Shown here: in pieces, positions 1 through 64,000 of the stretch
Numbering within the stretch: the first letter of the stretch is position 1
How the letters are laid out: every line of letters begins with the position of its first letter
Source of the DNA: Patescibacteria group bacterium
Lineage (GTDB): Bacteria; Patescibacteriota; Dojkabacteria; J137
Assembly (NCBI GenBank): GCA_016861265.1
Contig: BOLA01000001.1
Location: 934,150 to 998,149, forward strand
Length of the DNA: 64,000 bases
Direction of reading: 5' to 3'
Translations under genes and position numbers: made by a program
The notes under the pieces: generated by a model
Databases searched by the model: none
Told to the model about the DNA's origin: nothing
What the model saw: the letters and a program-made list of their open reading frames with translations, nothing else

Positions 1-159
1 TTGTGGGCAAAGGAAAATAATAAGCAATATATTTATCTTGGTTCCGTTATTGATAGCAAGGCCAAATATAAACTGCAATTTCAGGGTGTTGAATGGTTTA
101 ATACAGAATCCCAACTATGGAGCAATAATGTAGAGGAACTAAAATCTATAATTAATTAA
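1..159 (+). CDS. 3' end of a GNAT-fold protein resembling the arginyl/leucyl-tRNA-protein transferase C-terminal domain (partial)
   Basis: Frame 1 is open from base 1 to TAA at 157-159: LWAKENNKQYIYLGSVIDSKAKYKLQFQGVEWF. The YxYLG...YK..F...E pattern resembles ATE_C proteins. Confidence 0.5.
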   Translation: MWAKENNKQYIYLGSVIDSKAKYKLQFQGVEWFNTESQLWSNNVEELKSIIN

Positions 160-700
160 AGTTCTTAATTTTACTAAATAATTCGTTGAGTTTATTTAAC
201 TCATCTTCGGTGAATCTTCCAAGAACATAATCTGATCCGTTTATATTTTTTCTTAATTCATCTGTTCTATTATCAATTCCAATTCGTAATCGCCAGAATT
301 CAGTGGTAGAAAGTTTGTTTTCAATAGATAAAATTCCATTATGAACTTTGGGACCCTTATTAAACTGTAGTTTATATTCACCTAGTTTAATATCAAGATC
401 ATCGTGAGCGATTAAAATTTGTGAGGGATTAATTTTATAGAATTGAGCAATTGCAACCACTGCATCCCCACTGGAATTCATATATGTATTGGGTTTAGCC
501 AATAACAATTTATTATTGTCTATAACAACAGTAGAAATCTCGGACTTAAACTTAGTTTCGTTTAGAAATTGAATATTCCATGAATCTAAAAACAGAAAGC
601 CTGCGTTGTGTCTAGTTTTAAAGTAGTCCTTCCCTGGATTCCCCAGACCTACTATCAATTTAATATCGTTAATGTCGAATACCTTTTCCTGATTATTCAC
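152..700 (-). CDS. pth: Peptidyl-tRNA hydrolase
   Basis: LIVGLGNPG, TRHNAGF, KPNTYMNSSG, HDDLD, HNG and RLRIGI motifs. Confidence 0.97.
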   Translation of the reverse strand: MNNQEKVFDINDIKLIVGLGNPGKDYFKTRHNAGFLFLDSWNIQFLNETKFKSEISTVVIDNNKLLLAKPNTYMNSSGDAVVAIAQFYKINPSQILIAHDDLDIKLGEYKLQFNKGPKVHNGILSIENKLSTTEFWRLRIGIDNRTDELRKNINGSDYVLGRFTEDELNKLNELFSKIKNFN

Positions 701-1532
701 CTTGAAGCTTTGTAAGATTTATTAAATTTCTTAGTAGACAGGCAATTGTAATTGGTCCAATACCTCCTGGTACTGGTGTATATATTATGTTCAAATCATC
801 TTCATCTTTTATAAAATCTCCAACCACTTTGCCTTCAATTAACTTACTGGTAACATCTATTACTAATGTATTTTCACTTAACTGTGAAAATTTGTATAAA
901 TTTCCCTTTCCAGTTGCGCTTACAACTATATTGTTACTTTTTAATAGATTCTCAATGTTGTCACTGAATTCATTCGCAATTGTTACGGTACAACCTAAAG
1001 TAGATAGAATCATTGCTAATGGTTTACCTATTAAATCTGAGTTGTTAATTATTAAAACATTTGTTCCAGGTAAATCTTTGGAATAGGAGTTTTTTATGAC
1101 TTCAAGACAAGCATCTACAGTTGCTGGAAGTATTCCGTTCATTAGATCCTGTGAGTACAATCCAAAGTTAATTGCGGATAAACCGTCAACATCTTTTAAT
1201 GGATTTATTGAATTCAAGAGTCTGTGTTTGTAGGGGGCTAGTGATTCGTGTAATGGTAATTGAATTAATATTCCATTTACCGAAGAGTCGTTATTCAGAT
1301 TATTAATTTTAGTTAATACGTCTTCTATTTTGGAATTTTCCGAGAACTGAATAAGATCAGTTTTTATACCGAGCTCGATAGCCTTTTGCATTTTTAAAGA
1401 AATATACTTCTTACTGGACGAATCCGAGCCGGCATCTATTATGGCTAGTTTTACACTCTGCATTCTGCTTAGAGAATTTTTTATATCAGTGGTTATATCC
1501 TCAGCTATTTGTTTACATTCTACTTTTGTCAT
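693..1532 (-). CDS. folD: Bifunctional methylenetetrahydrofolate dehydrogenase/cyclohydrolase
   Basis: GILIQLPL, KDVDGL, GKPLA and TPVPGGIGPITIACL motifs. Confidence 0.95.
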   Translation of the reverse strand: MTKVECKQIAEDITTDIKNSLSRMQSVKLAIIDAGSDSSSKKYISLKMQKAIELGIKTDLIQFSENSKIEDVLTKINNLNNDSSVNGILIQLPLHESLAPYKHRLLNSINPLKDVDGLSAINFGLYSQDLMNGILPATVDACLEVIKNSYSKDLPGTNVLIINNSDLIGKPLAMILSTLGCTVTIANEFSDNIENLLKSNNIVVSATGKGNLYKFSQLSENTLVIDVTSKLIEGKVVGDFIKDEDDLNIIYTPVPGGIGPITIACLLRNLINLTKLQGE

Positions 1533-1619
1533 ATTTTGATTTTAACACTTGCTAGTTGTAATAGAAATCTTAACCTACAGATATGTGATTAATATTTTGC
1601 TGGAGAAGGAATTAGCTTT

Positions 1620-1647
1620 GAGCGGCGAAGTTAAAACTTCGCCGCTC
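1620..1647. repeat. Perfect palindrome downstream of the orphan gene 1676-2539
   Basis: GAGCGGCGAAGTT-AA-AACTTCGCCGCTC, no T-tract. Confidence 0.85.
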
Positions 1648-1675
1648 GGCACATTTGCACTAACTATCAGATCGG

Positions 1676-2539
1676 TTATTCACAACCTACAACGGTTAAA
1701 GAGGCATCTCCCGCGTTAATAGATGCATTCGTGACAAAACTTGTGACCGCCGAAGTTGTCATGTATTCAGTCCACCCTGCTTCTATACCGCGTGCAACCA
1801 TTGCAACACTTATCTCCTCAAACCACTTTCCAACTTTTGAATCAACCTGAAGTTGTGTAGAAGTTGAGAAGCTTTGTAATGAGGAAGTAAGCAAAAGTGT
1901 GCCTGCCGTATTAAAGATCGGGAGAATGTAAACATTCCCGAATGTATATATTCCCGGCAGAGTGACCGAATTAATGCGTGGACGGTTCAAGACTGTGCAA
2001 TTGGTATCGACTGCATTTGAAAATGCCTCACCGGTCATTTCACCGTTAAAGGCTTCTACGTCACTTACGCAGTCGAATACCACCATCATCTGCGGTGCAT
2101 TTACTGTATCCACAGAGAACACAAAATCGGTGTCTGCTTCAACAGTATTGACCGAAGATACTGTAAAGGTCTTTGCCACAAAATCAGCTTTGCCCCGATA
2201 CAGTGTAAAACCATAGGTTTCCGAATGTAATGTTACCTGCCCTGTTGCACCACTCAGCGAGAATGCAAGCCACTTACTCAAATATAGGTAGTAGCGAGCA
2301 GAAACTCCTTGACGAGTGGTTGTGAAGAAATTCACCTCGCAACGATTTGGGGTGGGAGTAACATCTCCTTGTGCCTGCAACACGAGCTGTTGCGAAGCAG
2401 CTACTTCTGTTGGCTGAACCTGTTGTGTAAGCGCCGAATCCAGCGTTGGCGATGGTTCGTCCTGTGCACCTACAATAACAAAGGACAACATGAGTGGCAG
2501 AATCGCCAAAAGCACCGATAGCACTACAGCTCTCTTCAT
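1676..2539 (-). CDS. Secreted hypothetical protein (signal peptide ending AQD), distant paralog of 11126-12220
   Basis: GGAG SD before ATG, hydrophobic N-terminus, shared Cys-bracketed domain (PNRCEVNFF...MMVVFDCVS). Confidence 0.8.
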   Translation of the reverse strand: MKRAVVLSVLLAILPLMLSFVIVGAQDEPSPTLDSALTQQVQPTEVAASQQLVLQAQGDVTPTPNRCEVNFFTTTRQGVSARYYLYLSKWLAFSLSGATGQVTLHSETYGFTLYRGKADFVAKTFTVSSVNTVEADTDFVFSVDTVNAPQMMVVFDCVSDVEAFNGEMTGEAFSNAVDTNCTVLNRPRINSVTLPGIYTFGNVYILPIFNTAGTLLLTSSLQSFSTSTQLQVDSKVGKWFEEISVAMVARGIEAGWTEYMTTSAVTSFVTNASINAGDASLTVVGCE

Positions 2540-2575
2540 TTATATAGCTCCGTGATTTCACTGACTCTCGATAGT

Positions 2576-2620
2576 TGTAGTCAGCTGAATAACTTAATAA
2601 AAATCATTCAGCTGACTACA
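2576..2620 (-). promoter_or_regulatory. 15-bp hairpin in the 5' UTR of 1676-2539
   Basis: TGTAGTCAGCTGAAT...ATTCAGCTGACTACA, lying between a minus-strand TATAAT (2669-2674) and the start codon. Confidence 0.6.
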
Positions 2621-2698
2621 CGTGTTAATGTGCGTTATCAATTATTAGTAACAATAACTGGTTCTGGGATTATATCGCGATTGAATGATAAAGCATAG

Positions 2699-2725
2699 TT
2701 TAGGTGAGGATTTACCTCACCTAAA
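2699..2725 (-). terminator. Hairpin immediately after the HtrA gene
   Basis: TTTAGGTGAGG-ATTTA-CCTCACCTAAA. Confidence 0.6.
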
Positions 2726-2727
2726 GT

Positions 2728-3909
2728 TTATTCTTGTAATATTACTTTTACTTCTATCTCTTCTGTAGCACGTAAGAGCTTAAGTGTAACTTCGTCTCCT
2801 ACTCTATAACCTTGAATTACCACATTTAATGGTCTATTCTCTGTAAGTTTCTCCCCATCTACTTCAAGTATAATGTCACCTTCCTTTAAACCAGCCTTTT
2901 GTGCAGCACTATCGGGAACAATTGCTGGATCCCCTGCTAGTGAACCTTTGACAATTAGAGCACCAGTATCCACAGTTAGATTATTACTCTTCTTTAGATC
3001 CTCATCTATCATTCTGAATCTCACACCCAGTTTAGGTCTTAAGATCTTTCCGTCAGTATTTAATCTCTGTAGTAGTTCAACAACTACATTGGATGGTATT
3101 GCAAAACCAATTCCGTTTGCATCACTTGCTACAGCAACATTCACCCCGACAACATTACCACTTAAATCCAATAACGGTCCGCCAGAGTTTCCAGAGTTAA
3201 TACTAGCATCTGTTTGAATTACATCGTAGAGTTGTTCAGCTGAACCGCCCAATCTATCGGTTGCAGTTATGTTTCTGCCAAGTCCCGAAACAATTCCTGA
3301 ACTTACTGTATTACTGAATTCACCAAGTGCATTACCTATAGCTACAACAGTTTGCCCAACTTTTATTTGGGATGAGTCCCCAAAATTTAGTGGAATTAAA
3401 TTATTAGCTTCAATTTTTAGAAATGCAATATCCAACAAAGTGTCTTTTGCAAGAACTGTAGCTGCATATTTTTGCCCATCATTTAAAACAACTGTGTACT
3501 CAGCCTTTTCTTCGTCAACTACATGTCTGTTTGTAATAATCATTCCATCTTCACTGATAATAAAACCTGTTCCTGCTGCTACTTCCTGAAGCTTATCGGC
3601 ATCTGTTGAATTGTCAGTATTGTTATCTGGTAAGCCAAAGTATCTTAGAAATGGATCTGATCTTAGATTCTCAATGTCTGATACATGTTGAGATACGACA
3701 ATACTTACAACAGAATTCGATGATTTATTTGCAACATCTATTACTGCTTCTTCTTGATTTGTAACCTGTAATTGATTAACAATGCCGCCCGTTAAGGTAT
3801 TCACGGTTGCATTCGATAATCTTGCCCCGACTATACCTCCAAATAAACCAGCACAGCATGCCAGTAGAACAGTACCGCAACTAAAAACTATAAGACCTAA
3901 TTTACGCAT
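2728..3909 (-). CDS. htrA: HtrA/DegP-family serine protease with PDZ domain
   Basis: GTGFII, TNRHVV, DIAFLKI, IQTDASINSGNSGGPL; C-terminal PDZ; N-terminal TM segment. Confidence 0.95.
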   Translation of the reverse strand: MRKLGLIVFSCGTVLLACCAGLFGGIVGARLSNATVNTLTGGIVNQLQVTNQEEAVIDVANKSSNSVVSIVVSQHVSDIENLRSDPFLRYFGLPDNNTDNSTDADKLQEVAAGTGFIISEDGMIITNRHVVDEEKAEYTVVLNDGQKYAATVLAKDTLLDIAFLKIEANNLIPLNFGDSSQIKVGQTVVAIGNALGEFSNTVSSGIVSGLGRNITATDRLGGSAEQLYDVIQTDASINSGNSGGPLLDLSGNVVGVNVAVASDANGIGFAIPSNVVVELLQRLNTDGKILRPKLGVRFRMIDEDLKKSNNLTVDTGALIVKGSLAGDPAIVPDSAAQKAGLKEGDIILEVDGEKLTENRPLNVVIQGYRVGDEVTLKLLRATEEIEVKVILQE

Positions 3910-4006
3910 AATTAAATAGTAATATTTATAAGCAATTAAAATTCTATTCCTGTTTTATGAATTTTTTATGAAAATAAATTCTTGGCAATAACATTAGCAA
4001 ACATTA

Positions 4007-4723
4007 CTATCTTCGTTTTCCGGTTATGCTCAATACTCTTATGAATAGATTTACAAAATCCAGATAAAGTTGAAGAGCACCTATAATGGCATATCTTCCA
4101 TAACCTTGCCCACTTGCCTCTGCCTCGGCAGCCAGTCTTTTTAAAGCATTTGCATCGGAAGCAATTAATACACTGAATATAATTACCACAACATAATTTA
4201 ATATTGCATTAAGACCATTAAACAATGGCGAGTTAAGCAACAACAAAACCAAATTAACAATACTAACCAGAATTACTCCAAACAGTGCAAATAAGGCGAC
4301 TGCTTGCCATCTGCTTAAATCCTTTTTAGTTACTAATCCATATACAGCAAGCACTAAAAACATTAGCGAAGATATACCGAAGGCAACAAATAGTGAACTT
4401 ACTGTGTAATTAATTGCAATTATTCCTACGGTCAAACCACTTATTAATGAATAAACAATGAATAAAATACTTGCCAGCGCAGCATTTAAACGTCTACCAA
4501 GTGCGGATAATACAACCACTAGAATTAGCTGAACTATTAAGACTGGAAAAAATAAAACTGAAAAAAGTACTAATAGTTGTGCTGATTGAGAACTTAAAAT
4601 ATTAATAATAAATGCGATTACACCAGTTAGAAATACTCCGATAGTCATCCAGCCGAATACCTGTGCTGTAAAGGTACCATTGGCAGCTACAACAGATCTG
4701 TTATCTAAATACGAATTTTCCAT
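4007..4723 (-). CDS. Bax inhibitor-1/YccA family membrane protein
   Basis: Seven TM segments, C-terminal GALQLYLDFVNLF motif. Confidence 0.9.
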   Translation of the reverse strand: MENSYLDNRSVVAANGTFTAQVFGWMTIGVFLTGVIAFIINILSSQSAQLLVLFSVLFFPVLIVQLILVVVLSALGRRLNAALASILFIVYSLISGLTVGIIAINYTVSSLFVAFGISSLMFLVLAVYGLVTKKDLSRWQAVALFALFGVILVSIVNLVLLLLNSPLFNGLNAILNYVVVIIFSVLIASDANALKRLAAEAEASGQGYGRYAIIGALQLYLDFVNLFIRVLSITGKRR

Positions 4724-4784
4724 TGAATTCTAATAACAAATAATTATTAATATTATACATCTACAGTACCTTAATTATGCGCAC

Positions 4785-5858
4785 TTACTTAGTCGGTTTC
4801 TCATCCTCCTGTAATGGGTGAAAGTCATGGTGCGATTTTTCAGCAAACTTATCTGAGGCATGAACATACCTAGAAGTTGTTTGTAAGGAAGAGTGACCTA
4901 ATAATCTTTGAATTGCTACGGGACTTGCGCCTTCTTCGGCAATATATGTGGCAAAGCCATGCCTAAGGCTGTGGGCAGATGTTGGAACAATTATTCCAAG
5001 CCTAGTTCTGTATTCTTTAATCTTCATTTGAATGTAATTTTGAGAAAGTCTTATTAGATAGGGATTATTGGTCGCTTTTCGTGTACCCTTGGTTGGAACG
5101 AACATTGCAGGAAACTCATCAGTTCTATCTTTCAAGTATTCTTCTAAGAATTCCTTAGCTCTATGGGTAAGGTATACGAACCTTTGTTTCTTACCTTTAC
5201 CTAGTATATAAATTCTATCGTCTACTACTCTCCCATCTTGAAATTTAATCTGTTCCCGATTCAAATTTACTACCTCAGAAATTCTCATACCTGTGGAAAA
5301 TATCAATTCCAGTATTGCCCTATTTCTTATTTTTACAATTGGATCTTCTTCAAAGTGAGTTGGGCATTCAATTAAATCTACAAGCTCATTAAATTCAGCA
5401 ACCTGCTTTTCTTTCTTCTCAGCCTTAATTAATTTTATTGCAGACGGAGCAATTGGTGATGGTTTATCGAAATCCACCAAAAAAGTTAAATAAGATCTTA
5501 ATGCTGAAAGCATTCTGTTTACACTATTATCTGATAACTGACCCTTGTACATAGCCTTTTTTACCTCCGAAATATTATTTTGTGACTCTTCAATATCGGC
5601 CTGTGTTAACTCCATATTCTCTTTGTATTTATGAAGAATGGGAATATAATTTTGTTCTCGTAGAAATCCTTTATATTCGCTAATTGTCAGCTTATCAATT
5701 TTGCTAAATGGAGTTTCAATGTAGTATAAAAATGCTGAGAAAATTTCTAGGTCTCGACCGTAGTTATCTAATGTTTCCTTTGAATAGTTATTATTCTTAA
5801 GATTAAGTAAATATTCTCTTAGAAAGTCTAATTTGTAAGGGTTAGAAATATCGGTCAT
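4785..5858 (-). CDS. XerC/XerD-like tyrosine recombinase
   Basis: N-terminal YSKETLDNYGRDL; catalytic TGMRISE, GKGKKQR, HSLRHGFAT, LLGHSSLQTTSRY. Confidence 0.93.
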   Translation of the reverse strand: MTDISNPYKLDFLREYLLNLKNNNYSKETLDNYGRDLEIFSAFLYYIETPFSKIDKLTISEYKGFLREQNYIPILHKYKENMELTQADIEESQNNISEVKKAMYKGQLSDNSVNRMLSALRSYLTFLVDFDKPSPIAPSAIKLIKAEKKEKQVAEFNELVDLIECPTHFEEDPIVKIRNRAILELIFSTGMRISEVVNLNREQIKFQDGRVVDDRIYILGKGKKQRFVYLTHRAKEFLEEYLKDRTDEFPAMFVPTKGTRKATNNPYLIRLSQNYIQMKIKEYRTRLGIIVPTSAHSLRHGFATYIAEEGASPVAIQRLLGHSSLQTTSRYVHASDKFAEKSHHDFHPLQEDEKPTK

Positions 5859-5937
5859 GTTTATATAATACAGTACAAACTTAATATTCTAAATAGTAAG
5901 TCTTGCGTGTATTAACATTAATTGCAATAATCACCAT

Positions 5938-7485
5938 ATGAAATTACCTACAGCAATAAAAATACCCAAATTTGTAAAATTACTTATTTTAGGTCTGATA
6001 ATAGTTGGCTTTTTAAGTAGATTACTAGGAGCTTTTATAGATCCTGATATGTGGTGGCATATTAAACTAGGCGGAGATATTATAAATGGGCAGTGGGTTA
6101 ATACCTTAACATTTACTTGTACTGACTATATATGGATAAACCATTCATGGTTATCCGATGTTCTAATCTATCAGATTAATACTCTGCTGGGTTTTCAAGG
6201 GTTAGCAATTTTCTTCGCATTAATTTTTTCTGGAGGAATTCTATTCAGCTTACTTTCTTTGAAACTTGTTTTAAAGCAGTACAAAATTAAGAATTCCGTA
6301 CTGAGTACTTTACTATACATAGCCTTCTTTACTTTACTCTTAAGTTCATTTATAGCAATAAGACCGCAGGTCTTTACCTTCCTGTTCTTTAATGCCTTAA
6401 TATTTTTCTTACTTAAATTTTACTATGCAAAATCAGTAAGGTTTATTTCTTTAATTCCATTCTCGTTGTTTTTTATATTGTGGGTAAACTTGCATGGAGG
6501 ATTTGTTATAGGCATTGTATTGACTGGTATATTCATTACTGCAATATTTTTTGAATTCCTTTTTAAACTATTTAACAGGCAGCAGGAAGAAGCCAAGCTA
6601 CTCCTAAGTAAAATTAAGTATTTATTTGTATTTATAATCATTTTTCTTATATCAAGTCTTATTAATCCATTCGGATTAGATTTATGGAAGGAAATATTTA
6701 CACTTGTATTGGGCAGCAATAATGCCAACTTTATTACAGAATGGAAGTCCATAAACATTAAAGATTCTTATGGTTTATTCTATTTTATGTTATTTGTAGG
6801 AACGCTACTTCTGCAGATTGTAAATAAAAGTAGCAACCTATTAAGATTACTGATGGTTGTAGGTCTTGGATTGCTCTCACTTTATTCAATTCGTTATATC
6901 CTTCCTGTAAGCGGAATAGTCCTTCTAGTCCTGTTTATAGAAGCCAATATTCTATTCGAATGGCTTTTAAATAAAATCTTAACAAAGGATAAAGATATTT
7001 TAAGACTTTTAGCTATTCTTAAATATGTATTGGTAATTACAATTGCATTGGTTTCGGCCATGAGCGGTTATATAGGAATCGCATTCTTTACCACTTTGAA
7101 TAATACTAACGAGGCTGCGGATTTGCTCTACCCGACAAAAGCCAAGGATTTTCTAGAAGAAAATAAAGATGAATATTCAAATCTAAGATTCTACAACACT
7201 TATGTGTGGGGCGGATATCTTGAATATACCCTCCCGGATTACAAATGGATAATAGATGGAAGAATGCCTGAATGGCACTGCAAGGGTATGGTTAGAAGCA
7301 GTATTATGCTGGATTACATCGAGGTAGAAGATCTAGGCTCAAACTGGAATTTGGTCTTAGAGAAACAGAATATTAGTGGCTTGATTATAAAAACAAATAG
7401 TATTTTGTATAATGTTATTAATACAAGCAGCAACTGGAATAAAGTATACACCGATGAAACTGCAACAATATTTATTAGAAATTAA
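5938..7485 (+). CDS. Polytopic membrane protein, probable GT-C glycosyltransferase
   Basis: DPDMWWHI luminal motif, RPQ, LWVNLHGGF, INPFG, WGGYL and IDGR motifs; many TM helices. Confidence 0.7.
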   Translation: MKLPTAIKIPKFVKLLILGLIIVGFLSRLLGAFIDPDMWWHIKLGGDIINGQWVNTLTFTCTDYIWINHSWLSDVLIYQINTLLGFQGLAIFFALIFSGGILFSLLSLKLVLKQYKIKNSVLSTLLYIAFFTLLLSSFIAIRPQVFTFLFFNALIFFLLKFYYAKSVRFISLIPFSLFFILWVNLHGGFVIGIVLTGIFITAIFFEFLFKLFNRQQEEAKLLLSKIKYLFVFIIIFLISSLINPFGLDLWKEIFTLVLGSNNANFITEWKSINIKDSYGLFYFMLFVGTLLLQIVNKSSNLLRLLMVVGLGLLSLYSIRYILPVSGIVLLVLFIEANILFEWLLNKILTKDKDILRLLAILKYVLVITIALVSAMSGYIGIAFFTTLNNTNEAADLLYPTKAKDFLEENKDEYSNLRFYNTYVWGGYLEYTLPDYKWIIDGRMPEWHCKGMVRSSIMLDYIEVEDLGSNWNLVLEKQNISGLIIKTNSILYNVINTSSNWNKVYTDETATIFIRN

Positions 7486-7495
7486 TGGAGCTCAC

Positions 7496-8839
7496 ATGTT
7501 GAACACACAGTTAAAAACAATATTAGATTTTGAATATAATAGGCAACATAATACGCTAGACTTGATTGCTTCCGAAAACTATACATCCAAAGCGGTAAGG
7601 GAAGCGGTAGGCTCGATATTTATGCACAAATACTCAGAAGGATATCCTGGAGCGCGTTATTACGAAGGTAATGAATATATTGATCAGCTTGAGATATTGG
7701 CAATAAATCTTGTTAAAAAAGTGTTTGAGTTACCACAAGATTGGGGAGCAAATGTACAGCCTCTAGCTGGTTCAAATGCAAATCTAGCTGTTTACAATGC
7801 AATTCTTAACCCTGGAGATAAAATTTTAAGTATGTATTTACCAGATGGAGGGCACTTGAGTCACGGTTGGAGCTACGGAACAAAGGAGGAAAAAGCCAAT
7901 GAGGATGTGAATTCTCCACTATATAGAGGCGGAAGCCGAAAAGTAAATATTGTATCAAAGTTCTTTAATGTTGTTCAGTATAAGACTGATCCCTCAACTT
8001 TTCTAATTGATTACGATAAACTTGAGCAGCTTGCCCTACAGGAGAAACCCAAGTTAATTATTACGGGTGGAACAGCTTATGTAAGGAATATTGATTACAA
8101 AAGGGTTGCTGAGATAGCAAAAAAGGTAGGTGCATATTACTTGGCAGACGTAGCGCATGAGGCAGGTTTAATTGCGGGCAAGGTTTTAGAAAGTCCAATC
8201 GGTATTGCTCATGCAGTTACCTTTACAACACATAAAACACTAAGAGGACCAAAGGGTGCAGTAATTTGTGCTAATCAAGGCATTATTGAGAAAATAAACA
8301 AATCTATTATGCCTGGACTTCAAGGTGGTCCACATAATGGAACGATTGCTGGTATTACGCAATGTTTATTCGAAGCAGATACCGAAGAATTTAGACAATA
8401 CTCGGCTCAAATTTTGGTTAATGCGAAAGTATTAGCTCAGGAGCTGACAGCAAATGGCTTTAATCTTATTACAGGCGGCACCGATAAGCATGCTATCTTA
8501 ATAGATTTAACAAATAAGAGTATTGGGGGAAAATTTGCCTCAATAGCCCTTAATGCAGCCGGGATAGTAACAAATATGAATACTATTCCTTACGAAACTA
8601 AATCCCCAATAAATCCTTCGGGACTTAGACTGGGCACACCATCAGTAACAACAAGAGGCTTTAAAGAAGAACAAATGAAACTAGTTGCAGAGTATATAAA
8701 TAAGGTAATTGATATAGCAAGTGAAGTAGATAATTCAAGTGTAGAGGCCTTTAGGGAATTGGTAAGTTCGAATTCACAAATAAAAGCCATTAAACAAAAG
8801 ATAATGGACTTGTGTACTCAGTTCCCATTGGGTGAATAA
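7496..8839 (+). CDS. glyA: Serine hydroxymethyltransferase
   Basis: LIASENY, YSEGYPGARYY, GGHLSHG, TTHKTLRGP, SGLRLGTP; GGAG precedes ATG 7496. Confidence 0.97.
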   Translation: MLNTQLKTILDFEYNRQHNTLDLIASENYTSKAVREAVGSIFMHKYSEGYPGARYYEGNEYIDQLEILAINLVKKVFELPQDWGANVQPLAGSNANLAVYNAILNPGDKILSMYLPDGGHLSHGWSYGTKEEKANEDVNSPLYRGGSRKVNIVSKFFNVVQYKTDPSTFLIDYDKLEQLALQEKPKLIITGGTAYVRNIDYKRVAEIAKKVGAYYLADVAHEAGLIAGKVLESPIGIAHAVTFTTHKTLRGPKGAVICANQGIIEKINKSIMPGLQGGPHNGTIAGITQCLFEADTEEFRQYSAQILVNAKVLAQELTANGFNLITGGTDKHAILIDLTNKSIGGKFASIALNAAGIVTNMNTIPYETKSPINPSGLRLGTPSVTTRGFKEEQMKLVAEYINKVIDIASEVDNSSVEAFRELVSSNSQIKAIKQKIMDLCTQFPLGE

Positions 8840-8901
8840 AGCCATTTTTAAGGCTTAAATTAAATGCTATTATATTTTGATTCTATTAGTTAATTATTTT
8901 T

Positions 8902-9609
8902 ATGAAGTTAACATCACTTTCTATAATATTGCCTTGCTACAACGAAGAAGAAAATGTAGAGAAAGTAATCAGGGCAGCTGATGCCGTTTGTCAAAAGGTG
9001 GCCGAAGATTACGAAATCCTAATTATAAACGACGGTAGTAAGGACCGAACTGAAGAAATTGCCAGTGGATTAACAGGTGAATTTCCTAAATTGGTTGTTA
9101 TAACTCAGGCGAATAAAGGATATGGGGGAGCAATTAAGAAAGGGTTTGAAAGCGCTTCAAAAGACTGGGTCTTTTTTACAGATTCAGATTTGCAATTTGA
9201 CTTGAACGAATTAGAATCTTTTATACCCTACTCCAGTGAATATAATTTTATATTTGGTTATAGAATAAAAAGAGCCGATAAATTTCATAGAATTTTAATA
9301 GCTAAAATGCTTAAGGTTTGGAATCGAATTCTACTAGGATTCCCATTGTATATTAAGGACATAGACTGTGCCTTTAAACTAATGAAAAGAGAAGACTTCT
9401 TGAGCATTTTTCCATTAGTTGTAGATGGAGGTCTTATAAACACAGAATTCATTTTGAAGATTCATAGAAAGGGTTATAAGATTAAACAAATCGGGGTTCA
9501 TCATTATCCGAGAGTTGCCGGTAATCCTACTGGATCTAACGTAGGCGTAATTATGAAAGCGGTAAGGGAGACTTTTAAACTTCGAAAAATGCTTGCTTCT
9601 CAAAAATAA
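8902..9609 (+). CDS. Glycosyltransferase family 2 (DPM1-like)
   Basis: IILPCYNEE, NDGSKDRT, NKGYGGA, TDSDLQ, DIDCAFKL. Confidence 0.92.
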   Translation: MKLTSLSIILPCYNEEENVEKVIRAADAVCQKVAEDYEILIINDGSKDRTEEIASGLTGEFPKLVVITQANKGYGGAIKKGFESASKDWVFFTDSDLQFDLNELESFIPYSSEYNFIFGYRIKRADKFHRILIAKMLKVWNRILLGFPLYIKDIDCAFKLMKREDFLSIFPLVVDGGLINTEFILKIHRKGYKIKQIGVHHYPRVAGNPTGSNVGVIMKAVRETFKLRKMLASQK

Positions 9610-9640
9610 TATATATTCGCTAAATATTCGATAATTGCAT

Positions 9641-9665
9641 AAGTGCCTGGACAAGGCACTTTTTT
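9641..9665 (+). terminator. Rho-independent terminator
   Basis: AAGTGCCT-GGACA-AGGCACTT followed by a T-run. Confidence 0.75.
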
Positions 9666-9741
9666 GTTTGTACTGGTTGTAAAAAATAAATTGAACATGT
9701 ATAATGTAGTAGTTATATATAAATTTTAATATATACAACCT

Positions 9742-10356
9742 ATGATAAATATAATCTCAAAACTTAATATTTTTGTTGGTGTACTGTTGATAACAATAAC
9801 TCCGACATACTTCTATGTTTCGGCTCAACTGCAGCCTACTATTATTACGTCTAATTCATTGCCAGTAACTCAAACAGAAAGGGAAAGCAATATTCTAGAC
9901 GGTAATTTAGGTATTAGGGGTAATCTTGGCGGTGCTAATACGCTTAAGGCTATTAAGGTAACTGGAGATGGGCATGTAAAAATTGAATCGATCGGTATCG
10001 ATGCCAAAATTTACGAGGGTGCAGATTCCTCGGCTCTTGAGAAAGGGATTTGGAGAATGCCTGAGCATGGTACTCCAGACAATCAAGTTAGTGATCAACC
10101 TGTGGTATTGGCAGGACATAGATGGGGGCAAAATGACTTTACTTATGAGTACAGATCTAAGAACCTATTCTTAAATCTTCCTAGTTTAAGTAGAGGTGAT
10201 GTAATTGAAGTTACTTGGAATGGAGTTACTTATAAGTATGCAGTTACAGATGTTCAAAAGAACAATTATGTAGAAAAGTTGTCCGACTTGATCCTTATTA
10301 CTTGTGTTGATTACGTGTCAACAACTAGATACTTTGTATACGCTGAAAGAATCTAA
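9742..10356 (+). CDS. Sortase
   Basis: N-terminal TM; catalytic H (LAGHR), C (LITC) and R (TTRY); TTGTAA-17-TATAAT promoter at 9677-9705. Confidence 0.9.
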   Translation: MINIISKLNIFVGVLLITITPTYFYVSAQLQPTIITSNSLPVTQTERESNILDGNLGIRGNLGGANTLKAIKVTGDGHVKIESIGIDAKIYEGADSSALEKGIWRMPEHGTPDNQVSDQPVVLAGHRWGQNDFTYEYRSKNLFLNLPSLSRGDVIEVTWNGVTYKYAVTDVQKNNYVEKLSDLILITCVDYVSTTRYFVYAERI

Positions 10357-10362
10357 TAGATA

Positions 10363-10391
10363 TTGACTTTTTTATATACTCAAGATATAAT
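10363..10391 (+). promoter_or_regulatory. Sigma70-type promoter
   Basis: TTGACT-17 nt-TATAAT. Confidence 0.75.
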
Positions 10392-10421
10392 AAATATATA
10401 ACTTTTAATATAACTATATAT

Positions 10422-10712
10422 ATGAAGAAATTGCTAAGTGTTTTAACACTAACAGTTATAGCATTTTCAAGTGTTAGTCCTTTAGTATTAAAGGCTGATG
10501 CTGGTGCACAATCTTGTGTTCCTGGAACTGGAGTTAACGGAGTGGCTTGTACACCTTGTTACCCTGGACCTTATAACATTTGTGCACCTCATACCGGAAT
10601 CATTTTCAATGATTCAAATATTAACGAAGGAGCTGTATTTTTAAGTGCAGCAGCAGTAGTTGCTGGAGCAGCATTCGTTATTAACGGTAAGAATTTGAAG
10701 AAGAATGCTTAA
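10422..10712 (+). CDS. Small Cys-rich secreted protein with sortase-like sorting signal (APHTG, TM, basic tail)
   Basis: Signal peptide, 4 Cys within about 25 aa, APHTG, hydrophobic stretch, KNLKKNA; adjacent to the sortase. Confidence 0.75.
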   Translation: MKKLLSVLTLTVIAFSSVSPLVLKADAGAQSCVPGTGVNGVACTPCYPGPYNICAPHTGIIFNDSNINEGAVFLSAAAVVAGAAFVINGKNLKKNA

Positions 10713-10805
10713 TTGATTTAGTCCCCTGTTTCCCTGAATTGTTACTATAAATAAAAACATTCAGGGATCAGGAATTTTGAAGAGGTTTTTTGACACTGGA
10801 AAATG

Positions 10806-10834
10806 TTGACAATATAACGAAAGAGGTATATACT
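10806..10834 (+). promoter_or_regulatory. Near-consensus sigma70 promoter
   Basis: TTGACA-17 nt-TATACT. Confidence 0.85.
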
Positions 10835-10840
10835 GGATAT

Positions 10841-11125
10841 ATATTAATATTGATTGAGTGGGCTAACCCATTAATGAGTATTAATATACTCGATCTTTGA
10901 CAACTGTATTTTACAGTTGTAGAAAATTCTTAATTAATTGTATGGCGCAAGTCTGCAATCTTTAGGAAGATTCTCTCAACTATTGCTTTAATAGTCCAAG
11001 TACTCGCTATGGGTAAATAGTTAATAAGGTTAGCTGTTTACCCGTAGTGGAGTACATCCTTAAGGGTACTCGACGCGGTAGGGCATTTGCCCGACAAATC
11101 TAGTTCGACTCTATGGAGGACAGTC
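10841..11125 (+). promoter_or_regulatory. Long structured 5' leader with boxA-like element
   Basis: GATCTTTGACAA at 10892-10903; several hairpins including a ~25-bp stem at 11000-11055; GGAGG at 11115-11119. Confidence 0.6.
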
Positions 11126-12220
11126 ATGTTCAACAACAATCGTACGGCTCGTATCGTGATGCTGCTGGTTCTCGTAATCGGCAGTGTCTTCACCAGTGTG
11201 ATGAGCGTCTTCGCGCAGGATGTTGCTCCGGTTTACCCGGTCAACGACCCCGCGAAGTGCGACTTCACGTTCGCGTACAACGGCAGCGGCGGCTGGAATG
11301 TCCAGCGCTACCTTCAGGACAACGGCGATGGCATCGTTCTCGTTACGACGCAAGAAGGTTGGGGGGAAGTGACTTCGGACACTCCCTTCACCGTCTTCGT
11401 CGGCACGTGGGAAGACGCTTCGCAGTCTGTCGTGAATCAGGGCGCAGGCGTTCTCGCAGTGGCTGAAGAGAACCGTTTCGCGTATCGCTTCGGCGAGGAT
11501 GCCAAGCTGGCAGTCGGTCAGGCGCTCGTTATGGTGGCAAACTGCACGCAAGGCGTGGCAGTCGATGCCCCGGCAGCGTTCCCGCCCAACGACGCGGTTT
11601 GCGATCCCACGTTCTGGCGCGAAGGTTCGGACAATCTCGGACGCAAGTTCGTTGACGGCTCTCGCTTGCTGCATTTCGCGGCGGGCGAAGTTGACGACGC
11701 GGCTGTTGGTTCGAACGTCCCGTTCCTCGTATTTCGCGGCATGATCGATGGCACGGGCAACCTCGGCTCTCCGGTTCTGGAATACAGCTACTCCCCCGAC
11801 GGCACGACCTTCAAGTACGTGATCTCGGCGGCGAATAAGCTGGCGCAGAACGAAGGACTGATGGTCGTCTGGCCCTGCCTCAGCGGCGCTGAACACGACG
11901 GGTTTATGACCCACATCACCACCGTCCCGAATGTGGACTGGTGCGGCGCTCACGTAATGGCGGCGGGTTCGACTGAAACCGTCCCTGCCAACTGCGTGGT
12001 CTCCGGCGATGTCAAGGTCAACGGCACGGCGCTGTACGACAACGTGGAAGACACGGGGTTGGTGGTTGCCATTGGTAGCAACCCGGTTGAAATCTACGCT
12101 GAGTGGGGCGCGAGCATTTGGCCCGCGGGCACTGTCCCGCAGACCGCCCACGATGCGTTGGTTCTGACCGGCTGCGCCGATGCGCTCGGTTGCCGCGTTG
12201 TTACGGTGAGTAACCAGTAG
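11126..12220 (+). CDS. High-GC secreted hypothetical protein with two copies of a Cys-bracketed domain
   Basis: GGAGG SD then ATG 11126; signal peptide ending AQD; repeats PxND..CD.TF...PF.VF.G...KLA...L..V..C; ~60% GC in sampled lines. Confidence 0.85.
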   Translation: MFNNNRTARIVMLLVLVIGSVFTSVMSVFAQDVAPVYPVNDPAKCDFTFAYNGSGGWNVQRYLQDNGDGIVLVTTQEGWGEVTSDTPFTVFVGTWEDASQSVVNQGAGVLAVAEENRFAYRFGEDAKLAVGQALVMVANCTQGVAVDAPAAFPPNDAVCDPTFWREGSDNLGRKFVDGSRLLHFAAGEVDDAAVGSNVPFLVFRGMIDGTGNLGSPVLEYSYSPDGTTFKYVISAANKLAQNEGLMVVWPCLSGAEHDGFMTHITTVPNVDWCGAHVMAAGSTETVPANCVVSGDVKVNGTALYDNVEDTGLVVAIGSNPVEIYAEWGASIWPAGTVPQTAHDALVLTGCADALGCRVVTVSNQ

Positions 12221-12264
12221 CAGCGATCCGAACCTGACCAAAGCAATAGGCGAGAAAAGAGTAA

Positions 12265-12289
12265 TCCGGACACCCTTGTGGTGTCCGGA
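12265..12289. repeat. Palindrome after the high-GC gene
   Basis: TCCGGACACC-CTTGT-GGTGTCCGGA. Confidence 0.75.
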
Positions 12290-12350
12290 CTCGCTTTAAG
12301 TAGATTTCTAAAAGTCTTTTTAAAGTGAGTTAAATTATTTAAAAAACACT

Positions 12351-12626
12351 ATGGAAACTATCAAGATAAGTCTTAGCGAAACAGGTCTAAGAGTAATTGC
12401 TATAGTAGCTGTTTGTGCATCCATAATAGCTTCCACAGTGCTTTTTGTTAATTCAAGAAGTGCTGATAGAAAAGCGGAAATTATTGCAGATTGTTTTAAT
12501 GTAGCTTCGTATAGAGCAACAAACTCTGAGAATAAATCAGAAGTTAATGAACCTGTACTAAGATTCTTTAAAACATGTATGGATATAAATGGTTACGGAA
12601 GTAACTACACATTCTTAAATGAATAA
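12351..12626 (+). CDS. Small membrane-anchored hypothetical protein
   Basis: N-terminal TM, two Cys in the soluble part; followed by terminator CCCCGCT-CC-AGCGGGG plus T-run at 12651-12672. Confidence 0.7.
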   Translation: METIKISLSETGLRVIAIVAVCASIIASTVLFVNSRSADRKAEIIADCFNVASYRATNSENKSEVNEPVLRFFKTCMDINGYGSNYTFLNE

Positions 12627-12731
12627 GAGTTGATTTTTGATCAAAGGTTACCCCGCTCCAGCGGGGTTTTTTAATAACTTCAGGTAAGTAGTAAATTTAC
12701 CTGAGCTTATTAGTCTTTGAAAGGACTCATC

Positions 12732-12830
12732 ATGAAAAAGCTCGAGAATGTAATGAGAACCTTGGCAATTGTCAGTTTGGCAGTTGTTTCTGCTGCCATT
12801 GGCATTCTATGGGTGATTGTTACACACTAA
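12732..12830 (+). CDS. 32-aa hydrophobic peptide (not in the ORF track)
   Basis: AAGGA SD, then MKKLENVMRTLAIVSLAVVSAAIGILWVIVTH*, immediately followed by a 15-bp palindrome. Confidence 0.65.
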   Translation: MKKLENVMRTLAIVSLAVVSAAIGILWVIVTH

Positions 12831-12832
12831 AC

Positions 12833-12867
12833 TTTAGGGCGGAAGCATCTTCTGCTTCCGCCCTAAA
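12833..12867. repeat. 15-bp perfect palindrome
   Basis: TTTAGGGCGGAAGCA-TCTTC-TGCTTCCGCCCTAAA. Confidence 0.85.
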
Positions 12868-12876
12868 AACGCTAGA

Positions 12877-15800
12877 ATGTTAAAGATGAAAAAGAAATCA
12901 CCTTTATTCAAATTGATAAATCCTATTTGGAGTCGTAAATTTATAATTATCCTCTTTGTTCTATGGATTCTTATTTGCATAGCAAATTTTAGCCCGGACA
13001 CATTTTTAACCGGCTGGGATAATCTTCACCCTGAGTTTAACTACTCAATGAATTTAAAGAGGCTACTAACAAGTTCCTGGGCTGAGTATCAAGGTCTAGG
13101 CGCACCCGGTGCCCACTCACATGCTGCAGAAATTCCTAGAATGTTTATAGTGGGTATTTTGAACTTAATTTTTGAAACTAATCTAGTTAGGTACATTTTT
13201 ACCTTTATAACTCTGATTATTGGAGTAATAGGTATTTATTATCTGGTCAACAATATCTTCTTAAAAAGAAAAGAAAAGAAATTAAGAGAGTTTTCGGCAT
13301 TTGCAGCAGCACTTTTTTACATGCTTAATGTGGGTACTGTTCAGCACTTTCAAGCACCCTTTGAAATGTTCAATGTTCAATATGCATTACTGCCCTGGCT
13401 TATAGTACTTGCAATTAAATTTCTAGAGACAAAAAAATACAAATATTTACTATATTTTTCTGTAGTGACTTTTTTTGCTGCACCAATGGCTTATGCAGTT
13501 ATGCTATGGATTGCCTATTTTGGAGGTCTCACAATATTCTTGCTTCTAAACCTTGTATTTCAACGAAAAAAGGATTTAATAAAACCAAGTATTTTTCTTT
13601 TATCCGTCACTATTCTAGTAAATCTATTCTGGTTAGTACCAAACTTATATTTTGTATTCAATCATAGCAATTACGTACCAACTGCAAAAACGAATCTTAT
13701 TTTTTCAGAAGAAGCGTTTTTAACGAATCAGAAATATGGAAACCTGGTAGATATTTTCTTGAACAAGGGGTTCTTGTTTGACTGGCAAATTAGAAATCCA
13801 AATTACACTTTTGAACCTATTATGGGTAAATGGGATAGTCACATTGATAATCCGATTGTATTATCAATAGCCTTACTAAGCTTTGCACTTATTGTTGTGG
13901 GCATACTCTACTCAATTTATAGAAAACAGAAGTATTTAATTCCATTGATTGGTGTACTTGTATTTGCAGTTATCGTGATTATGGGTACTAATCCACCATT
14001 AGGAGGGGTTTGGGAAGTGTTAGTTGCTAAGATATCGGTGCTGCAAGAAGCAATTAGGTTCCCATTTACCAAATTCTCTATTTTATTTATATTTACTCAA
14101 ACGGCCTTTCTAGGCTTGGGTACCTATTCTGCAGCAAGATTAATTACAAAGAGAATTCACTTTCAATATGGTTCAATTTTTGCATTGCTATTTTTACTTC
14201 TAATATCTGTAGTCTATTCTCTTCCTACATTCCAAGGTAACTTTATTAATAAATCCCTTAGAATTGATATACCAAACGATTATTTTGAATTATTTGATTA
14301 TTTTAAAGATCAGAATAAGGCAGAAAGAATTGCTAACTTTCCTGTAAATACTCTTTTCGGGTGGTTTTATACCGATTGGGGGTATCAAGGATCGGGGTTT
14401 CTTTGGTATGGAATAGAACAGCCAATCTTAGATAGAGATTTTGATAGATGGTACACAACATTAGAAGATTATTACGACAGCGTAAGTCAAGCTGTATATA
14501 CAAACGATGCAAATTCATTAAAAGATGTTCTTAAAAAGTATGCAATTGATTGGATAATAATTGATGAACATGTTGTATCTTCCAGCGAAGATAACAACTA
14601 TTCTTTAAATCCTGATCTCGCATCGTCAGAAATGGCCTATAAGGAAACAAAGGCTTTGCTTGAAAAAATTCCTGGAGTCGAGCAAAAAGCGGTGTTTGGA
14701 AAAATTTATGTCTATAAAATATCGGGCCTTGATACAGATAATTCTTATGTAGATGTTCTAAATAACGATGCAGAAGGTCAGCCAATAGAAAGTAAGAATG
14801 CTTTTATCGAGGATAATTTTGGAAGAAAAAGTGAGGAAACCTACTTTGAGAAAATCTCAAACGATAATGTTAATTATATAAATAATGTATATACGCTTAG
14901 CAACGAACCAGGTAACTTACATCTTCCTCAAATTTATGATTCCGAGAAGAGTATTCCAGTAAGAATTGCAGCTCGAAAGAACAGCTCTTCCGTTAATATT
15001 AGACTAACCTATCAGATTCCTACAATATACGTAAATGACCAAAGCACTGTAAATGTAACAAAAGTAAGAAACCTTAATTTCGATATTGCAAATCAGTCTT
15101 CCAATTATTACCTAGATATTAATAATCAACAGTTACTCCTTGAGGATATAGATAATGCGTGGAAGATATACGGTTTTATGGATGTAGCATTAGATAAGGA
15201 TTTAGTAGCAAACTTATATAATATTGATGATGGAGAAAACATTACATCAAGACTAGATCTGGAAAAAGCACAAATTAATAATTGTTCTGGTTCTGCCATA
15301 GCTAAAAGCTCTTCAGTTTCTTTTGTTAATGATGTTCTTAACTTTAGAAGCACTGGTGAAAACATTTGTGTCGAATTTAAAATTAGCACCTTGAATACTG
15401 TTAATAGTTTGTATCGACTTGAGATGGAATATAAAAGTAATCAGGGAGTTATCGGGGACGCATGCATAAAATTTGACGCAGGTTGTGTTAATACAAAAGA
15501 ATTTAGGAGCGATTATCTGCCTACTTTCTGGTATAAATTTAATACTTTTGCAAAAGATGAAGACTCCAATAATTTTAGTACTGCGTTAGTATTCAATAAC
15601 TCATCTCCAGAAAATACTGCATCCATAGGTTATAGAAACGTAAAATTATATAGGTACGAATTGGATGATCAGGTGGTAATAAAGCTAGAAGATATCAAGA
15701 ACGATCTACGTTTTGCTAATACCGATATACCTATAAAACCGATAAATACCAAACTTACCTTCAAATTTATTCTACCGACTAGTAAAATTTATAATTTTGA

Positions 15801-16734
15801 TTACACTGCTCTTCAGCAAATTTTATCTTTAACGGCAAAGGATTGTAAACCATACGTAGATTCAATAGAGCTTGATAGAAGTCTTGATTCTGTAAATAGA
15901 CAAATTGATTTTAAATCTATAGATGGATTTAACTGTGATAATCTAAATTTGTACAATATTAATCTAAAGAATGGTTTCTTAATTAATATTGAAGGGGAAA
16001 ACAAGTCAGGTCCAGGATTAGTGTTAAATGTAAGCGACTTTTACTATAAGAAGGTATATTACACGAATAGACTTCCTCAGAATTCTAATTTTAGCGAATA
16101 TTTAACTATCCCTAATTTAATTGATTCCGCTTCTAATGGTTTGAATATTTTTATTAATAATCAATCAGTTGGTAACAAAGAAACTATAAACTCCATTAAG
16201 AATATAACTGTAAGCCCAATAATTTATAGTTGGCTTTCAGGCATAGAATATCAGTCTGCTCCCCTATTTAGCTCAGATAATAGCGTGATTAGTGTAGATA
16301 AACTTACTACGACAAATTACAAAATTGAGTTGAATCCATCAAGTTCTGATAGAATACTTAAATTCAATCAGAGCTACGAAGCTAACTGGCTAGCCTACGA
16401 CGATAAAGGTAATCTGCTTAATCGGCTAGGAACAGTAAATAGTAATACAGAAAAAGCGGAATGGAACAACTATTGGATTCTTCCGGCTGGAGTGTCGGGA
16501 GTCTTTATTGAATATAGAACTGAGACTTACCAATATTTAGCGTACGTGATAGTCGCATTCTTATTTGTGGTTCTTACCGTTGCATCTGCATGGCAAAGTA
16601 ATAGGTATATTATTTTTGTTACCCAAATTAAAAAAGCATACAAGAAACAAAGAAGAAAACACATGCTTTTTGTCGAAAGAAATATTGAGCCGAAACTAGA
16701 CCGATTCAAGAAGTTTAATAAGAAAGATCTCTAA
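12877..16734 (+). CDS. Large membrane protein with an N-terminal GT-C-like polytopic domain and a large extracytoplasmic region
   Basis: GWDNLHPE luminal motif, about 12 TMs, RFPFTKF, beta-rich Cys-containing C-terminal region, C-terminal TM. Confidence 0.7.
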   Translation: MLKMKKKSPLFKLINPIWSRKFIIILFVLWILICIANFSPDTFLTGWDNLHPEFNYSMNLKRLLTSSWAEYQGLGAPGAHSHAAEIPRMFIVGILNLIFETNLVRYIFTFITLIIGVIGIYYLVNNIFLKRKEKKLREFSAFAAALFYMLNVGTVQHFQAPFEMFNVQYALLPWLIVLAIKFLETKKYKYLLYFSVVTFFAAPMAYAVMLWIAYFGGLTIFLLLNLVFQRKKDLIKPSIFLLSVTILVNLFWLVPNLYFVFNHSNYVPTAKTNLIFSEEAFLTNQKYGNLVDIFLNKGFLFDWQIRNPNYTFEPIMGKWDSHIDNPIVLSIALLSFALIVVGILYSIYRKQKYLIPLIGVLVFAVIVIMGTNPPLGGVWEVLVAKISVLQEAIRFPFTKFSILFIFTQTAFLGLGTYSAARLITKRIHFQYGSIFALLFLLLISVVYSLPTFQGNFINKSLRIDIPNDYFELFDYFKDQNKAERIANFPVNTLFGWFYTDWGYQGSGFLWYGIEQPILDRDFDRWYTTLEDYYDSVSQAVYTNDANSLKDVLKKYAIDWIIIDEHVVSSSEDNNYSLNPDLASSEMAYKETKALLEKIPGVEQKAVFGKIYVYKISGLDTDNSYVDVLNNDAEGQPIESKNAFIEDNFGRKSEETYFEKISNDNVNYINNVYTLSNEPGNLHLPQIYDSEKSIPVRIAARKNSSSVNIRLTYQIPTIYVNDQSTVNVTKVRNLNFDIANQSSNYYLDINNQQLLLEDIDNAWKIYGFMDVALDKDLVANLYNIDDGENITSRLDLEKAQINNCSGSAIAKSSSVSFVNDVLNFRSTGENICVEFKISTLNTVNSLYRLEMEYKSNQGVIGDACIKFDAGCVNTKEFRSDYLPTFWYKFNTFAKDEDSNNFSTALVFNNSSPENTASIGYRNVKLYRYELDDQVVIKLEDIKNDLRFANTDIPIKPINTKLTFKFILPTSKIYNFDYTALQQILSLTAKDCKPYVDSIELDRSLDSVNRQIDFKSIDGFNCDNLNLYNINLKNGFLINIEGENKSGPGLVLNVSDFYYKKVYYTNRLPQNSNFSEYLTIPNLIDSASNGLNIFINNQSVGNKETINSIKNITVSPIIYSWLSGIEYQSAPLFSSDNSVISVDKLTTTNYKIELNPSSSDRILKFNQSYEANWLAYDDKGNLLNRLGTVNSNTEKAEWNNYWILPAGVSGVFIEYRTETYQYLAYVIVAFLFVVLTVASAWQSNRYIIFVTQIKKAYKKQRRKHMLFVERNIEPKLDRFKKFNKKDL

Positions 16735-16804
16735 ATTCTGCATTGCAAGTTCTATATATTAGATATATAATTGGTTCGGCCATTAATACTTGAGGAGGTG
16801 TTAA

Positions 16805-17011
16805 ATGGGAGCTAGTAGAAATACCAGAGAAATCGACTGGAACAAGGTCTGCCTAAAGATAGTGCGTGGCCAAATTATTAATGAGCGCAAAAGAAAAATG
16901 GTTCATTTGGCCGCATTCTTAGGTGGAATTGCTCTTGCTGCGATTATCGGTTTTCTGGCAACTGAGGGTATGAACTTTTTAAGAAATATCCTCGGTTTCA
17001 AGGGTTTTTAA
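16805..17011 (+). CDS. Small membrane orphan protein
   Basis: TTGCAA-17-TATAAT promoter (16743-16771), GAGGAGGT SD, one TM, palindrome at 17017-17049. Confidence 0.75.
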   Translation: MGASRNTREIDWNKVCLKIVRGQIINERKRKMVHLAAFLGGIALAAIIGFLATEGMNFLRNILGFKGF

Positions 17012-17152
17012 CCCAAAATAGGGGATGGCAAATTTTTCCATCCCCTATTGCATTTCTATTGAGAATTAAATAAAAAAAATGTATAATTCAACGCTAGAAA
17101 TCGTTAAGTGCATTAAGGGAAAGGTAGATTAACGATGATGGTAGAAAGTGTC

Positions 17153-17224
17153 GGCCCTATCGTCTAACGGTTAGGACATCAGATTTTCAATCTGGTAATC
17201 GGAGTTCGATTCTCCGTGGGGTCA
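17153..17224 (+). tRNA. tRNA-Glu (TTC)
   Basis: Cloverleaf; anticodon arm TCAGA-TTTTCAA-TCTGG; GTTCGATTC T-loop; CCA not encoded. Confidence 0.95.
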
Positions 17225-17226
17225 TT

Positions 17227-17257
17227 AAAAGGGCATCTCGAAAGAGGTGCCTTTTTT
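17227..17257 (+). terminator. Rho-independent terminator
   Basis: AAAAGGGCATCTC-GAAA-GAGGTGCCTTTTTTT. Confidence 0.85.
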
Positions 17258-17323
17258 ATGATTATTTGCGAATTTACTATTTTGTTCATATAATACAGCA
17301 ACTTATTTTCTAAGACTAAATAT

Positions 17324-18076
17324 ATGGCAATTGAAGAAGCAGATAGACTTTTAGAGCACTATCAAAGAGCCTTCGTTGAGCTGGATCCACTTACTTACTT
17401 GGTACAACCAGCAACCTCGACTGGAATAGAAAATGCATTTCAAATTATAGAACACCCCGAAATTGATCCCAATAAGCCCACTGTTTTTATTGTAATCGGA
17501 CCATCGGGTGCGGGTAAGGACACTCTTGTGGATTACTTGGTAGAAAATGGTATGGTTCAGAAACTTACCACTGCAACGTCTAGACCAAGAAGAGTTGCAG
17601 AAAATGAACCAGAGGATTCATATGTATGGATGAGGCAAAGAGGTGATAACGAAACAGAAGATGAATATATTCAAAGTCTTATATCAGAACATGAATTGGT
17701 TGAATATGATGTTCATAATGGAAGATTATATGGTCTGCCTCGAAGCAGTATTAAAACAGATGGTAACATTCCAGCAGTAATTAGAACAGAAAACCAAGGT
17801 CTAAAGACAATAAAAAAGGAGCTAGGAGATGACTTTAATGTTATTTCAATTTTTGTAGTACCCGATTCTTTTACGACACTTGTTAATAGAATTAAAGATA
17901 GAGAAAATCTTAGATTGAGAGTTGTTAAAGCAATTAAAGAAGTTGAGGAAGCAAAAAATATTGCAAATTATGTAATTCTTAATCCAGACGAAGTAAATCA
18001 AGGGACTGCAGCAACAGCCAAGGACGCAATTAGTAGGCTAATTAGTAGAATTCTAAAGAGAGACATAGAAGCCTAA
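17324..18076 (+). CDS. gmk: Guanylate kinase family protein
   Basis: GPSGAGKDT P-loop, TATSRPRR..E....Y, E...HNGRLYG. Confidence 0.75.
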   Translation: MAIEEADRLLEHYQRAFVELDPLTYLVQPATSTGIENAFQIIEHPEIDPNKPTVFIVIGPSGAGKDTLVDYLVENGMVQKLTTATSRPRRVAENEPEDSYVWMRQRGDNETEDEYIQSLISEHELVEYDVHNGRLYGLPRSSIKTDGNIPAVIRTENQGLKTIKKELGDDFNVISIFVVPDSFTTLVNRIKDRENLRLRVVKAIKEVEEAKNIANYVILNPDEVNQGTAATAKDAISRLISRILKRDIEA

Positions 18077-18132
18077 AGAAACACCCTACGTACATGCAGG
18101 GTGTTTCTGATTAAAGCAGTGTTATTTACTTA

Positions 18133-18420
18133 CTAGTTTCTCTGATCCGAACTTCTTCCTCTCTGATTACTTTCACTATCTCTTCCACCTCTGTCGGAAG
18201 AAGATCTTTCCGATCTTTCAGAGTTTGAAGAATGGTTCTCCGACCCGCTTCTTTGATTAGAGTCGGATTCTCTATCTCTAGAAGATGCTGCACTTCGGCT
18301 TGAGCCTTCGTTTGAATCGCTTTCGCTTCCATGTGCTTTCCCACCCGCTGACTGAATCTTTCGCTTGGTTTTTTCATCCATATTAGGGGAACCTAACCCT
18401 CTTTTGCTTGTATCTGACAT
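18133..18420 (-). CDS. KGG-repeat general stress protein (YciG/GsiB-like hydrophilin)
   Basis: SKRGLGSPNMDEKTKRKIQSAGGKA matches the KGG motif; low-complexity S/R/E tail. Confidence 0.8.
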   Translation of the reverse strand: MSDTSKRGLGSPNMDEKTKRKIQSAGGKAHGSESDSNEGSSRSAASSRDRESDSNQRSGSENHSSNSERSERSSSDRGGRDSESNQRGRSSDQRN

Positions 18421-18573
18421 ATTTTGTAAGATAACAAATAATATTATTAATATAATAATCCAGGTAAATAAATTTGTTATTTAGTAATGGTAAATTATCG
18501 GTAAACTAAAATGCTTGCTAGACAATAAAAAAGCCGAAGTTGCCTTCGGCTTTAAGTTCAACAATATGTCCTT

Positions 18574-18924
18574 TTACTTATTATTAGATTCTTTTTCTAC
18601 CTCATCTATTTTCTTTTTTACTTCATTTTTTTTCGCATCTACTTTATCGTTAACTTCATTTCTAATATCTTCTGCTCTATCCATTATATTATTTGTAGTC
18701 TTTTCTATATTCTCAACAATATTGTCTTTTGCCTGCTCTACGTTTTCCTTTAACTCCATTCCTTTGGAATTTAAATCTCCGGCGGCTTGATCAATTCTCT
18801 GTTTTATTTCCTTTCGAGTCTCTTCTCCTTTTTTAGGAGCAAATAACACACCTAAGATTCCTCCAATAACAATACCCTGAAGTAATGCCATAAAACCGGT
18901 GTTGCTGTTTGTTCTGTTTTCCAT
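18574..18924 (-). CDS. YtxH-domain protein
   Basis: GIVIGGILGVLFAPKKGEETRKEI motif plus coiled coil. Confidence 0.9.
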   Translation of the reverse strand: MENRTNSNTGFMALLQGIVIGGILGVLFAPKKGEETRKEIKQRIDQAAGDLNSKGMELKENVEQAKDNIVENIEKTTNNIMDRAEDIRNEVNDKVDAKKNEVKKKIDEVEKESNNK

Positions 18925-18946
18925 TTATAAATATTAATAAATAAAA

Positions 18947-19246
18947 TTATAAAAATTTTTTAATAACGCCAAAAACTTGTTTTCTTGCACTATTAATCAA
19001 GTAAATATTAATAGTTTTTTCCAGTATGTCCTTAAAACTAGCAATAAAGTTCTCTACAGTTACTTCCTGTTTAATATGCTCGCTTGTAGACTGAATGTTT
19101 AGGCTTACCTCATCGGCTTTTTGTTTAATATGCCTAAACATTCTTAATAGACTATATAAACCAAACATAACTCCTAGAGAAATAATTATAAAAAGAATCT
19201 TAACCACAATACCTAGTATTAAATCAATATTCTGAAGCTGTTCCAT
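18947..19246 (-). CDS. Small membrane protein (DUF948/YoxC-like)
   Basis: One TM plus coiled coil, adjacent to YtxH as commonly seen. Confidence 0.55.
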   Translation of the reverse strand: MEQLQNIDLILGIVVKILFIIISLGVMFGLYSLLRMFRHIKQKADEVSLNIQSTSEHIKQEVTVENFIASFKDILEKTINIYLINSARKQVFGVIKKFL

Positions 19247-19254
19247 ATAATTAT

Positions 19255-19458
19255 TTAATAATTTAACTTTTTAGGAAAAGTATTTTTCCATTTCTTAATT
19301 TTCATTTTTAGCAACTCCCAACCTTCGATCTTTTTTTTAGTTTCAGTTTGATTGTTGTACTTATTTTCTTTTTTTTTAATTTCCAAAGATATGCCTTTGA
19401 ATGGTTTATTAGTCTGTCTAATAGATTTTCTAGGTTTATCCTTTCTTCTATATGACAT
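19255..19458 (-). CDS. Small basic hypothetical protein
   Basis: 67-aa Lys-rich ORF co-oriented within the cluster. Confidence 0.45.
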   Translation of the reverse strand: MSYRRKDKPRKSIRQTNKPFKGISLEIKKKENKYNNQTETKKKIEGWELLKMKIKKWKNTFPKKLNY

Positions 19459-19508
19459 ACACGACTAATAACTAGTATGGATATTAGCGGTATTAAATAA
19501 AAGTTTTA

Positions 19509-21314
19509 TTAAAGGATTGTAAAAGTTTCGTAATTATCCAGTGGTAGTTTTATTGTGAAGGTGGAACCAACTTCTATCTTACTTTCTACACTAATGGTTC
19601 CTCGGTGTTGTTTTATTATTTCGAAGGAGATATATAGACCTAACCCAAGGCCTTCTCTTAATTCAGTATTTTCTTCTACTTGAAAGAATTTTGTAAATAT
19701 ATCTTTTAATTTACTTTTAGGAATGCCCATACCAGAGTCTTTTACAGAAACAACTGCATTTTCTTTCTCCTTACTCACAGTAACTATAATATCTCCTCCA
19801 TCGGGAGAGTATTTAATTGCATTTGTGAGTAAGTTTATGAGAACTTGTTCGAGTCTTATAGCATCACCGTGAATTTTGAGATTCTCTACTTCTTCTACCA
19901 GTCTAATATTATGACTGTCAATAAACGGACTCACTTCTTTTATAGAACTCTCAACAAGTTGATTCAAATCTAGTTCCTCCATGTGGATTCTAAGTTTTTG
20001 AGATTCTATTTTGCTCATGTCATGAAGTTCATTTACAAGGGTATTCAATTTGTCTAATTGAAAATTGATTATACTTATAAAGTCACCGTAATCTTCTTTG
20101 GATTGTGATAGTTTCTTGGTCAACAGTTGTAAGTAGCCTTTAATTACTGTCATCGGTGTTTTAAGCTCATGACTTGCAATACTTATAAACTCGTCTTTTT
20201 TCTGCTGAAGCGTTTTCTGCGGAGTTAGATCTAACATTAGGCATAGTACATGCTCATCGTTAATCATTACTCCAGAGAGGAATACAGAAACTTTGTGTCC
20301 ATCTTTATGATAGTACTCCTTTTCGAATACAGTCATATAACCCTTCTCCTTTAGTTCATCAACTTTTTGTTGATCTATTTCTTTATATTCTTTTGGAGTT
20401 ATTTCTAACCAGCTCAAACCGTTTTCAACAAATTCTTCGGGGCTATAACCAAGCATCTCAAGAAATTCATCGTTTGTTTCAATAAATTCACCTTGAAGAT
20501 CCGCAAGTGCCATACCAACAACATTGGAGTCAATTAGTCTTGAAAGTATCTCTTGGCTCTTAATTAATTCATCCTCATATTTTTTTCTGTCGGTTCTGTC
20601 CCTAACCGCTAGAACAATTTCTTCGTACTTACCTTCTTTAACAAAATTTATAGCAATCTCTGCATAAAAAACTGTCCTCCCAATAATTAATTTATGCTCA
20701 AACTTTACAGGATTATCAGCATTCACAGATGCTAGGGCTAATCTTAAGCTTTGTTGAAGATCGTAGTTATTGTTCCAAGGGTCAAGATCAAAAATACTCT
20801 TATTTACTAACTCATTAGTTTCAAGATTAAGTGAATCAGCATAGCTCCAATTTGCTTCACGAATTTTTCCGTTTCTATCAAGAATCACTACCATTGTAAA
20901 AATACTATCCATTACTCTACGCAATCTTTTGGTAGTCTTCTTAAGGTCTTCACTGGTTTTTTTTAGCTGCCTTCTATTATTAGAGAAAGCACTAACAAAT
21001 AAGGCTATTAAAAGACTACCAAATACAAAGGCGAGTATTCTACTGAAGTTTGTGTTTGAATTTAAGCCTAGGCTACCTATCGGTTCGATATATAAGTATG
21101 TAGCAAGGATTGTGGAGTATACCAATGCTACTAATCCACTGATTAATCCTCCTATAGTACTATGTATGACTATAAAAAGAGTCAATAAGGAAAAAGCTTG
21201 TAGATTAACCCTGCCATCAAGAAAGTATATTCTTACTAAAAAGAATATACTTAAAGTAATTATTGGCAGTGCATACTGTAATAAAAAAGTATTGAATCTA
21301 CGCTTTTTCCTCAT
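19509..21314 (-). CDS. PAS-domain sensor histidine kinase
   Basis: DUF4118-like TMs, two PAS/PAC domains, ASHELKTP H-box, NLLTNAIKYS, DSGMGI, GLGLGLYI. Confidence 0.95.
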   Translation of the reverse strand: MRKKRRFNTFLLQYALPIITLSIFFLVRIYFLDGRVNLQAFSLLTLFIVIHSTIGGLISGLVALVYSTILATYLYIEPIGSLGLNSNTNFSRILAFVFGSLLIALFVSAFSNNRRQLKKTSEDLKKTTKRLRRVMDSIFTMVVILDRNGKIREANWSYADSLNLETNELVNKSIFDLDPWNNNYDLQQSLRLALASVNADNPVKFEHKLIIGRTVFYAEIAINFVKEGKYEEIVLAVRDRTDRKKYEDELIKSQEILSRLIDSNVVGMALADLQGEFIETNDEFLEMLGYSPEEFVENGLSWLEITPKEYKEIDQQKVDELKEKGYMTVFEKEYYHKDGHKVSVFLSGVMINDEHVLCLMLDLTPQKTLQQKKDEFISIASHELKTPMTVIKGYLQLLTKKLSQSKEDYGDFISIINFQLDKLNTLVNELHDMSKIESQKLRIHMEELDLNQLVESSIKEVSPFIDSHNIRLVEEVENLKIHGDAIRLEQVLINLLTNAIKYSPDGGDIIVTVSKEKENAVVSVKDSGMGIPKSKLKDIFTKFFQVEENTELREGLGLGLYISFEIIKQHRGTISVESKIEVGSTFTIKLPLDNYETFTIL

Positions 21315-21355
21315 TTTTATTCATATCTATTCTATATTCCGGATTATATCAGGCT

Positions 21356-21598
21356 TTAGGCTGTTTTAAATACTTTTGCTATTGCTAGTAATACTACTGC
21401 ACCAACAAACGAAATTAATATTGAACCGACTAGTCCCGAGCTTTCAAGACCTAATAGACCGAATAAAAGTCCACCAATTAATCCACCTACTAAACCTACT
21501 ATAGTGTCCCCCACTAAACCAAACCCTCTGCCTTTTACAAATAATCCCGCTAACCAACCAGCAATCAACCCTACTATTAAGGATACTAATAAACTCAT
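21356..21598 (-). CDS. GlsB/YeaQ/YmgE family stress membrane protein
   Basis: LIVGLIAGWLA...G.GLVGD.IVG.VGG pattern. Confidence 0.9.
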   Translation of the reverse strand: MSLLVSLIVGLIAGWLAGLFVKGRGFGLVGDTIVGLVGGLIGGLLFGLLGLESSGLVGSILISFVGAVVLLAIAKVFKTA

Positions 21599-21725
21599 AG
21601 TATGTAATTAATAAATTATTAATCGAAGTATAGAAATATTTTGTAAATTAGGAAGTTTGTTTTTGTAAAGATATTGTAAATTAGGTGACATTTGGGTTAT
21701 TTAAACTTTTAATTTATAATTTAGT

Positions 21726-21953
21726 ATGGAAGAAACAAAAACTGTAAAAAGAAAGGATCTTCACAGCCTTAAATCGAGTATTGCAGCAGCATTTGGTTAC
21801 ATTCAACTTGCGCAAAAACAAGCAGATAAGTTAGACCAGGATGAAGCTCAAAAGGTTCAAGAAATGCTTACAAAAGCAATGCAAGTCTTAGAGAGTCTGG
21901 ATGATCAAGTAAGAAAATTGGAAGGAATAAACGAGCCGCTAATGGATATTTAA
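21726..21953 (+). CDS. Stand-alone HisKA/DHp-like protein
   Basis: KDLHSLKSSIAAAFGYIQL resembles an H-box helix; no ATPase domain. Confidence 0.6.
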   Translation: MEETKTVKRKDLHSLKSSIAAAFGYIQLAQKQADKLDQDEAQKVQEMLTKAMQVLESLDDQVRKLEGINEPLMDI

Positions 21954-22639
21954 TCTTCTCCGTAGTCCATTAATCTATAGCCGTATCCTCTAATAGATCT
22001 TATGCAGTCGCCTTTTTCATCATGGAGCTTTTTTCGAAGCTTTCCAATGTGAACATCTACAACTCGGGTATCGACATCGGAAGAATAACCCCACACCGAG
22101 AACAGTATTTTGTCTCTTGTGCATACTCTAAATTTATTAATCATCAAGTAGTGCAGTAGTTCAAATTCTTTAGATGTAAGTTCGACCTTTTTTCCGCCTT
22201 TTCTTACTTCCATAGTCTCTGAATTTATTACCACATCCCTGCTTCTTAATTCCGAGGAGGTAGACTTACCTAAAAGGTTTCTAATTTTTGAATGAATTCT
22301 TGCAATGAGTTCCTCAGAGTTGAAAGGCTTGGTAATGTAGTCATCGGCGCCCGCCTTAAGGCTTGCGATAAGTGATTCCGAAGATTTATCTCCTGTAAGT
22401 ATTATTATCGGAACGTCAGCAAAAGATTTTCTAATGCTTTCTGTAATAGTTTTTCCATGGAGATCTTCAAGCATTAAGTCTACCAATACTAGATTTGGTT
22501 TATTGGCAATAATATATTTTAATCCTTCGATACCAGATGTAAATGTATGCGTATCAGCCTCTAGAGAATTAGTAATTAAGTCCTTAAGAAAATTAAGTAA
22601 TTCAACATTGTCTTCAATTATTACTATTTTGGGTATCAT
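21950..22639 (-). CDS. OmpR/PhoB-family response regulator
   Basis: IIED, VDLML, GADDYITKPF, LTSKEFELL, VDVHIGKLRKKL, IRGYGY. Confidence 0.95.
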   Translation of the reverse strand: MIPKIVIIEDNVELLNFLKDLITNSLEADTHTFTSGIEGLKYIIANKPNLVLVDLMLEDLHGKTITESIRKSFADVPIIILTGDKSSESLIASLKAGADDYITKPFNSEELIARIHSKIRNLLGKSTSSELRSRDVVINSETMEVRKGGKKVELTSKEFELLHYLMINKFRVCTRDKILFSVWGYSSDVDTRVVDVHIGKLRKKLHDEKGDCIRSIRGYGYRLMDYGED

Positions 22640-22982
22640 ATAAATATGTAGTAACTTTTGTCTTAAAAATATCAATATCAAAAGGTTTTTTTAAATAGTC
22701 TGTAACCTTAAGCTTTTCTTTTACCTCAGACAAGTTTGTAATAGCTGACATAAGAATAATGGGTAAATTGGGAAGAGTAGACTGAATTTCTTGAATTACA
22801 TCATCTGCTTTTACTTTCTTAAGCCAATAGTCAATTACTAATAAATCCACATTGTTATTCTTTACAATATTTCTAAGACTAATATCGTCTGAGCATTTTA
22901 TAATACGCACATCTAACTCACTCAATATTAATTCAATTAATTGCAATAGATTTTTATCGTCTTCACACACTACAACCGTCAT
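22614..22982 (-). CDS. Single-domain CheY-like response regulator
   Basis: CEDD, IDYWL, ILMSA, KKPF. Confidence 0.9.
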   Translation of the reverse strand: MTVVVCEDDKNLLQLIELILSELDVRIIKCSDDISLRNIVKNNNVDLLVIDYWLKKVKADDVIQEIQSTLPNLPIILMSAITNLSEVKEKLKVTDYLKKPFDIDIFKTKVTTYLYDTQNSNN

Positions 22983-23113
22983 AAATGTAGTCTCATATTA
23001 TTTTAAATGTAAGAACAATATATTATTTTTGTAATAATTATATAGTACAAATGTAAATATATTGTAAATTTAGACAAAAGAAGTTGGGGTCTTATAAGCA
23101 GACCCCCATAATT

Positions 23114-23758
23114 TTATTTCAAATCTACCCCACCAAATACTGCACTTCCTGATATTTCAATAACGTTCTCTGAATCGGTGTTTGTTCTTCTATTATCGCT
23201 TAACCCACCCATCATTCCAAATATATTATTAATCAGTTTTACATTGTCTGGAAGTAATATTTCAAGTCCCGCAAATATCAAATCAACTTCAATTTTTACA
23301 TTACCTTTAATTTCCGCATCTCTTAAATCAAGTTTAACTCCTCCAAAAGTCGCGTGAATTTTCGCACCGGTGAACTCTCCTTTTACATTTTTTTCGTCAC
23401 CCCAGAACAATACATTTGAAGTAATGAATCCATGTTCCGTTGAAGAACTTAGTCTATCTCTTTTGCCTAGTAGAACACTTATACCTGCAAAGATTATAAA
23501 CAATGGCCATAAATTCCAGACAGAGAATGGTAATACATTTAGTGCGTCTAGCTGTAAAAAAATTCCTACAGTCAGCATAAACAATCCCGGAATTATGTTA
23601 ATTGGATTTTTAATTACTAGGTAGATTCCTAAAAACACAACAATTAATGGCCAGATTTTTGCTAGACCATAGCCAATCCCAAACTGATTTAAGAGTAGCA
23701 CAAATCCCATAAGTACTATTAAGCCTCCCCAAAAGAATCTTGAACCTGAATTATTCAT
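23114..23758 (-). CDS. LiaF-like cell-envelope stress membrane protein
   Basis: IWPL/LWPL TM repeats plus C-terminal FGGVKLDLRDA domain. Confidence 0.8.
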   Translation of the reverse strand: MNNSGSRFFWGGLIVLMGFVLLLNQFGIGYGLAKIWPLIVVFLGIYLVIKNPINIIPGLFMLTVGIFLQLDALNVLPFSVWNLWPLFIIFAGISVLLGKRDRLSSSTEHGFITSNVLFWGDEKNVKGEFTGAKIHATFGGVKLDLRDAEIKGNVKIEVDLIFAGLEILLPDNVKLINNIFGMMGGLSDNRRTNTDSENVIEISGSAVFGGVDLK

Positions 23759-23778
23759 AAATAAAATTTAATATATAA

Positions 23779-24144
23779 TTATTTTGATTTAATATCCTCA
23801 AAAATAGGTATATTCCTTTCTAGTTCATGTTTTAAGTCCTGATTGCTAGTATTTAAATACGCCGCAAATAAAAGTACGAAAACAAAAAATAATGAACTAA
23901 AAACTCCTAATAAGGAAGACGCTATTGAGTTTTTTCCGAAAATTACCTGAAATCCTCCAATGATAATAAAGATCGGCCATATTCTAAAAAAAATAATAAA
24001 GATTGTGCCCCACGCACCCCACGGGATAATGCCCATTGTATTGGCTAAAAAGAAGAGTCCCAAGGTGATTAATGTTAGTGCACTGGTTAATCTATGCACG
24101 ATATTATCTCCTGGATACCCGAGATTACCATTTGTATGGCTCAT
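23779..24144 (-). CDS. LiaI/LiaF-like TM protein
   Basis: LITLGLFFLANTMGIIPW...RIWPIFII pattern. Confidence 0.7.
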   Translation of the reverse strand: MSHTNGNLGYPGDNIVHRLTSALTLITLGLFFLANTMGIIPWGAWGTIFIIFFRIWPIFIIIGGFQVIFGKNSIASSLLGVFSSLFFVFVLLFAAYLNTSNQDLKHELERNIPIFEDIKSK

Positions 24145-24208
24145 ATAAAAACGTAATATCTAGTAAATTGATTATTGTTCCAAATCGAACTAAAGTCAAT
24201 GCCAGCAA

Positions 24209-24838
24209 TTACAGTACTCTAAAACCTTTACTTACTATATATCTATAGGCTCTTGCCCTAATTTTGACGTCCTTTATATCTTTAATGGAAGTAACGCCAA
24301 ATTTTTTTACAAGCAAGTTCTCAACTGTAGCCGTATCTTCTGGATAATACTCATTTAACAGTCTTTTTACAATAACACTGTTTACTCCTTTCGCAATTAA
24401 TTCGGAATTAATTCGTGCTTTACCATACTTGCCTTGCGCTACTCTATTTTGAATCCACCAGGCAGCAAATGTTGTATCGTTTATATTATTTTTATCTAAT
24501 TTATCCGCAATATATTTATACAAATCCTCTTTATTTATATTTGCATTAAACGAGGTAGATTTACGATTTGATATTATTTTGTTAATTTTTTCCTTAACCT
24601 CACTAAAAGACCTTGGTCTTGATAAAGCCCAGGATAAAATTTTTCTCGAAATTAAATTATAGGAGTCTATATCTTTTAACTTTTTAAGGTAGGCATTATC
24701 AATTTCTTTTCCTACAAAAAGTAATTCTTGGGTAATTGTATTTTTGTCTAACGCAACTGTAAATTCACCATCTATGAATACATTTACTCTTTCCTTGTCT
24801 TTTATTGCTTGGCTTAATCCCGTAATTTTCATAACCAC
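24209..24838 (-). CDS. recX: RecX family regulator
   Basis: MKITGL...ERVNVFIDGEF, RPRS..EV, ND..FA..W, YGKARINSELIAKGV, C-terminal KGF. Confidence 0.85.
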   Translation of the reverse strand: MVMKITGLSQAIKDKERVNVFIDGEFTVALDKNTITQELLFVGKEIDNAYLKKLKDIDSYNLISRKILSWALSRPRSFSEVKEKINKIISNRKSTSFNANINKEDLYKYIADKLDKNNINDTTFAAWWIQNRVAQGKYGKARINSELIAKGVNSVIVKRLLNEYYPEDTATVENLLVKKFGVTSIKDIKDVKIRARAYRYIVSKGFRVL

Positions 24839-24944
24839 AGAACTTTTTATTGTTCTTTATATAATAAATTCATAATATGATTATATAATGGGTAAGTGAA
24901 ACTATGGTAAAGTTCAATGATTAATATTTTTTTACAAAGTTATA

Positions 24945-25886
24945 ATGTCTCAAATTCCAATAACACTAGTCACAGGATTTTTAGGTGCAGGTAAAACAAG
25001 TCTTATAAATTATATAATCAAGGAAAATAAATATTTAAAGCTTGGAGTAATTTTAAATGAGTTCGGTGATGTTGCACTAGAAAGTAATTTCTTGAAATCC
25101 AATGAAGAAGAGGTAATTGAAATTCCAAATGGTTGCATGTGTTGTGTTGCAAAAAAGGATTTTGTTGGTGCATTAGATAAAGTCATGGAGTTTCAGCCAG
25201 ACACAGATTATATTGTTATAGAAGCATCCGGAATATCTGATCCTTTACAGATTCTTCTTACTTTTTATTCACCACTATTAAGAGAAAGATTTAAACTAGA
25301 TTCTATTTTGTGTGTTGTAGATGCTGTTAACTATGATTACACAATGGATAACTACGACATAGCAAGTGAACAAATTGCAACCAGTGATTTAATACTCTTA
25401 TCAAAAACAAATGGTATTGAACCACAGACCATTAAAAGAATTGAATCTGCAATTTTGGGATTAAATTCTAAGGCCAAAATCTTAAAAATTGATCAAAATT
25501 TAGATTTAAGTTTAATAATGGATACTTCTAAATTCGATTATGAGACCCACGAATCTGCAGGAAATTCTATGGAAGAACCAGAACATATACACGAAAATAT
25601 TAATGATCTTATCTTTAAATCCTCTCAGCCCTTAGATTACCAGAAGCTGACTGAACTTTATAAAAGTTTAGATAGAAACATAATTAGATCAAAGGGTTTT
25701 ATAAACTTTAAGAATTCCCCGAATCAGGATAAAAAATACTTAATGCAGTATGTAGGTAACAGAGTTGAGCTCACTTTTGAAGATTGGAAATCTACAGATA
25801 CAAAGCAAACAGTACTTCTATTCGTAGGTAAAGAATTTGACAGAGAAAAACTTTTGTCGGATTTGAATAATTGTATTGCAAATTAA
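24945..25886 (+). CDS. CobW/COG0523 metal-chaperone GTPase
   Basis: GFLGAGKT, NEFG, GCMCC, EASG, VVDA, RSKG. Confidence 0.93.
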   Translation: MSQIPITLVTGFLGAGKTSLINYIIKENKYLKLGVILNEFGDVALESNFLKSNEEEVIEIPNGCMCCVAKKDFVGALDKVMEFQPDTDYIVIEASGISDPLQILLTFYSPLLRERFKLDSILCVVDAVNYDYTMDNYDIASEQIATSDLILLSKTNGIEPQTIKRIESAILGLNSKAKILKIDQNLDLSLIMDTSKFDYETHESAGNSMEEPEHIHENINDLIFKSSQPLDYQKLTELYKSLDRNIIRSKGFINFKNSPNQDKKYLMQYVGNRVELTFEDWKSTDTKQTVLLFVGKEFDREKLLSDLNNCIAN

Positions 25887-25947
25887 GAATTTGTTAGTCA
25901 TTGGGATACTATAGGCTATTTTGGTATACGAGTTGTATAATAGAATA

Positions 25948-26934
25948 ATGCTATTGGAATTTACACAAAAAGGAATCTACTGTGAGAAGGGTAATTTTTA
26001 TATTGATCCATCAGCTGCTGTTGATTACGCACTGGTAACTCATGCACATTCGGACCATGCGCGAAGAGGTTCCAAAAACTATCTTGCTCATAAGCACACT
26101 GCTCCAGTTTTAAAATTAAGACTTGGGAAACGCTCTGTAATTCAAGAAGTTGAGTATGGTCAGGAGATTAATATAAAAGGCATCAAAGTTACTTTTTACC
26201 CATCGGGCCATGTAATTGGCTCTGCGCAAATAAAAGTTGACGATGGAAACGAAGTCTGGGTAGTTGCAGGTGATTATAAATTAGAATCTGACAATATTAC
26301 TCAACAGTTTGAACATATAAAATGTACACATTTTGTAACGGAATCAACATTTGCCAAACCTAATTTTTCATGGAAGGCACAAACTGAGATATTCACAGAA
26401 ATGAATGATTGGTGGGCTAGAAATAGTTCAAAAGGAGTCACTAGTGTAATGTCTGCTTATTCTTTGGGTAAATCTCAAAGAATATTAAAAAACATAGATA
26501 GTTCAATTGGTAAAATTGTTGTTCATGATTCAATAGACGAAACAAACGATATTTTTAGAAAACTAGGTTTTAATTTACCCAAAACGTACTTATTCAGCGA
26601 AGTAAGCAGGCAAGATCTAAAGAATGCACTGGTAATAACTCCTTCATTTAGCAATTTAAATAAATTTGAAGACAAACTTGAAGGCTATGTAATGGCCAAC
26701 GCATCGGGGTGGATGCAAGTACCATGGTACGTTTCAAAATCTTTAGATAAGGGTTTTGTTATATCGGACCATGCAGATTGGAATGGTTTAATAAAAGCAG
26801 TAAAAGAAACACAGGCTCAAAATATATTTGTTGTGCATGGTTTTACAACTTACTTTGCAAAACACTTAAATACTCTTGGTCTAAATGCCATGTCTATAAC
26901 AGATAAAAAACTAGATCAGCTTGCACTTTTATAG
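25948..26934 (+). CDS. Ligase-associated DNA damage response exonuclease (MBL fold)
   Basis: THAHSDHAR, SGHVIGSAQI, GDYK, TESTF, YSLGKSQR, SDHADW, VHG. Confidence 0.9.
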   Translation: MLLEFTQKGIYCEKGNFYIDPSAAVDYALVTHAHSDHARRGSKNYLAHKHTAPVLKLRLGKRSVIQEVEYGQEINIKGIKVTFYPSGHVIGSAQIKVDDGNEVWVVAGDYKLESDNITQQFEHIKCTHFVTESTFAKPNFSWKAQTEIFTEMNDWWARNSSKGVTSVMSAYSLGKSQRILKNIDSSIGKIVVHDSIDETNDIFRKLGFNLPKTYLFSEVSRQDLKNALVITPSFSNLNKFEDKLEGYVMANASGWMQVPWYVSKSLDKGFVISDHADWNGLIKAVKETQAQNIFVVHGFTTYFAKHLNTLGLNAMSITDKKLDQLALL

Positions 26935-27016
26935 TAATACTTTTGGCACACTTGCATTTTCTAAAGTTTGGGTAGAATATAAAATTATTCCATCAATAGT
27001 TTATAAGGAGTCTAAG

Positions 27017-27319
27017 ATGACTACCTTTGGTGCTGTAGAATATAAGGGTGATCCTTGGAAAGAAGGTTCTTCACCTTTTGTTAATGCAGCAACACAGGTT
27101 CAAATAACTGAGCAGACTGATCATGCGCTCTATCTGCTCTACTGGAATCTAGACATAGGTGGAACCCCTATCCCACAAGATGTTAAGGATCTTGCTCTAG
27201 TGGAATGGGAAAGAAGATATCCATTTAGATGCTCACAGACAGATAGCTGTGAGTGGTGGGCAGGATGGATGAATGATGTTGTGAACCGCAGGTACGGTGT
27301 TTATACTAAGTCTGCATAG
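27017..27319 (+). CDS. Orphan protein with EWxxRYP motif
   Basis: TAAGGAG SD before ATG 27017; palindrome AAGCGGAAGAC-AGA-GTCTTCCGCTT at 27329-27353. Confidence 0.75.
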   Translation: MTTFGAVEYKGDPWKEGSSPFVNAATQVQITEQTDHALYLLYWNLDIGGTPIPQDVKDLALVEWERRYPFRCSQTDSCEWWAGWMNDVVNRRYGVYTKSA

Positions 27320-27424
27320 TAGCTACAGAAGCGGAAGACAGAGTCTTCCGCTTAAATTACTGCAATTAATTTCGGAATTCCAACAATTTTTGTTAACATT
27401 ACTTACTTTACCTGAGGAGGTAAT

Positions 27425-27694
27425 ATGTTTCCCTTAATCACTGTCGTAGGCAGGGAAGGCAGTCAAGGTGCAGTGCTGAATGACTTTAGAACTAGAGTCC
27501 CCATTGCACAACAAAATAACTTCGGTCTTTTCGCAATTATGTTTAGCTGCGAAATTGACGGAGTTGCCGTTACATGCGAAGTTCAAAGGGCTGCAGCTGA
27601 GGAATGGAGAAAACGCTACCCAGAAGGTGTATCGAAGGATGCAAAGTCGTGGGAATTTTCTTCAGACCAAAAAGCTAATGAACTGTTGGATTAA
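27425..27694 (+). CDS. Orphan protein with EWxxRYP motif (paralog of 27017-27319)
   Basis: GAGGAGGT SD; palindrome at 27702-27729. Confidence 0.75.
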   Translation: MFPLITVVGREGSQGAVLNDFRTRVPIAQQNNFGLFAIMFSCEIDGVAVTCEVQRAAAEEWRKRYPEGVSKDAKSWEFSSDQKANELLD

Positions 27695-27773
27695 GCATGT
27701 TTTAAAGAGGGCTTCCTCGCCCTCTTTAAGTATATTCTCATGATATAATTATATAGTACTGTGTGGAGGTGAT

Positions 27774-28103
27774 ATGAAGGCCTATCATCCAGATGCAGAA
27801 TTTCCCGTAATAGGGAACTGGCAACAGGCAACTACTCAAGAGTTGCTTGATGCATTGAATCATTCCAGACCGTTCGTAATCGAGGGCGTACTAGAGGACT
27901 TCGATGGAGAGAACACTGGACACGAAACATTCTGGGCTTATAGGAGTGAGGGTTCGAATAAAATCGAGTACATCGAAAGTGCCAGCATTGCTTTTGATCA
28001 GGCGATGATGTCTCCTTACGAGTCGACTCGATACGACTTCGAGAACTACTTCGGTTATGTTACGGAGGAAGGTGTACTTTTTCTCTACTACATAACAGCA
28101 TAA
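27774..28103 (+). CDS. Acidic orphan protein
   Basis: TGnTATAAT at 27741-27749, GGAGGT SD, palindrome CCCGAGACATT-GCGA-AATGTCTCGGG at 28109-28134. Confidence 0.75.
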   Translation: MKAYHPDAEFPVIGNWQQATTQELLDALNHSRPFVIEGVLEDFDGENTGHETFWAYRSEGSNKIEYIESASIAFDQAMMSPYESTRYDFENYFGYVTEEGVLFLYYITA

Positions 28104-28185
28104 ACAAACCCGAGACATTGCGAAATGTCTCGGGGTAAGTTAATTAGAATGATAAAATATATTCAATATTGGTTATTTAGGTTGT

Positions 28186-28782
28186 ATTAATCTTCAAATT
28201 AAGGATCACAATTTTACACTTAGTTCAAATAGAACAATTTTTTGGGAGAATAAGTCAGCCCTATTACTATCAGATATTCATGTAGGTGGTCGAACAGCAA
28301 TTCAAACTGATATCTTAATTTCAAATTTTAAAAAGGCCTTGCAAGAGTTCGAATTTAATAAGTTGATAATTTTAGGAGATTTATTCGATGCATCAGCCAA
28401 TATAAAAGAAAAACAGATTTTTTCAGACTTTCTTAAGACACTTGATACAAATATTGTTTTAGTTCTAGGTAATCATGACAGGCTTTCAGAAGAAGAATAT
28501 AAAGGGTATGGAATAAAAACGGTTAAAGATAGTTTAAAAATGGACATGTTTTACTTGACCCATAAGCCTACAGACTCTAATAATATTAATATTCATGGAC
28601 ACATTCACCCTGGCTACTACAAAAGAAGTCTCTTAGTTAGAAATAAATTGCCTTGCTTTGTAATTGAAGATAATTCAATTTGTTTACCAGCCTTCGGTGG
28701 CGCTACAGGAAAGAATTCTTTTGTCCCGCTTACTCAAAGAAAAGTTTATGTAATTAAGAATAATTCAGTTAAGCTCTTGTAG
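28186..28782 (+). CDS. Ligase-associated metallophosphoesterase (PdeM-like); start codon uncertain
   Basis: In-frame upstream extension INLQIKDHNFTLSSNRTIFWENKSALLLSDIHVG; LGDLF, GNHD, THKP, HGHIHP, LPAFG. Confidence 0.8.
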   Translation: MNLQIKDHNFTLSSNRTIFWENKSALLLSDIHVGGRTAIQTDILISNFKKALQEFEFNKLIILGDLFDASANIKEKQIFSDFLKTLDTNIVLVLGNHDRLSEEEYKGYGIKTVKDSLKMDMFYLTHKPTDSNNINIHGHIHPGYYKRSLLVRNKLPCFVIEDNSICLPAFGGATGKNSFVPLTQRKVYVIKNNSVKLL

Positions 28783-29451
28783 TTCAGGATTGTATACCTG
28801 AAGACTATTGAATAAAAGCTCTTCAATAATTTTTGCATTTGCTATATTTAGAGTCCTGATCCCATATGCTTTTTTTAGGCTAGAATCCTTTAAGTCAACG
28901 CTTATTAGGAATCTAAAAAACTTATTAAAGTAGTTACCATCCCACAAATATATTGATAATAGTTCAGCAATGTCTACAATCATAGGATTTTTTGAGTGTT
29001 CAATTGAATCATGGAAACTGCCGTACAACGTATAAAACCTTTTATCTAAATTAAATTGAGTTTCTGCTGTATTTAATAATGATTTAAAACTATTTAAATT
29101 CTTAGTTAACAACTCGTGATAAATGCAAACACATATCTGTTGAAGCAATCTATATTGTTTTAATGTATTATTGTCAAAACTGTTAAAGTCGAATAATTCT
29201 CTATCTATTGTTTTCAGGCTATCGTCTGCTATACCCCAATTAATTTTGTATATTGAACGATTGTTTTCGGTATTAATTGTTAGATTCGATCTATCAGATT
29301 CACTATTTGTATTTATCTCTATTCTCTTTTGTCGTAACAATACAACTATAAACTTGTTTACTATAGGTCTGTCCTTTCTAAGCTGAGAGAAAAGATCATC
29401 TTTAAGGCTTTCTAGTTCCTTATTTATAATTTCGTTTAATGAAATAACCAT
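28765..29451 (-). CDS. Hypothetical protein
   Basis: Long AT-rich ORF directly downstream of the SpoIID-like gene. Confidence 0.6.
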   Translation of the reverse strand: MVISLNEIINKELESLKDDLFSQLRKDRPIVNKFIVVLLRQKRIEINTNSESDRSNLTINTENNRSIYKINWGIADDSLKTIDRELFDFNSFDNNTLKQYRLLQQICVCIYHELLTKNLNSFKSLLNTAETQFNLDKRFYTLYGSFHDSIEHSKNPMIVDIAELLSIYLWDGNYFNKFFRFLISVDLKDSSLKKAYGIRTLNIANAKIIEELLFNSLQVYNPELQELN

Positions 29452-29453
29452 AT

Positions 29454-31283
29454 TTATACAATATGAAGAAAGAATGTTTGACTCCACAGCCAGTTGACTG
29501 TATTCCCATCCCTAGAATATGTATACATATTCCACATATACGTAAACCAGTAACCTCCCATTACTGCAGTATTACCATTTGCAGTTTTAAACCAAACTTT
29601 CTTAACTCTTTTCGAAGGGTCTCTCTCTAATTCAATTTTTGTAACCGCCTCACCAAGATCATTCTGCATATTTCTTGTATAGTTACTAAACTCTTGTCCA
29701 TATGGTCCAAATGAAGAAGGATTATTGATAACAAAGTCTATCATTTCATTCACTTGATGCATCGTGTAGTTTGATGTTTTATAGCTCCAATTCTTATTTC
29801 TGCCACCAGGTAGTGGTACAGCGAACGCAGAGTCATTAACAGACTGTAGATATGGATAATAAGCCCCAGTTCCATCGTATTCTTGGAACATGGTATCCGA
29901 ATTTGCAGTACCCCAACCTTGGTTGTTATCAGCTGAATATAGTGAATTGATTATTTTCTCACTATGAATACTATTAGAGTGTTTAATTACAATACCTCTT
30001 GTTTCCAAAGCTGCCCATGAGGAGTAATTGGAACCATTATATACCTGGCATGATGCCGTAGAACATATGTTTGGATTATAGAGTGCATAAGTTCTGTAAG
30101 CAATTACCTGTGCTTTAATAGCTTCTTCTGGCCAACAATCCCATAGCAAATTTGGATTATCAATGACATATTTATTTGGATTTTCAGAAACTTGTTGTGT
30201 TGAGCCACAGGCTCTTCCGGGTACTTCTCCTTGACCCGCAACATATTCTTCTATATTTCGTGGTCCATATCCGCTAACATTTACTGTTCTATTTTCATAA
30301 CCACCTTCTAGGTATACACCATTATAATAGAACGCTAGTATTTGAGACGCAGACATCCCAGTTTGTGCTGCACCAAACGCACCCCATTGACTTAAGCCTA
30401 CTTGATGTCCTTGACTATTTATATCATCACCAAACCCACAAAAATATATAGAATTATTTAAATTGTTATCGTCATATATTCCGCATCCCCCAACGCTTTG
30501 TCCACCACCACCTGTTTGTTGTGCAATCTCAGCTTGTCTTCTTAACGCCTCGCTCTGTGCTGCACTTAATTCATTTATCGTCCTGTTTATAGCAGAGATT
30601 TCACCTTCCAATTCCCCAATCTGATTCCCCCCAGAGGCTATAACATAATTATAATATGCAATTGCTTCTTCAATCTGCTGTTTCTTTGCTTCTAGTTCGT
30701 TCTTCTTGTTTTCAAGACTACCCACTGCCGATTCACTGGCATTAATTTGATTGTTTAAGTCTTCAATTTGTGTTCCAACCTCTTTAATGCCATCATCGCT
30801 ATATCCTAATATTTTAGATGCTAGAAACGTTCCCATGTTATTCATTCTAGGATCGTCCAAATTAGCAGATGAAACAAAACTATCTTTTTTTATTCTCCAT
30901 TGCTGGTAAGCTGAATCGAGCGCCCCTTGTTGTTCAACAATCAGTTTTTGCTTAATAGACTCTTTTAAATCATTTTCCTGTTTTAATAGCTCAAGTTGCT
31001 TCTTATTTAATTCCAATTCCTTTACATTAGCTTCGAGTTCAGCCTGAAGTTTTGGTAGTCCTTCTTCGGCATTCGCTAGGTTTGCCTGACTATTTTCAAT
31101 TTCCGTTTGAAGGTTCGAAATATCATTTTTAGTAGCCTCCAGTTGGGCTTTCTGATCGTCAATCTCCTTTTGTATTTCTGCCGCTGTTTGTGCTTGAGGC
31201 GTGATATTAATGAAGGGCGTAAAACCTACAGCTGCAATTAAGAGAATTATAAGAAGTTTTTTAAGTGTAAATTTAATAGTCAT
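29454..31283 (-). CDS. Secreted coiled-coil protein with SpoIID/LytB-like domain
   Basis: Signal/TM, long coiled coil, GHQVGLSQWGA, ILAFYY, EEYVAG..EVP, WPEEAIKAQVIAYRTYA, CSTASCQVY. Confidence 0.85.
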   Translation of the reverse strand: MTIKFTLKKLLIILLIAAVGFTPFINITPQAQTAAEIQKEIDDQKAQLEATKNDISNLQTEIENSQANLANAEEGLPKLQAELEANVKELELNKKQLELLKQENDLKESIKQKLIVEQQGALDSAYQQWRIKKDSFVSSANLDDPRMNNMGTFLASKILGYSDDGIKEVGTQIEDLNNQINASESAVGSLENKKNELEAKKQQIEEAIAYYNYVIASGGNQIGELEGEISAINRTINELSAAQSEALRRQAEIAQQTGGGGQSVGGCGIYDDNNLNNSIYFCGFGDDINSQGHQVGLSQWGAFGAAQTGMSASQILAFYYNGVYLEGGYENRTVNVSGYGPRNIEEYVAGQGEVPGRACGSTQQVSENPNKYVIDNPNLLWDCWPEEAIKAQVIAYRTYALYNPNICSTASCQVYNGSNYSSWAALETRGIVIKHSNSIHSEKIINSLYSADNNQGWGTANSDTMFQEYDGTGAYYPYLQSVNDSAFAVPLPGGRNKNWSYKTSNYTMHQVNEMIDFVINNPSSFGPYGQEFSNYTRNMQNDLGEAVTKIELERDPSKRVKKVWFKTANGNTAVMGGYWFTYMWNMYTYSRDGNTVNWLWSQTFFLHIV

Positions 31284-31372
31284 AGTGCTGCTAACAGTAT
31301 AAAGACTATAGAATGGTTTGGCAAATTGCGGAGGAATAGGGCGAAGTTTTACTTCGCCCCTCACTTGGTTGA

Positions 31373-31693
31373 CTATTGTTCAAGGGTGAGTAACACCTCG
31401 TTTAGAAACTGTTCGTCAACTTGTGATTTATGTTGGATGTCCAGACCACTTAATTCAAACGAGAAATCAGCTCTCATCTGATTTAAACGATCCTTAATCC
31501 AGTATAAACCGCTAAACAGGTTAAGTCTTTGCGCGATCAAAATGTCACCGTTGCACTCTTCATAAAGCTTGCTTGCGGTCGCATAAAATGCTGCTGCCAA
31601 GCCTTTCTTTGAAAGTGCAAGTACACGCTGATCTTCGCATTTCAATTGTACCCCTGTTAAAAGTACAATTTCGGCATCTTCTACGGCAATCAT
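31373..31693 (-). CDS. Orphan protein
   Basis: TCGACT-17-TACAAT promoter, AGGAG SD, palindrome GGGCGAAGT-NNN-ACTTCGCCC at 31339-31359. Confidence 0.7.
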   Translation of the reverse strand: MIAVEDAEIVLLTGVQLKCEDQRVLALSKKGLAAAFYATASKLYEECNGDILIAQRLNLFSGLYWIKDRLNQMRADFSFELSGLDIQHKSQVDEQFLNEVLLTLEQ

Positions 31694-31769
31694 GACTGAC
31701 TCCTAATATGCTTTGGACTGGGTATTGTAGCTTTAAATAGTTTAAAAGTCGATAGAACTACTTTGTATA

Positions 31770-32885
31770 CTAGATCTTTATATTAGCGTATTCCTTTTCA
31801 GCATCATTCCAAAATTCATCAAAAGTTCTATACTTATCCATTAGATTTTCGAAAATAAAGGATCTGTACTCTTTCTTGCCCGGCCAATGTTCTGTGGTTG
31901 GGTATTGAATAGATATAATATCTTTACATCTATTTAAATTCTTTAAGTTGCATATTTCTCCGGTATATATTTTTAACTCAGGAATATTTTTTGCTAGCTG
32001 CATTATAAAGTCTATTCTTTTTTTATTCATAGGGTATTTATTAAAGTGACTTGGTTCTAAAACCAATATTCTTTGTGCGTTTTTTGTTGAATGCCAATTC
32101 GGCTTAAGATTCCAAATACTGTAAAGCAGTACCGGAACCTGTGGGTCAACTTCATTAATTTGGGATTGGGGCAAAGTAGTTATAAATTCAAAATCTTTAA
32201 ATGCTTCTTGTAAATGTCTTGGAATGCTCATCCGTTTTATTTCGGATATGGGTTTGTCAATAAACGAATTAATCTGATTCTGCTGATGGTATTTATTTAC
32301 AATGTCTTGATTAAAATAGTACTTATTATTGTTAAAGGTACCGGCCACTGTTTGCCAGCTTAGAATATTAATTGCGATGTCTCCGTCAAGACTATTATAG
32401 TAGAGCCATTTGCTAGGGAGCTTCCAATGTGTTTTAGCAATATTGCATACTAGAGATGCCAGCCATAATCTGGCTTGGTTATGCATATGTCCTATTGAAT
32501 ATAAATTCCTTAGCTCTAAATCTAATGCATCTATTCCTGTTTGAGCATCAACTATACATTTGAGAAGTTTTCTATTAACCACTCCATCTTGCTCACAGTC
32601 AATGTCTTCTTCAATAATATTTTTAAAGTTAAACCATACCATGTGTAGATATTCTCTCCATGCAAGTTCAAATATAAAGGTAAAAGCCTCCCTTTTGTTG
32701 TATCTGCTTAGAACTGTATGTGCAACATCTCTGGTTGACACGACACCATGGGTTAGGTAAGGGGATATTAAAGTTGTGTTACCATTCAGATAATTTCGGG
32801 TTTTGCTGTAATCAACGGGATTTATTCTTAACAATCTACTTTGTATAGCTTTAAAATCTGTAGGAAACAAAGTGGATTTATCCAT
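31770..32885 (-). CDS. Cryptochrome/photolyase-family FAD-binding protein
   Basis: YSKTRNYL, ISPYLTHG, ELAWREY, TGIDALD, GHMHNQARLW, LDGD...N..SWQ.VAG. Confidence 0.85.
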   Translation of the reverse strand: MDKSTLFPTDFKAIQSRLLRINPVDYSKTRNYLNGNTTLISPYLTHGVVSTRDVAHTVLSRYNKREAFTFIFELAWREYLHMVWFNFKNIIEEDIDCEQDGVVNRKLLKCIVDAQTGIDALDLELRNLYSIGHMHNQARLWLASLVCNIAKTHWKLPSKWLYYNSLDGDIAINILSWQTVAGTFNNNKYYFNQDIVNKYHQQNQINSFIDKPISEIKRMSIPRHLQEAFKDFEFITTLPQSQINEVDPQVPVLLYSIWNLKPNWHSTKNAQRILVLEPSHFNKYPMNKKRIDFIMQLAKNIPELKIYTGEICNLKNLNRCKDIISIQYPTTEHWPGKKEYRSFIFENLMDKYRTFDEFWNDAEKEYANIKI

Positions 32886-32964
32886 TTATTTAAAATCTGA
32901 AAATTTTGATACAGTTTTAAATATACCCTATTTTTATTAAATTTGTGAAAGTTTTTTGACACTG

Positions 32965-33001
32965 AATGAGTGGCCTTGGTCATTTCCCAAGGCCACTCAT
33001 T
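32965..33001. terminator. 15-bp hairpin after the lycopene cyclase-like gene
   Basis: AATGAGTGGCCTTGG-TCATTTC-CCAAGGCCACTCATT. Confidence 0.65.
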
Positions 33002-33009
33002 GTTAACGG

Positions 33010-33693
33010 TTATCTTTTTTTGAATAAATAATAAACAGTCAAGAATACTGAAGAAACAAAAAAAGCGAAGAAGAATTGTTCAAACGGAATTGAACCTAAA
33101 TAAAAACCCGTTACTGCATTCTTTGTATGAGTTATAAATGGACTCCCGGTTAATATTAATGCAACAACAATAAATGTTATTAACGAAAAAATTGAATATA
33201 TATAAAAATTCTTTGTTAAGAAAACATTCTTTACCTTAAAGAAGCTTATAGCAATCATTAATATTGTCATTAACAAAAATATATTGCTTGTAAGTGCATG
33301 TGCTGAAAATATTAGTGCTAGTGCAGCATATGTAAATGCAAATAGATAAAAGAATGTATTATCAAGTGCAATCCTTTTTTCGGTGAACTTGATATTAATT
33401 AATTCATATAATGCAATTGATGCAAAAGGGGCTGCAAATAAAAATAAACAGAGTTCCATTGGAATATTACCTAACATTAAACCTGTTGTGAACTTAGTGT
33501 TTAGTTGTAAGTCTCCTCTGGATACTAACAGCGATACTAATAGCGTTATTAAAGTTCCCACTACTGAATAGGTCTTTACATAATTGAGTAGAATTCTTTG
33601 TACACTTGGAATTTTAAAATAAAGATTAGCCGCAAACGGGGCTATTAACAAAACAATGCTTAACAGAAGAAAGTAATATTGCTGTGGTTGCAT
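33010..33693 (-). CDS. Lycopene cyclase domain (CrtYc/d-like) membrane protein
   Basis: Two repeats of G..LG.IP.E..F.F (GLMLGNIPMELCLF; GFYLGSIPFEQFFF). Confidence 0.7.
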   Translation of the reverse strand: MQPQQYYFLLLSIVLLIAPFAANLYFKIPSVQRILLNYVKTYSVVGTLITLLVSLLVSRGDLQLNTKFTTGLMLGNIPMELCLFLFAAPFASIALYELINIKFTEKRIALDNTFFYLFAFTYAALALIFSAHALTSNIFLLMTILMIAISFFKVKNVFLTKNFYIYSIFSLITFIVVALILTGSPFITHTKNAVTGFYLGSIPFEQFFFAFFVSSVFLTVYYLFKKR

Positions 33694-33861
33694 AAAACTA
33701 ATAACTAAAATAAATATTTATAAAGTGTAACACTACTCTATTTTTAATTTATAGATATGAATTTTAGGTTAATTCTTTATTTTTAATATAGGAATAATAT
33801 TATAGGTTAGTTATATAGAAATCACATACTACAGGTTTCAAGCCTTGAATTAGTAATCTTG

Positions 33862-34656
33862 TTACAGTGGAAGATCTTTTAATATTTGTTTAAAATTTGG
33901 AAATATCTTGGGTGTTATGCTTTTGTATTCTTGATATTCCAAACTTTCCTTTCTTCTATTTTCTACAAGATTAATTCCGGTAAACTTGAGTAAGAAAAGA
34001 GTAATTACTATTGGTGAAATTATTCCTATATACCAATATCTAGAAGGAATTATTAATATTAGAATGGAAGACCACATAATAATTTCACCTAAATAATTGG
34101 GGTGTCTGGTATATTTCCATAACCCTTTTTTCATTACTTTTTCACTATCTGGTGTAGTTTGTTTAAACTTGTACAACTGCAAATCTGCAATGGATTCTAC
34201 TAAAAATCCAACTAACCATAAAACTGCAGCTATGTAATTTAAGGTAGTAATTGATTCACTTTTAAAGTTAACTGTTGCAATAATTGCTGCAGAGTTTACG
34301 ACAACTAATATTATGGCTTGGATAACGAATACACCTAAATAGCTTCGGTTAAGCCATTTGGTTCCAAATTTATTTTTTAATTTCTCATATCTAAAATCTT
34401 CTTTGTTATAGTTTCTTATTACTAGGTAGGTAGCTAACCGAATGCCCCAGAATAGAAGCATTAGTAAAATTAAATTTTGAACAATGCCTCCGCTTTTGTT
34501 AATTAGATAGGAAATGAAATAAACCACAAAAAAGCCTGTTGACCAGGCTACATCTGCCAGCCATAGTTTCTTTAATTTTGTAGTTATAAACCAAAAGACA
34601 GTAAAATAAACTATACTTGTAAGCAACGCAATTGTGAATGAAGCCAAGTATTGCAT
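33862..34656 (-). CDS. DUF1295 / steroid 5-alpha-reductase-like membrane protein
   Basis: D.AW, WGIRL, EDFRY, ESIADLQL, GLWKYTRHPNYLGE. Confidence 0.9.
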   Translation of the reverse strand: MQYLASFTIALLTSIVYFTVFWFITTKLKKLWLADVAWSTGFFVVYFISYLINKSGGIVQNLILLMLLFWGIRLATYLVIRNYNKEDFRYEKLKNKFGTKWLNRSYLGVFVIQAIILVVVNSAAIIATVNFKSESITTLNYIAAVLWLVGFLVESIADLQLYKFKQTTPDSEKVMKKGLWKYTRHPNYLGEIIMWSSILILIIPSRYWYIGIISPIVITLFLLKFTGINLVENRRKESLEYQEYKSITPKIFPNFKQILKDLPL

Positions 34657-34658
34657 GT

Positions 34659-35333
34659 TTAGGCTAAGCCTTGCTGAGCTTTATCAAAAATAAATCCCGG
34701 TACTATCTCTTCCTCATACTCATCTATTCCTTTTCTTTCGAGTACCTTTAAATTCATGTCTGTTGTTGGACAAACTAATCTTCCGCCATTTACTTTTAAT
34801 TGCATTTTTAAACTGTCTGGAATTGTGTCTAAGGCAAATGCAACATGAATTCCGTCGAATGGTGCTTTTTGAGGTAAACCAGTGACTCCATCTCTGTATA
34901 AGAAGTCAATATTCTTAATATCAGGGTATTTTTTTGCGTTCATAGAAGCTTGTTCCCAAATCCATTGGACTCGTTCCATTGTATAAACATGACCTTCTTC
35001 CCCGGCAATGAATGCCAAAAGCATTGCAGAATAGCCTGTACCGGTCCCAATATCTAAGTATCTTCCACCAAATTCAGGCTTTAAAACTGCAATCATTTGA
35101 GCAATTACGGTAGGTTTATTTAGAACTTGGCTATAGCCAATGTCCAATTCGACATCGTTATATGCTTGCTCTTTTAGTGTATCAGGTAAAAAGTCTTTTC
35201 TATCTATTCTATTTAACGCATTTACAATCAATGGATCGGTAACTATTGGATTTCTTGCCATAGTTAATACCTTAATTAAATATTCTTTTGTCCATTTAAA
35301 GACTGCTCCTGCGTCAAAAGTTTTAATTTTCAT
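34659..35333 (-). CDS. pcm: Protein-L-isoaspartate O-methyltransferase
   Basis: IDRKDF, AYND, LDIGTGTGY, APFDGIHV, QLK.NGGRLVCP. Confidence 0.9.
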   Translation of the reverse strand: MKIKTFDAGAVFKWTKEYLIKVLTMARNPIVTDPLIVNALNRIDRKDFLPDTLKEQAYNDVELDIGYSQVLNKPTVIAQMIAVLKPEFGGRYLDIGTGTGYSAMLLAFIAGEEGHVYTMERVQWIWEQASMNAKKYPDIKNIDFLYRDGVTGLPQKAPFDGIHVAFALDTIPDSLKMQLKVNGGRLVCPTTDMNLKVLERKGIDEYEEEIVPGFIFDKAQQGLA

Positions 35334-35451
35334 AATATAGGAATAAACTTAATAATTATTTATAGCATACTACAAAGTTTATAAAAATTAATAGATGGTA
35401 TAATGGAAATTGCAAATTTTGCGTAACAACAGTATTTTTAGAATTAAACTA

Positions 35452-36801
35452 ATGGCACATAAACTTGACTATAAAAAGGTCATTCTACCTAATGGATTAA
35501 CATGTATTCTTTACAGAAGAGCCGAGGTTCACTCAGTTGATATATCGGTTGATGTGGAAGTCGGAGCTCTAGACGAGACAAACGAAATAAATGGAGTTTC
35601 TCATTTGGTTGAACATCTACCCTTCGATGGTACTGCAGATATGTCCTCTTGGGAAAAAGTAGATGAATTTAACAATAGTATTTCGGGTAGTTCTAACGCC
35701 TATACATCCTCGTCAGAAACCAGCTATTATGGTCATTATCCGTATCAATATTTTGAAGAAGCTCTATTCTATCTATCTCAACTAGTATTTCACCCTTTAC
35801 ACAAAGAAGAAGATATAGATAAAGAAAGGGACATTATTATTGATGAACTAAAAACAAGAGCAGACTCTGTTGATTTTAAAATCTATAGAAATATTATAGA
35901 TAATAGGTATTTACAAACAAATACACCTTATAGCTTCGATGTAATTGGTACCGAAGATAATGTAAAGAGATTTAAAAGAGAGGAAATATTAAAGCATCAT
36001 AGAAAATACTATATTCCAGAAAACATTAAAGTATTTATCGTTGGTAACTTTGAGTACGATCAAGCCGAAAAGCTTCTGAAGAAGTACTTTTACAATAATC
36101 TAAAAAGTATTAGTTTTGATTCAAAATCAAAAAGAGAGTTTCAGTATACATATCCTGAATATTCTAAATTCAAGATTTCTACTGTCCAGAAGCAGGACCT
36201 AGATCAGTATTACCTAACCTTTACTTTCCCAAGACCTGAATTCAAAAAAACAAAACAGGCGCATAGAATTAAACTTCCTTTTCTGTCTGCCCTAACCGCA
36301 TCCGGGCAATATCAGCAAAGCATTTTATGGAAACGACTTCGAGAAGAATTAGGGATTGTATATGGTGTTTCAGCATATGGCTGGGATTATTTTAATAGAG
36401 CCTTTGCAATTGTAGAAACGTCTTTTCAACCTCAGTATTTAGAACAGGTTTTAACCGAAATCTACAACGGCATAAACAAAATCAAAACTAAAGAAATAAG
36501 TGATTCAGTATTTAAGACTCGACAAAAAAGAATAGTTGACACAGAATTAATGATTTACGATAGTCCAAGCAATGTATTAAATTGGATTATGGATCAAGAA
36601 AACGAATATGAATACCATAAAGAATTTATGAATCCTTCTGAGTTTATAGAGCAAATTAAGAGAATGGAATTTGACGAGGTTATAGATATAGCAAACGAAG
36701 TTTATGATTGGAACAATGTAAATATTGGAGTTGTTACCAAGGAGGATGCGAATCAAGTTCAACAACAAGTAGAAAGTATATGGAAGAAGATAACAGCATA
36801 A
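35452..36801 (+). CDS. M16 (pitrilysin) family peptidase
   Basis: GVSHLVEHL (HxxEH), NAYT, LREELGIVY. Confidence 0.92.
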   Translation: MAHKLDYKKVILPNGLTCILYRRAEVHSVDISVDVEVGALDETNEINGVSHLVEHLPFDGTADMSSWEKVDEFNNSISGSSNAYTSSSETSYYGHYPYQYFEEALFYLSQLVFHPLHKEEDIDKERDIIIDELKTRADSVDFKIYRNIIDNRYLQTNTPYSFDVIGTEDNVKRFKREEILKHHRKYYIPENIKVFIVGNFEYDQAEKLLKKYFYNNLKSISFDSKSKREFQYTYPEYSKFKISTVQKQDLDQYYLTFTFPRPEFKKTKQAHRIKLPFLSALTASGQYQQSILWKRLREELGIVYGVSAYGWDYFNRAFAIVETSFQPQYLEQVLTEIYNGINKIKTKEISDSVFKTRQKRIVDTELMIYDSPSNVLNWIMDQENEYEYHKEFMNPSEFIEQIKRMEFDEVIDIANEVYDWNNVNIGVVTKEDANQVQQQVESIWKKITA

Positions 36802-37058
36802 AAAAACGAAAAGATGGAAAACCTTGGATAAGTCTAGATCCAAAAATCAAGATGAGTGATTTAACAATTACTTATCCTGAACTTATAGAGCCGCTTACCT
36901 ACGACTACGGTCTGCACTGTGTAAACTGCATGATTGCTGAATTCGATACATTGGAAGAAGGGGCAGTAATTCACGGAATCGAAGGTGAGGATTTTACTGA
37001 TATGATTAAGGATTTAGAAGATATAATTAATAATCCTGATGAGCAAGAATTAGATTAA
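36780..37058 (+). CDS. DUF1858-domain protein
   Basis: YPEL...L..YGLHCVNC.IAEFDTLEEGA.IHGI. Confidence 0.8.
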   Translation: MEEDNSIKKRKDGKPWISLDPKIKMSDLTITYPELIEPLTYDYGLHCVNCMIAEFDTLEEGAVIHGIEGEDFTDMIKDLEDIINNPDEQELD

Positions 37059-37430
37059 TCATTGTTCTGTCTCCATAACTTGGGATTCACTTCTTCTTAT
37101 CATCGACAAGTATGTAGTCTTAAGTCCTTCCGCTTCTTTGTCTCCTTGTTCCATTCGAACATTGTAACTATTTACAATCTGAATAGTTAAGTAATTGCTA
37201 CTAAGTATCTCGTCTTCAGGGAATTCGGCCCGAATCCTTTCGCATAATAAAGGAGCAGCGAGTGGGAACTCAATTACAACAGAATCAATAAATTTCTTCA
37301 CGTCGTCTTTGGATTTTTTTCTTGCCTTTACCTCAATCAGTAGTGCTTCAAGCTCTCGCTCTACTGTAACTATTTGACTGTCAATTTGGTGTCTTGCTTG
37401 TTTACCAGATTCAATTAGTATTGTTGTCAT
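37059..37430 (-). CDS. Hypothetical protein
   Basis: 123-aa ORF overlapping the end of miaA. Confidence 0.55.
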   Translation of the reverse strand: MTTILIESGKQARHQIDSQIVTVERELEALLIEVKARKKSKDDVKKFIDSVVIEFPLAAPLLCERIRAEFPEDEILSSNYLTIQIVNSYNVRMEQGDKEAEGLKTTYLSMIRRSESQVMETEQ

Positions 37431-38328
37431 AAAATTTGTTTACAATTTCTTCCGCTTGTTTTGCGCTTTCAATTTTTATTAAGTTATATCCTCGACCCTT
37501 TCCTTCGAACCATGTTCTTTGTCTTTTGGCGTATTGTCGGTGAGAAATTTTAACAAGTTCAATACATTCCTGTAAACTAATGTCTTCATTTAGCATGTCA
37601 ATAACTTCTTTGTATCCGGTACCAGTCAGTGCTACGGAATCCTTTTTAAAACCTAAATTCAATACTGTCTTAACTTCTTCTACTAATCCTTCCTTAAACA
37701 TTTGCTCTACTCTGTCGCTAATTTTTTCAATTAGTTCTTCCCAGTTATTTTTGGGATATAAAAATACATAATCATAATGATTATCGCTAGTTTCTACTTT
37801 TGGTTTAGCCGATAACTTCTCAATTAATCTGACTATTCTTTGAGGATTTGATTTATCACTGGAATTTAAGTTTTCATAATTTTCGGGATGCTTGTTCTTT
37901 AATATTTCTTGAAGATCAGCCAGACTCTTAGTCTCTAGCTCCTTCCGTAATTCCAAATCTTGGGCTCCGCTTAGTTGGTAATTTTTTATGATTGAGTCAA
38001 TGTAAAGTCCTGTACCCCCAACAATAATTGGTAACTTCTCTTTCTCGATTATTGAATCAATTAGTTTTATAGCTGCATCTTTAAACTCAAACACACTAAA
38101 TCTTTTATCCGGATTTAGAAAACTAATCAGGTGAATGGGAATATTCTTTATATAGTATTGATTATCTTTTAATTCGATATCGCCTTTGTTTGTACCAATA
38201 TTCAAGTACTTATAAACTTGCCTAGAATCAGCATTAATTAACTCCCCATTAAATTTTTGAGCAAGATTAACTGCTAAATTTGTTTTACCGGAAGCCGTTG
38301 GTCCGCCTATAAATACTATCTTTTTCAT
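37411..38328 (-). CDS. miaA: tRNA dimethylallyltransferase
   Basis: GPTASGKT, NADSRQVY, IGTNK, VGGTGLY, GYKE, RQYAKRQRTWF. Confidence 0.97.
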   Translation of the reverse strand: MKKIVFIGGPTASGKTNLAVNLAQKFNGELINADSRQVYKYLNIGTNKGDIELKDNQYYIKNIPIHLISFLNPDKRFSVFEFKDAAIKLIDSIIEKEKLPIIVGGTGLYIDSIIKNYQLSGAQDLELRKELETKSLADLQEILKNKHPENYENLNSSDKSNPQRIVRLIEKLSAKPKVETSDNHYDYVFLYPKNNWEELIEKISDRVEQMFKEGLVEEVKTVLNLGFKKDSVALTGTGYKEVIDMLNEDISLQECIELVKISHRQYAKRQRTWFEGKGRGYNLIKIESAKQAEEIVNKFYDNNTN

Positions 38329-38376
38329 ATAAGTTTAATTATACTAAATTGAGTCATTATTTATTCAGTTATTATT

Positions 38377-39738
38377 ATGTTCGGCCAATTTGAAGTCTTT
38401 ATAGAGATCCTTTTAACAATTCTATTTGGAGCAATTCTAGGACTCGAAACCGAAACTAGAGAGATTGAACAAAAGGGTAAAATTAAGGCAACTAGAAACG
38501 AACGGGAAAGAATTGGTGGCGTAAGAACCTATACAGTAATTTCTTTATTTGGCGGAATTGCAGGACTATTTTTTTCGCTTCAGGAATACACTTTGGTCTA
38601 TATTCTCTTTATTGCAATAATCGGACTAATTCTATCTGCTTACGTATTAAATGTTCAGATTAAACATGCATTTGGGCTAACTACCGAAATTGCTGTATTA
38701 ATAGCCTTTATACTTGGTTTTCTTACGACTTCAAGATTAGTTGAAATTTGGGTTGTACTAGTAATTTTAGTTATGCTTGCGTTCTTTTTATCCCAGAAAC
38801 GTGGAATCGGATTATTAATAAATAAAATTCAGCACAAGGAAGTTATAGACGTGGTTAAGTTCTCGCTAGTTGCATTAGTTATTTTGCCAATTTTACCGAA
38901 TACAAGTATAAAAATAATTGATATAGCAAGACTTGCGGAACTCACAGTTGAAAACCAGCAAGTGGGCAATATCACTTTACTTAATCCATTTAATACATGG
39001 CTAATAGTAGTGCTGGTTTCAGGAATTAATTTATTTGGGTATTTTCTTTCCAGAATAGTTGGAACAAAAAGAGGTCTATTACTAACGGCTGCAATAAGCG
39101 GATTTATTTCCTCTACCTCGGCCATAATTTCTTTTGCTGCAAAATCAAAGACAAAAGAGAATAAAAATAACGCACTTTCATTTGCTGGGGCTGCAATGAT
39201 TTCAAACTCTTTTAGTTTCTTTACAATTTCCTTGTTAATGTTTGTAAATTCAAAACAGTTTTTTATAAAGGGTATTTGGCCATTCGTCATAATGTTTGTA
39301 GTAGGTATTATTATAGGTTTAGTATTCCTATACAGAAATAAAGGCGGTCCAAAAAATAGTTTTGAAATTAAATATGAACCATTTTCGGTATTTCCTGCAA
39401 TAAAATTTGTCTTAATAATTGTTGGACTAACTTTACTAATTCAGTTTCTTCAATTATTTCAGGTAAATCAAATATTGGTTTTAGGTATAACGGCCTTATC
39501 TGGTTTCACTGGAATGGATGCTGCAACAATAGCCTTCTCAAATTTATCAAAAGATGGGCTTATCACAGTTGAAATTGGAATAATATCTTTAATACTTGCA
39601 AACGCTATTAATTTTCTTGCAAAAATTCTTTATTCGTTAATAGGTGGGAGCAAACAATTCTTTAGAAAAGTTACACTGGGATTGGGGCTGTCTGCTATAA
39701 TCGGCTTACTGGGCTTACTTTTAATGAATTTGTTTTGA
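38377..39738 (+). CDS. MgtC/SapB plus DUF4010 membrane protein
   Basis: GAILGLE, GGVRTY, GLTTEIA, VILPILP, GFISST, GMDA. Confidence 0.85.
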   Translation: MFGQFEVFIEILLTILFGAILGLETETREIEQKGKIKATRNERERIGGVRTYTVISLFGGIAGLFFSLQEYTLVYILFIAIIGLILSAYVLNVQIKHAFGLTTEIAVLIAFILGFLTTSRLVEIWVVLVILVMLAFFLSQKRGIGLLINKIQHKEVIDVVKFSLVALVILPILPNTSIKIIDIARLAELTVENQQVGNITLLNPFNTWLIVVLVSGINLFGYFLSRIVGTKRGLLLTAAISGFISSTSAIISFAAKSKTKENKNNALSFAGAAMISNSFSFFTISLLMFVNSKQFFIKGIWPFVIMFVVGIIIGLVFLYRNKGGPKNSFEIKYEPFSVFPAIKFVLIIVGLTLLIQFLQLFQVNQILVLGITALSGFTGMDAATIAFSNLSKDGLITVEIGIISLILANAINFLAKILYSLIGGSKQFFRKVTLGLGLSAIIGLLGLLLMNLF

Positions 39739-40043
39739 AGCATTTTATAAAGAATAACCAAACATTTATTTGTGATTACTGCAATAAATTAGTTCCTCAG
39801 CACCCTACATCGAGTCGTGACCATTGTTGCTTTTGCTTATATAGCAAGCACGTTGATGTTAATCCCGGTGACAGACAGAACGGTTGCAAGGGTTTATTAA
39901 TGCCGATTGGAATAAGAACTGCTAATGGTAAGACTCAAATTGTCTATAATTGTACAAAATGTTCGGAAAGAGTTTTTAATATTACTGCTGAAGACGACAA
40001 TAAACCTGCTCTACAAGAATTATATTCAAAAGTTTGGAATTAG
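39735..40043 (+). CDS. RNHCP-domain protein
   Basis: F.C..C, RDHC..CLYSKHVD..PGDR...C.GLL.P, C..C. Confidence 0.88.
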   Translation: MKHFIKNNQTFICDYCNKLVPQHPTSSRDHCCFCLYSKHVDVNPGDRQNGCKGLLMPIGIRTANGKTQIVYNCTKCSERVFNITAEDDNKPALQELYSKVWN

Positions 40044-40798
40044 TTTAAAAATTTTAGTCTTCTAATACCGTTATCTTGAACATCTCTTTTGTATCCTTCA
40101 AGTGTTTGGCATATTCCACCTTCATCTACTTCCATCCATTGTTGATCTTCGAGTGGTTTATTTATATCTATTATCTTTATTATTCCTGTTTTAACACCAT
40201 TTAGATTTGAATAATGAGGTGTTGAGTGTGTATATTCAATTTCTTCAACATTGCCATTTTCATTTCGAGTTACCTTACTTACCAACATAATATGGTGTCC
40301 ATTTAGTTTTATAGACTTACTCCTAATTAAATCCATTACTCTTACTTCATTTAAATCTACTTCAAAACAGTTATCTGCATTGGTAATGGTTCCTGCACCC
40401 AATTGCTCCACAGGCCTAAGCATATATCTTATTTTAGAATTAAATCCGGAATCGGATATCTTAAGGTATTTCCAAATGTGTCTGTTAAATCTAGATTTTG
40501 TATATGCATCCAAAATATGAACAATAAATCCAGAACAATCTATTCCAAGTCCTCTGCCGGTTAGAAATTCTTTAATTTGATTCTGATTCATTTGTTCAAA
40601 GTGAACGCCTTTTAATTTTTCCCATATTCTTGCTTCCATAACTATTTCTTCTGGTGTGCCCTTACCTACCATGGCTCTTAGATCTTTCCTTCTTTTATCA
40701 TTTATAAAGTATGGAGTTACAACTTCACATGTACCCAATCTTAGGTGGGTGTAGTCCGTGATCTTCTGTTTTATTATTGGGTCTAATTCTTCTGTCAT
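40040..40798 (-). CDS. NlpC/P60-like papain-fold hypothetical protein
   Basis: GIDCSGF with downstream HI and HS. Confidence 0.55.
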   Translation of the reverse strand: MTEELDPIIKQKITDYTHLRLGTCEVVTPYFINDKRRKDLRAMVGKGTPEEIVMEARIWEKLKGVHFEQMNQNQIKEFLTGRGLGIDCSGFIVHILDAYTKSRFNRHIWKYLKISDSGFNSKIRYMLRPVEQLGAGTITNADNCFEVDLNEVRVMDLIRSKSIKLNGHHIMLVSKVTRNENGNVEEIEYTHSTPHYSNLNGVKTGIIKIIDINKPLEDQQWMEVDEGGICQTLEGYKRDVQDNGIRRLKFLN

Positions 40799-42225
40799 TT
40801 TATTATGTTTTCTATTGAACTAAAGGCTTCTATAATCCATGGACTAAGGCCGGCAGAACTTACTACTCTATTATTGAACTGCATTCTTGCCACTTCATCT
40901 GTTCTGTTTCTTATACTGTTGTATGCCTGAAACAATAATATTAAACCACCGGTGTTCGGTTCAATATCTGCTAAATTATAACCGTCATTTTGCCAGACCA
41001 AAGGTTTATCACCTTCTTCGTCAATTAATATTACACCATCTTTTAGCTGCAACGAATTCCAATCTATCGCGGCATTATCGCTTTGTAATCTATACACTCC
41101 GGACTTTAGAGCATGATTAATTCTAAAATTGTCGTACTTGGCTCTTAAAAACACCTGAGCACCCTCAAGTGGCATTATTTGTTGAGGAGGATCCTCCTCA
41201 ATTTGAATATTCAAAAATTCTGCTAAATTAATTAGTGCTAGTGGTGTTAGCCCCGCCTTTAATTCTAATCTTGTCTGTAGCGAAATATTTGCTGTTTGTC
41301 TTGCGTTTATTTCTATTAGTATAGGATTTAAATTATTCTCTAGAATTAAATCGATTCCGAATAACCCCCTAAAACCATCATTTTGCATTAGTTCGCCTAC
41401 ATATCTAACTAAGTTAAATATTTGTGACTTAATTTCCGGCTGCAATTCATTGGCGAAAGAAAAATCATTGCCTACTGTGCTACCGGCACCATCTGTCAAT
41501 TCAGGAACCCCAGTAATTTGGTACTGTAGTCCGGCTACAAATATGCCTCTTCTTGTAACACATCCGTTTATTGTATAAGGTGTTCCTTTTATTACTCTCG
41601 AAAGTTTGACTATGTTGCCTGCTAAAGCCTTTTGTGTTTTTACCCATTCGCCTTCGTTTTTAATAAAGAAAGTTCCTAAGCCAGTGTGTGCTCGATCTAG
41701 CTGTACTACAAACTCTGCGCCTAATTCATCATTTAAATCATGATATGAATAATCAGATATATTACCTACTATTGTCTGTGGTATTGGAATCTTATTTTCT
41801 AATAGAAATTTATATTGACTTAATTTATCTTCGAATTTTCTGTTTAAGTTAACATCGTTATTTAATATTGTTCCTTTTAGGTTTACTAGTTTAATTGCTG
41901 AAGGATTATTAAACTGAAAAAACTGTCCATAAAATTCTTGTTCGTGGGTAACGTTTTTTAACCAATTAATTAGGTTTGGGCTACTTAGCAATTCAAGGGT
42001 CGAAGTAATTTTTGAATCTTTGTTAACAAACTGTTCACAAAATACATCGGTTTTTTTGCTCAAACATCTAGTTAGGTAATTATCATCGGCACATGCAACA
42101 TGGTAGTTGGTAAGAAGACTTTCTAAGCCTGTTGATCTTTCAGAATCCTTACAAAAATATACTAAAGGTTTTTCCTTTAGCTTTAAATTTACTTGATTTA
42201 ATAAATTCTGAGTAAGTTGATTCAT
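40795..42225 (-). CDS. ATP-grasp domain protein
   Basis: FEDK, VVQ....TG.GT, GLFGIDL, IEINAR. Confidence 0.8.
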   Translation of the reverse strand: MNQLTQNLLNQVNLKLKEKPLVYFCKDSERSTGLESLLTNYHVACADDNYLTRCLSKKTDVFCEQFVNKDSKITSTLELLSSPNLINWLKNVTHEQEFYGQFFQFNNPSAIKLVNLKGTILNNDVNLNRKFEDKLSQYKFLLENKIPIPQTIVGNISDYSYHDLNDELGAEFVVQLDRAHTGLGTFFIKNEGEWVKTQKALAGNIVKLSRVIKGTPYTINGCVTRRGIFVAGLQYQITGVPELTDGAGSTVGNDFSFANELQPEIKSQIFNLVRYVGELMQNDGFRGLFGIDLILENNLNPILIEINARQTANISLQTRLELKAGLTPLALINLAEFLNIQIEEDPPQQIMPLEGAQVFLRAKYDNFRINHALKSGVYRLQSDNAAIDWNSLQLKDGVILIDEEGDKPLVWQNDGYNLADIEPNTGGLILLFQAYNSIRNRTDEVARMQFNNRVVSSAGLSPWIIEAFSSIENIIK

Positions 42226-42257
42226 TTATTTATTATAGTTTATACCAAAAGCAATTT

Positions 42258-42773
42258 CTATTTTACGTAGTAAATATAATATTTCCCAAAGATTCTATCT
42301 GGCGTCAGTTTTGTGAATTTGAATGTATTTGTTACAACAACACTGCCTTTCTTCATTTCGGAAAATAGTTTGTTTGATACGCTATCCATATGTTCCGGGA
42401 AAATATACAGGTAAGCAAAATCGTATTTAGAAAAGTCATGATTTCTAAAGTCTTTATTAAATATCTTCGCCCTATTACGTAATCCTTTTAGTGTAATTAC
42501 TGATCTGCTGTATAGTGTTAAAAAAGGGTTGAATTCAATTCCATCCGCATTAAAACCCTGTTTTGCTGCCCAGCGTACAATTCTGCCATCTCCTGATCCT
42601 ATATCAATAAAGTTAATGTTTCCGGTAATATTAAGTTCCTTTAGTAAGTCGTTTAGAGGTTTCGTTTTTGAAGGATAGAACGGTGTTTGATTTATCCAAG
42701 ACCATATTAAATAAAATCCAAAAATAATAAGTATTCCTTCACACAAAAATACTGCGATTAACCCAATTTCCAT
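42258..42773 (-). CDS. Membrane-anchored class I SAM-dependent methyltransferase
   Basis: TM, PFYPS, DIGSGDGR, GIEFNP. Confidence 0.88.
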   Translation of the reverse strand: MEIGLIAVFLCEGILIIFGFYLIWSWINQTPFYPSKTKPLNDLLKELNITGNINFIDIGSGDGRIVRWAAKQGFNADGIEFNPFLTLYSRSVITLKGLRNRAKIFNKDFRNHDFSKYDFAYLYIFPEHMDSVSNKLFSEMKKGSVVVTNTFKFTKLTPDRIFGKYYIYYVK

Positions 42774-42789
42774 TTTAGTTCTATAAAAT

Positions 42790-43719
42790 TTAAGTTCCCG
42801 AAGCAATCAAAATTACCCTATCTAATTTAACATTTTGTTTCGATAATCTTAAGTATGCAGCTACCGAAAGTAAAGAAGTATAGGACAATTCAATATTAAT
42901 CTTGTTTTTTATAAACTGTTTGGCTTCATCTAGCTCCTGATCAGTAACAGCTACCGCACCTCCGTTTGTTTCTTTAATTACCTTTAAAATTTGAGGAGCT
43001 CTTAGTGCGGTTTTATCAATAATTGCATCGGCTTTTGATTCTTGTTCGTGAACATCAATGTTTAAGAGTGATACTATGGGATATGTAGCCGTCGTTTGTA
43101 CAGCGTACATTCTAGGTAACTGCCAGTCGTGATCTAATTTTAAATGCAAACCCTGTACTAAACCTACAAAAGCAGTTCCCGAAGAAACTGGAGCGAAAAT
43201 TCCAATTTGTCTGTCGGGTAGAATATACTTTTTTAATTCAAACCCTAAAGACCAGTAACCCTTTACAATTGATTCGTCTATGGAAGATCTTAAATTAACG
43301 CAGTTAAATTTTGCTGCTATTTCTACACTTTCCTTTCTAGAATTTTCACTTATATACAAAATGTTATTAGTACCGTTAATTAATTCCTTTATTTTCTGGA
43401 GTTTGTACTCATTCACATTTTTAGAAACAGCAACATGCAACTTAAAATCCGGAATTTGCTTTAGGTAAGTTAAAAAACTTATAGCTGCATTCCCCGATGT
43501 AGCAATTACAGCTTCTTTAATATTCTTTTCTAATAGCTCTGTAACCTTGAATGCAGTTCCTCTGTCCTTCCAGGAGCCTGTAGGGTTTAGGTCTTCTCTC
43601 TTTAGAATGATTTCTGTTGTACCGTTATTAAATTTTACTTCTTGAGTGTTGCCTTCGTTGAGTGAAATTAAATTCGATGTTAGCACTAAATTTTTAATCT
43701 CTTTAAAATCCCAAATCAC
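42790..43719 (-). CDS. Fold-type II PLP enzyme (threonine synthase-like)
   Basis: LKREDLNPTGSWKDRG, TSGNAA, PVSSGT; probable GTG start at 43719. Confidence 0.85.
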   Translation of the reverse strand: MIWDFKEIKNLVLTSNLISLNEGNTQEVKFNNGTTEIILKREDLNPTGSWKDRGTAFKVTELLEKNIKEAVIATSGNAAISFLTYLKQIPDFKLHVAVSKNVNEYKLQKIKELINGTNNILYISENSRKESVEIAAKFNCVNLRSSIDESIVKGYWSLGFELKKYILPDRQIGIFAPVSSGTAFVGLVQGLHLKLDHDWQLPRMYAVQTTATYPIVSLLNIDVHEQESKADAIIDKTALRAPQILKVIKETNGGAVAVTDQELDEAKQFIKNKINIELSYTSLLSVAAYLRLSKQNVKLDRVILIASGT

Positions 43720-43782
43720 AGAATTATTACAGTTTTGTAAATATGATAAAATGAATTCAATGTAATTATTATATCGTAACTT

Positions 43783-44190
43783 ATGAATATTGCGAGTTTG
43801 TTTAAGAAAAAGAATACCCAACCAACCGATGAAACAAAGAGTTTGGAAACTCCATCTGAAGCAAATAGCATTCATAATGTTAATGAACCTGCGACTTCAA
43901 ACAATACCGTTCAAAATAACGATACAACGTTAGGTAGTGCAAAACCTGCAAACTGGATTGAAATTTCGGATGATGGTGAATTTATCTGCAGTGAATGTGG
44001 TAATAAATCTGCTCCAGAAACAAATACAGAAAATGGAACTGTTACAGCCGATCTTCAAAGCGTTAAAAAAGATTTAGAACAATACCCTACTAAAATTATC
44101 TACGGAATTTGTCCGGTGTGCGGAATGGAATTCACCTTTAAGCATAGTGAAGGAAAGTTATTCCTTGAACCAAGCGAAATGATGAAGTAA
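43783..44190 (+). CDS. Hypothetical zinc-ribbon protein
   Basis: CSECG and CPVCG pairs. Confidence 0.7.
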   Translation: MNIASLFKKKNTQPTDETKSLETPSEANSIHNVNEPATSNNTVQNNDTTLGSAKPANWIEISDDGEFICSECGNKSAPETNTENGTVTADLQSVKKDLEQYPTKIIYGICPVCGMEFTFKHSEGKLFLEPSEMMK

Positions 44191-44251
44191 CCCCCATCTA
44201 GATAACTGATGTTATAATTTGGCGTCCAAAATTCATTGAAAGGAATTTGCA

Positions 44252-44440
44252 ATGGACAATAGATTGCACGTACTTACCCAGAAGCAACTCGAAGAATTTG
44301 GTACATTGTGTGTTGCGGCAGCCGGATTTGGATTAGAATCCACAGCCCTTAAACAACAATGGGAAGCCTCTGAAAAAGAGGCTAAAGAGGCTTTTGAGTC
44401 AGTACGCCACATTTACGTAAAGTCGGTAGAAAAAATTTAA
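44252..44440 (+). CDS. Small orphan protein
   Basis: TGnTATAAT at 44210-44218, AAGGA SD, palindrome GAAGGCGGTCG-TT-CGACCGCCTTC at 44458-44481. Confidence 0.7.
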   Translation: MDNRLHVLTQKQLEEFGTLCVAAAGFGLESTALKQQWEASEKEAKEAFESVRHIYVKSVEKI

Positions 44441-44566
44441 AATCTACTGCTTTGCTCGAAGGCGGTCGTTCGACCGCCTTCTGAAATTCTATTATTCTAT
44501 AACGCTAATCGGGTTAAATCACAGTTTATAATTCCCAAAAAAGCAATTGAACGATATAATATTAAT

Positions 44567-44695
44567 GGCTCTGTAGGGTATACAAAAAACTCTAACAATT
44601 CAAATTTTTAGGTCCAACGATTCTTCTAATCCGTGGGTTAGATGTAAGTTGGCAATAGTGGTAACCGAGAGGTTTCCTTACATACTCTACAGGCC
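44567..44695 (+). ncRNA. Candidate structured ncRNA (6S-like architecture) upstream of tRNA-Gly
   Basis: Closing stem GGC-TCTGTAGGGTAT/ATACTCTACAG-GCC, A-rich bubble, internal hairpins; TATAAT at 44555-44560. Confidence 0.45.
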
Positions 44696-44710
44696 GTGTT
44701 TCTCTTTCAG

Positions 44711-44783
44711 GCGGATGTAGTTCAATTGGTAGAATGTTTCCTTCCCAAGGAAAAGGTCGCGAGTTCGAGCCCCGTCATCCGCT
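44711..44783 (+). tRNA. tRNA-Gly (CCC)
   Basis: GCGGATG/CATCCGC acceptor stem; anticodon arm TTTCC-TTCCCAA-GGAAA; GTTCGAG T-loop. Confidence 0.93.
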
Positions 44784-44810
44784 TTATATATTCTTTTTTT
44801 CAAAAGCCAG

Positions 44811-45107
44811 TTACATTAGGTTAACCTTAATTTTCAACAAAACCTTAACAGTATCTCCTTTATCCAAAAATTCTGCTTCTCTAACCGTCTTTTTTATAGG
44901 TACAAGATACTGTTCATCTTTGGGGAATATAGCGGTAGTAAATTCAGTGTCTTCTATTGTTACCGTAACAGGAATGGTTCCCCAGCCATAGGTAACAAGA
45001 TGAGAAATTGATTTTATGTCCTTACTCTGCTCTTTAGGAACTGCTACAAAGTAGAATGGTGCGGGGCCACGCCAGTAAATTATGGTTCCTGAGAATTCAA
45101 TATTCAT
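44811..45107 (-). CDS. DUF1905-domain protein
   Basis: WRGPAPFYFV, YGWG.IPV, F.TAIFPKD..YLVPIK..VR. Confidence 0.88.
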   Translation of the reverse strand: MNIEFSGTIIYWRGPAPFYFVAVPKEQSKDIKSISHLVTYGWGTIPVTVTIEDTEFTTAIFPKDEQYLVPIKKTVREAEFLDKGDTVKVLLKIKVNLM

Positions 45108-45261
45108 ACATTAAATTATTTATATTTAATTATTATAGTTCTTATTGTGTAATATTATTTACTGTAAAGTTTACTTAAATTAACAATATATTATTATTAC
45201 ATAGTAATCTATTTACATATTCAAATTAACTGGTATAATCATTGTTGGTTTTAATTAACCA

Positions 45262-45431
45262 GTCCGTTGCTTGCAGGAACATCGATGTAAGGTAAAAAAT
45301 CTTACACCGGTGTTTCTGAGGCATGTCCCTGATGAGCTAGAGTTGACACCTCCTTAGGTCGCACGACCCCAAATGGATGTGTCTTAGGGACACCGGACCT
45401 TGTAGAGAGATCGCACTTGTTGCGGTCTCTC
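45262..45431 (+). ncRNA. Candidate structured leader or ncRNA
   Basis: Multi-stem fold with G-U pairs favouring the + strand, downstream of TGnTATAAT at 45231-45239. Confidence 0.5.
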
Positions 45432-45460
45432 GAACCACTTTATGTCCATGATAAAAAGAG

Positions 45461-46723
45461 ATGTCACTTGAACTAAGACAAGAGGATATTCAAACTCAGA
45501 ATTTATCACTTCCATCGGAACCTTCAGCCTTTCACGCCATTAATGGTGTCGCAATACGCTTATTAAGAGAAAAGTATCAATTTTTAATTCAGGAGTTAGT
45601 AACTATCTTATTGGATCAAAATGATTTAAGAAGTTACGATGCACTTGCACAGGAGCTTATACCTCAGGAATACGATCAGAATTCTGTGGTTGCTAAGAAA
45701 ATAATACACCTGGCTGCTCAAACAGCCGCTCAACAATATAACGAATCTGCAGAGGAACCGACTATAGATTTATACGCAAGATCGTGCAGGGTAAAGTCCT
45801 TTACGAATATAAATCGACGAAGTGGTCACACCATGCTTGAGGCATTAGGTAGAAAGCCATTTTCACTTGAGGAGATTGGTTTTATTCTAAACCTTATAGC
45901 CAATCCAGATTTTCAATGGCACACTGGCAGTCATGCTGGTCAACCAGATTGGTGCAAGATTACAATTGCGTTTAATAATAAGTTTGCTGATCAAAGAACA
46001 GCGAAGTCGTTATCTGATCAGATTAAGACAATGCGTTATAACGGTGATTCAAGGTTACAAACTGCACAGGAACTCGAACTTGAAGAACAAGAAGAAGAAT
46101 CCTCAATTTTTTATATAGACAGGTTTCTTCAAAAGGTAATTATTGAAAAGGAGCTTTACGAAAGATTTGCAAATCAAATTGCATTTATTCTTAACGATTT
46201 ATCAGATTACAGAAGCTATCATGAAATTGTGAGAGACTTAATGCCAGAAGAATATTCCTATGGTTATAATGCAGCAAATCAGCTGATATCTATGATTGTA
46301 GACCTTATAAGATTTGACTCCTCAATTGATTTTAATGATGATTTGTTTCAACAACGAAAAATAGTTATAAATGTTCATAGAAAGCGACTTCTAGATCAGG
46401 CAGGCGCTATGCTCGAAAGACAAGGCATAATTAGATTTTCCGAAGCTGAGTTTAGAAGATTCATGGAATTAAGAAGGCTTTGTGTTCGAGAAGACGGTCC
46501 TCAAGTTGGTAGAACCGATTATATACAAGTAGCTAGGCAGCTTAATATGGAATTCCATAACGGTGACGAAGTAAGGACTGCAGAAAAGCTTTCCGGACTT
46601 GTGAGAGCCTATAGGCAAAATTTTAAGAAAAAACCCTACATGTACCCAAATATAGACGATTTCAATATTCCTGTAGAAGAAATAGTAAATGCTTACTACT
46701 TGCCCCAAGTAACTGAACAATAG
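45461..46723 (+). CDS. Hypothetical protein made of two homologous halves, each ending in a Myb/SANT-like motif
   Basis: D.RSY......L.P.EY ... MLE..G...FS..E ... G..D...(I/V)...(F/L)N..F....RTA..LS occurs twice. Confidence 0.75.
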   Translation: MSLELRQEDIQTQNLSLPSEPSAFHAINGVAIRLLREKYQFLIQELVTILLDQNDLRSYDALAQELIPQEYDQNSVVAKKIIHLAAQTAAQQYNESAEEPTIDLYARSCRVKSFTNINRRSGHTMLEALGRKPFSLEEIGFILNLIANPDFQWHTGSHAGQPDWCKITIAFNNKFADQRTAKSLSDQIKTMRYNGDSRLQTAQELELEEQEEESSIFYIDRFLQKVIIEKELYERFANQIAFILNDLSDYRSYHEIVRDLMPEEYSYGYNAANQLISMIVDLIRFDSSIDFNDDLFQQRKIVINVHRKRLLDQAGAMLERQGIIRFSEAEFRRFMELRRLCVREDGPQVGRTDYIQVARQLNMEFHNGDEVRTAEKLSGLVRAYRQNFKKKPYMYPNIDDFNIPVEEIVNAYYLPQVTEQ

Positions 46724-46813
46724 AAGCCTTATAGTAAAAATATCCACAAAGTTTTTGATAATTATCCACTGTTTAACTATAATGAATTATCAATTAGTTA
46801 TTAACAAATAAAT

Positions 46814-47245
46814 ATGTTTGGCGATATTAATAGAGTTACATTAATGGGAAACGTTGTTAGGGACCCAGATTTAAGATATACACCTAATGGAGCTGCTGTG
46901 TTAAGTTTCAGCATTGCAACAAATAGAAGATACAAGAAAGGTGAGGAATGGACCGATGAAGTTTCTTATCATAATATTGTTGTATGGAATAATGCTGAAA
47001 GCCTTTCCCAGAGAATCAAAAAAGGTACAAGAGTTTATGTCGAAGGTAGAATTCAAACAAGAAGCTGGGACGATAAAGACGGTAAGAAAAATTATAAGAC
47101 CGAAATAAACTCAGAAAGAGTAATTCTAATCTCAAGATTTGAAGGAGATAATTCTTCCGGAAACGAAGGTTCACCTTCTGGTAATGTGCAATCGGACTCA
47201 AATGAGGAAGATCAAGCAATCGATCCTAACGATTTGCCTTTTTAA
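46814..47245 (+). CDS. ssb: Single-stranded DNA-binding protein
   Basis: NRVTLMGN..RDP.LRYT, KGTRVYVEGRIQTRSW, C-terminal DLPF. Confidence 0.97.
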   Translation: MFGDINRVTLMGNVVRDPDLRYTPNGAAVLSFSIATNRRYKKGEEWTDEVSYHNIVVWNNAESLSQRIKKGTRVYVEGRIQTRSWDDKDGKKNYKTEINSERVILISRFEGDNSSGNEGSPSGNVQSDSNEEDQAIDPNDLPF

Positions 47246-47265
47246 ATAAATTTAAATAATACAGA

Positions 47266-48267
47266 ATGAAGAAAGACTACTTTAAAGTAGTTAAGAATTT
47301 TGTACTATCTAATAAAATTAGTGTCTTCTTCACACTTATTTTTACTCTGCAATTCTTGTTCGCAGGCAGGATTTGGTTTTGGAGTGTATTTTCAGTAATA
47401 CCTCCAATTTTTTTTACAGTTTTATACTTAACTTGGCTGTTATGGATTACTGTAAAGAAAAACTTTTATGGACTTTCTTTATTACTGTTGTGCTTGCCGT
47501 TTGCCATTTATTCATCCGATGTTACTATAAAACACTTTACCGACCAGCCAAGCCAAGACTCAACTACAGTTAAGGTGTTTAATTGGAATACCGAGTTCTG
47601 GGAATTCAACGAGAAGGCAAAGTTTTTCCAATTTTTAGTTGAGCAGCAAGCAGATGTTTACCATTTACAGGAGCATATTTTACTCAATAAAAACGGCTAC
47701 TTTATTGAACTAGACGATCAAGAAGAACTTAAATCTATATTTAAGGGTTATACGATTGTAAAGAAAACAGAATTCTTGACTATAACAAAATTACCTGTAG
47801 TTAAATCTTACTTAGAAGAAGAATCCTATTACTTAAGGGTAGATGTGCAAGTAGGAAAGAATGTTTTGAGCTTATATAATGTACACATGCCTGTTCATAT
47901 TAATACTGCAATACTACCTGATGTCTATAAATTTGCCGTAGATCTTAAACATAGATTTGATTTTAGAAATCAGGAATTTAATAAACTTATAAAAGATATA
48001 AAATCAAATACTAATGTTTTTTATATATCAGGAGATTTTAATACAACAAGATCTATGGGCAAAATCCATGAAATTCTTGATTTAGGCAAGGATGCTGCCT
48101 ATGCTGGAGATAACTTTTTTAATGCAACTTGGTCTGTAAACGATATAAGAGTTTGGAGAATAGACTTTAATATAGTCCATAATGGTTTAAAAGTACTTCA
48201 TTACAAGGAATTGAATCCGGGGAGTCTATCTGACCATTGGGCGCAATTAGTTACAATTCAACTCTAA
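47266..48267 (+). CDS. Membrane-anchored endonuclease/exonuclease/phosphatase family protein
   Basis: NWN, LQE, NVH, GDFN, RID, SDH. Confidence 0.88.
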   Translation: MKKDYFKVVKNFVLSNKISVFFTLIFTLQFLFAGRIWFWSVFSVIPPIFFTVLYLTWLLWITVKKNFYGLSLLLLCLPFAIYSSDVTIKHFTDQPSQDSTTVKVFNWNTEFWEFNEKAKFFQFLVEQQADVYHLQEHILLNKNGYFIELDDQEELKSIFKGYTIVKKTEFLTITKLPVVKSYLEEESYYLRVDVQVGKNVLSLYNVHMPVHINTAILPDVYKFAVDLKHRFDFRNQEFNKLIKDIKSNTNVFYISGDFNTTRSMGKIHEILDLGKDAAYAGDNFFNATWSVNDIRVWRIDFNIVHNGLKVLHYKELNPGSLSDHWAQLVTIQL

Positions 48268-48779
48268 AAGCTGAATAATACAATTCCCACAGAAACCGAA
48301 ACATTTAAACTAGACATCTTACCGAACATTGGAATTTCAACTCCCATGTCACAATTTTCCAGGGTTGATTTCTTCATTCCAAATACTTCGCTTCCGGCTA
48401 TAAATGCAACCTTATTCTTGCCTATAAGTGCTTTATTAAGATTGGCTAAGGTAACAGATGTATCTGTTAATTCAATAGCGCATACATAGAATCCTTTTTT
48501 CTTAAGCTTTTGTATTACTGTTCCGGTATTGTCTGTATATTCCCACTCAAGACTTGTTTCTTTGTTTCTAGATACTTGTCTCATTTCTTTTCCAAATGGT
48601 GGAGTCTTGGTTATTCCTGTTAAGAAAAGCTTTCTTACTCCTGCAGCTTCGGCAGTTCTAAAAATACTGGCTACGTTTCTTGCATATTCAATATTCTCTA
48701 GAACTACAACAATCTCCTTCGATCGTTTAGGAAATTCCTTGTACTTCTTCTTTACTTCTTTTTTATTTAGCTGTCTCAT
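48264..48779 (-). CDS. TrmH/SpoU family RNA methyltransferase
   Basis: LENI....NVASIFRTAEAAG, GSEVFG, IPMFG..SSLNVSV. Confidence 0.92.
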   Translation of the reverse strand: MRQLNKKEVKKKYKEFPKRSKEIVVVLENIEYARNVASIFRTAEAAGVRKLFLTGITKTPPFGKEMRQVSRNKETSLEWEYTDNTGTVIQKLKKKGFYVCAIELTDTSVTLANLNKALIGKNKVAFIAGSEVFGMKKSTLENCDMGVEIPMFGKMSSLNVSVSVGIVLFSF

Positions 48780-48840
48780 AGAATTAAAAAACCTCTCCTA
48801 CATAACTGTAGAAGAGGTCTAAAATCAAATTTAATTGATA

Positions 48841-49251
48841 TTATTCACCTTGATTAAAGTCGTTGTTATCGTACTCTCTTCTTGGTCTAAAGTCTCTTCT
48901 TGGACCTCTGTTGTATCCACCTCTTGAATCTCTAGGTCGATCTTCTTTTGGTCTAGCTTCATTTACTACAAGATTTCTTGGTCCTCTTCCGTCATCTGCG
49001 TCGAATTCCATTTCATTCATTGCTTCAATTACTTTGTCTGCAACAGTATCTTCAGAAATTGTTACAATAGCGAATCTAGCATTTCCTCTTTCGTCAACTT
49101 TGAAAAAGTTGTCTTCGATTCTTGCTTCTACTTCTTGTCCTTCTTCCTTTAATGCGTTAACTGCTGTCTCGATTTGAGCGTTAATTACGCTTTCTAGAGC
49201 TTCTCTTTTAGTGCCCCAAGGTAAGTTACCTACATATAGCTTCTTAGCCAT
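48841..49251 (-). CDS. RRM (RNP-1) RNA-binding protein
   Basis: KKLYVGNLPW, RFAIV, LVVNEARPK, R/G-rich tail. Confidence 0.88.
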   Translation of the reverse strand: MAKKLYVGNLPWGTKREALESVINAQIETAVNALKEEGQEVEARIEDNFFKVDERGNARFAIVTISEDTVADKVIEAMNEMEFDADDGRGPRNLVVNEARPKEDRPRDSRGGYNRGPRRDFRPRREYDNNDFNQGE

Positions 49252-49438
49252 ATAAATATATAAAAAAATATAAAATACTATTACCTTCCTGCCTCTCTTA
49301 CCTATCGGAATCGAGCATGCAATAAAGCAACTAACAATAATAACATATATATACAAGTAAATATACAATATTGGCTTGTTGAACTCCCTGGGTGTGTTTT
49401 ATATAATCCTATTGCAACCACCATTAAGGAGATTTCGT

Positions 49439-49543
49439 ATGAAAAAGCCCAAGAAGGTTACACGCAGGAAGACACGTCTTAAGGAGAAGGGTAAACAAAA
49501 ACCGACAGCAAAACATGGGCAGAATGTGTGTAACGGGCATTAA
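49439..49543 (+). CDS. 34-aa highly basic peptide (not in the ORF track)
   Basis: TTGAAC-17-TATAAT (49379-49407), TAAGGAG SD, MKKPKKVTRRKTRLKEKGKQKPTAKHGQNVCNGH*, 16-bp palindrome at 49561-49594. Confidence 0.6.
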   Translation: MKKPKKVTRRKTRLKEKGKQKPTAKHGQNVCNGH

Positions 49544-49623
49544 ATAGTAGTATTGGTGGTATTATGCGGGTTATGTTTACATAACCCGCATAATCAACTA
49601 CAGATTAAGACTAGATTGTTTAG

Positions 49624-50490
49624 TTACTCTGATAAAAAGCGAATAACTTCTTCAACTATATTTTGTCCAAAGCCTGCAAAATCGTGTTCGGCATTTTTTA
49701 ATACAATTGTTTTTATTCTAGGTGAATTTTTAAGTTCCTTTTCTAACACCTGCATCGCCATGTATGGATCCATACATGGTACGATTCCATCGTCTTGTGT
49801 TCCGGTAAAAGCCAGTACTGGCAGGTTTATATTATTTACTGCTTCAAAACCTAATTCCGGCATTAAAAAGTTAAATATTGCATCCTTTGCATTTTCTCCA
49901 AAAAAGGAAATATAAGTTTTTGCGGAAAGAAGCGTTTCTCCCCATAGTTGATCACTGAGTAGCTGATCCGATTTTCCTAACTCTACTAGCTTTTGTGCTT
50001 CTGCTAATAATTTTTTGTGCCTTTCAATTTCTTCGGGATAATTTACTAATCCCACCATATCCGATGGGCTTAGGAAAATAAGACCATTTATGTCGGTACT
50101 ATTAGTTTGGCTAATATAGTAAGCAACCTTTGAAGGGCCTAAACTATGAGATTGTAACCAAATATTCTTAAAACCCATTGATTTTGCGGTATCTATCCAC
50201 CCCTGAATATCAAATACGCAGTCTTCAAAAGTCTCGTATGCATTTCCAAGGTTAACACTACTTCCATTCTTGTCGAATTGGGTAACACTATGAGTACCTC
50301 TATGTTCAACAGCTAGAAAGGACCATCCATTTTTAGGATAGTATTCATGCATAAAGGGATAAAATGAATTGAAATATATATCCCCACTCATGCCGTGAAT
50401 GTGTAGAATTAGGTTCTCCTTATTAGCAGCTCTACTTAATAAACCTGTATAAGTAATTCCATCGGTTGATTTACCTTTTATTATTTCCAT
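49624..50490 (-). CDS. Alpha/beta hydrolase (DUF1749-like)
   Basis: HIHGM, SHSLG nucleophile elbow, GTQD, AEHDF. Confidence 0.85.
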   Translation of the reverse strand: MEIIKGKSTDGITYTGLLSRAANKENLILHIHGMSGDIYFNSFYPFMHEYYPKNGWSFLAVEHRGTHSVTQFDKNGSSVNLGNAYETFEDCVFDIQGWIDTAKSMGFKNIWLQSHSLGPSKVAYYISQTNSTDINGLIFLSPSDMVGLVNYPEEIERHKKLLAEAQKLVELGKSDQLLSDQLWGETLLSAKTYISFFGENAKDAIFNFLMPELGFEAVNNINLPVLAFTGTQDDGIVPCMDPYMAMQVLEKELKNSPRIKTIVLKNAEHDFAGFGQNIVEEVIRFLSE

Positions 50491-50492
50491 AT

Positions 50493-51401
50493 TTAAAAAC
50501 TTAAATCTAAGTTATTTAAAGTAAAATCCAGACCTTTAATCGCTACAGATCTGGTAGCGATTTGCTGAGCATGTACTATGGACTTCTGTAGATCCTTAGT
50601 GTTTAGAATCTCGGAAATAAATACAGCCTTAAAAATATCTCCTGCACCCACCGAATCAACAGCTTGAACGGGAGTTGTTTGAAAGTATATGGGGTCTTTA
50701 GCACCTTTTTCTAATACTGCGCAGCCATCAATATCTAATGTAAGTATTATTGTCCCATTACAGAATTTCCTGAATAAGGTAAGTACCCTAAAGGCATCTT
50801 CAACACTCCTAATTTGTTCATTAAATAGAGCCTCGGCTTCTTCCCTGTTAGGCGAAATATATTCAACATCTTTTAGCTTACTCAATTCCACAGTCTTTTG
50901 GGGGTTAGGAAAGTCCAAGAACAATTGTACATTCTTTTTTCTACAGATTTCTACAAGTTTATATAAACAGTCAACAGGTAAGTGAGTTGCACCGTAAATC
51001 ATTTGATAGTTACTCAAACTACCTTCTAAGTCCTGTATATCTTGCGTTGTTACCTTGCTGTTGGCTCCAAAGAATATATTTACGGCACTTCTTTCTCTTT
51101 CATCTGTTATTACGGATATTTGACCGGTTTTAGTATCCTCACTTTGGGAAATTAGATCGATATTTATATTATATCTTTTTAAGTCAGATAAGATTTTTAG
51201 GTAAAGATCGTCGGTTCCTGCCTTTGCAAAAAAGTCTACACTATTGTTTAATCGACTCATTACCCTTGCCGAATTTATAGTTTTACTGCCTGTAAAGGTA
51301 TGTACTTCGCTTGCGACACTAAATTCGTTTTCTACGGGAATAGTTTGTACCAAAAAATCATTTTCAAGGTATATGTCTCCGACTACAAGTAATTTTGCCA
51401 T
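50493..51401 (-). CDS. PfkB/ribokinase family carbohydrate kinase
   Basis: PNREEA, AVDSVGAGDIF. Confidence 0.9.
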   Translation of the reverse strand: MAKLLVVGDIYLENDFLVQTIPVENEFSVASEVHTFTGSKTINSARVMSRLNNSVDFFAKAGTDDLYLKILSDLKRYNINIDLISQSEDTKTGQISVITDERERSAVNIFFGANSKVTTQDIQDLEGSLSNYQMIYGATHLPVDCLYKLVEICRKKNVQLFLDFPNPQKTVELSKLKDVEYISPNREEAEALFNEQIRSVEDAFRVLTLFRKFCNGTIILTLDIDGCAVLEKGAKDPIYFQTTPVQAVDSVGAGDIFKAVFISEILNTKDLQKSIVHAQQIATRSVAIKGLDFTLNNLDLSF

Positions 51402-51415
51402 AGGTTTTTATGTAA

Positions 51416-52159
51416 CTAATTGCCTAGATTATAACCAGCATCGATTAATATATTTTGGCCGGTAATATTAATATTTGTAGCAAGTAGTAAAGCGACATTG
51501 GCAATTTCTTGGGGTTCTATTAATTTTTTTGTAGGAATCTGTTCAAGTGCCTGGTCTAATTCATCTTTTGGAGCCTTTAGCCAATAGCCTGCATTTACTG
51601 CACCTGGTGAAATTGCGTTAGAGCTTCCGTAAGGACTTAGTAGTTTTGCTTGTCCCTGAGTAATATTTACTATTGCTGCTTTTGCTGCTGAGTAAGCAGG
51701 CGAGTCAAATTGTCCCGACACACTGTATCTGGTTGCAATATTAATAATGGTTCCTTTTTTGTTGCTGGTAAAATGTCTTAATGCGTATTTAGATACGCCT
51801 AATACATTCAAGGTATTTAGTTCAAATGTCTTTAACCAAGACTCATATTCCCCATTCCAGTCATCGCCATCTATATATCCTCCAGCGTTATTAACGAGAA
51901 TATCTAAATTCCCAAGTTCTTCTATTACTGTTGATATAACCCTATCGCAATCCTGTTCGTTTGTAAGATCACCTGATAATGTAATTGCTTTTACATTAAA
52001 TTTTAAAGTTTCTGATAAAACATTTTGGGCGCCTTGGTAATCAGAATGGTAATGGATTGCTACATTAGCTCCTTCGGAGGCTAGTTTAAGGGCAATTGCT
52101 TTACCAATTCCTTTTGAGGCTCCGGTTATTAGTGCAGTTTTTCCTTCTAATTTTTTCAT
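51416..52159 (-). CDS. SDR family oxidoreductase
   Basis: TGASKGIG, LVNNAG, YSAAK, NAISPG. Confidence 0.93.
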   Translation of the reverse strand: MKKLEGKTALITGASKGIGKAIALKLASEGANVAIHYHSDYQGAQNVLSETLKFNVKAITLSGDLTNEQDCDRVISTVIEELGNLDILVNNAGGYIDGDDWNGEYESWLKTFELNTLNVLGVSKYALRHFTSNKKGTIINIATRYSVSGQFDSPAYSAAKAAIVNITQGQAKLLSPYGSSNAISPGAVNAGYWLKAPKDELDQALEQIPTKKLIEPQEIANVALLLATNINITGQNILIDAGYNLGN

Positions 52160-52710
52160 TATATTAACCCTTGGAATTTTAGTAACACCGAAAGCAAGTC
52201 TACTTTAGCAGGTGTATTGTTCTGCAATTTTTCGATTAGTTCGGATTTATCCAGCCATTCACCGTTAGAGTAGTCATTATTATTGTATTTTATTTCGGTA
52301 TCAATATTAAGCTTATATACTTCCATAAAGGATTTTATCTGATCGATTATAGGATTTAACTTGCCTAAAAATACTAGATTTTCGACTTCTGTATTTATAT
52401 TTACTTCTTTTTTGAGACCGCCTAGTAAGGCCTGTTGATAGGTTTCTCCTGAATGTACATATCCGCCGCAGCTAAAATCCAGGCAATTAGGCCAAAATTT
52501 TTGATGTTCGGAACGAGTTGGAGTCCAGATTTTATTATTTTTGTTAATCAGAAAGCAGTTTACAGTTCTTACATACATGTTTTTCTGTCTTAACTCATCT
52601 TCGTTTAAGGTATTTCTATCTATTTGAATACCTGTGGCGTTATCGTTCCCGTCAACTATATCTAGGGTTGGTTTTAGTCGTTTATCACTAACTCTGTAAG
52701 ACAAGATCAT
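52159..52710 (-). CDS. Nudix hydrolase (IDI/YfcD-like)
   Basis: R...K..WP..LD.SCGG.V.SGE; degenerate Nudix box. Confidence 0.75.
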   Translation of the reverse strand: MILSYRVSDKRLKPTLDIVDGNDNATGIQIDRNTLNEDELRQKNMYVRTVNCFLINKNNKIWTPTRSEHQKFWPNCLDFSCGGYVHSGETYQQALLGGLKKEVNINTEVENLVFLGKLNPIIDQIKSFMEVYKLNIDTEIKYNNNDYSNGEWLDKSELIEKLQNNTPAKVDLLSVLLKFQGLI

Positions 52711-52838
52711 AGGTAACTGTAAATGTCACTATTATAGCAGTAAAAAAGAAAAAGAGAAGATTAATTGGTTATATACCCACTCTTCTCTTTTTCTTATGTG
52801 TGAATGTAATACTACAGACTATTACTAACAATCTATTG

Positions 52839-53459
52839 TTAGAAACCAAGGCTCTCTTTTACAATAATAACTGTTGTTCGGTCTGGCATGAATTCCTTTT
52901 CCATAATAAGCCATTTGTTAAGACTGCTGCCGGCTTGTTCCCCGTATTCAGACTTCATTCTTTTGTCTTCTAATGGAAAAACATACTCCTTAATTCTTTT
53001 AAAGGCAGCATCTAAATCTTTTACTATTTTAGTTGCACTTACAACAACAACAACTTTTTCTGCTGCAAATGGTAGTGTTCCTATTCTGCTACCAGTTGCA
53101 TCTACAGCAATTAATTGTCCGTTTTCAGTTACGGCGTTTACACTGCTTACAAAATATTCAACTGCAATCGACTTTCGTCTTAAGTCTGCTCTCTTTTGTG
53201 CATCGTCTTCCGCCACAATTTGTTTACCAACATAGTTATATTTAGAAGTATCACCTTTTAGCAAATCCATAAAACCAATTTGTTTTAGACTTGTAGATGA
53301 CCCAGTGTTTACATCTTTACCTTCAGGAATTAGTTCTAAAAGCTTTTCTAATGCCTGTTCTTTATTATCTACAATAAAAGTCTTCATGTTATGGGCATTA
53401 AGATTTTCTGCAGTCTTGTTTATTACTTCATCAGTAGGGATTGTTGTCCATTCGTTCAT
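52839..53459 (-). CDS. LUD-domain (lactate utilisation/YkgG-like) protein
   Basis: GSSTSL, SSVNAVTENG, DATGSR, KIVKDLDAAFKRI, LGF C-terminus. Confidence 0.85.
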   Translation of the reverse strand: MNEWTTIPTDEVINKTAENLNAHNMKTFIVDNKEQALEKLLELIPEGKDVNTGSSTSLKQIGFMDLLKGDTSKYNYVGKQIVAEDDAQKRADLRRKSIAVEYFVSSVNAVTENGQLIAVDATGSRIGTLPFAAEKVVVVVSATKIVKDLDAAFKRIKEYVFPLEDKRMKSEYGEQAGSSLNKWLIMEKEFMPDRTTVIIVKESLGF

Positions 53460-53593
53460 ATTAATTATTTAATAAGTATTATAAGCAATTAATTGCGCAT
53501 ATTATTTGCTTTTTTAATATTTGAATTCTATAATTCATTGTGTAAGTTTGTAAAGTACGCACTTTTTAATTATATAGTGTTAAAAAAGATACT

Positions 53594-53923
53594 ATGGCGA
53601 AGGAATGTGAGAGTAAAAATCCTGTGAATGTAACTCTTAAGGTTATTGGAGGTAAGTGGAAACCATTATTAATGTGGCTAATTGCTCAAGAAACAATGCG
53701 TTTTAATGAGCTTCAAAAATCTATGCCTGGAGTAACTCAAAAAATGCTTACTCAGCAGTTACGGGAACTAGAGTCAGATGGATTAGTTCAAAGAACTGTT
53801 TATCCGGTTGTACCACCTAAGGTTGAATATTCCTTAACAGAATACGGAAAAACACTTGAGCCCGTATTAAAAGCTATGGCAACGTGGGGTAATTCACACA
53901 AGTCTCGTTTAAACGCTGAATAA
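53594..53923 (+). CDS. HxlR-family winged-helix regulator
   Basis: IGGKWK, RFNEL, QKMLTQQLRELE.DGLV.R.VYP.VPPKVEYSLT. Confidence 0.95.
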   Translation: MAKECESKNPVNVTLKVIGGKWKPLLMWLIAQETMRFNELQKSMPGVTQKMLTQQLRELESDGLVQRTVYPVVPPKVEYSLTEYGKTLEPVLKAMATWGNSHKSRLNAE

Positions 53924-54156
53924 TTAACACTATATTGATTATATACATCGAATAATATACGTGTTATAATTTAAGGTTACTTTTCTTCTAGCCTATTTTA
54001 GGTTTTGTAGTGACTGATAAAAGAAGGAAGGTTAAAGTTTTGATTCTAATATCAGTGTAAACAAAATTTAATAGGGTTTTAATGGGATTTCCCCCTGCCT
54101 ATATTATATTTACAATAGTCTAGATTCAGACGTGTATAATTTTTTATTCTATTATT

Positions 54157-55656
54157 TTGAATAATAAGAGAAATTTTAAGAGATCCAGATTCGATAGAAC
54201 ATATAAGGACTCTTCTGCTCCTAGAAACTCGAGCAGTAACAAAAGAGATTCAACAAATTATTTAGGAGATGTAACTTACTCATCTTCACGAAGAGCTAAG
54301 CCTGCTTTTGATAAAAAGAGCCGAGGTTCTGATTCCAGGCCTTATAGAGGAGGAACTTCAAGTTATGCTGTAAACAGATCAGAAAATACTCAAAAGGAGA
54401 GTTTTAACTCTAATCCTTCGAGAATTGATAGATCTTTAAACAGAGATAGATACCCTAGATCTAACGGTAGATTCGGTGAATCGAGAGGAAGATTTGGAGG
54501 TAACAGACCTGTAAGACCATACGGAAGAGGTAGAATGGATAATAAGAACTTAGATGAGATTATTAGATTTATTAAGTCTTCAGTAAACAAGCCAAAAGCT
54601 ATAGAAGTTAAAGAGGAAGAAAAATTTGTAGGTGAAATTCAAGATGTAGTTACAGAGAAAGCTTTATTAAAGAACTTATTAAATAAGGGCTTTACAAAGA
54701 CTACACCTATTCAAGCAAAGGCTATTCCTGTAATTAGAGAAGGAAAAGATATTCTAGGTTTAGCAAATACTGGAACTGGTAAAACAGCAGCATACTTAAT
54801 TCCATTAATAGAAGAAACTCTTAAAAAGAGAACTAAGACTCTAATTTTGGTTCCAACAAGAGAATTAGCTATTCAGATTAAGAATGAAATTTATCTATTT
54901 ACAAAGGATATGCCAATAAGATCAGAGATTATTATTGGTGGAGCCGACATGTATAGGCAAATTCAAAATCTAAGAAGAAATCCTGACTTTGTTGTAGGTA
55001 CACCAGGTAGAATTAAGGACCAGAAGCAAAGAGGCAACATTGTAATAAGTAATTACGACAATATTGTTTTAGATGAAGCAGATAGAATGCTTGATATGGG
55101 TTTTATTACAGAAATTAAAGATTTACTAAAAGAAAGAAAGGCAGATGTTCAAAGTTTATTCTTTAGTGCAACTATGGATAAAAAGGTTGCTCTATTAATT
55201 AATGAATTCTGTAAAGCATATTCTACAATTGAAATTAGCCAACAGAAAGTTACTGATTTAATTGATCAGAAGATTGTTACTTTTAAAGATGACGAAGCAA
55301 AAATGGAGAAAGTTGAAGAACTTTTAGGTAATTTTGACAAGTCAATTATCTTTGTAAATACAAAACATAGAGCTGATAAGTTAATGAAACATTTAAACGA
55401 AAAAGGCTTTAGAACAGACGCTTTACACGGAGATAAAAGTCAGAATTTAAGACAGAGAATCATGAGAAATTATAAAGACAATAGATTTGACCACCTAATT
55501 GCAACAGATGTTGCAGCAAGAGGAATAGATGTAAAAGATGTTTCTCACGTTTTGAATTACGATGTCCCAGCTACTGTAGAAGATTATATTCACAGAGTAG
55601 GTAGAACCGGAAGAGCCGGAAAAGTCGGAATAGCAGTAACGCTAATTAGAGAATAA
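54157..55656 (+). CDS. DEAD-box RNA helicase with R/G/S-rich N-terminal extension
   Basis: TPIQ, TGTGKT, PTRELA, TPGR, DEAD, SAT, TDVAARGID, HRVGRTGR. Confidence 0.96.
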   Translation: MNNKRNFKRSRFDRTYKDSSAPRNSSSNKRDSTNYLGDVTYSSSRRAKPAFDKKSRGSDSRPYRGGTSSYAVNRSENTQKESFNSNPSRIDRSLNRDRYPRSNGRFGESRGRFGGNRPVRPYGRGRMDNKNLDEIIRFIKSSVNKPKAIEVKEEEKFVGEIQDVVTEKALLKNLLNKGFTKTTPIQAKAIPVIREGKDILGLANTGTGKTAAYLIPLIEETLKKRTKTLILVPTRELAIQIKNEIYLFTKDMPIRSEIIIGGADMYRQIQNLRRNPDFVVGTPGRIKDQKQRGNIVISNYDNIVLDEADRMLDMGFITEIKDLLKERKADVQSLFFSATMDKKVALLINEFCKAYSTIEISQQKVTDLIDQKIVTFKDDEAKMEKVEELLGNFDKSIIFVNTKHRADKLMKHLNEKGFRTDALHGDKSQNLRQRIMRNYKDNRFDHLIATDVAARGIDVKDVSHVLNYDVPATVEDYIHRVGRTGRAGKVGIAVTLIRE

Positions 55657-55659
55657 ATT

Positions 55660-55684
55660 AAAACCCGCGAAAGCGGGTTTTTTT
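55660..55684 (+). terminator. Rho-independent terminator
   Basis: AAAACCCGC-GAAA-GCGGGTTTTTTT. Confidence 0.85.
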
Positions 55685-55730
55685 GTGCCTGTTATAATTA
55701 GTTAAGCCAAGTTAAGGAGGAATAGAACAA

Positions 55731-56141
55731 ATGAGTCTGCTGACAGTTAATTACAGCGGTTCTGCTATGGCTCAAGCGCTTCCCAAGCCAGTGGGTCATG
55801 GCAATCCTCGGATAATGCTTTCCGAGTTTGGTAGTGAGGTGGAAACCGAGCTGATCAAGGCGCTGGGAAATCAGACCATTCTTCCTGTGGGCATTATAGG
55901 TACTAGTGGCGCACAGCCGTTTGGTGTAAATGCCCGCAATCGTGGAAGTGTTGAATTGCTTTTGGAACTGATTTCCCCTGTGGAGCTAGATTCCGAGGGT
56001 GTTCATGAACTTGCCGTTATCATGAGGCGTGCTGTATTGGACCTATTCAATACGCCACGTTATCAGGGCGGCAGTTATGAGCAGCTCGAGGTTCTGTCTA
56101 TGGTGGTTGTTCACAGGGGTGTATTAGTTTCTAAAGGCTGA
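55731..56141 (+). CDS. GC-richer orphan protein, probable paralog of 58496-58927
   Basis: TGnTATAAT at 55690-55698, AAGGAGG SD, palindrome TGCGGGAACTGC-AA-GCAGTTCCCGCA at 56158-56183. Confidence 0.75.
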   Translation: MSLLTVNYSGSAMAQALPKPVGHGNPRIMLSEFGSEVETELIKALGNQTILPVGIIGTSGAQPFGVNARNRGSVELLLELISPVELDSEGVHELAVIMRRAVLDLFNTPRYQGGSYEQLEVLSMVVVHRGVLVSKG

Positions 56142-56249
56142 CAACCAACGAGCTTGGTGCGGGAACTGCAAGCAGTTCCCGCATAAGTAACTACATATAG
56201 TTTTAATTGATTCCTGAAATTGTTTTTGTTGAAATTTGTATAGAAAGTT

Positions 56250-56705
56250 CGTGGAGTACTTTCTGTCAGGTGCATGGGTAATGCACTTTGAAATTCGGCT
56301 ACCGGCCTTATTCGACATAAGTACTCCATAGGTATAAAGCTGTATCTTCCCCTCTTCGGAGGAAAGGCAAATCAATTAAGGCATCAGGGGGCTTTCCCTT
56401 ACATCCAGATTCGCCGAGCGCAGACTCTTTTGCTTTATACATCAGCATAGTGACCGAAGTCATTCTATGCAAGGCAGCATCGGGCTTACACAAAGTATTC
56501 ACCCAGTAAGAGGCTTTGTCCTGCCTTCTTCCGGTAAGTTGTGTATGAGGTGTATTGTTAGCCACACATTTATCTCAAGCGCCGCACAATGCTCCGTTTT
56601 AAAGTTGCTCCCCAAACCTGTGGGGACCGTACTCTAGTCCTTATCTCCAGAATTTAATCATTGGAGCCCTTAAAGGGGTCTGCAACTTCGCGACTAAAGT
56701 AGACG
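56250..56705 (-). ncRNA. Large multi-domain structured RNA, family not recognised
   Basis: GC-richer intergenic block with more than 10 nested stems; G-U pairs favour the minus strand. Confidence 0.65.
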
Positions 56706-56902
56706 ATTAAGATATTAACATATACTTTTAATATTCCAAACATAAATTCTATAATATTTATAGACCATGAAAGTTTCTTAAAAATGCAAACTATGTATTA
56801 AAAAATATGAGCCGGTATGTAAGTTAATTGTAAATTCTAGGTCAAATATATAACCCTCGTCTCAATTAAATAGTAGAATAAATTATTATTACATTTTTTA
56901 AT

Positions 56903-57412
56903 ATGAATAAAATTAAAAACATATTACTTAGTGCGGGAATTATTGCATTTACCGGGCTATTCTTTACGTTAAATATTAGTGCCCAATCAAGTGCAAGTGA
57001 ACAAATTCAACAGGCTCGTTGTAGTCGAATTACTGCAAGAATTGATGCTCAAATAGAATCATATAATTTAACTAAAGATAAGTACATTAATATTTATACG
57101 AGTGTGGGTGATGCCGTAAGTATTAGATTAGACAATCTAGAAAACAAAGGAGTTGATGTTGCACTATTAAGAACAGATCTGCAGGCGTTAAGTAGTTTAA
57201 ACGCAGAACTGGGAAGTTCATACGATCAATTTATAGCGGAATTAACTAAAGCTAAAGAATTTGGTTGCGGTACAAGTGAGAGTGAATTTACCCAACAATT
57301 GCAATTAGCAAGGCAACAGCTTTTAGTTGTAAAGCAAAAGGCACTTGATGTTAAAGAATATATATTCAATACTCTAAGACCGGATCTTAAGAATTTAAAA
57401 ACTACTATTTAA
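56903..57412 (+). CDS. Secreted helical hypothetical protein
   Basis: Signal peptide, two Cys, helical-bundle pattern. Confidence 0.75.
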   Translation: MNKIKNILLSAGIIAFTGLFFTLNISAQSSASEQIQQARCSRITARIDAQIESYNLTKDKYINIYTSVGDAVSIRLDNLENKGVDVALLRTDLQALSSLNAELGSSYDQFIAELTKAKEFGCGTSESEFTQQLQLARQQLLVVKQKALDVKEYIFNTLRPDLKNLKTTI

Positions 57413-57421
57413 ATTAATAAT

Positions 57422-57727
57422 ATGAATAAAAATAATTTACTAATAATTGTTGTAGGTGTTTTATTAATAATAGTTGTGGCAGCAGGTGCAATTTTATTAA
57501 ATAGACAAAATACAGTTATCAATAACTCAACAGATAACAATAATACTGCTCAGTTACAGACAACTACTCCAGATCCAGATATTTCAAATGATCCTGAAAA
57601 AATAAGAGGTAAATTCGAAAGTGAGATTAATTTTGAAGTAGATTCTGCTGTATCAAATATTGATTACTTGCTTACACAGGTTAATCCTGATTCAGATTTC
57701 TCAGATTTAGAAAATATTGATTATTGA
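57422..57727 (+). CDS. Membrane-anchored hypothetical protein
   Basis: N-terminal TM, N/T-rich linker, acidic tail. Confidence 0.7.
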   Translation: MNKNNLLIIVVGVLLIIVVAAGAILLNRQNTVINNSTDNNNTAQLQTTTPDPDISNDPEKIRGKFESEINFEVDSAVSNIDYLLTQVNPDSDFSDLENIDY

Positions 57728-58386
57728 TAGTGAGATAAATATTCTATTACATCATCAAAGCTATTAGCAATAAAATCAGCTTTATCGCATACACTTTTTC
57801 GACATACGTTTTCGGTAAATGCTACAAATCTATGTGCAGCCCCTTGTTCTTTTATTTGGTAATCGGTAAATCCATCTCCCACAATTATTATTTCTCCGAA
57901 TAAGTTTAGGTTATTAACAACTTTAACCTTTCCCAGCTCCTGGGCAAGCAGGTTTTCTTCTACAATTCCTGCACATGTTCTATTTTGGTCAAACACGAAT
58001 TCATTTGCGTAAATATTGTGAGAGTTTAGTTTAAATTGCTCTAATGCCGGAATAATAAAATCCTTAAATCCCCCACTAATAATTATCACTTGATTAGATA
58101 TCTCTTCAAAATACTTTATGTTTTTGATAAAGGATTCTGTAAAATTCTGCTTTAAGACTTCTACAAGTTGCATTAATTCGTCTCTATTGAATTTTAGAAG
58201 TTCCATTCTCATTTTTAATGATTCGGGAAATGTTATTTGTCCCTGCATCCCTAGCTCGGTAATTGCCTTAATTTTTTGAGAAGTTTCGGAAGAGTTATTT
58301 CGAACGTCTACAATCCTAGCCAGTTCATCTAAGGCTTCCAATTTATTAATTGTAGAATCAAAATCTATAATTATGTAAGGAGTCAT
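57721..58386 (-). CDS. HAD-IB phosphatase (phosphoserine phosphatase-like)
   Basis: DFDST, ISGGF, K, VGDGFTD. Confidence 0.88.
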   Translation of the reverse strand: MTPYIIIDFDSTINKLEALDELARIVDVRNNSSETSQKIKAITELGMQGQITFPESLKMRMELLKFNRDELMQLVEVLKQNFTESFIKNIKYFEEISNQVIIISGGFKDFIIPALEQFKLNSHNIYANEFVFDQNRTCAGIVEENLLAQELGKVKVVNNLNLFGEIIIVGDGFTDYQIKEQGAAHRFVAFTENVCRKSVCDKADFIANSFDDVIEYLSHYQ

Positions 58387-58495
58387 TAGTATTGATAAAA
58401 ACAACTCTTTCAGAATACCATATACTTTTAGAGTTATACAATAGATATATATTGTTGTGATATAATCATTCCATCGCACATTAAGGAGGTTCTAA

Positions 58496-58927
58496 ATGCC
58501 AGTAGTAAGTGGTTTGTGGGATCAAGGACGAGTGTTCGCAGCACTCACTTGTAATCCCGAAGAGCAGCATACACAAGCCGAGGCACTAATGCTTGAGTTG
58601 TTTGAGGCAGCGCAAGCTGTTCTAGTCAAGCAACTTGAGGTTGTGCCGACGGGTATTGTGTTCTTCTGCGAGAAGCAGCCGATGCTCACCATAAATTCGT
58701 TCCCGCTGGAATTCGCCATTCGCAGCACTAAAAGCAAGGAATGGGGAAACAGGGATGATCAGCAAGAGATTATCCGAAAAGTCCTCAAGCGAATGCGGAA
58801 GGTGCTTAGGGCGTGGACTGAAGCCAAAAGGGCTAACTTTAGCGGTTGGCAGATTGGCATGGAGCTCAGCTTTATCGAGCTGTTCGCTACCAGCGAGGCG
58901 GTGGAAGAAGAAGCTGCTACGGAATAA
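58496..58927 (+). CDS. GC-richer orphan protein, possible tautomerase/MIF fold (Pro-1)
   Basis: TGnTATAAT at 58458-58466, AAGGAGGT SD, hairpin at 58938-58966; begins M-P-V-V. Confidence 0.75.
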   Translation: MPVVSGLWDQGRVFAALTCNPEEQHTQAEALMLELFEAAQAVLVKQLEVVPTGIVFFCEKQPMLTINSFPLEFAIRSTKSKEWGNRDDQQEIIRKVLKRMRKVLRAWTEAKRANFSGWQIGMELSFIELFATSEAVEEEAATE

Positions 58928-58971
58928 CCGTGCGACCGAGGGGAGCGGAAAGCAAACGTTCCTCTCCAAAT

Positions 58972-59475
58972 TTATGCTTCTAGAGTTTCTTCTAGCATGT
59001 AGCTGCCTAAATTCATTTGTATCGAATAGTTATTAAGAACTTCGAGTGCTGTAAAATATGGCTGTGAATAATCGATTCCATTGCGTCTGCTGTCTTTTAT
59101 AAGAAATTGAAAGAATATTCTAGATAGTTGGTACATTGATTGTTGTGTTACTACAATCCTGTATTCCTCCGCTTTAAGATCGTCACTTGTGTAATAGGGG
59201 CCATTATAGTTAGGAATTTCTGCGTAAATATTGTTTTCTTCTATGCATTCTAATAGAAATCGAATGTGTTCCATAATTTCTGCAATTAAATCAATTGCCC
59301 TACTCTGAGGATTAGATTCGGAAAATTGTGTATTTAAGTGGTTTGGTCCAAAGATACCGGCAACAATTCCTATTAATTCGGCTTCCATTCTTACAATTGT
59401 AGCAGTGTTTAATGAATATTCCGGCGATGAAGGGGTACGTTTAAACCCAAGAAGATTGAGTACACTCATTAGCAA
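58972..59475 (-). CDS. Hypothetical protein
   Basis: 167-aa ORF, no recognised motif. Confidence 0.55.
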   Translation of the reverse strand: MLMSVLNLLGFKRTPSSPEYSLNTATIVRMEAELIGIVAGIFGPNHLNTQFSESNPQSRAIDLIAEIMEHIRFLLECIEENNIYAEIPNYNGPYYTSDDLKAEEYRIVVTQQSMYQLSRIFFQFLIKDSRRNGIDYSQPYFTALEVLNNYSIQMNLGSYMLEETLEA

Positions 59476-59539
59476 AATTTAACAAACAGGTTCAAAGGCA
59501 CTGTAGCAGAATATGTTTTGTTATGGAACCCTAAAAATA

Positions 59540-60145
59540 TTACTGACTAATGGGAAGATTGGTGGTAGTCAGGTATTTGTGTAGCTGTTCTTCTAAGTTC
59601 CAGAGTGCTTTTCGTGGTGATTCAATATCGTATAAGTAATAATATTCATAATCTACAATATCTATTATTGTGCTGATTAAATCTGTAAATTCATAAACAA
59701 CAATTTTGGTATAGTTATTACTAAAAGAAATTGTATTTACTAACTCAATAAGATAATGTTCACTCATTCCATCTTTTAAATATTCTTTTATAAGAAAATT
59801 TAATGTTTGTGTATATTCTTGTTTGAATGTATTCTGATTTTCAAATCTCATATTTTTGATTTCTTGATAAAGAAATTTTGTAGATCTTTCTTGTGTTGGC
59901 TCGACTTTTATATTTTCTAAGTAAGGCCAAATTTTTAATCTAATTTCTTCTATTTTTTTATAATCATGGTTATTAACCACGCTGGATTGTGTTAATAGTT
60001 CAAGAATATTCTTTAAATTCTTATCTGCAATATTTTGATTTAAATGACCATGAGCAATAGTAATAATATCGGATCTGCTTAGCTGTCCAATATAATATTT
60101 TTTTAGGTTTTGTTGAATTTCTTTAGTATTCTTCATCATTTTCAC
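59540..60145 (-). CDS. Hypothetical protein
   Basis: Very AT-rich 201-aa ORF overlapping 60123-60437. Confidence 0.55.
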   Translation of the reverse strand: MKMMKNTKEIQQNLKKYYIGQLSRSDIITIAHGHLNQNIADKNLKNILELLTQSSVVNNHDYKKIEEIRLKIWPYLENIKVEPTQERSTKFLYQEIKNMRFENQNTFKQEYTQTLNFLIKEYLKDGMSEHYLIELVNTISFSNNYTKIVVYEFTDLISTIIDIVDYEYYYLYDIESPRKALWNLEEQLHKYLTTTNLPISQ

Positions 60146-60437
60146 CGTGAATATATGTTGGAATACTTAAAGTTTGGGAAAATTCTTTTAACAATTCTAA
60201 AATATATGTGTCGTAGTGGGTAATAACCAAGTTTTGGGAATATATTAGCTTAATTGAAACTTCTTTCCTCTTTGCAATCAATACCCCACCTTTTATTACT
60301 TGGCTATTAGTTGAATCTAAATAATTAGTTTCTTTCAAGATTTTAAAGTCTTTCTGACGAAAGAAATTTTCAAATTCTTCAGGTGATAATTGGTTATCCT
60401 CAAACTCTGGTTTTAAAAAGATTAAGTATTTGTCCAT
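60123..60437 (-). CDS. Hypothetical protein
   Basis: 104-aa ORF. Confidence 0.55.
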   Translation of the reverse strand: MDKYLIFLKPEFEDNQLSPEEFENFFRQKDFKILKETNYLDSTNSQVIKGGVLIAKRKEVSIKLIYSQNLVITHYDTYILELLKEFSQTLSIPTYIHGENDEEY

Positions 60438-60493
60438 AACTGATTATATTACAGATATTAGTTGCGAAGGAGTTTCTCCGCAACTAATTTTGG

Positions 60494-60763
60494 CTATTGA
60501 CCGGTCAGGCGGGTGAAAAGATCCCCGTATTCCGCAGGGTTGGGTTCGTTGGTGGACTTTTCGGTGGACGAAGTTGCAGGGCGATCAGTGAGTTCGCCAC
60601 TTGCCCTAGCATCCTCACGTGCCTGATGCCACGCTTCCGAAACTTCCTTCCCGGATGAGTTTGTCCCCTTCATTGCATCGACTTTGTCGTACTTATTACC
60701 GGGGACATATCCTGCATCACGCAGTACCTTTTCGTCCGAATCTTTACCTTTCGGGTCTGCCAT
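60494..60763 (-). CDS. GC-richer hydrophilic orphan protein
   Basis: GGAGGT SD; bulged palindrome at 60457-60488. Confidence 0.75.
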   Translation of the reverse strand: MADPKGKDSDEKVLRDAGYVPGNKYDKVDAMKGTNSSGKEVSEAWHQAREDARASGELTDRPATSSTEKSTNEPNPAEYGDLFTRLTGQ

Positions 60764-60906
60764 CTTGCACCTCCGTGCAACTTTTAAGAACCTCCTAGCA
60801 TTGGCATAGGATTAGTAGGAGTTTATCTTCTTAAAGTATTACAGGCATTGTAATGGGATACAAAAACCTAAGGATATTTTTTAATAATTGGGTAGTGGTG
60901 TCCATT

Positions 60907-61587
60907 TCATTGAGTGAAATACAATAAGATCTTTTGCATTGCACCAATACAATCCTCAATAGGTATAGGGACTCTTGTATTCTTCTTATTATGAACGTAA
61001 ATACTTCCAATAGAAATTTTAAAATCATTTAGTTCGTCTTTTGTTAAAATTTTATTTTCTATAATTCGATCTTTTAATTGATTTTCATTTTCTAGGCCTA
61101 GTTCCATTTGCAATGCTTCCCAAGATAGTCTTAGCCATATTGCTATTGTCCTGGGATTCTTTTCTGAAGTTTCGTTATGCTGAAGTGCTGTGTTAAAACA
61201 CGTAAGCGATTGAACATGGGTAAGTTCATTAGTACTATTTATTTTTATAGGAGCTGCACCACTTATACTAAATCCTATGTCTATTGCTGCTTTTCCAGTG
61301 ATTGTTTTTCTATTTAAATCCTCCCAAACATACGTATTATTATATATGTATGTTGAACTAACCCTTGCTTTAAGCGTATTTGTAAATGCGATAGACTCTG
61401 TTATTCTTCGAGAGTAGTCTAATGCTTCACCAAGATTGAAATTTGTATTATCAAATACGCATTCAACTTCAATTTGATTCTTAGTAATTTGCTTTACACA
61501 CACAACTATCCCATTATGTATATATCGATTAGGAACAGATTTAATTAATCCATATTTGAAAGTAATTGTAGAAGTTGTCTTTTTCAT
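60907..61587 (-). CDS. Hypothetical protein
   Basis: 226-aa ORF downstream of the Nudix gene. Confidence 0.6.
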   Translation of the reverse strand: MKKTTSTITFKYGLIKSVPNRYIHNGIVVCVKQITKNQIEVECVFDNTNFNLGEALDYSRRITESIAFTNTLKARVSSTYIYNNTYVWEDLNRKTITGKAAIDIGFSISGAAPIKINSTNELTHVQSLTCFNTALQHNETSEKNPRTIAIWLRLSWEALQMELGLENENQLKDRIIENKILTKDELNDFKISIGSIYVHNKKNTRVPIPIEDCIGAMQKILLYFTQ

Positions 61588-61602
61588 TACTGGGAGATAT
61601 TT

Positions 61603-62088
61603 TTATATATTACTTATAATACTCTTGACCTCCTCGGCTCCATCTGTTTTTAACCAGGATATTACATTAAAAAATTCTTCCATTGTAAAGAAGTTGACGT
61701 ACTTAATTTTATCGTCTTCTTTTTCGGTATCTCTTTCGTGAGGAGCTAAATTGTATTCGCTACTATTCTTATTTAGTTTTAGTAAAAATCTTAATTGAAG
61801 GTAAGTTTGATTATCTTCAATTACAGTATAGTAACCTACAAATTGAATATCTTTTATGTCTGATTCTGTTAATTCAATTCCTGTTTCTTCGTACATTTCT
61901 CGAATTATTGTTTGATTAATACTCTCCCCTTTTTCTGGATGACCACCTGGTTGATGATACTTTTGATTACCTTTAGCTACTAATACATACTTGTTGTCTA
62001 AAGATAAAGCCCAGATGTATACTTGGCGGATTTCTACGTTTAGTTGAAGGTCTAATATGTTGTGGGAGATGGTGTAGGTTGAGGACAT
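61603..62088 (-). CDS. Nudix hydrolase
   Basis: PGGHPEKGESINQTIIREMYEETGI Nudix box. Confidence 0.92.
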   Translation of the reverse strand: MSSTYTISHNILDLQLNVEIRQVYIWALSLDNKYVLVAKGNQKYHQPGGHPEKGESINQTIIREMYEETGIELTESDIKDIQFVGYYTVIEDNQTYLQLRFLLKLNKNSSEYNLAPHERDTEKEDDKIKYVNFFTMEEFFNVISWLKTDGAEEVKSIISNI

Positions 62089-62099
62089 TTAAGCTTTAA

Positions 62100-62513
62100 T
62101 TAAAAAAAGTTAGTTGAAGTTATTACAGTTACATTGTAATCCTTAAAAGTAGTATTCAGAAATATTGTCAAATTCCTATCATCTGATATTACCACAATAG
62201 GATCGATACCTAAGCTTAACTGCTCATTATTAATAAGAGTTTTTACTAATGCTAGAAGCGAAACATCTCCAAGTCCACGTTGTTTAGACAAAGAGAAGTG
62301 TGGATATGTATTTAGAAAAAATTTAAAACTCTCAAGATAGTTTTTAAGATCAAAATCCTCCTTTGAGGTCGCGTCAATGAAATTCGAACTCAAATTCATT
62401 AATGCTTTTACTTCAAATTCTTCTCTAACCTCTGGAGTTATAAAGCAATCTTCAGAGTAATTAATTTTATTACTTTCTAAATATATTAAACCAGTATTAT
62501 CTATTATTGTCAT
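62100..62513 (-). CDS. PIN-domain protein
   Basis: IIDN, ITPEVREE, GDVSLLAL and VISDDR acidic motifs. Confidence 0.75.
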   Translation of the reverse strand: MTIIDNTGLIYLESNKINYSEDCFITPEVREEFEVKALMNLSSNFIDATSKEDFDLKNYLESFKFFLNTYPHFSLSKQRGLGDVSLLALVKTLINNEQLSLGIDPIVVISDDRNLTIFLNTTFKDYNVTVITSTNFF

Positions 62514-63709
62514 AAGTTATTACTGCTTATATACTCTTTAAAGCCTTTTTTATTTATTCGACCAAACAGTAGGTATTGAGCTTGAATATTACTGAGTGAT
62601 TTATTCTTAAGAGCATCATTAATACCTTCAACTGTTTTACTTCCATTAAATTTTCTAATCGAATAGTTAATTGGTTGGGACCGACCGTTTTGGGGAGTAA
62701 GTATTTTGGCAATCTCTGGTTGCAGATTTAAAAATTCTTCTTGAGTTATTACTCCCCTTTTTCTTAGAATCACTATTACAGCAGTGGCTGTTAATTTATA
62801 AGACTTTGCTAATTCATCTCTTATGTCTTTAGTTATAGAAATTCCAATAAATTTATTTGTAATCTCTATTGGTAAAAGAAATTCACCTACTATATCATGT
62901 ATGAAGTTTTCTTCCTTTGTTGAGGATAATGCTTCAGCTGTTAAATCTCTTTTGATTAAGTAGTCATAACTGTCTAAGCCTATTAATACTAATAGATAGA
63001 TAAGTGTATAAATTTGCCTACCTTCTCGTTCGTTAGGATTTAATTCACTAGGTAAAAAAATAAAAGGTATAATTTCATCTTTTAATACAAACCCACTAGT
63101 ATTTCTATAAATTTCTTTACAGCTATTTATAATAGGTAAGATTTTATTGTTATCAAAAACTCCTTGGCATACATTGATGTTTTTATTTTCGATTAATCTT
63201 ATTAAGTAATATAAGGCATTCTTCTTATTTAGGCGCTTAAATTCACTTGTCGAAAATTCAAAATATTTTTTTATTTCATCAGCTGCTTTTAGCTCAGTTT
63301 TATTTTTAAGTAAACCTATAAACCTATTTTTGAGTTCATCTGAGTTTTCTGATAGAAAGTTTTGACAACGTATTAACCTATCTATAATTCTTTTTGAAGT
63401 TATTTCTCCTTCGCCAAGTCTCTTTGAAAAAAAAGTTGGTGTTAGTTTAACCTTTCTTAATTCTTCTATTCTCAATAATTCCTTTTCAAGTAAAGAAGGT
63501 GTTAATAAAAAATAATACCATGGAATTAATATTTTATTACATTCATTTATTAAATCATTATAATCGATTCTATTTTCTTGCAATGCACTTGCCAAAATGG
63601 GTCTTTGCTCTAAATTTTCTTCCGGATATAGATTTAATATTTTATGAAAAACATCTAGATCAATATTCGTAGCTTTAGTTCGTTTTACTTGTAACTCAAT
63701 TGTACTCAT
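62510..63709 (-). CDS. XRE-HTH plus ImmA/IrrE-like protein lacking the HExxH motif
   Basis: IPWYYFLL, SGFVL.D...PFIFL, RQIYTLIYLLVLI (in place of FTLxHExxH), E......GEFLLP, LA..YKLT..AV...L...G.I. Confidence 0.65.
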   Translation of the reverse strand: MSTIELQVKRTKATNIDLDVFHKILNLYPEENLEQRPILASALQENRIDYNDLINECNKILIPWYYFLLTPSLLEKELLRIEELRKVKLTPTFFSKRLGEGEITSKRIIDRLIRCQNFLSENSDELKNRFIGLLKNKTELKAADEIKKYFEFSTSEFKRLNKKNALYYLIRLIENKNINVCQGVFDNNKILPIINSCKEIYRNTSGFVLKDEIIPFIFLPSELNPNEREGRQIYTLIYLLVLIGLDSYDYLIKRDLTAEALSSTKEENFIHDIVGEFLLPIEITNKFIGISITKDIRDELAKSYKLTATAVIVILRKRGVITQEEFLNLQPEIAKILTPQNGRSQPINYSIRKFNGSKTVEGINDALKNKSLSNIQAQYLLFGRINKKGFKEYISSNNL

Positions 63710-64000
63710 TGAAATATATATAACAACCTTTCACCCCTCTAGTCATAAGCGTCCTATAGGTGTTTTTTATAATTGCATCTGCCTTTTGTTTTGCAAGTTC
63801 AGGATTTTCTTTTAACAATTTTTTATAACCTTTAATTGAAGCATCCATTTTTGACCTTTTAATAGGGTCTGTAATGACTTCTCCATTTTCTATTCTTAGA
63901 TCAGGTCCAATAATTACTCCTATATAATCTAATTCAAGCCCTTGGCAAGTATGTATACAACCTACTTCGTTAACTGATGTAGGGTACACGCTCCACAGTC
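63696..64000 (-). CDS. DUF2075 (Schlafen group 3 helicase-like) C-terminal part, runs off the window
   Basis: VGCIHTCQGLELDYIGVIIGPDL...IKNTYRTLMTRG.KGCYIY. Confidence 0.85.
   Translation of the reverse strand, partial: LWSVYPTSVNEVGCIHTCQGLELDYIGVIIGPDLRIENGEVITDPIKRSKMDASIKGYKKLLKENPELAKQKADAIIKNTYRTLMTRGVKGCYIYFNEYN

Follow-up and report, generated by a model that had tools for sequence, protein, structure and literature searches.

Shine-Dalgarno-led genes with predicted tightly folded mRNAs in a Dojkabacteria genome as candidate messages for host ribosomes

The 64,000-nucleotide stretch analysed here (the window) comes from G000, the 1.18-Mb genome of a tiny, likely host-dependent Dojkabacteria (CPR) bacterium. 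We have found that 13 units in the window belong to a larger class, about 80 genes strong in this genome. These genes are fast-changing, mostly small and stand-alone, and combine a Shine-Dalgarno sequence (SD) with a predicted tight folding of the mRNA, both absent from core genes. Their mRNAs are also predicted to be short and to end in a 3′ hairpin. They lie on both strands, dispersed over the chromosome and flanked by housekeeping genes. The reading we favour, to which we give a probability of roughly 0.4, is that they would be mRNAs meant for translation by host ribosomes. No description of such a gene class was found in the literature searched (chiefly freely readable texts).

The first-pass annotation had proposed that SD and GC-richness go together. 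Genome-wide, the association was far above chance: with an SD-blind gene caller, GC3 was at least 0.36 in 36 of the 47 SD-led genes of G000 and in 30 of the 694 others (odds ratio 72, p=3e-33). It repeats in G001, where an SD of at least 4 nt precedes 19/19 high-GC3 genes against 35/391 others, and in the 94 kb examined of G002 (7/8). Only 17 of 894 low-GC3 genes reach an SD pairing of -7 kcal/mol. Four-fold sites are nearly flat in the class (A.25, C.23, G.26, T.26) and skewed in core genes (A.43, C.11, G.09, T.37). At 23 other loci, mostly of Dojkabacteria, we saw no class genes in the roughly 380 kb surrounding the XerC/D-like gene, although relatives across Dojkabacteria have the secretion ATPase.

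In the window, all 13 ORFs are open at the coordinates given, and Pfam matches were found for 0/13 units as compared to 47/67 other window proteins (E<=0.001). They are GC-richer than their neighbours, with GC3 of 0.34-0.75 versus 0.22-0.27 for ssb, hxlR, ytxH, htrA and the RRM gene. These five neighbours indeed lack an SD (pairing of -1.8 to +3.6 kcal/mol). An SD had been assigned to every unit; pairing ranges from -4.6 to -15.0 kcal/mol but is weak in 1676, 12732 and 44252 (-4.6 to -5.8). The proposal that most units have their own promoter was sustained in part: a clear -10 hexamer lies within 60 nt in 8/13, a weak one precedes 12732, and none was seen for 1676, 11126, 27425 and 60494; the leaders of 1676 and 11126 are long and structured. 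Because the same TATAAT is found upstream of ssb and ytxH, the predicted class promoter is the organism's ordinary type. A 3′ hairpin (-14 to -26 kcal/mol) follows 13/13 units, though with imperfect stems in 11126, 58496 and 60494. As a mark of the class it shows a statistical excess (63/71 class genes versus 45/258 core tandem genes) but is not private, since hairpins also follow htrA, ytxH and the RRM gene. U-tracts (at least 5 T of 8), said to be missing, are rarer in the class (7/41 versus 26/45 in core, p=1.4e-4) but not absent. A short hairpin-arm motif recurs at 4 sites, 2 of them after core genes; leaders and hairpins otherwise differ.

Three units lie on the minus strand. The first, 1676..2539, encodes a 287-aa secreted-type all-beta orphan with a weak SD (GGAG), a long structured leader and a 3′ hairpin at 1610-1655. 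It has an orthologue in G001 (72%), the slot is closed in G002, and 6 relatives were found among 1.84 billion representatives; a fold search with its predicted all-beta model gave no match (best Z 4.6), which proves neither novelty nor absence. The second, 31373..31693, is a 106-aa ORFan in a unit of about 430 bp found in G000 only (hairpin 31339-31359), whose sole match is a 97% copy and whose slot is empty in 3/3 relatives. The third, 60494..60763, encodes an 89-aa orphan (SD GGAGGTG) with a distinct leader hairpin and a 3′ hairpin at 60457-60488; in G003 its slot is taken by a 92-aa gene whose leader is similar but whose protein gives no significant match, and G002 carries that gene elsewhere.

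On the plus strand, 10844..11125 forms a conserved, structured leader ahead of 11126, a 77% DNA match to G002 whose stems are preserved despite sequence changes in G001 and G002; it matched no Rfam family. The gene itself, 11126..12220, encodes a 364-aa secreted-type orphan (GC3 0.75, SD GGAGG, 3′ hairpin 12250-12294) with 4 homologues, unnamed or 'hypothetical'. Its slot is occupied by distant relatives of 463-474 aa with a related trailer in G001 and G002, and by a partial relative in G003. The 32-aa hydrophobic peptide of 12732..12830 (weak SD, hairpin 12835-12865) corresponds in slot to SD-led hydrophobic peptides of 33 and 40 aa in G002 and G003, which do not align with it significantly. 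The 68-aa membrane protein of 16805..17011 (SD AGGAGGTG, TATAAT at -39, hairpin 17017-17049) has orthologues in G001 (37%) and G003 (36%).

A triple array, also on the plus strand, begins with 27017..27319, a 100-aa soluble orphan (hairpin 27329-27353) with orthologues in G001 (62%) and G003 (42%). Its confident model (pLDDT 85.7) found no match in a fold search (best Z 3.5) and only E of at least 0.42 among viral structures, proving neither novelty nor absence. Its 89-aa paralogue, 27425..27694 (SD AGGAGGT, hairpin 27697-27735), has relatives in G002 (25%) and G003 (30%). The 109-aa acidic orphan of 27774..28103 (SD GGAGGTG, TATAAT at -30, hairpin 28109-28134) has a 41% counterpart in G001, and a 33% homologue is the first gene of the G003 array. 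Further along the same strand, 44252..44440 encodes a 62-aa orphan (weak SD, TATAAT at -39, hairpin 44458-44481) whose G003 slot is taken by an SD-led gene of 113 aa that does not align significantly. The 34-aa basic peptide of 49439..49543 (SD TAAGGAG, hairpin 49556-49601), for which pairing between leader and 3′ spacer is predicted, is present in G002 (47%) and G003, with an empty slot in G001. The 136-aa ORFan of 55731..56141 (SD TAAGGAGG, hairpin 56158-56183) was not found in 26 other family genomes searched, and an Atlas search gave a weak likeness to phage tail terminators. Finally, 58496..58927 encodes a 143-aa orphan (SD TAAGGAGGT, TATAAT at -35, imperfect hairpin 58938-58966) with a relative in G003 (28-35%) and no match in the Atlas search.

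The GC elevation of the units is confined to the predicted transcript: GC goes from 0.26-0.38 to at least 0.40 about 10 nt past the TATAAT start and drops 40-50 nt past the stop, while leaders of core genes go down to 0.16-0.20. When compared with synonymous shuffles in pieces of 150-180 nt, coding regions are predicted to fold with a z of -1.92 for 69 class genes versus -0.18 for 70 core genes (p=8e-12), and the sense strand folds more strongly than the antisense (-5.9 versus -4.3 kcal, p=0.006; -8.6 versus -6.6 in relatives, p=0.017). Pairing between 5′ and 3′ ends was dropped as a defining feature, its excess being only modest (z -2.7 against the ends of other genes; mean z -0.43 against own shuffled ends, with 6/52 strong).

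A local mutational regime, RT-based or otherwise limited to the transcript, would flatten composition and speed change, in line with the four-fold sites and with a pN of 0.31 in the class versus 0.11 in core. We consider this very improbable. No RVT_1 match was found in G000 (E<=0.1), T drops as much as A, unlike in adenine-specific mutagenesis, and in one strain the triple array carries 12 differences in 932 nt, the 1343 nt that follow carrying 21 (small numbers); moreover, SD and folding would be left unexplained. Neither the RVT_1 search nor the composition, which is not A-specific, agrees with a diversity-generating retroelement.

The units had also been interpreted as a mobile cassette system distinct from integrons. 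This was not borne out: for 7/13, an orthologue occupies the syntenic site in G001-G003, and 4 further slots there carry a class gene that has diverged or is another one. Units have been gained, lost and duplicated in tandem, and one has been relocated. Single-gene cassettes moved by a recombinase acting on the palindrome would account for the clean presence/absence at 31373, 49439 and 1676, for three extra units lying in G001 between the 33010 and 33862 orthologues, and for one class gene whose position differs between G002 and G003. Against such a system, which we judge highly unlikely, neither a target duplication nor an att-like sequence marks 31373, the cleanest empty site, and hairpin sequences and their short arms vary between units and between orthologues. 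Only two tyrosine recombinases were detected in the 96% complete genome (PF00589 matches, probably XerC/D-like by conservation), and the one in the window shows 87-93% conservation across the genus. Same-species contigs of four sequencing runs, a material that loses rare forms, contained no junction from which a unit had been removed; contigs of 2 of these 4 runs cover the triple array. A search for closer strains among metagenome contigs gave a best match of only 47% identity. Separately, one low-depth diverged contig skips 26862-28191.

Integron cassettes and CALINs share with the units a palindrome behind a single gene and an occasional tandem arrangement. They differ by their attC ends and shared site, arm comparison having revealed no shared conserved ends in the units, and probably by IntI, no extra recombinase having been detected beyond the two PF00589 matches. 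The units moreover have their own -10 boxes and are dispersed on both strands, unlike a promoterless array of single orientation. The PeSL cassettes of T4-type phages, as the accessible part of PMC2839356 describes them, likewise place sigma70-like promoters and stem-loops around transient small orphan genes, but PeSLs are repeats that recombine and form mini-circles, whereas leaders and hairpins of the units are non-repeated.

Alternatively, the units could be moron-like imports from SD-using, GC-richer bacteria or phages, which would keep the donor grammar until loss and be read inefficiently at home. This is unlikely in our opinion, even though 2/13 units are confined to G000, many enzymes occur among the SD-led genes of another CPR genome (G119, below), and the class, of which 6/58 genes pass the Pfam cut-off, includes recognisable cargo (a GH113-GT2 operon, an M50B peptidase, a GHKL ATPase and an ABC transporter). 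A donor could be found neither for 11126, 31373 and 1676 nor for the 27017 family, PHROGs matched 0/13 units, and two class families searched among viral contigs were not found there. Promoters are of the organism's own type and the GC boundary tracks the transcript. Furthermore, in 15/15 orthologue pairs both species show z<=0 and a 3′ hairpin, with GC3 of at least 0.31, while synonymous sites are near saturation (pS 0.80 versus 0.71, so that dS of class and core are not comparable). The dialect of GC3, folding and hairpins is thus maintained and no relic. From the accessible text of PMC2920897, phage morons have their own promoter, a terminator-like hairpin and deviant GC, and are inserted between conserved genes at hotspots with different genes. 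At the sequence level the units resemble them in all these respects, mostly without a U-tract. Unlike morons, they are chromosomal, mostly inherited within the genus and so far donorless, with a maintained dialect and an SD use opposite to that of core genes.

As the first-pass annotation had suggested verifying, the 16S anti-SD was inspected and is intact in G000. Among ribosomal-protein genes only rpsU has an SD (1/38), present in 4/4 genomes of the genus. This SD matches the organism's own variant 16S tail and covaries with it, being GGAGGTAAT where the tail is GGATTACCTCC (G000, G002, G003 and G008) and GGAGGTGA where it is GAATCACCTCC (G033 and G039). A strong rpsU SD was found in only 11/33 loci examined across Dojkabacteria. 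An anti-SD kept with SD-less core and ribosomal genes, and a strong rpsU SD covarying with the tail, are the signature of anti-SD sequestration with rpsU autoregulation in Bacteroidia (accessible parts of PMC7797042 and PMC9976891). The covariation would carry this mechanism over to part of Dojkabacteria. In Bacteroidia-type occlusion bS21, bS18 and bS6 hold the 16S tail; such occlusion in CPR is putative. In those sources, Bacteroidia SDs precede few genes beyond some ribosomal ones, as opposed to about 80 accessory, folded, GC-richer genes here.

Class SDs, unlike that of rpsU, seem to favour the canonical 16S tail over the organism's own. The base following GAGGT is G in 22 cases and A in 4 (19 versus 4 in a gene-caller-free count, p=0.003). 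The bias in relatives is just 5 versus 1 (p=0.22), G still pairs with the own tail (G-U) with about equal energy (-12.9 versus -13.4), and G is favoured throughout class transcripts in any case. The SD-dependent regulon also put forward initially is plausible with respect to rpsU, and could be a home regulon: ribosomes of the organism itself that lack bS21 would translate stable, folded, SD-led mRNAs during a single life stage, for example on attaching to a host or leaving dormancy, the high GC coming from selection on folding. We hold this for possible, if doubtful. Besides the intact anti-SD and the rpsU covariation, it is consistent with the lower accessibility of class SD regions (unpaired probability 0.37 versus 0.53 for core start regions) and with Flavobacterium, where loss of bS21 boosts translation of strong-SD reporters (in the portion of PMC9976891 available). 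Yet class SDs do not track the own tail, and their mean pairing of about -10 kcal/mol is weaker than that of Bacteroidota rpsU, below -13 by a different calculation in the same source. Nor does it apply to Paceibacteria without an anti-SD. Were it nonetheless right, a large regulon of bS21-less ribosomes, together with SDs kept without anti-SD, would be unexpected. CsrA, considered as SD reader, had no match in 6 genomes.

Formatting for host machinery, the remaining initial suggestion, is the best supported, though indirectly: class SDs fit the canonical tail and SD-led accessory genes persist in CPR genomes without anti-SD. With class promoters of the home type, translation is a likelier point than transcription for foreign machinery to come in. 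The anti-SD retained in G000 counts against host reading, as own ribosomes could read class SDs, and so does the failure to see the class at the 23 other loci. If the messages are nonetheless destined for host ribosomes, the organism's own polymerase would transcribe them from ordinary TATAAT promoters, and Rho and 3′ trimming would set the mRNA end at the U-poor hairpin. Mature home ribosomes, with bS21 hiding the anti-SD as in Bacteroidia, would read SDs poorly and thereby keep the folded messages quiet. The RNA (less likely the DNA) would then enter the host, possibly via the relaxase-poor CPR type IV secretion system. The proteins would work inside the host or at its surface, a role that would account for how fast they turn over. 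We know of no RNA-transfer route between bacteria. Tentatively, delivery might be phage-like, chromosomal effector genes yielding compact nuclease-resistant mRNAs ignored by SD-blind epibiont ribosomes and translated by the host. In that case the effector repertoire of any CPR genome would be readable from its SD signature, with the sequence of the SD giving a clue to the host. For the manipulation of hosts by CPR and their type IV secretion cargo, the class offers a candidate effector list, and its definition by SD, transcript-limited GC and folding lends itself to direct tests of mRNA location and ribosome ownership. Most CPR type IV secretion systems are relaxase-less according to the accessible part of bioRxiv 10.1101/2025.01.22.634366; the VirB4-like ATPase was found here in 31/31 genomes.

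Anti-SD loss in Parcubacteria (PMC9297842, in part) was confirmed here in 24 of 35 16S tails read; the accessible parts of that paper and of the bioRxiv study mention neither SD-led accessory genes nor RNA cargo. In the Paceibacteria G119, G143 and G069 the 16S tail lacks CCTCC (G119 and G143 gave a single SSU match apiece), and SD words occur at 3-11 nt in 45/251, 12/84 and 8/72 genes, respectively, against 0-3 at control spacings. These SD-led genes show no GC3 or folding excess, and may therefore not form one class with those of G000. Of those in G119, 21/45 have a Pfam match, many being ordinary enzymes that could be imports. For SD-led G143 genes, the SD is retained in G084 in 5/12 cases (37-65% protein identity), as compared to 1/39 for SD-less genes, and lost in 7/12, some of which are start miscalls. 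Retention for G119 was 1/3 versus G172 and 0/2 versus G170. In one family the SD is kept in 6/8 genomes, and in another in 3/3.

The 13 ORFs marked in the window, C1:934150–998149, by the first-pass annotation were all recovered with their SDs and 3′ hairpins, and their orphan status held, none having a match in Pfam or PHROGs. Genes were called genome-wide with a custom script (~1,200 genes, start positions approximate), and an SD word of at least 4 nt preceded 83 of the 94 genes with GC3 of at least 0.37, several of the 94 being false calls over rRNA or tRNA. Since this caller rewards SDs, the association was retested without an SD term. With the SD-blind caller, GC3 was at least 0.36 in 36/47 SD-led genes versus 30/694 others, and 32/47 versus 132/694 had a 3′ fold at or below −15 kcal/mol. 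We took 81 genes as the working class (GC3 of at least 0.36, SD of at least 4 nt, rRNA/tRNA overlaps removed) and compared them with 949 core genes. Contigs C2 and C3, excluded from most class tests, carry many SD genes at low GC3; C3 is phage-like in appearance, and both may be foreign contigs or elements. Outside the window, the Pfam cut-off was passed by 6 of the 58 class or class-like proteins scanned (71 listed). By hydropathy, 77 class proteins divide into 44 soluble, 23 with an N-terminal and 10 with an internal hydrophobic stretch; a few class members are operons of two or three genes. The class is a real feature of the genome, its mechanism being what we infer. Literature searches found no publication on such a class.

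TATAAT lies mostly 30–45 nt upstream of class starts, as in many core genes; in some core genes it lies 12–13 nt from the start, which suggests leaderless messages. In class genes, GC goes up ~10 nt past the point where the −10 box begins, then drops 40–50 nt past the stop, so that this compositional dialect is limited to the predicted transcript. Class coding regions fold better than their synonymous shuffles (z −1.92, 69 genes) compared to core regions (z −0.18, 70 genes). The effect does not depend on GC3 (r 0.12), and folding is stronger on the sense than on the antisense strand. Class 3′ hairpins are stronger and U-poorer than core hairpins; Rho was found in the genome. Two leaders stand out in the window. 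The one at 10844–11125 (+) is long, conserved and structured, its stems surviving changes across three genomes, with no Rfam match. The other, at 60764–60830 (−), lacks TATAAT and has a small hairpin common to unrelated ORFs in two same-genus genomes (G002 and G003), which may point to a different kind of promoter or to a slot whose content can be exchanged.

The simplest account is that class messages are intended for ribosomes that differ from the standard ones of the cell. The genome (1.18 Mb, 34% GC) keeps an anti-SD at its 16S 3′ end (near C1:677425), where the tail GGATTACCTCC has U in place of the canonical C. Among 38 ribosomal-protein genes selected by sequence, only rpsU (C1:718471–718674) is SD-led (−11.9 kcal/mol; runner-up −4.6). 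This SD is also present in the same-genus genomes G001–G003, and rpsU SDs reached −7 kcal/mol in 11/33 loci fetched. In the six genomes with both a readable tail and a strong rpsU SD, the SD tracks the organism's own tail, and the two covary in the family (GGAGGTAAT with GGATTACC; GGAGGTGA with GAATCACC in G033 and G039). The same pattern has been reported in Bacteroidia, in which bS21 hides the anti-SD (PMC7797042, PMC9976891). Judged from sequence, the covariation would be a Bacteroidia-like autoregulation signature in Dojkabacteria. Class messages might be read by the cell's own bS21-less ribosomes, which we find rather doubtful: this leaves out lineages devoid of anti-SD and a bias of class SDs towards the canonical tail. 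The base after GAGGT was the canonical-fitting G in 22 class SDs and A in 4 (19 and 4 without a gene caller), although the own tail tolerates both; relatives gave 5 and 1 only.

We therefore favour, at a probability of about 40%, the reading that class messages are meant for host ribosomes, because only this reading covers both the bias and the anti-SD-less lineages. CCTCC was missing from 24 of 35 Paceibacteria 16S tails read, in agreement with PMC9297842. In three such genomes, SD words nevertheless lay 3–11 nt upstream of ATG in 45/251, 12/84 and 8/72 genes, against 0–3 at other spacings and 1–9 for mock words. A strong SD was kept between G143 and G084 in 5/12 SD-led genes (37–65% protein identity) versus 1/39 SD-less ones; other genome pairs gave 1/3, 0/2, 2/3 and 1/3. 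One gene family kept the SD in 6/8 genomes and another in 3/3, these genomes including three (G094, G109, G133) in which no 16S end was found. No CsrA match was found in six genomes. In G119, an anti-SD-less genome, hairpins end 26/45 SD-led genes versus 37/193 others, with no excess of GC3 or folding. Its isolated SD-led enzymes (L276, L281, L284, L286, L288) include AdoMet decarboxylase, spermidine synthase, methylmalonyl-CoA mutase, carbamoyltransferase, PRPP synthetase and a GCS2-like protein, and resemble phage auxiliary metabolic genes. It is above all to these enzymes that another explanation, imported genes retaining the grammar of their donors, may apply; as a reading of the class it seems unlikely. 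As part of a possible route to the host, a VirB4-like ATPase was present in 31/31 genomes; a relaxase is reported missing from most CPR type IV secretion systems (bioRxiv 10.1101/2025.01.22.634366). Two dispersed repeat families of ~140–160 bp, with many copies, were observed in G143 (L264:989–1129 and L264:3463–3622).

The proposal of a mobile cassette system was not supported, the units failing the integron cassette tests on shared attC sites and on promoterless, oriented arrays. They also failed the tests for PeSLs (PMC2839356) and for DGR targets. Their anatomy works like that of phage morons (PMC2920897), but they are not phage-borne. G001–G003 are syntenic with most of the window: seven of the 13 (1676, 16805, 27017, 27425, 27774, 49439, 58496) have in-place orthologues, a diverged or different class gene occupies four slots (11126, 12732, 44252, 60494), and 31373 and 55731 were found in the studied genome only. 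Unit 31373 is a clean indel of ~430 bp without duplication. By language model, the 55731–56141 (+) product faintly resembles the tail terminators of phages (score 0.93, with low shared features); as a lead only, it may be an anti-phage factor. Against 440 kb of G001, orthologue identity was 54% for class (8 pairs) and 82% for core genes (292 pairs), and reciprocal matches existed for 8/19 G001 class versus 297/353 low-GC3 genes. Despite this fast protein change, GC3, folding and hairpins were retained in 15/15 class orthologue pairs. Tandem arrays include paralogues. Two tyrosine recombinases and no RT were found in the genome. Around the XerC/D-like recombinase gene, 23 other-genome loci showed no sign of the GC-rich class, and stretches of G008 (58 kb) and G004 (39 kb) gave no clear case either. 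Within a SpoIID-domain gene, strains carry different blocks of the same length at 29492–30636, likely through allele swapping; in run X15, 1143 nt are skipped and 1167 nt stand in between. The gene at 12877–16734 (+), with class units on both sides, encodes a genus-conserved protein (61–81%) of 1228–1285 aa with no Pfam match.

Follow-up and report, generated by a model that had tools for sequence, protein, structure and literature searches.

A structured non-coding element was confirmed in the window (the whole 64,000-nt stretch of DNA analyzed here), and it is likely to be a rare, ornate RNA of about 455 nt that stands outside Rfam and carries a variant of the raiA core. In the reading that we prefer, with middling confidence, it is a stand-alone, structurally conserved RNA gene whose first 125–160 bases would fold into a raiA-type pseudoknotted core. 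The source genome (G000) measures 1.18 Mb (34% GC, three contigs, 96% complete), and the element and its surroundings are arranged as follows.

54157..55656, plus strand: DEAD-box helicase gene upstream of the 136-aa ORF, the synteny anchor common to genomes G003 and G002
55731..56141, plus strand: convergent orphan ORF of 136 aa (50% GC) with a strong ribosome-binding site (ORF list)
56159..56182: perfect 11-bp hairpin in the sequence between the 3′ end of the RNA and the convergent orphan ORF, likely the terminator of that 136-aa ORF
56252..56705, minus strand: structured non-coding RNA gene of about 455 nt, its ends placed by a promoter-like site and by the last stem
56712..56720, minus strand: possible extended −10 element TGTTAATAT, putatively assigned (four of six letters of TATAAT, with a preceding TG)
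56903–57412, plus strand: orphan ORF of 169 aa on the other side of the 761-bp gap (ORF list)

The element is single-copy in G000 and occupies the 761-bp gap between the two orphan ORFs, with a GC content of 45–48% vs. 22–34% on the upstream side. We infer the strand, ends and promoter of the 56252–56705 RNA from sequence features; the promoter proposed in an earlier note on this DNA does have its letters (TGTTAATAT) at 56720–56712, but they are too weak to be listed by a sigma-70 consensus promoter scan. The view that no credible coding sequence is present was borne out, as the longest ORFs within the element (72–85 aa) are without support and its homolog in G003, a genome of the same genus, has stop codons in all three sense frames. 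No prophage or tRNA island encloses the element in the window neighborhood that was checked. Small GC-rich orphan ORFs (50–54% in a genome of 34% GC) lie at 55731–56141, 58496–58927 and 60494–60763, with their own ribosome-binding sites and hairpins; two of them occur in low-depth RNA contigs, and similar cassettes are common in G000 and G002. The 136-aa ORF (55731–56141) had no relatives in 5.8 billion proteins, and none were found for the flanking orphan proteins. At 61603–63989 of the window, on the minus strand, a NUDIX gene, two proteins (137 and 399 aa) for which Pfam gave nothing and the last part of one more gene leave an impression, and just that, of a defence or toxin-antitoxin-type island.

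The element was searched with cmscan against all 4,227 Rfam families, a check suggested at the outset, which returned no family at the gathering threshold and only two chance hits at E ≤ 10. This agrees with the initial judgement that the RNA is not a tmRNA, RNase P RNA, SRP RNA or group I or II intron, none of whose models hit the locus at E ≤ 10. The true genes for RNase P RNA (C1:232548–233011, 141 bits) and tmRNA (C1:641705–642156, 64 bits) were located elsewhere in the genome, and the element matched tmRNA neither with Rfam nor with ARAGORN, the latter missing the G000 tmRNA found by Rfam. ROOL, GOLLD, OLE and HEARO had no covariance-model match at the locus, nor did any SRP model. In the whole of G000, no 6S RNA match in Rfam, no large SRP RNA (RF01854), no Ffh and no KhpA/B-type KH protein were found, and the fold of the element is not 6S-like. 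The lack of Ffh, together with the small size of G000 and of genomes throughout its phylum, points to a member of the Patescibacteria (CPR). Letters recalling SRP RNA (CCGGAAGAAGGCAG) have no stem beneath them, and those recalling group I introns (GACUA/UAGUC) stand in the wrong order. Circularly permuted group II RNAs, which in the available text of PMC8637638 are about 900 nt long and contain D5–D6, were rejected for an element of ~455 nt with no intron model hit and no joints in RNA contigs.

Outside the raiA-like features listed further below, the minus-strand structure was divided into four parts.

56602..56701, minus strand: competing 5′ fold, with TACTTTAGTC/GACTAGAGTA (56701–692/56639–630) and AAGTTGC/GCAACTT (56688–682/56608–602)
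56445..56527, minus strand: middle arms AAGGCAG/CTGCCTT (with CTTAC/GTAAG) and GCATAG..TGAC-TTCG-GTCA..CTATGC
56332..56440, minus strand: best-conserved domain, with closing stem GTATAAAGC/GCTTTATAC, junction motif GCAAAAGA(G/T)TCTG, stem GGCGAATC/GATTTGCC with an inner arm, and a CCTC-CGAA-GAGG hairpin
56252..56328, minus strand: 3′ three-way junction closed by TGGAGTACTT/AAGTACTCCA (from folding)

Every stem named in the earlier note is present on the minus strand, by direct reading and in a script-made list: AAGTTGC/GCAACTT (56688–82/56608–02), CTCCA/TGGAG and TCCCCA/TGGGGA; AAGGCAG/CTGCCTT (56527–21/56477–71), CTTAC/GTAAG and GCATAG/CTATGC with TGAC-TTCG-GTCA; GTATAAAGC/GCTTTATAC (56440–32/56340–32), GGCGAATC/GATTTGCC and TTTCCTC/GAGGGGA; TGGAGTACTT/AAGTACTCCA (56328–19/56261–52) and GTGCAT/ATGCAC. 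The layout built from these stems stood in part, in that they exist but, in the minimum-energy fold, TACTTTAGTC/GACTAGAGTA takes the place of the 5′ closing stem and a different arm that of AAGGCAG. In 56602..56701, TACTTTAGTC/GACTAGAGTA and AAGTTGC/GCAACTT cross each other, and three inner hairpins are found besides. Folding of the whole element gave z values of −3.48 (minus strand; 0 of 100 shuffles) and −1.98 (plus strand; 2 of 100). A 300-nt sub-window reached only −1.4 (14 shuffles), and 48 of 62 spacers tested in G000, the GC-richest without ORFs out of about 148, scored below this 300-nt part (RNase P: −3.5). Folding energy by itself does not set the element apart in G000; it stands above chance because of its covariation with a homolog and its presence in RNA libraries. 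Two spacers of the same genome (C1 578128–578533 and 877947–878305) have z values of about −9 and several long hairpins, with no tRNA.

The homolog in G003 was found via the helicase gene, as a GC-rich stretch one ORF downstream in the same orientation, with a folding z of −3.12. It is cut off by the contig end before the raiA-like 5′ part, and none of the other 91 contig ends of G003 continues it; for this reason, the covariation test reaches the middle and 3′ stems and not the raiA-like core. Plain sequence similarity between the two copies is marginal (z of 1.5–3.0 with three scoring schemes). When 41 pairs of stems predicted from the G000 sequence alone were followed through a sequence-only alignment with G003, 31 were kept, 12 of them by double-sided changes, values that none of 300 shuffled realignments reached (pairs kept 11.8 ± 3.9, maximum 22; double-sided 3.5 ± 2.0, maximum 10). 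The middle and 3′ stems are therefore conserved through compensating changes, and the covariation that the earlier note had asked about was found. In the middle arms, 5 of 7 and 7 of 10 pairs are kept and strain changes sit in loops; in the domain at 56332..56440, two inner helix sets keep 7 of 8 and 6 of 7 pairs, several by double-sided changes; and the three-way junction at 56252..56328 has a counterpart at the corresponding position of G003, the two not aligning in sequence. The unpaired conserved junction GCAAAAGA(G/T)TCTG is the best candidate for a contact surface in the new part; this 13-base motif is enriched in 63 of 221 genomes of the class, and each of 30 such loci that were inspected lay in coding sequence.

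Between helicase and RNA, G003 has an ORF that bears no relation to the one in G000 and runs the other way, so that the 136-aa ORF is not conserved beside the G003 homolog, and G003 has an orphan ORF on the same strand ~85 nt downstream of the RNA. As the two genomes have different downstream genes, which also point different ways, the element does not look like a leader, and since the downstream gene is not conserved, no cis target is apparent. Elsewhere in G003, at the end of C39 and the start of C20 (L409, L410), a GC-richer spacer ends in a strong terminator and has no Rfam hit at E ≤ 1.

Two of the four genomes of the genus contain the RNA, compared with none of the 28 other genomes of the order. 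G002 (same genus, 95% complete) has the helicase gene, and nothing above noise was found for the RNA in its whole assembly. BLAST-type searches with the element were negative for 61 relatives, for 221 genomes of the class and 401 of the phylum, and for phages and plasmids, blanks that are weak because the true G003 homolog was missed too; 16 weak hits in the class were chance matches of 18–31 bases. A model made from the two sequences (R1; G000 and G003, 206 columns), which may miss distant members, recovered only these two among 32 order and 151 class genomes, and its hit in a further genome (G009) lay inside an rmuC-like ORF. Pattern scans of GTDB gave 0 hits in one case and 11 in the other (G003 and 10 unsupported), and those of metagenomes gave 51 hits, none supported, of which L218 and L242 have a eukaryote-like context. 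Eight viral scans (seven patterns, one protein) yielded no member: L463 is antisense to a terminase, and L462 is a true raiA RNA, a canonical copy at the very start of an IMG/VR contig (position 35 onward), which is probably host flank. With no third member found, the RNA appears rare and accessory; to judge by its divergence, it would be old enough to have changed under structural constraint, yet it is apparently rare and dispensable, and a ‘new class’ would at present consist of two species only. G000 has a second ORF-free block of ~600 nt on the minus strand (C1 ~904800–905400; L376:400–1000; z −8.9), with no Rfam hit, no match to R1 and no BLAST homolog in the 31 other order genomes beyond two short hits, and it is a candidate for another large ncRNA.

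A 1.2-kb stretch is contained in 20 of the 24 sequencing runs listed, six of which are RNA runs (wastewater, four studies) that hold 0.27–0.32 of its words. Four of these six, one per study and chosen for holding the stretch, were mapped on 53500–59500, and all four had a contig of 258–403 nt covering the element (56434–56691, 56377–56694, 56296–56680 and 56282–56683, with 0, 8, 0 and 0 other letters), although contigs from RNA libraries carry no strand, ends or level and DNA carry-over is possible. Contig depths on the element were 190.8, 11, 10.9 and 4.7, and those on two orphan ORFs 2.2–3.1 among the pieces listed, figures that cannot rank genes. The convergent orphan ORF was also found in RNA contigs, most of the flanking DNA had no such cover (the lack of which proves nothing), and the contigs of the four runs contained no joints. 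In run X16, 7 of 7 listed substitutions fall outside the stems of the earlier note, in a stretch that is 41% paired (chance 0.03–0.07). Two of the seven disrupt the arm that the minimum-energy fold offers instead, which favors the AAGGCAG/CTTAC arm, and the change at 56638 turns an A-U pair of TACTTTAGTC/GACTAGAGTA into G-U. The RNA-contig cover, the covariation with G003 and the lack of any family together uphold a large structured ncRNA outside Rfam.

For the comparison with raiA, a fetched true copy (L411), the Rfam consensus (RF03072) and the lengths in the available text of PMC12968392 were used. According to the latter, raiA P3 is built of P3a (4 pairs), a 2-by-4 internal loop, P3b (3 pairs) and a 7-nt loop; PK1 joins six of the seven P3b loop bases to a strand that has A-Y-G-G before it and a UUAGACGUAA linker after it; and P1, the A-rich bulge and the P3b G-C pairs are highly conserved. 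Two predicted features of the element correspond to these parts.

56678..56704, minus strand: predicted raiA P3-like hairpin, with GTCT/AGAC (4 bp), a 2-nt bulge AC, TTT/AAG (3 bp), a 7-nt loop A-GTCGCG and a 4-nt bulge TTGC
56562..56594, minus strand: predicted raiA PK-L-like strand GAGCATTG-TGCGGC, then linker-like TTGAGATAAA and P4′-like GTGTGG

The P3-like hairpin starts at the presumed 5′ end, and the first 27 bases match all raiA P3 stem and bulge lengths, with 7 of 7 pairs. Loop GTCGCG (56694–89) can pair with TGCGGC (56586–81) at 6 of 6 positions, two G-U included, and 12 of 14 letters in the PK-L-like region are identical to L411; the PK1 spacing is 54 nt in raiA and about 108–110 nt here. 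The initial likening to raiA, offered as weak, proved stronger than thought: scored with a raiA-derived descriptor, the site tops the 1,827 sites in 4.17 Mb that pass the geometry (27/44 letters, the next having 22), a rank that overstates the significance because the descriptor was designed with the motif already in view. The seven P3 pairs were complete in one of 50 chance matches to the motif, and P3 together with PK1 in none of them, whereas 2 of 2 true raiA copies have both. Among genomes of the class, 1 of 221 contains the P3 motif, and among those of the phylum, 3 of 401, but in the two others it comes without the pairs. CCCU after P3a and GUGG after the linker could form 3 of 4 P4 pairs (by eye), and PK2 would fit only with a one-base shift.

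The RNA is nevertheless not a member of the raiA family, and its core is raiA-like in geometry. The raiA model (RF03072, gathering 101.3 bits), with which the true copy scores 194.7 bits, had no hit at the locus at E ≤ 10. No helix resembling raiA P1 (5′/3′ ends, GU and GGU bulges) was seen in the helix list or folds, the loop-E P8 is missing, and UUGC and UUU/AAG stand where raiA has an A-rich P3 bulge (AAAG/AAAA) and a G-C-rich P3b. The raiA-like fold is ~8 kcal/mol less stable (−31.2 plus −7.2 vs. −46.8 for the computed minimum); true raiA P3 has a pairing probability of 0 in the same energy model, and a MAFFT alignment of the 5′ part with raiA misplaced P3. A search for KhpA/B-type KH proteins (PF13083) came up empty in G000 and the three other genomes of the genus; of 32 genomes of the order, five gave a score over the cut-off, and these belong without exception to the other family. 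As no such protein was found in G000, the partner of the RNA is probably not KhpA/B. In the available main text of PMC10861870, about 20 minimal raiA variants have P1, P3 and P4 only, the hosts of raiA are given as Bacillota and Actinomycetota, and Patescibacteria or candidate phyla do not appear. The chances that the core is homologous to that of raiA are about even.

The strongest competitor, a real possibility though short of an even chance, is an orphan structured RNA unrelated to raiA, in which TACTTTAGTC/GACTAGAGTA is crossed by AAGTTGC/GCAACTT to make another pseudoknot, the likeness to raiA is coincidental and the RNA is still a trans-acting accessory. It gains from the long helix TACTTTAGTC/GACTAGAGTA, which has a computed pairing probability of 0.98, a lower energy and the A-U to G-U change of X16 (56638) within it, as well as from the failure of the Rfam raiA model and the absence of P1 and the conserved A-rich bulge. 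It would, however, leave to coincidence the exact agreement with raiA in the lengths of seven segments, in seven pairs and in a six-pair pseudoknot, and a site standing alone, with its 27/44 letters, at the top of 1,827; moreover, the energies on which it draws come from nearest-neighbor folding, which misses P3 in real raiA too.

The patchy occurrence (2/4 genus genomes, 0/28 others of the order), a GC content above that of the host and the orphan ORFs on the flanks would suit an RNA belonging to, or left over from, a mobile element or ribozyme whose protein gene is gone (group I/II intron, circularly permuted group II, HEARO/omega RNA), an improbable origin given that the models of introns, HEARO and ribozymes have no hit at E ≤ 10, that the RNA contigs are without joints, that the genome holds a single copy and that no transposase or reverse transcriptase family occurs among 17 neighboring proteins; the same position in two diverged species also argues for inheritance. 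Very unlikely is a cis-acting leader or antisense regulator of a neighboring gene: the same-strand orphan ORF ~85 nt downstream in G003 and the convergent orphan ORF seen in RNA contigs of G000 invite such a role, but G000 has no same-strand gene downstream, G000 and G003 have unrelated, oppositely directed ORFs downstream, and the RNA does not overlap the convergent ORF. We give the lowest probability of all to a highly diverged housekeeping RNA (6S or SRP RNA), which could fill the place of the 6S and large SRP RNAs that had no match in G000; Ffh was not found there either, the size and multi-branch fold are unlike 6S RNA (a rod of about 190 nt with a central bubble), RNase P and tmRNA are accounted for elsewhere, and the RNA is absent from the same-genus G002, whose whole assembly was read.

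If the element is a stand-alone gene with a raiA-type core, it would be transcribed on the minus strand from the extended −10 site at 56720 to about 56252. The P3-like loop GTCGCG would pair with TGCGGC about 108–110 nt on (PK1), three hairpins would fill the place of the variable P5 of raiA, and ~290 nt of new multi-stem domains would replace P6–P8 and P1. By analogy with raiA, OLE and ROOL, the RNA may act in trans as a stable, compact and abundant molecule. It might bind a partner or keep it in store (a protein, the ribosome or a small ligand) while the cell grows slowly or survives without a host, and its gene would be accessory and dispensable. More tentatively, and at less than even chances, the raiA core may be a portable module that here, without the otherwise invariant P1, heads a 455-nt RNA with new domains; this would be the first RNA with a raiA fold from a host other than Bacillota or Actinomycetota, and one of the fast-evolving large ornate RNAs kept by ultra-small bacteria despite genome reduction.

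If true, a natural RNA that has the raiA core and lacks P1 and KhpA/B separates fold from function and allows a direct test. Even without the raiA link, a 1.2-Mb genome with a conserved ornate RNA of 455 bases, and ~600 bases more in a second, points to unexplored RNA biology in CPR bacteria, and RNA can be sampled in the organism's habitat (bioreactors and sludge). No such RNA in CPR bacteria was found in the published literature as covered by listings and the starts of abstracts, with subscription journals mostly outside this scope. The main text of the preprint 10.64898/2026.10.21.760802, as available, does not name raiA, CPR or Patescibacteria, and its database and supplements may hold the spacer.

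Among known systems, raiA RNA (ModT; RF03072) is the closest. It is highly abundant, acts in trans and has a sporulation/stationary-phase phenotype. Common to both are the P3a/P3b hairpin with its 2x4 internal loop and 7-nt loop, the six-pair PK1 with a GCAU-N-G-UGCGGY strand and a similar purine-rich linker after it, and an apparently stand-alone, single-copy gene. The differences are that raiA measures 113–253 nt vs. about 455 nt here; that P1 joins the ends in raiA and is lacking here; that the A-rich bulge is replaced by UUGC and P3b G-C pairs by U-A/U-G; that three hairpins hold the P5 position and 290 nt of 3′ domains are unrelated; that the hosts are Bacillota/Actinomycetota vs. a CPR-like host; and that the element is not beside raiA/comFC genes, KhpA/B, the reported partner of raiA, not having been found. 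The models of ROOL (RF03087), GOLLD (RF02032) and OLE (RF01071) do not match the element, which also lies outside prophages and tRNA islands, and ROOL and GOLLD form homo-oligomeric nanocages. In the available text of PMC12286853, ROOL is abundant yet non-essential, and raiA, OLE, ROOL and GOLLD are proposed to be compact trans-acting scaffolds or stores. With ROOL, GOLLD and OLE, the element shares the character of a large, multi-domain, non-coding RNA whose function is unknown or emerging.
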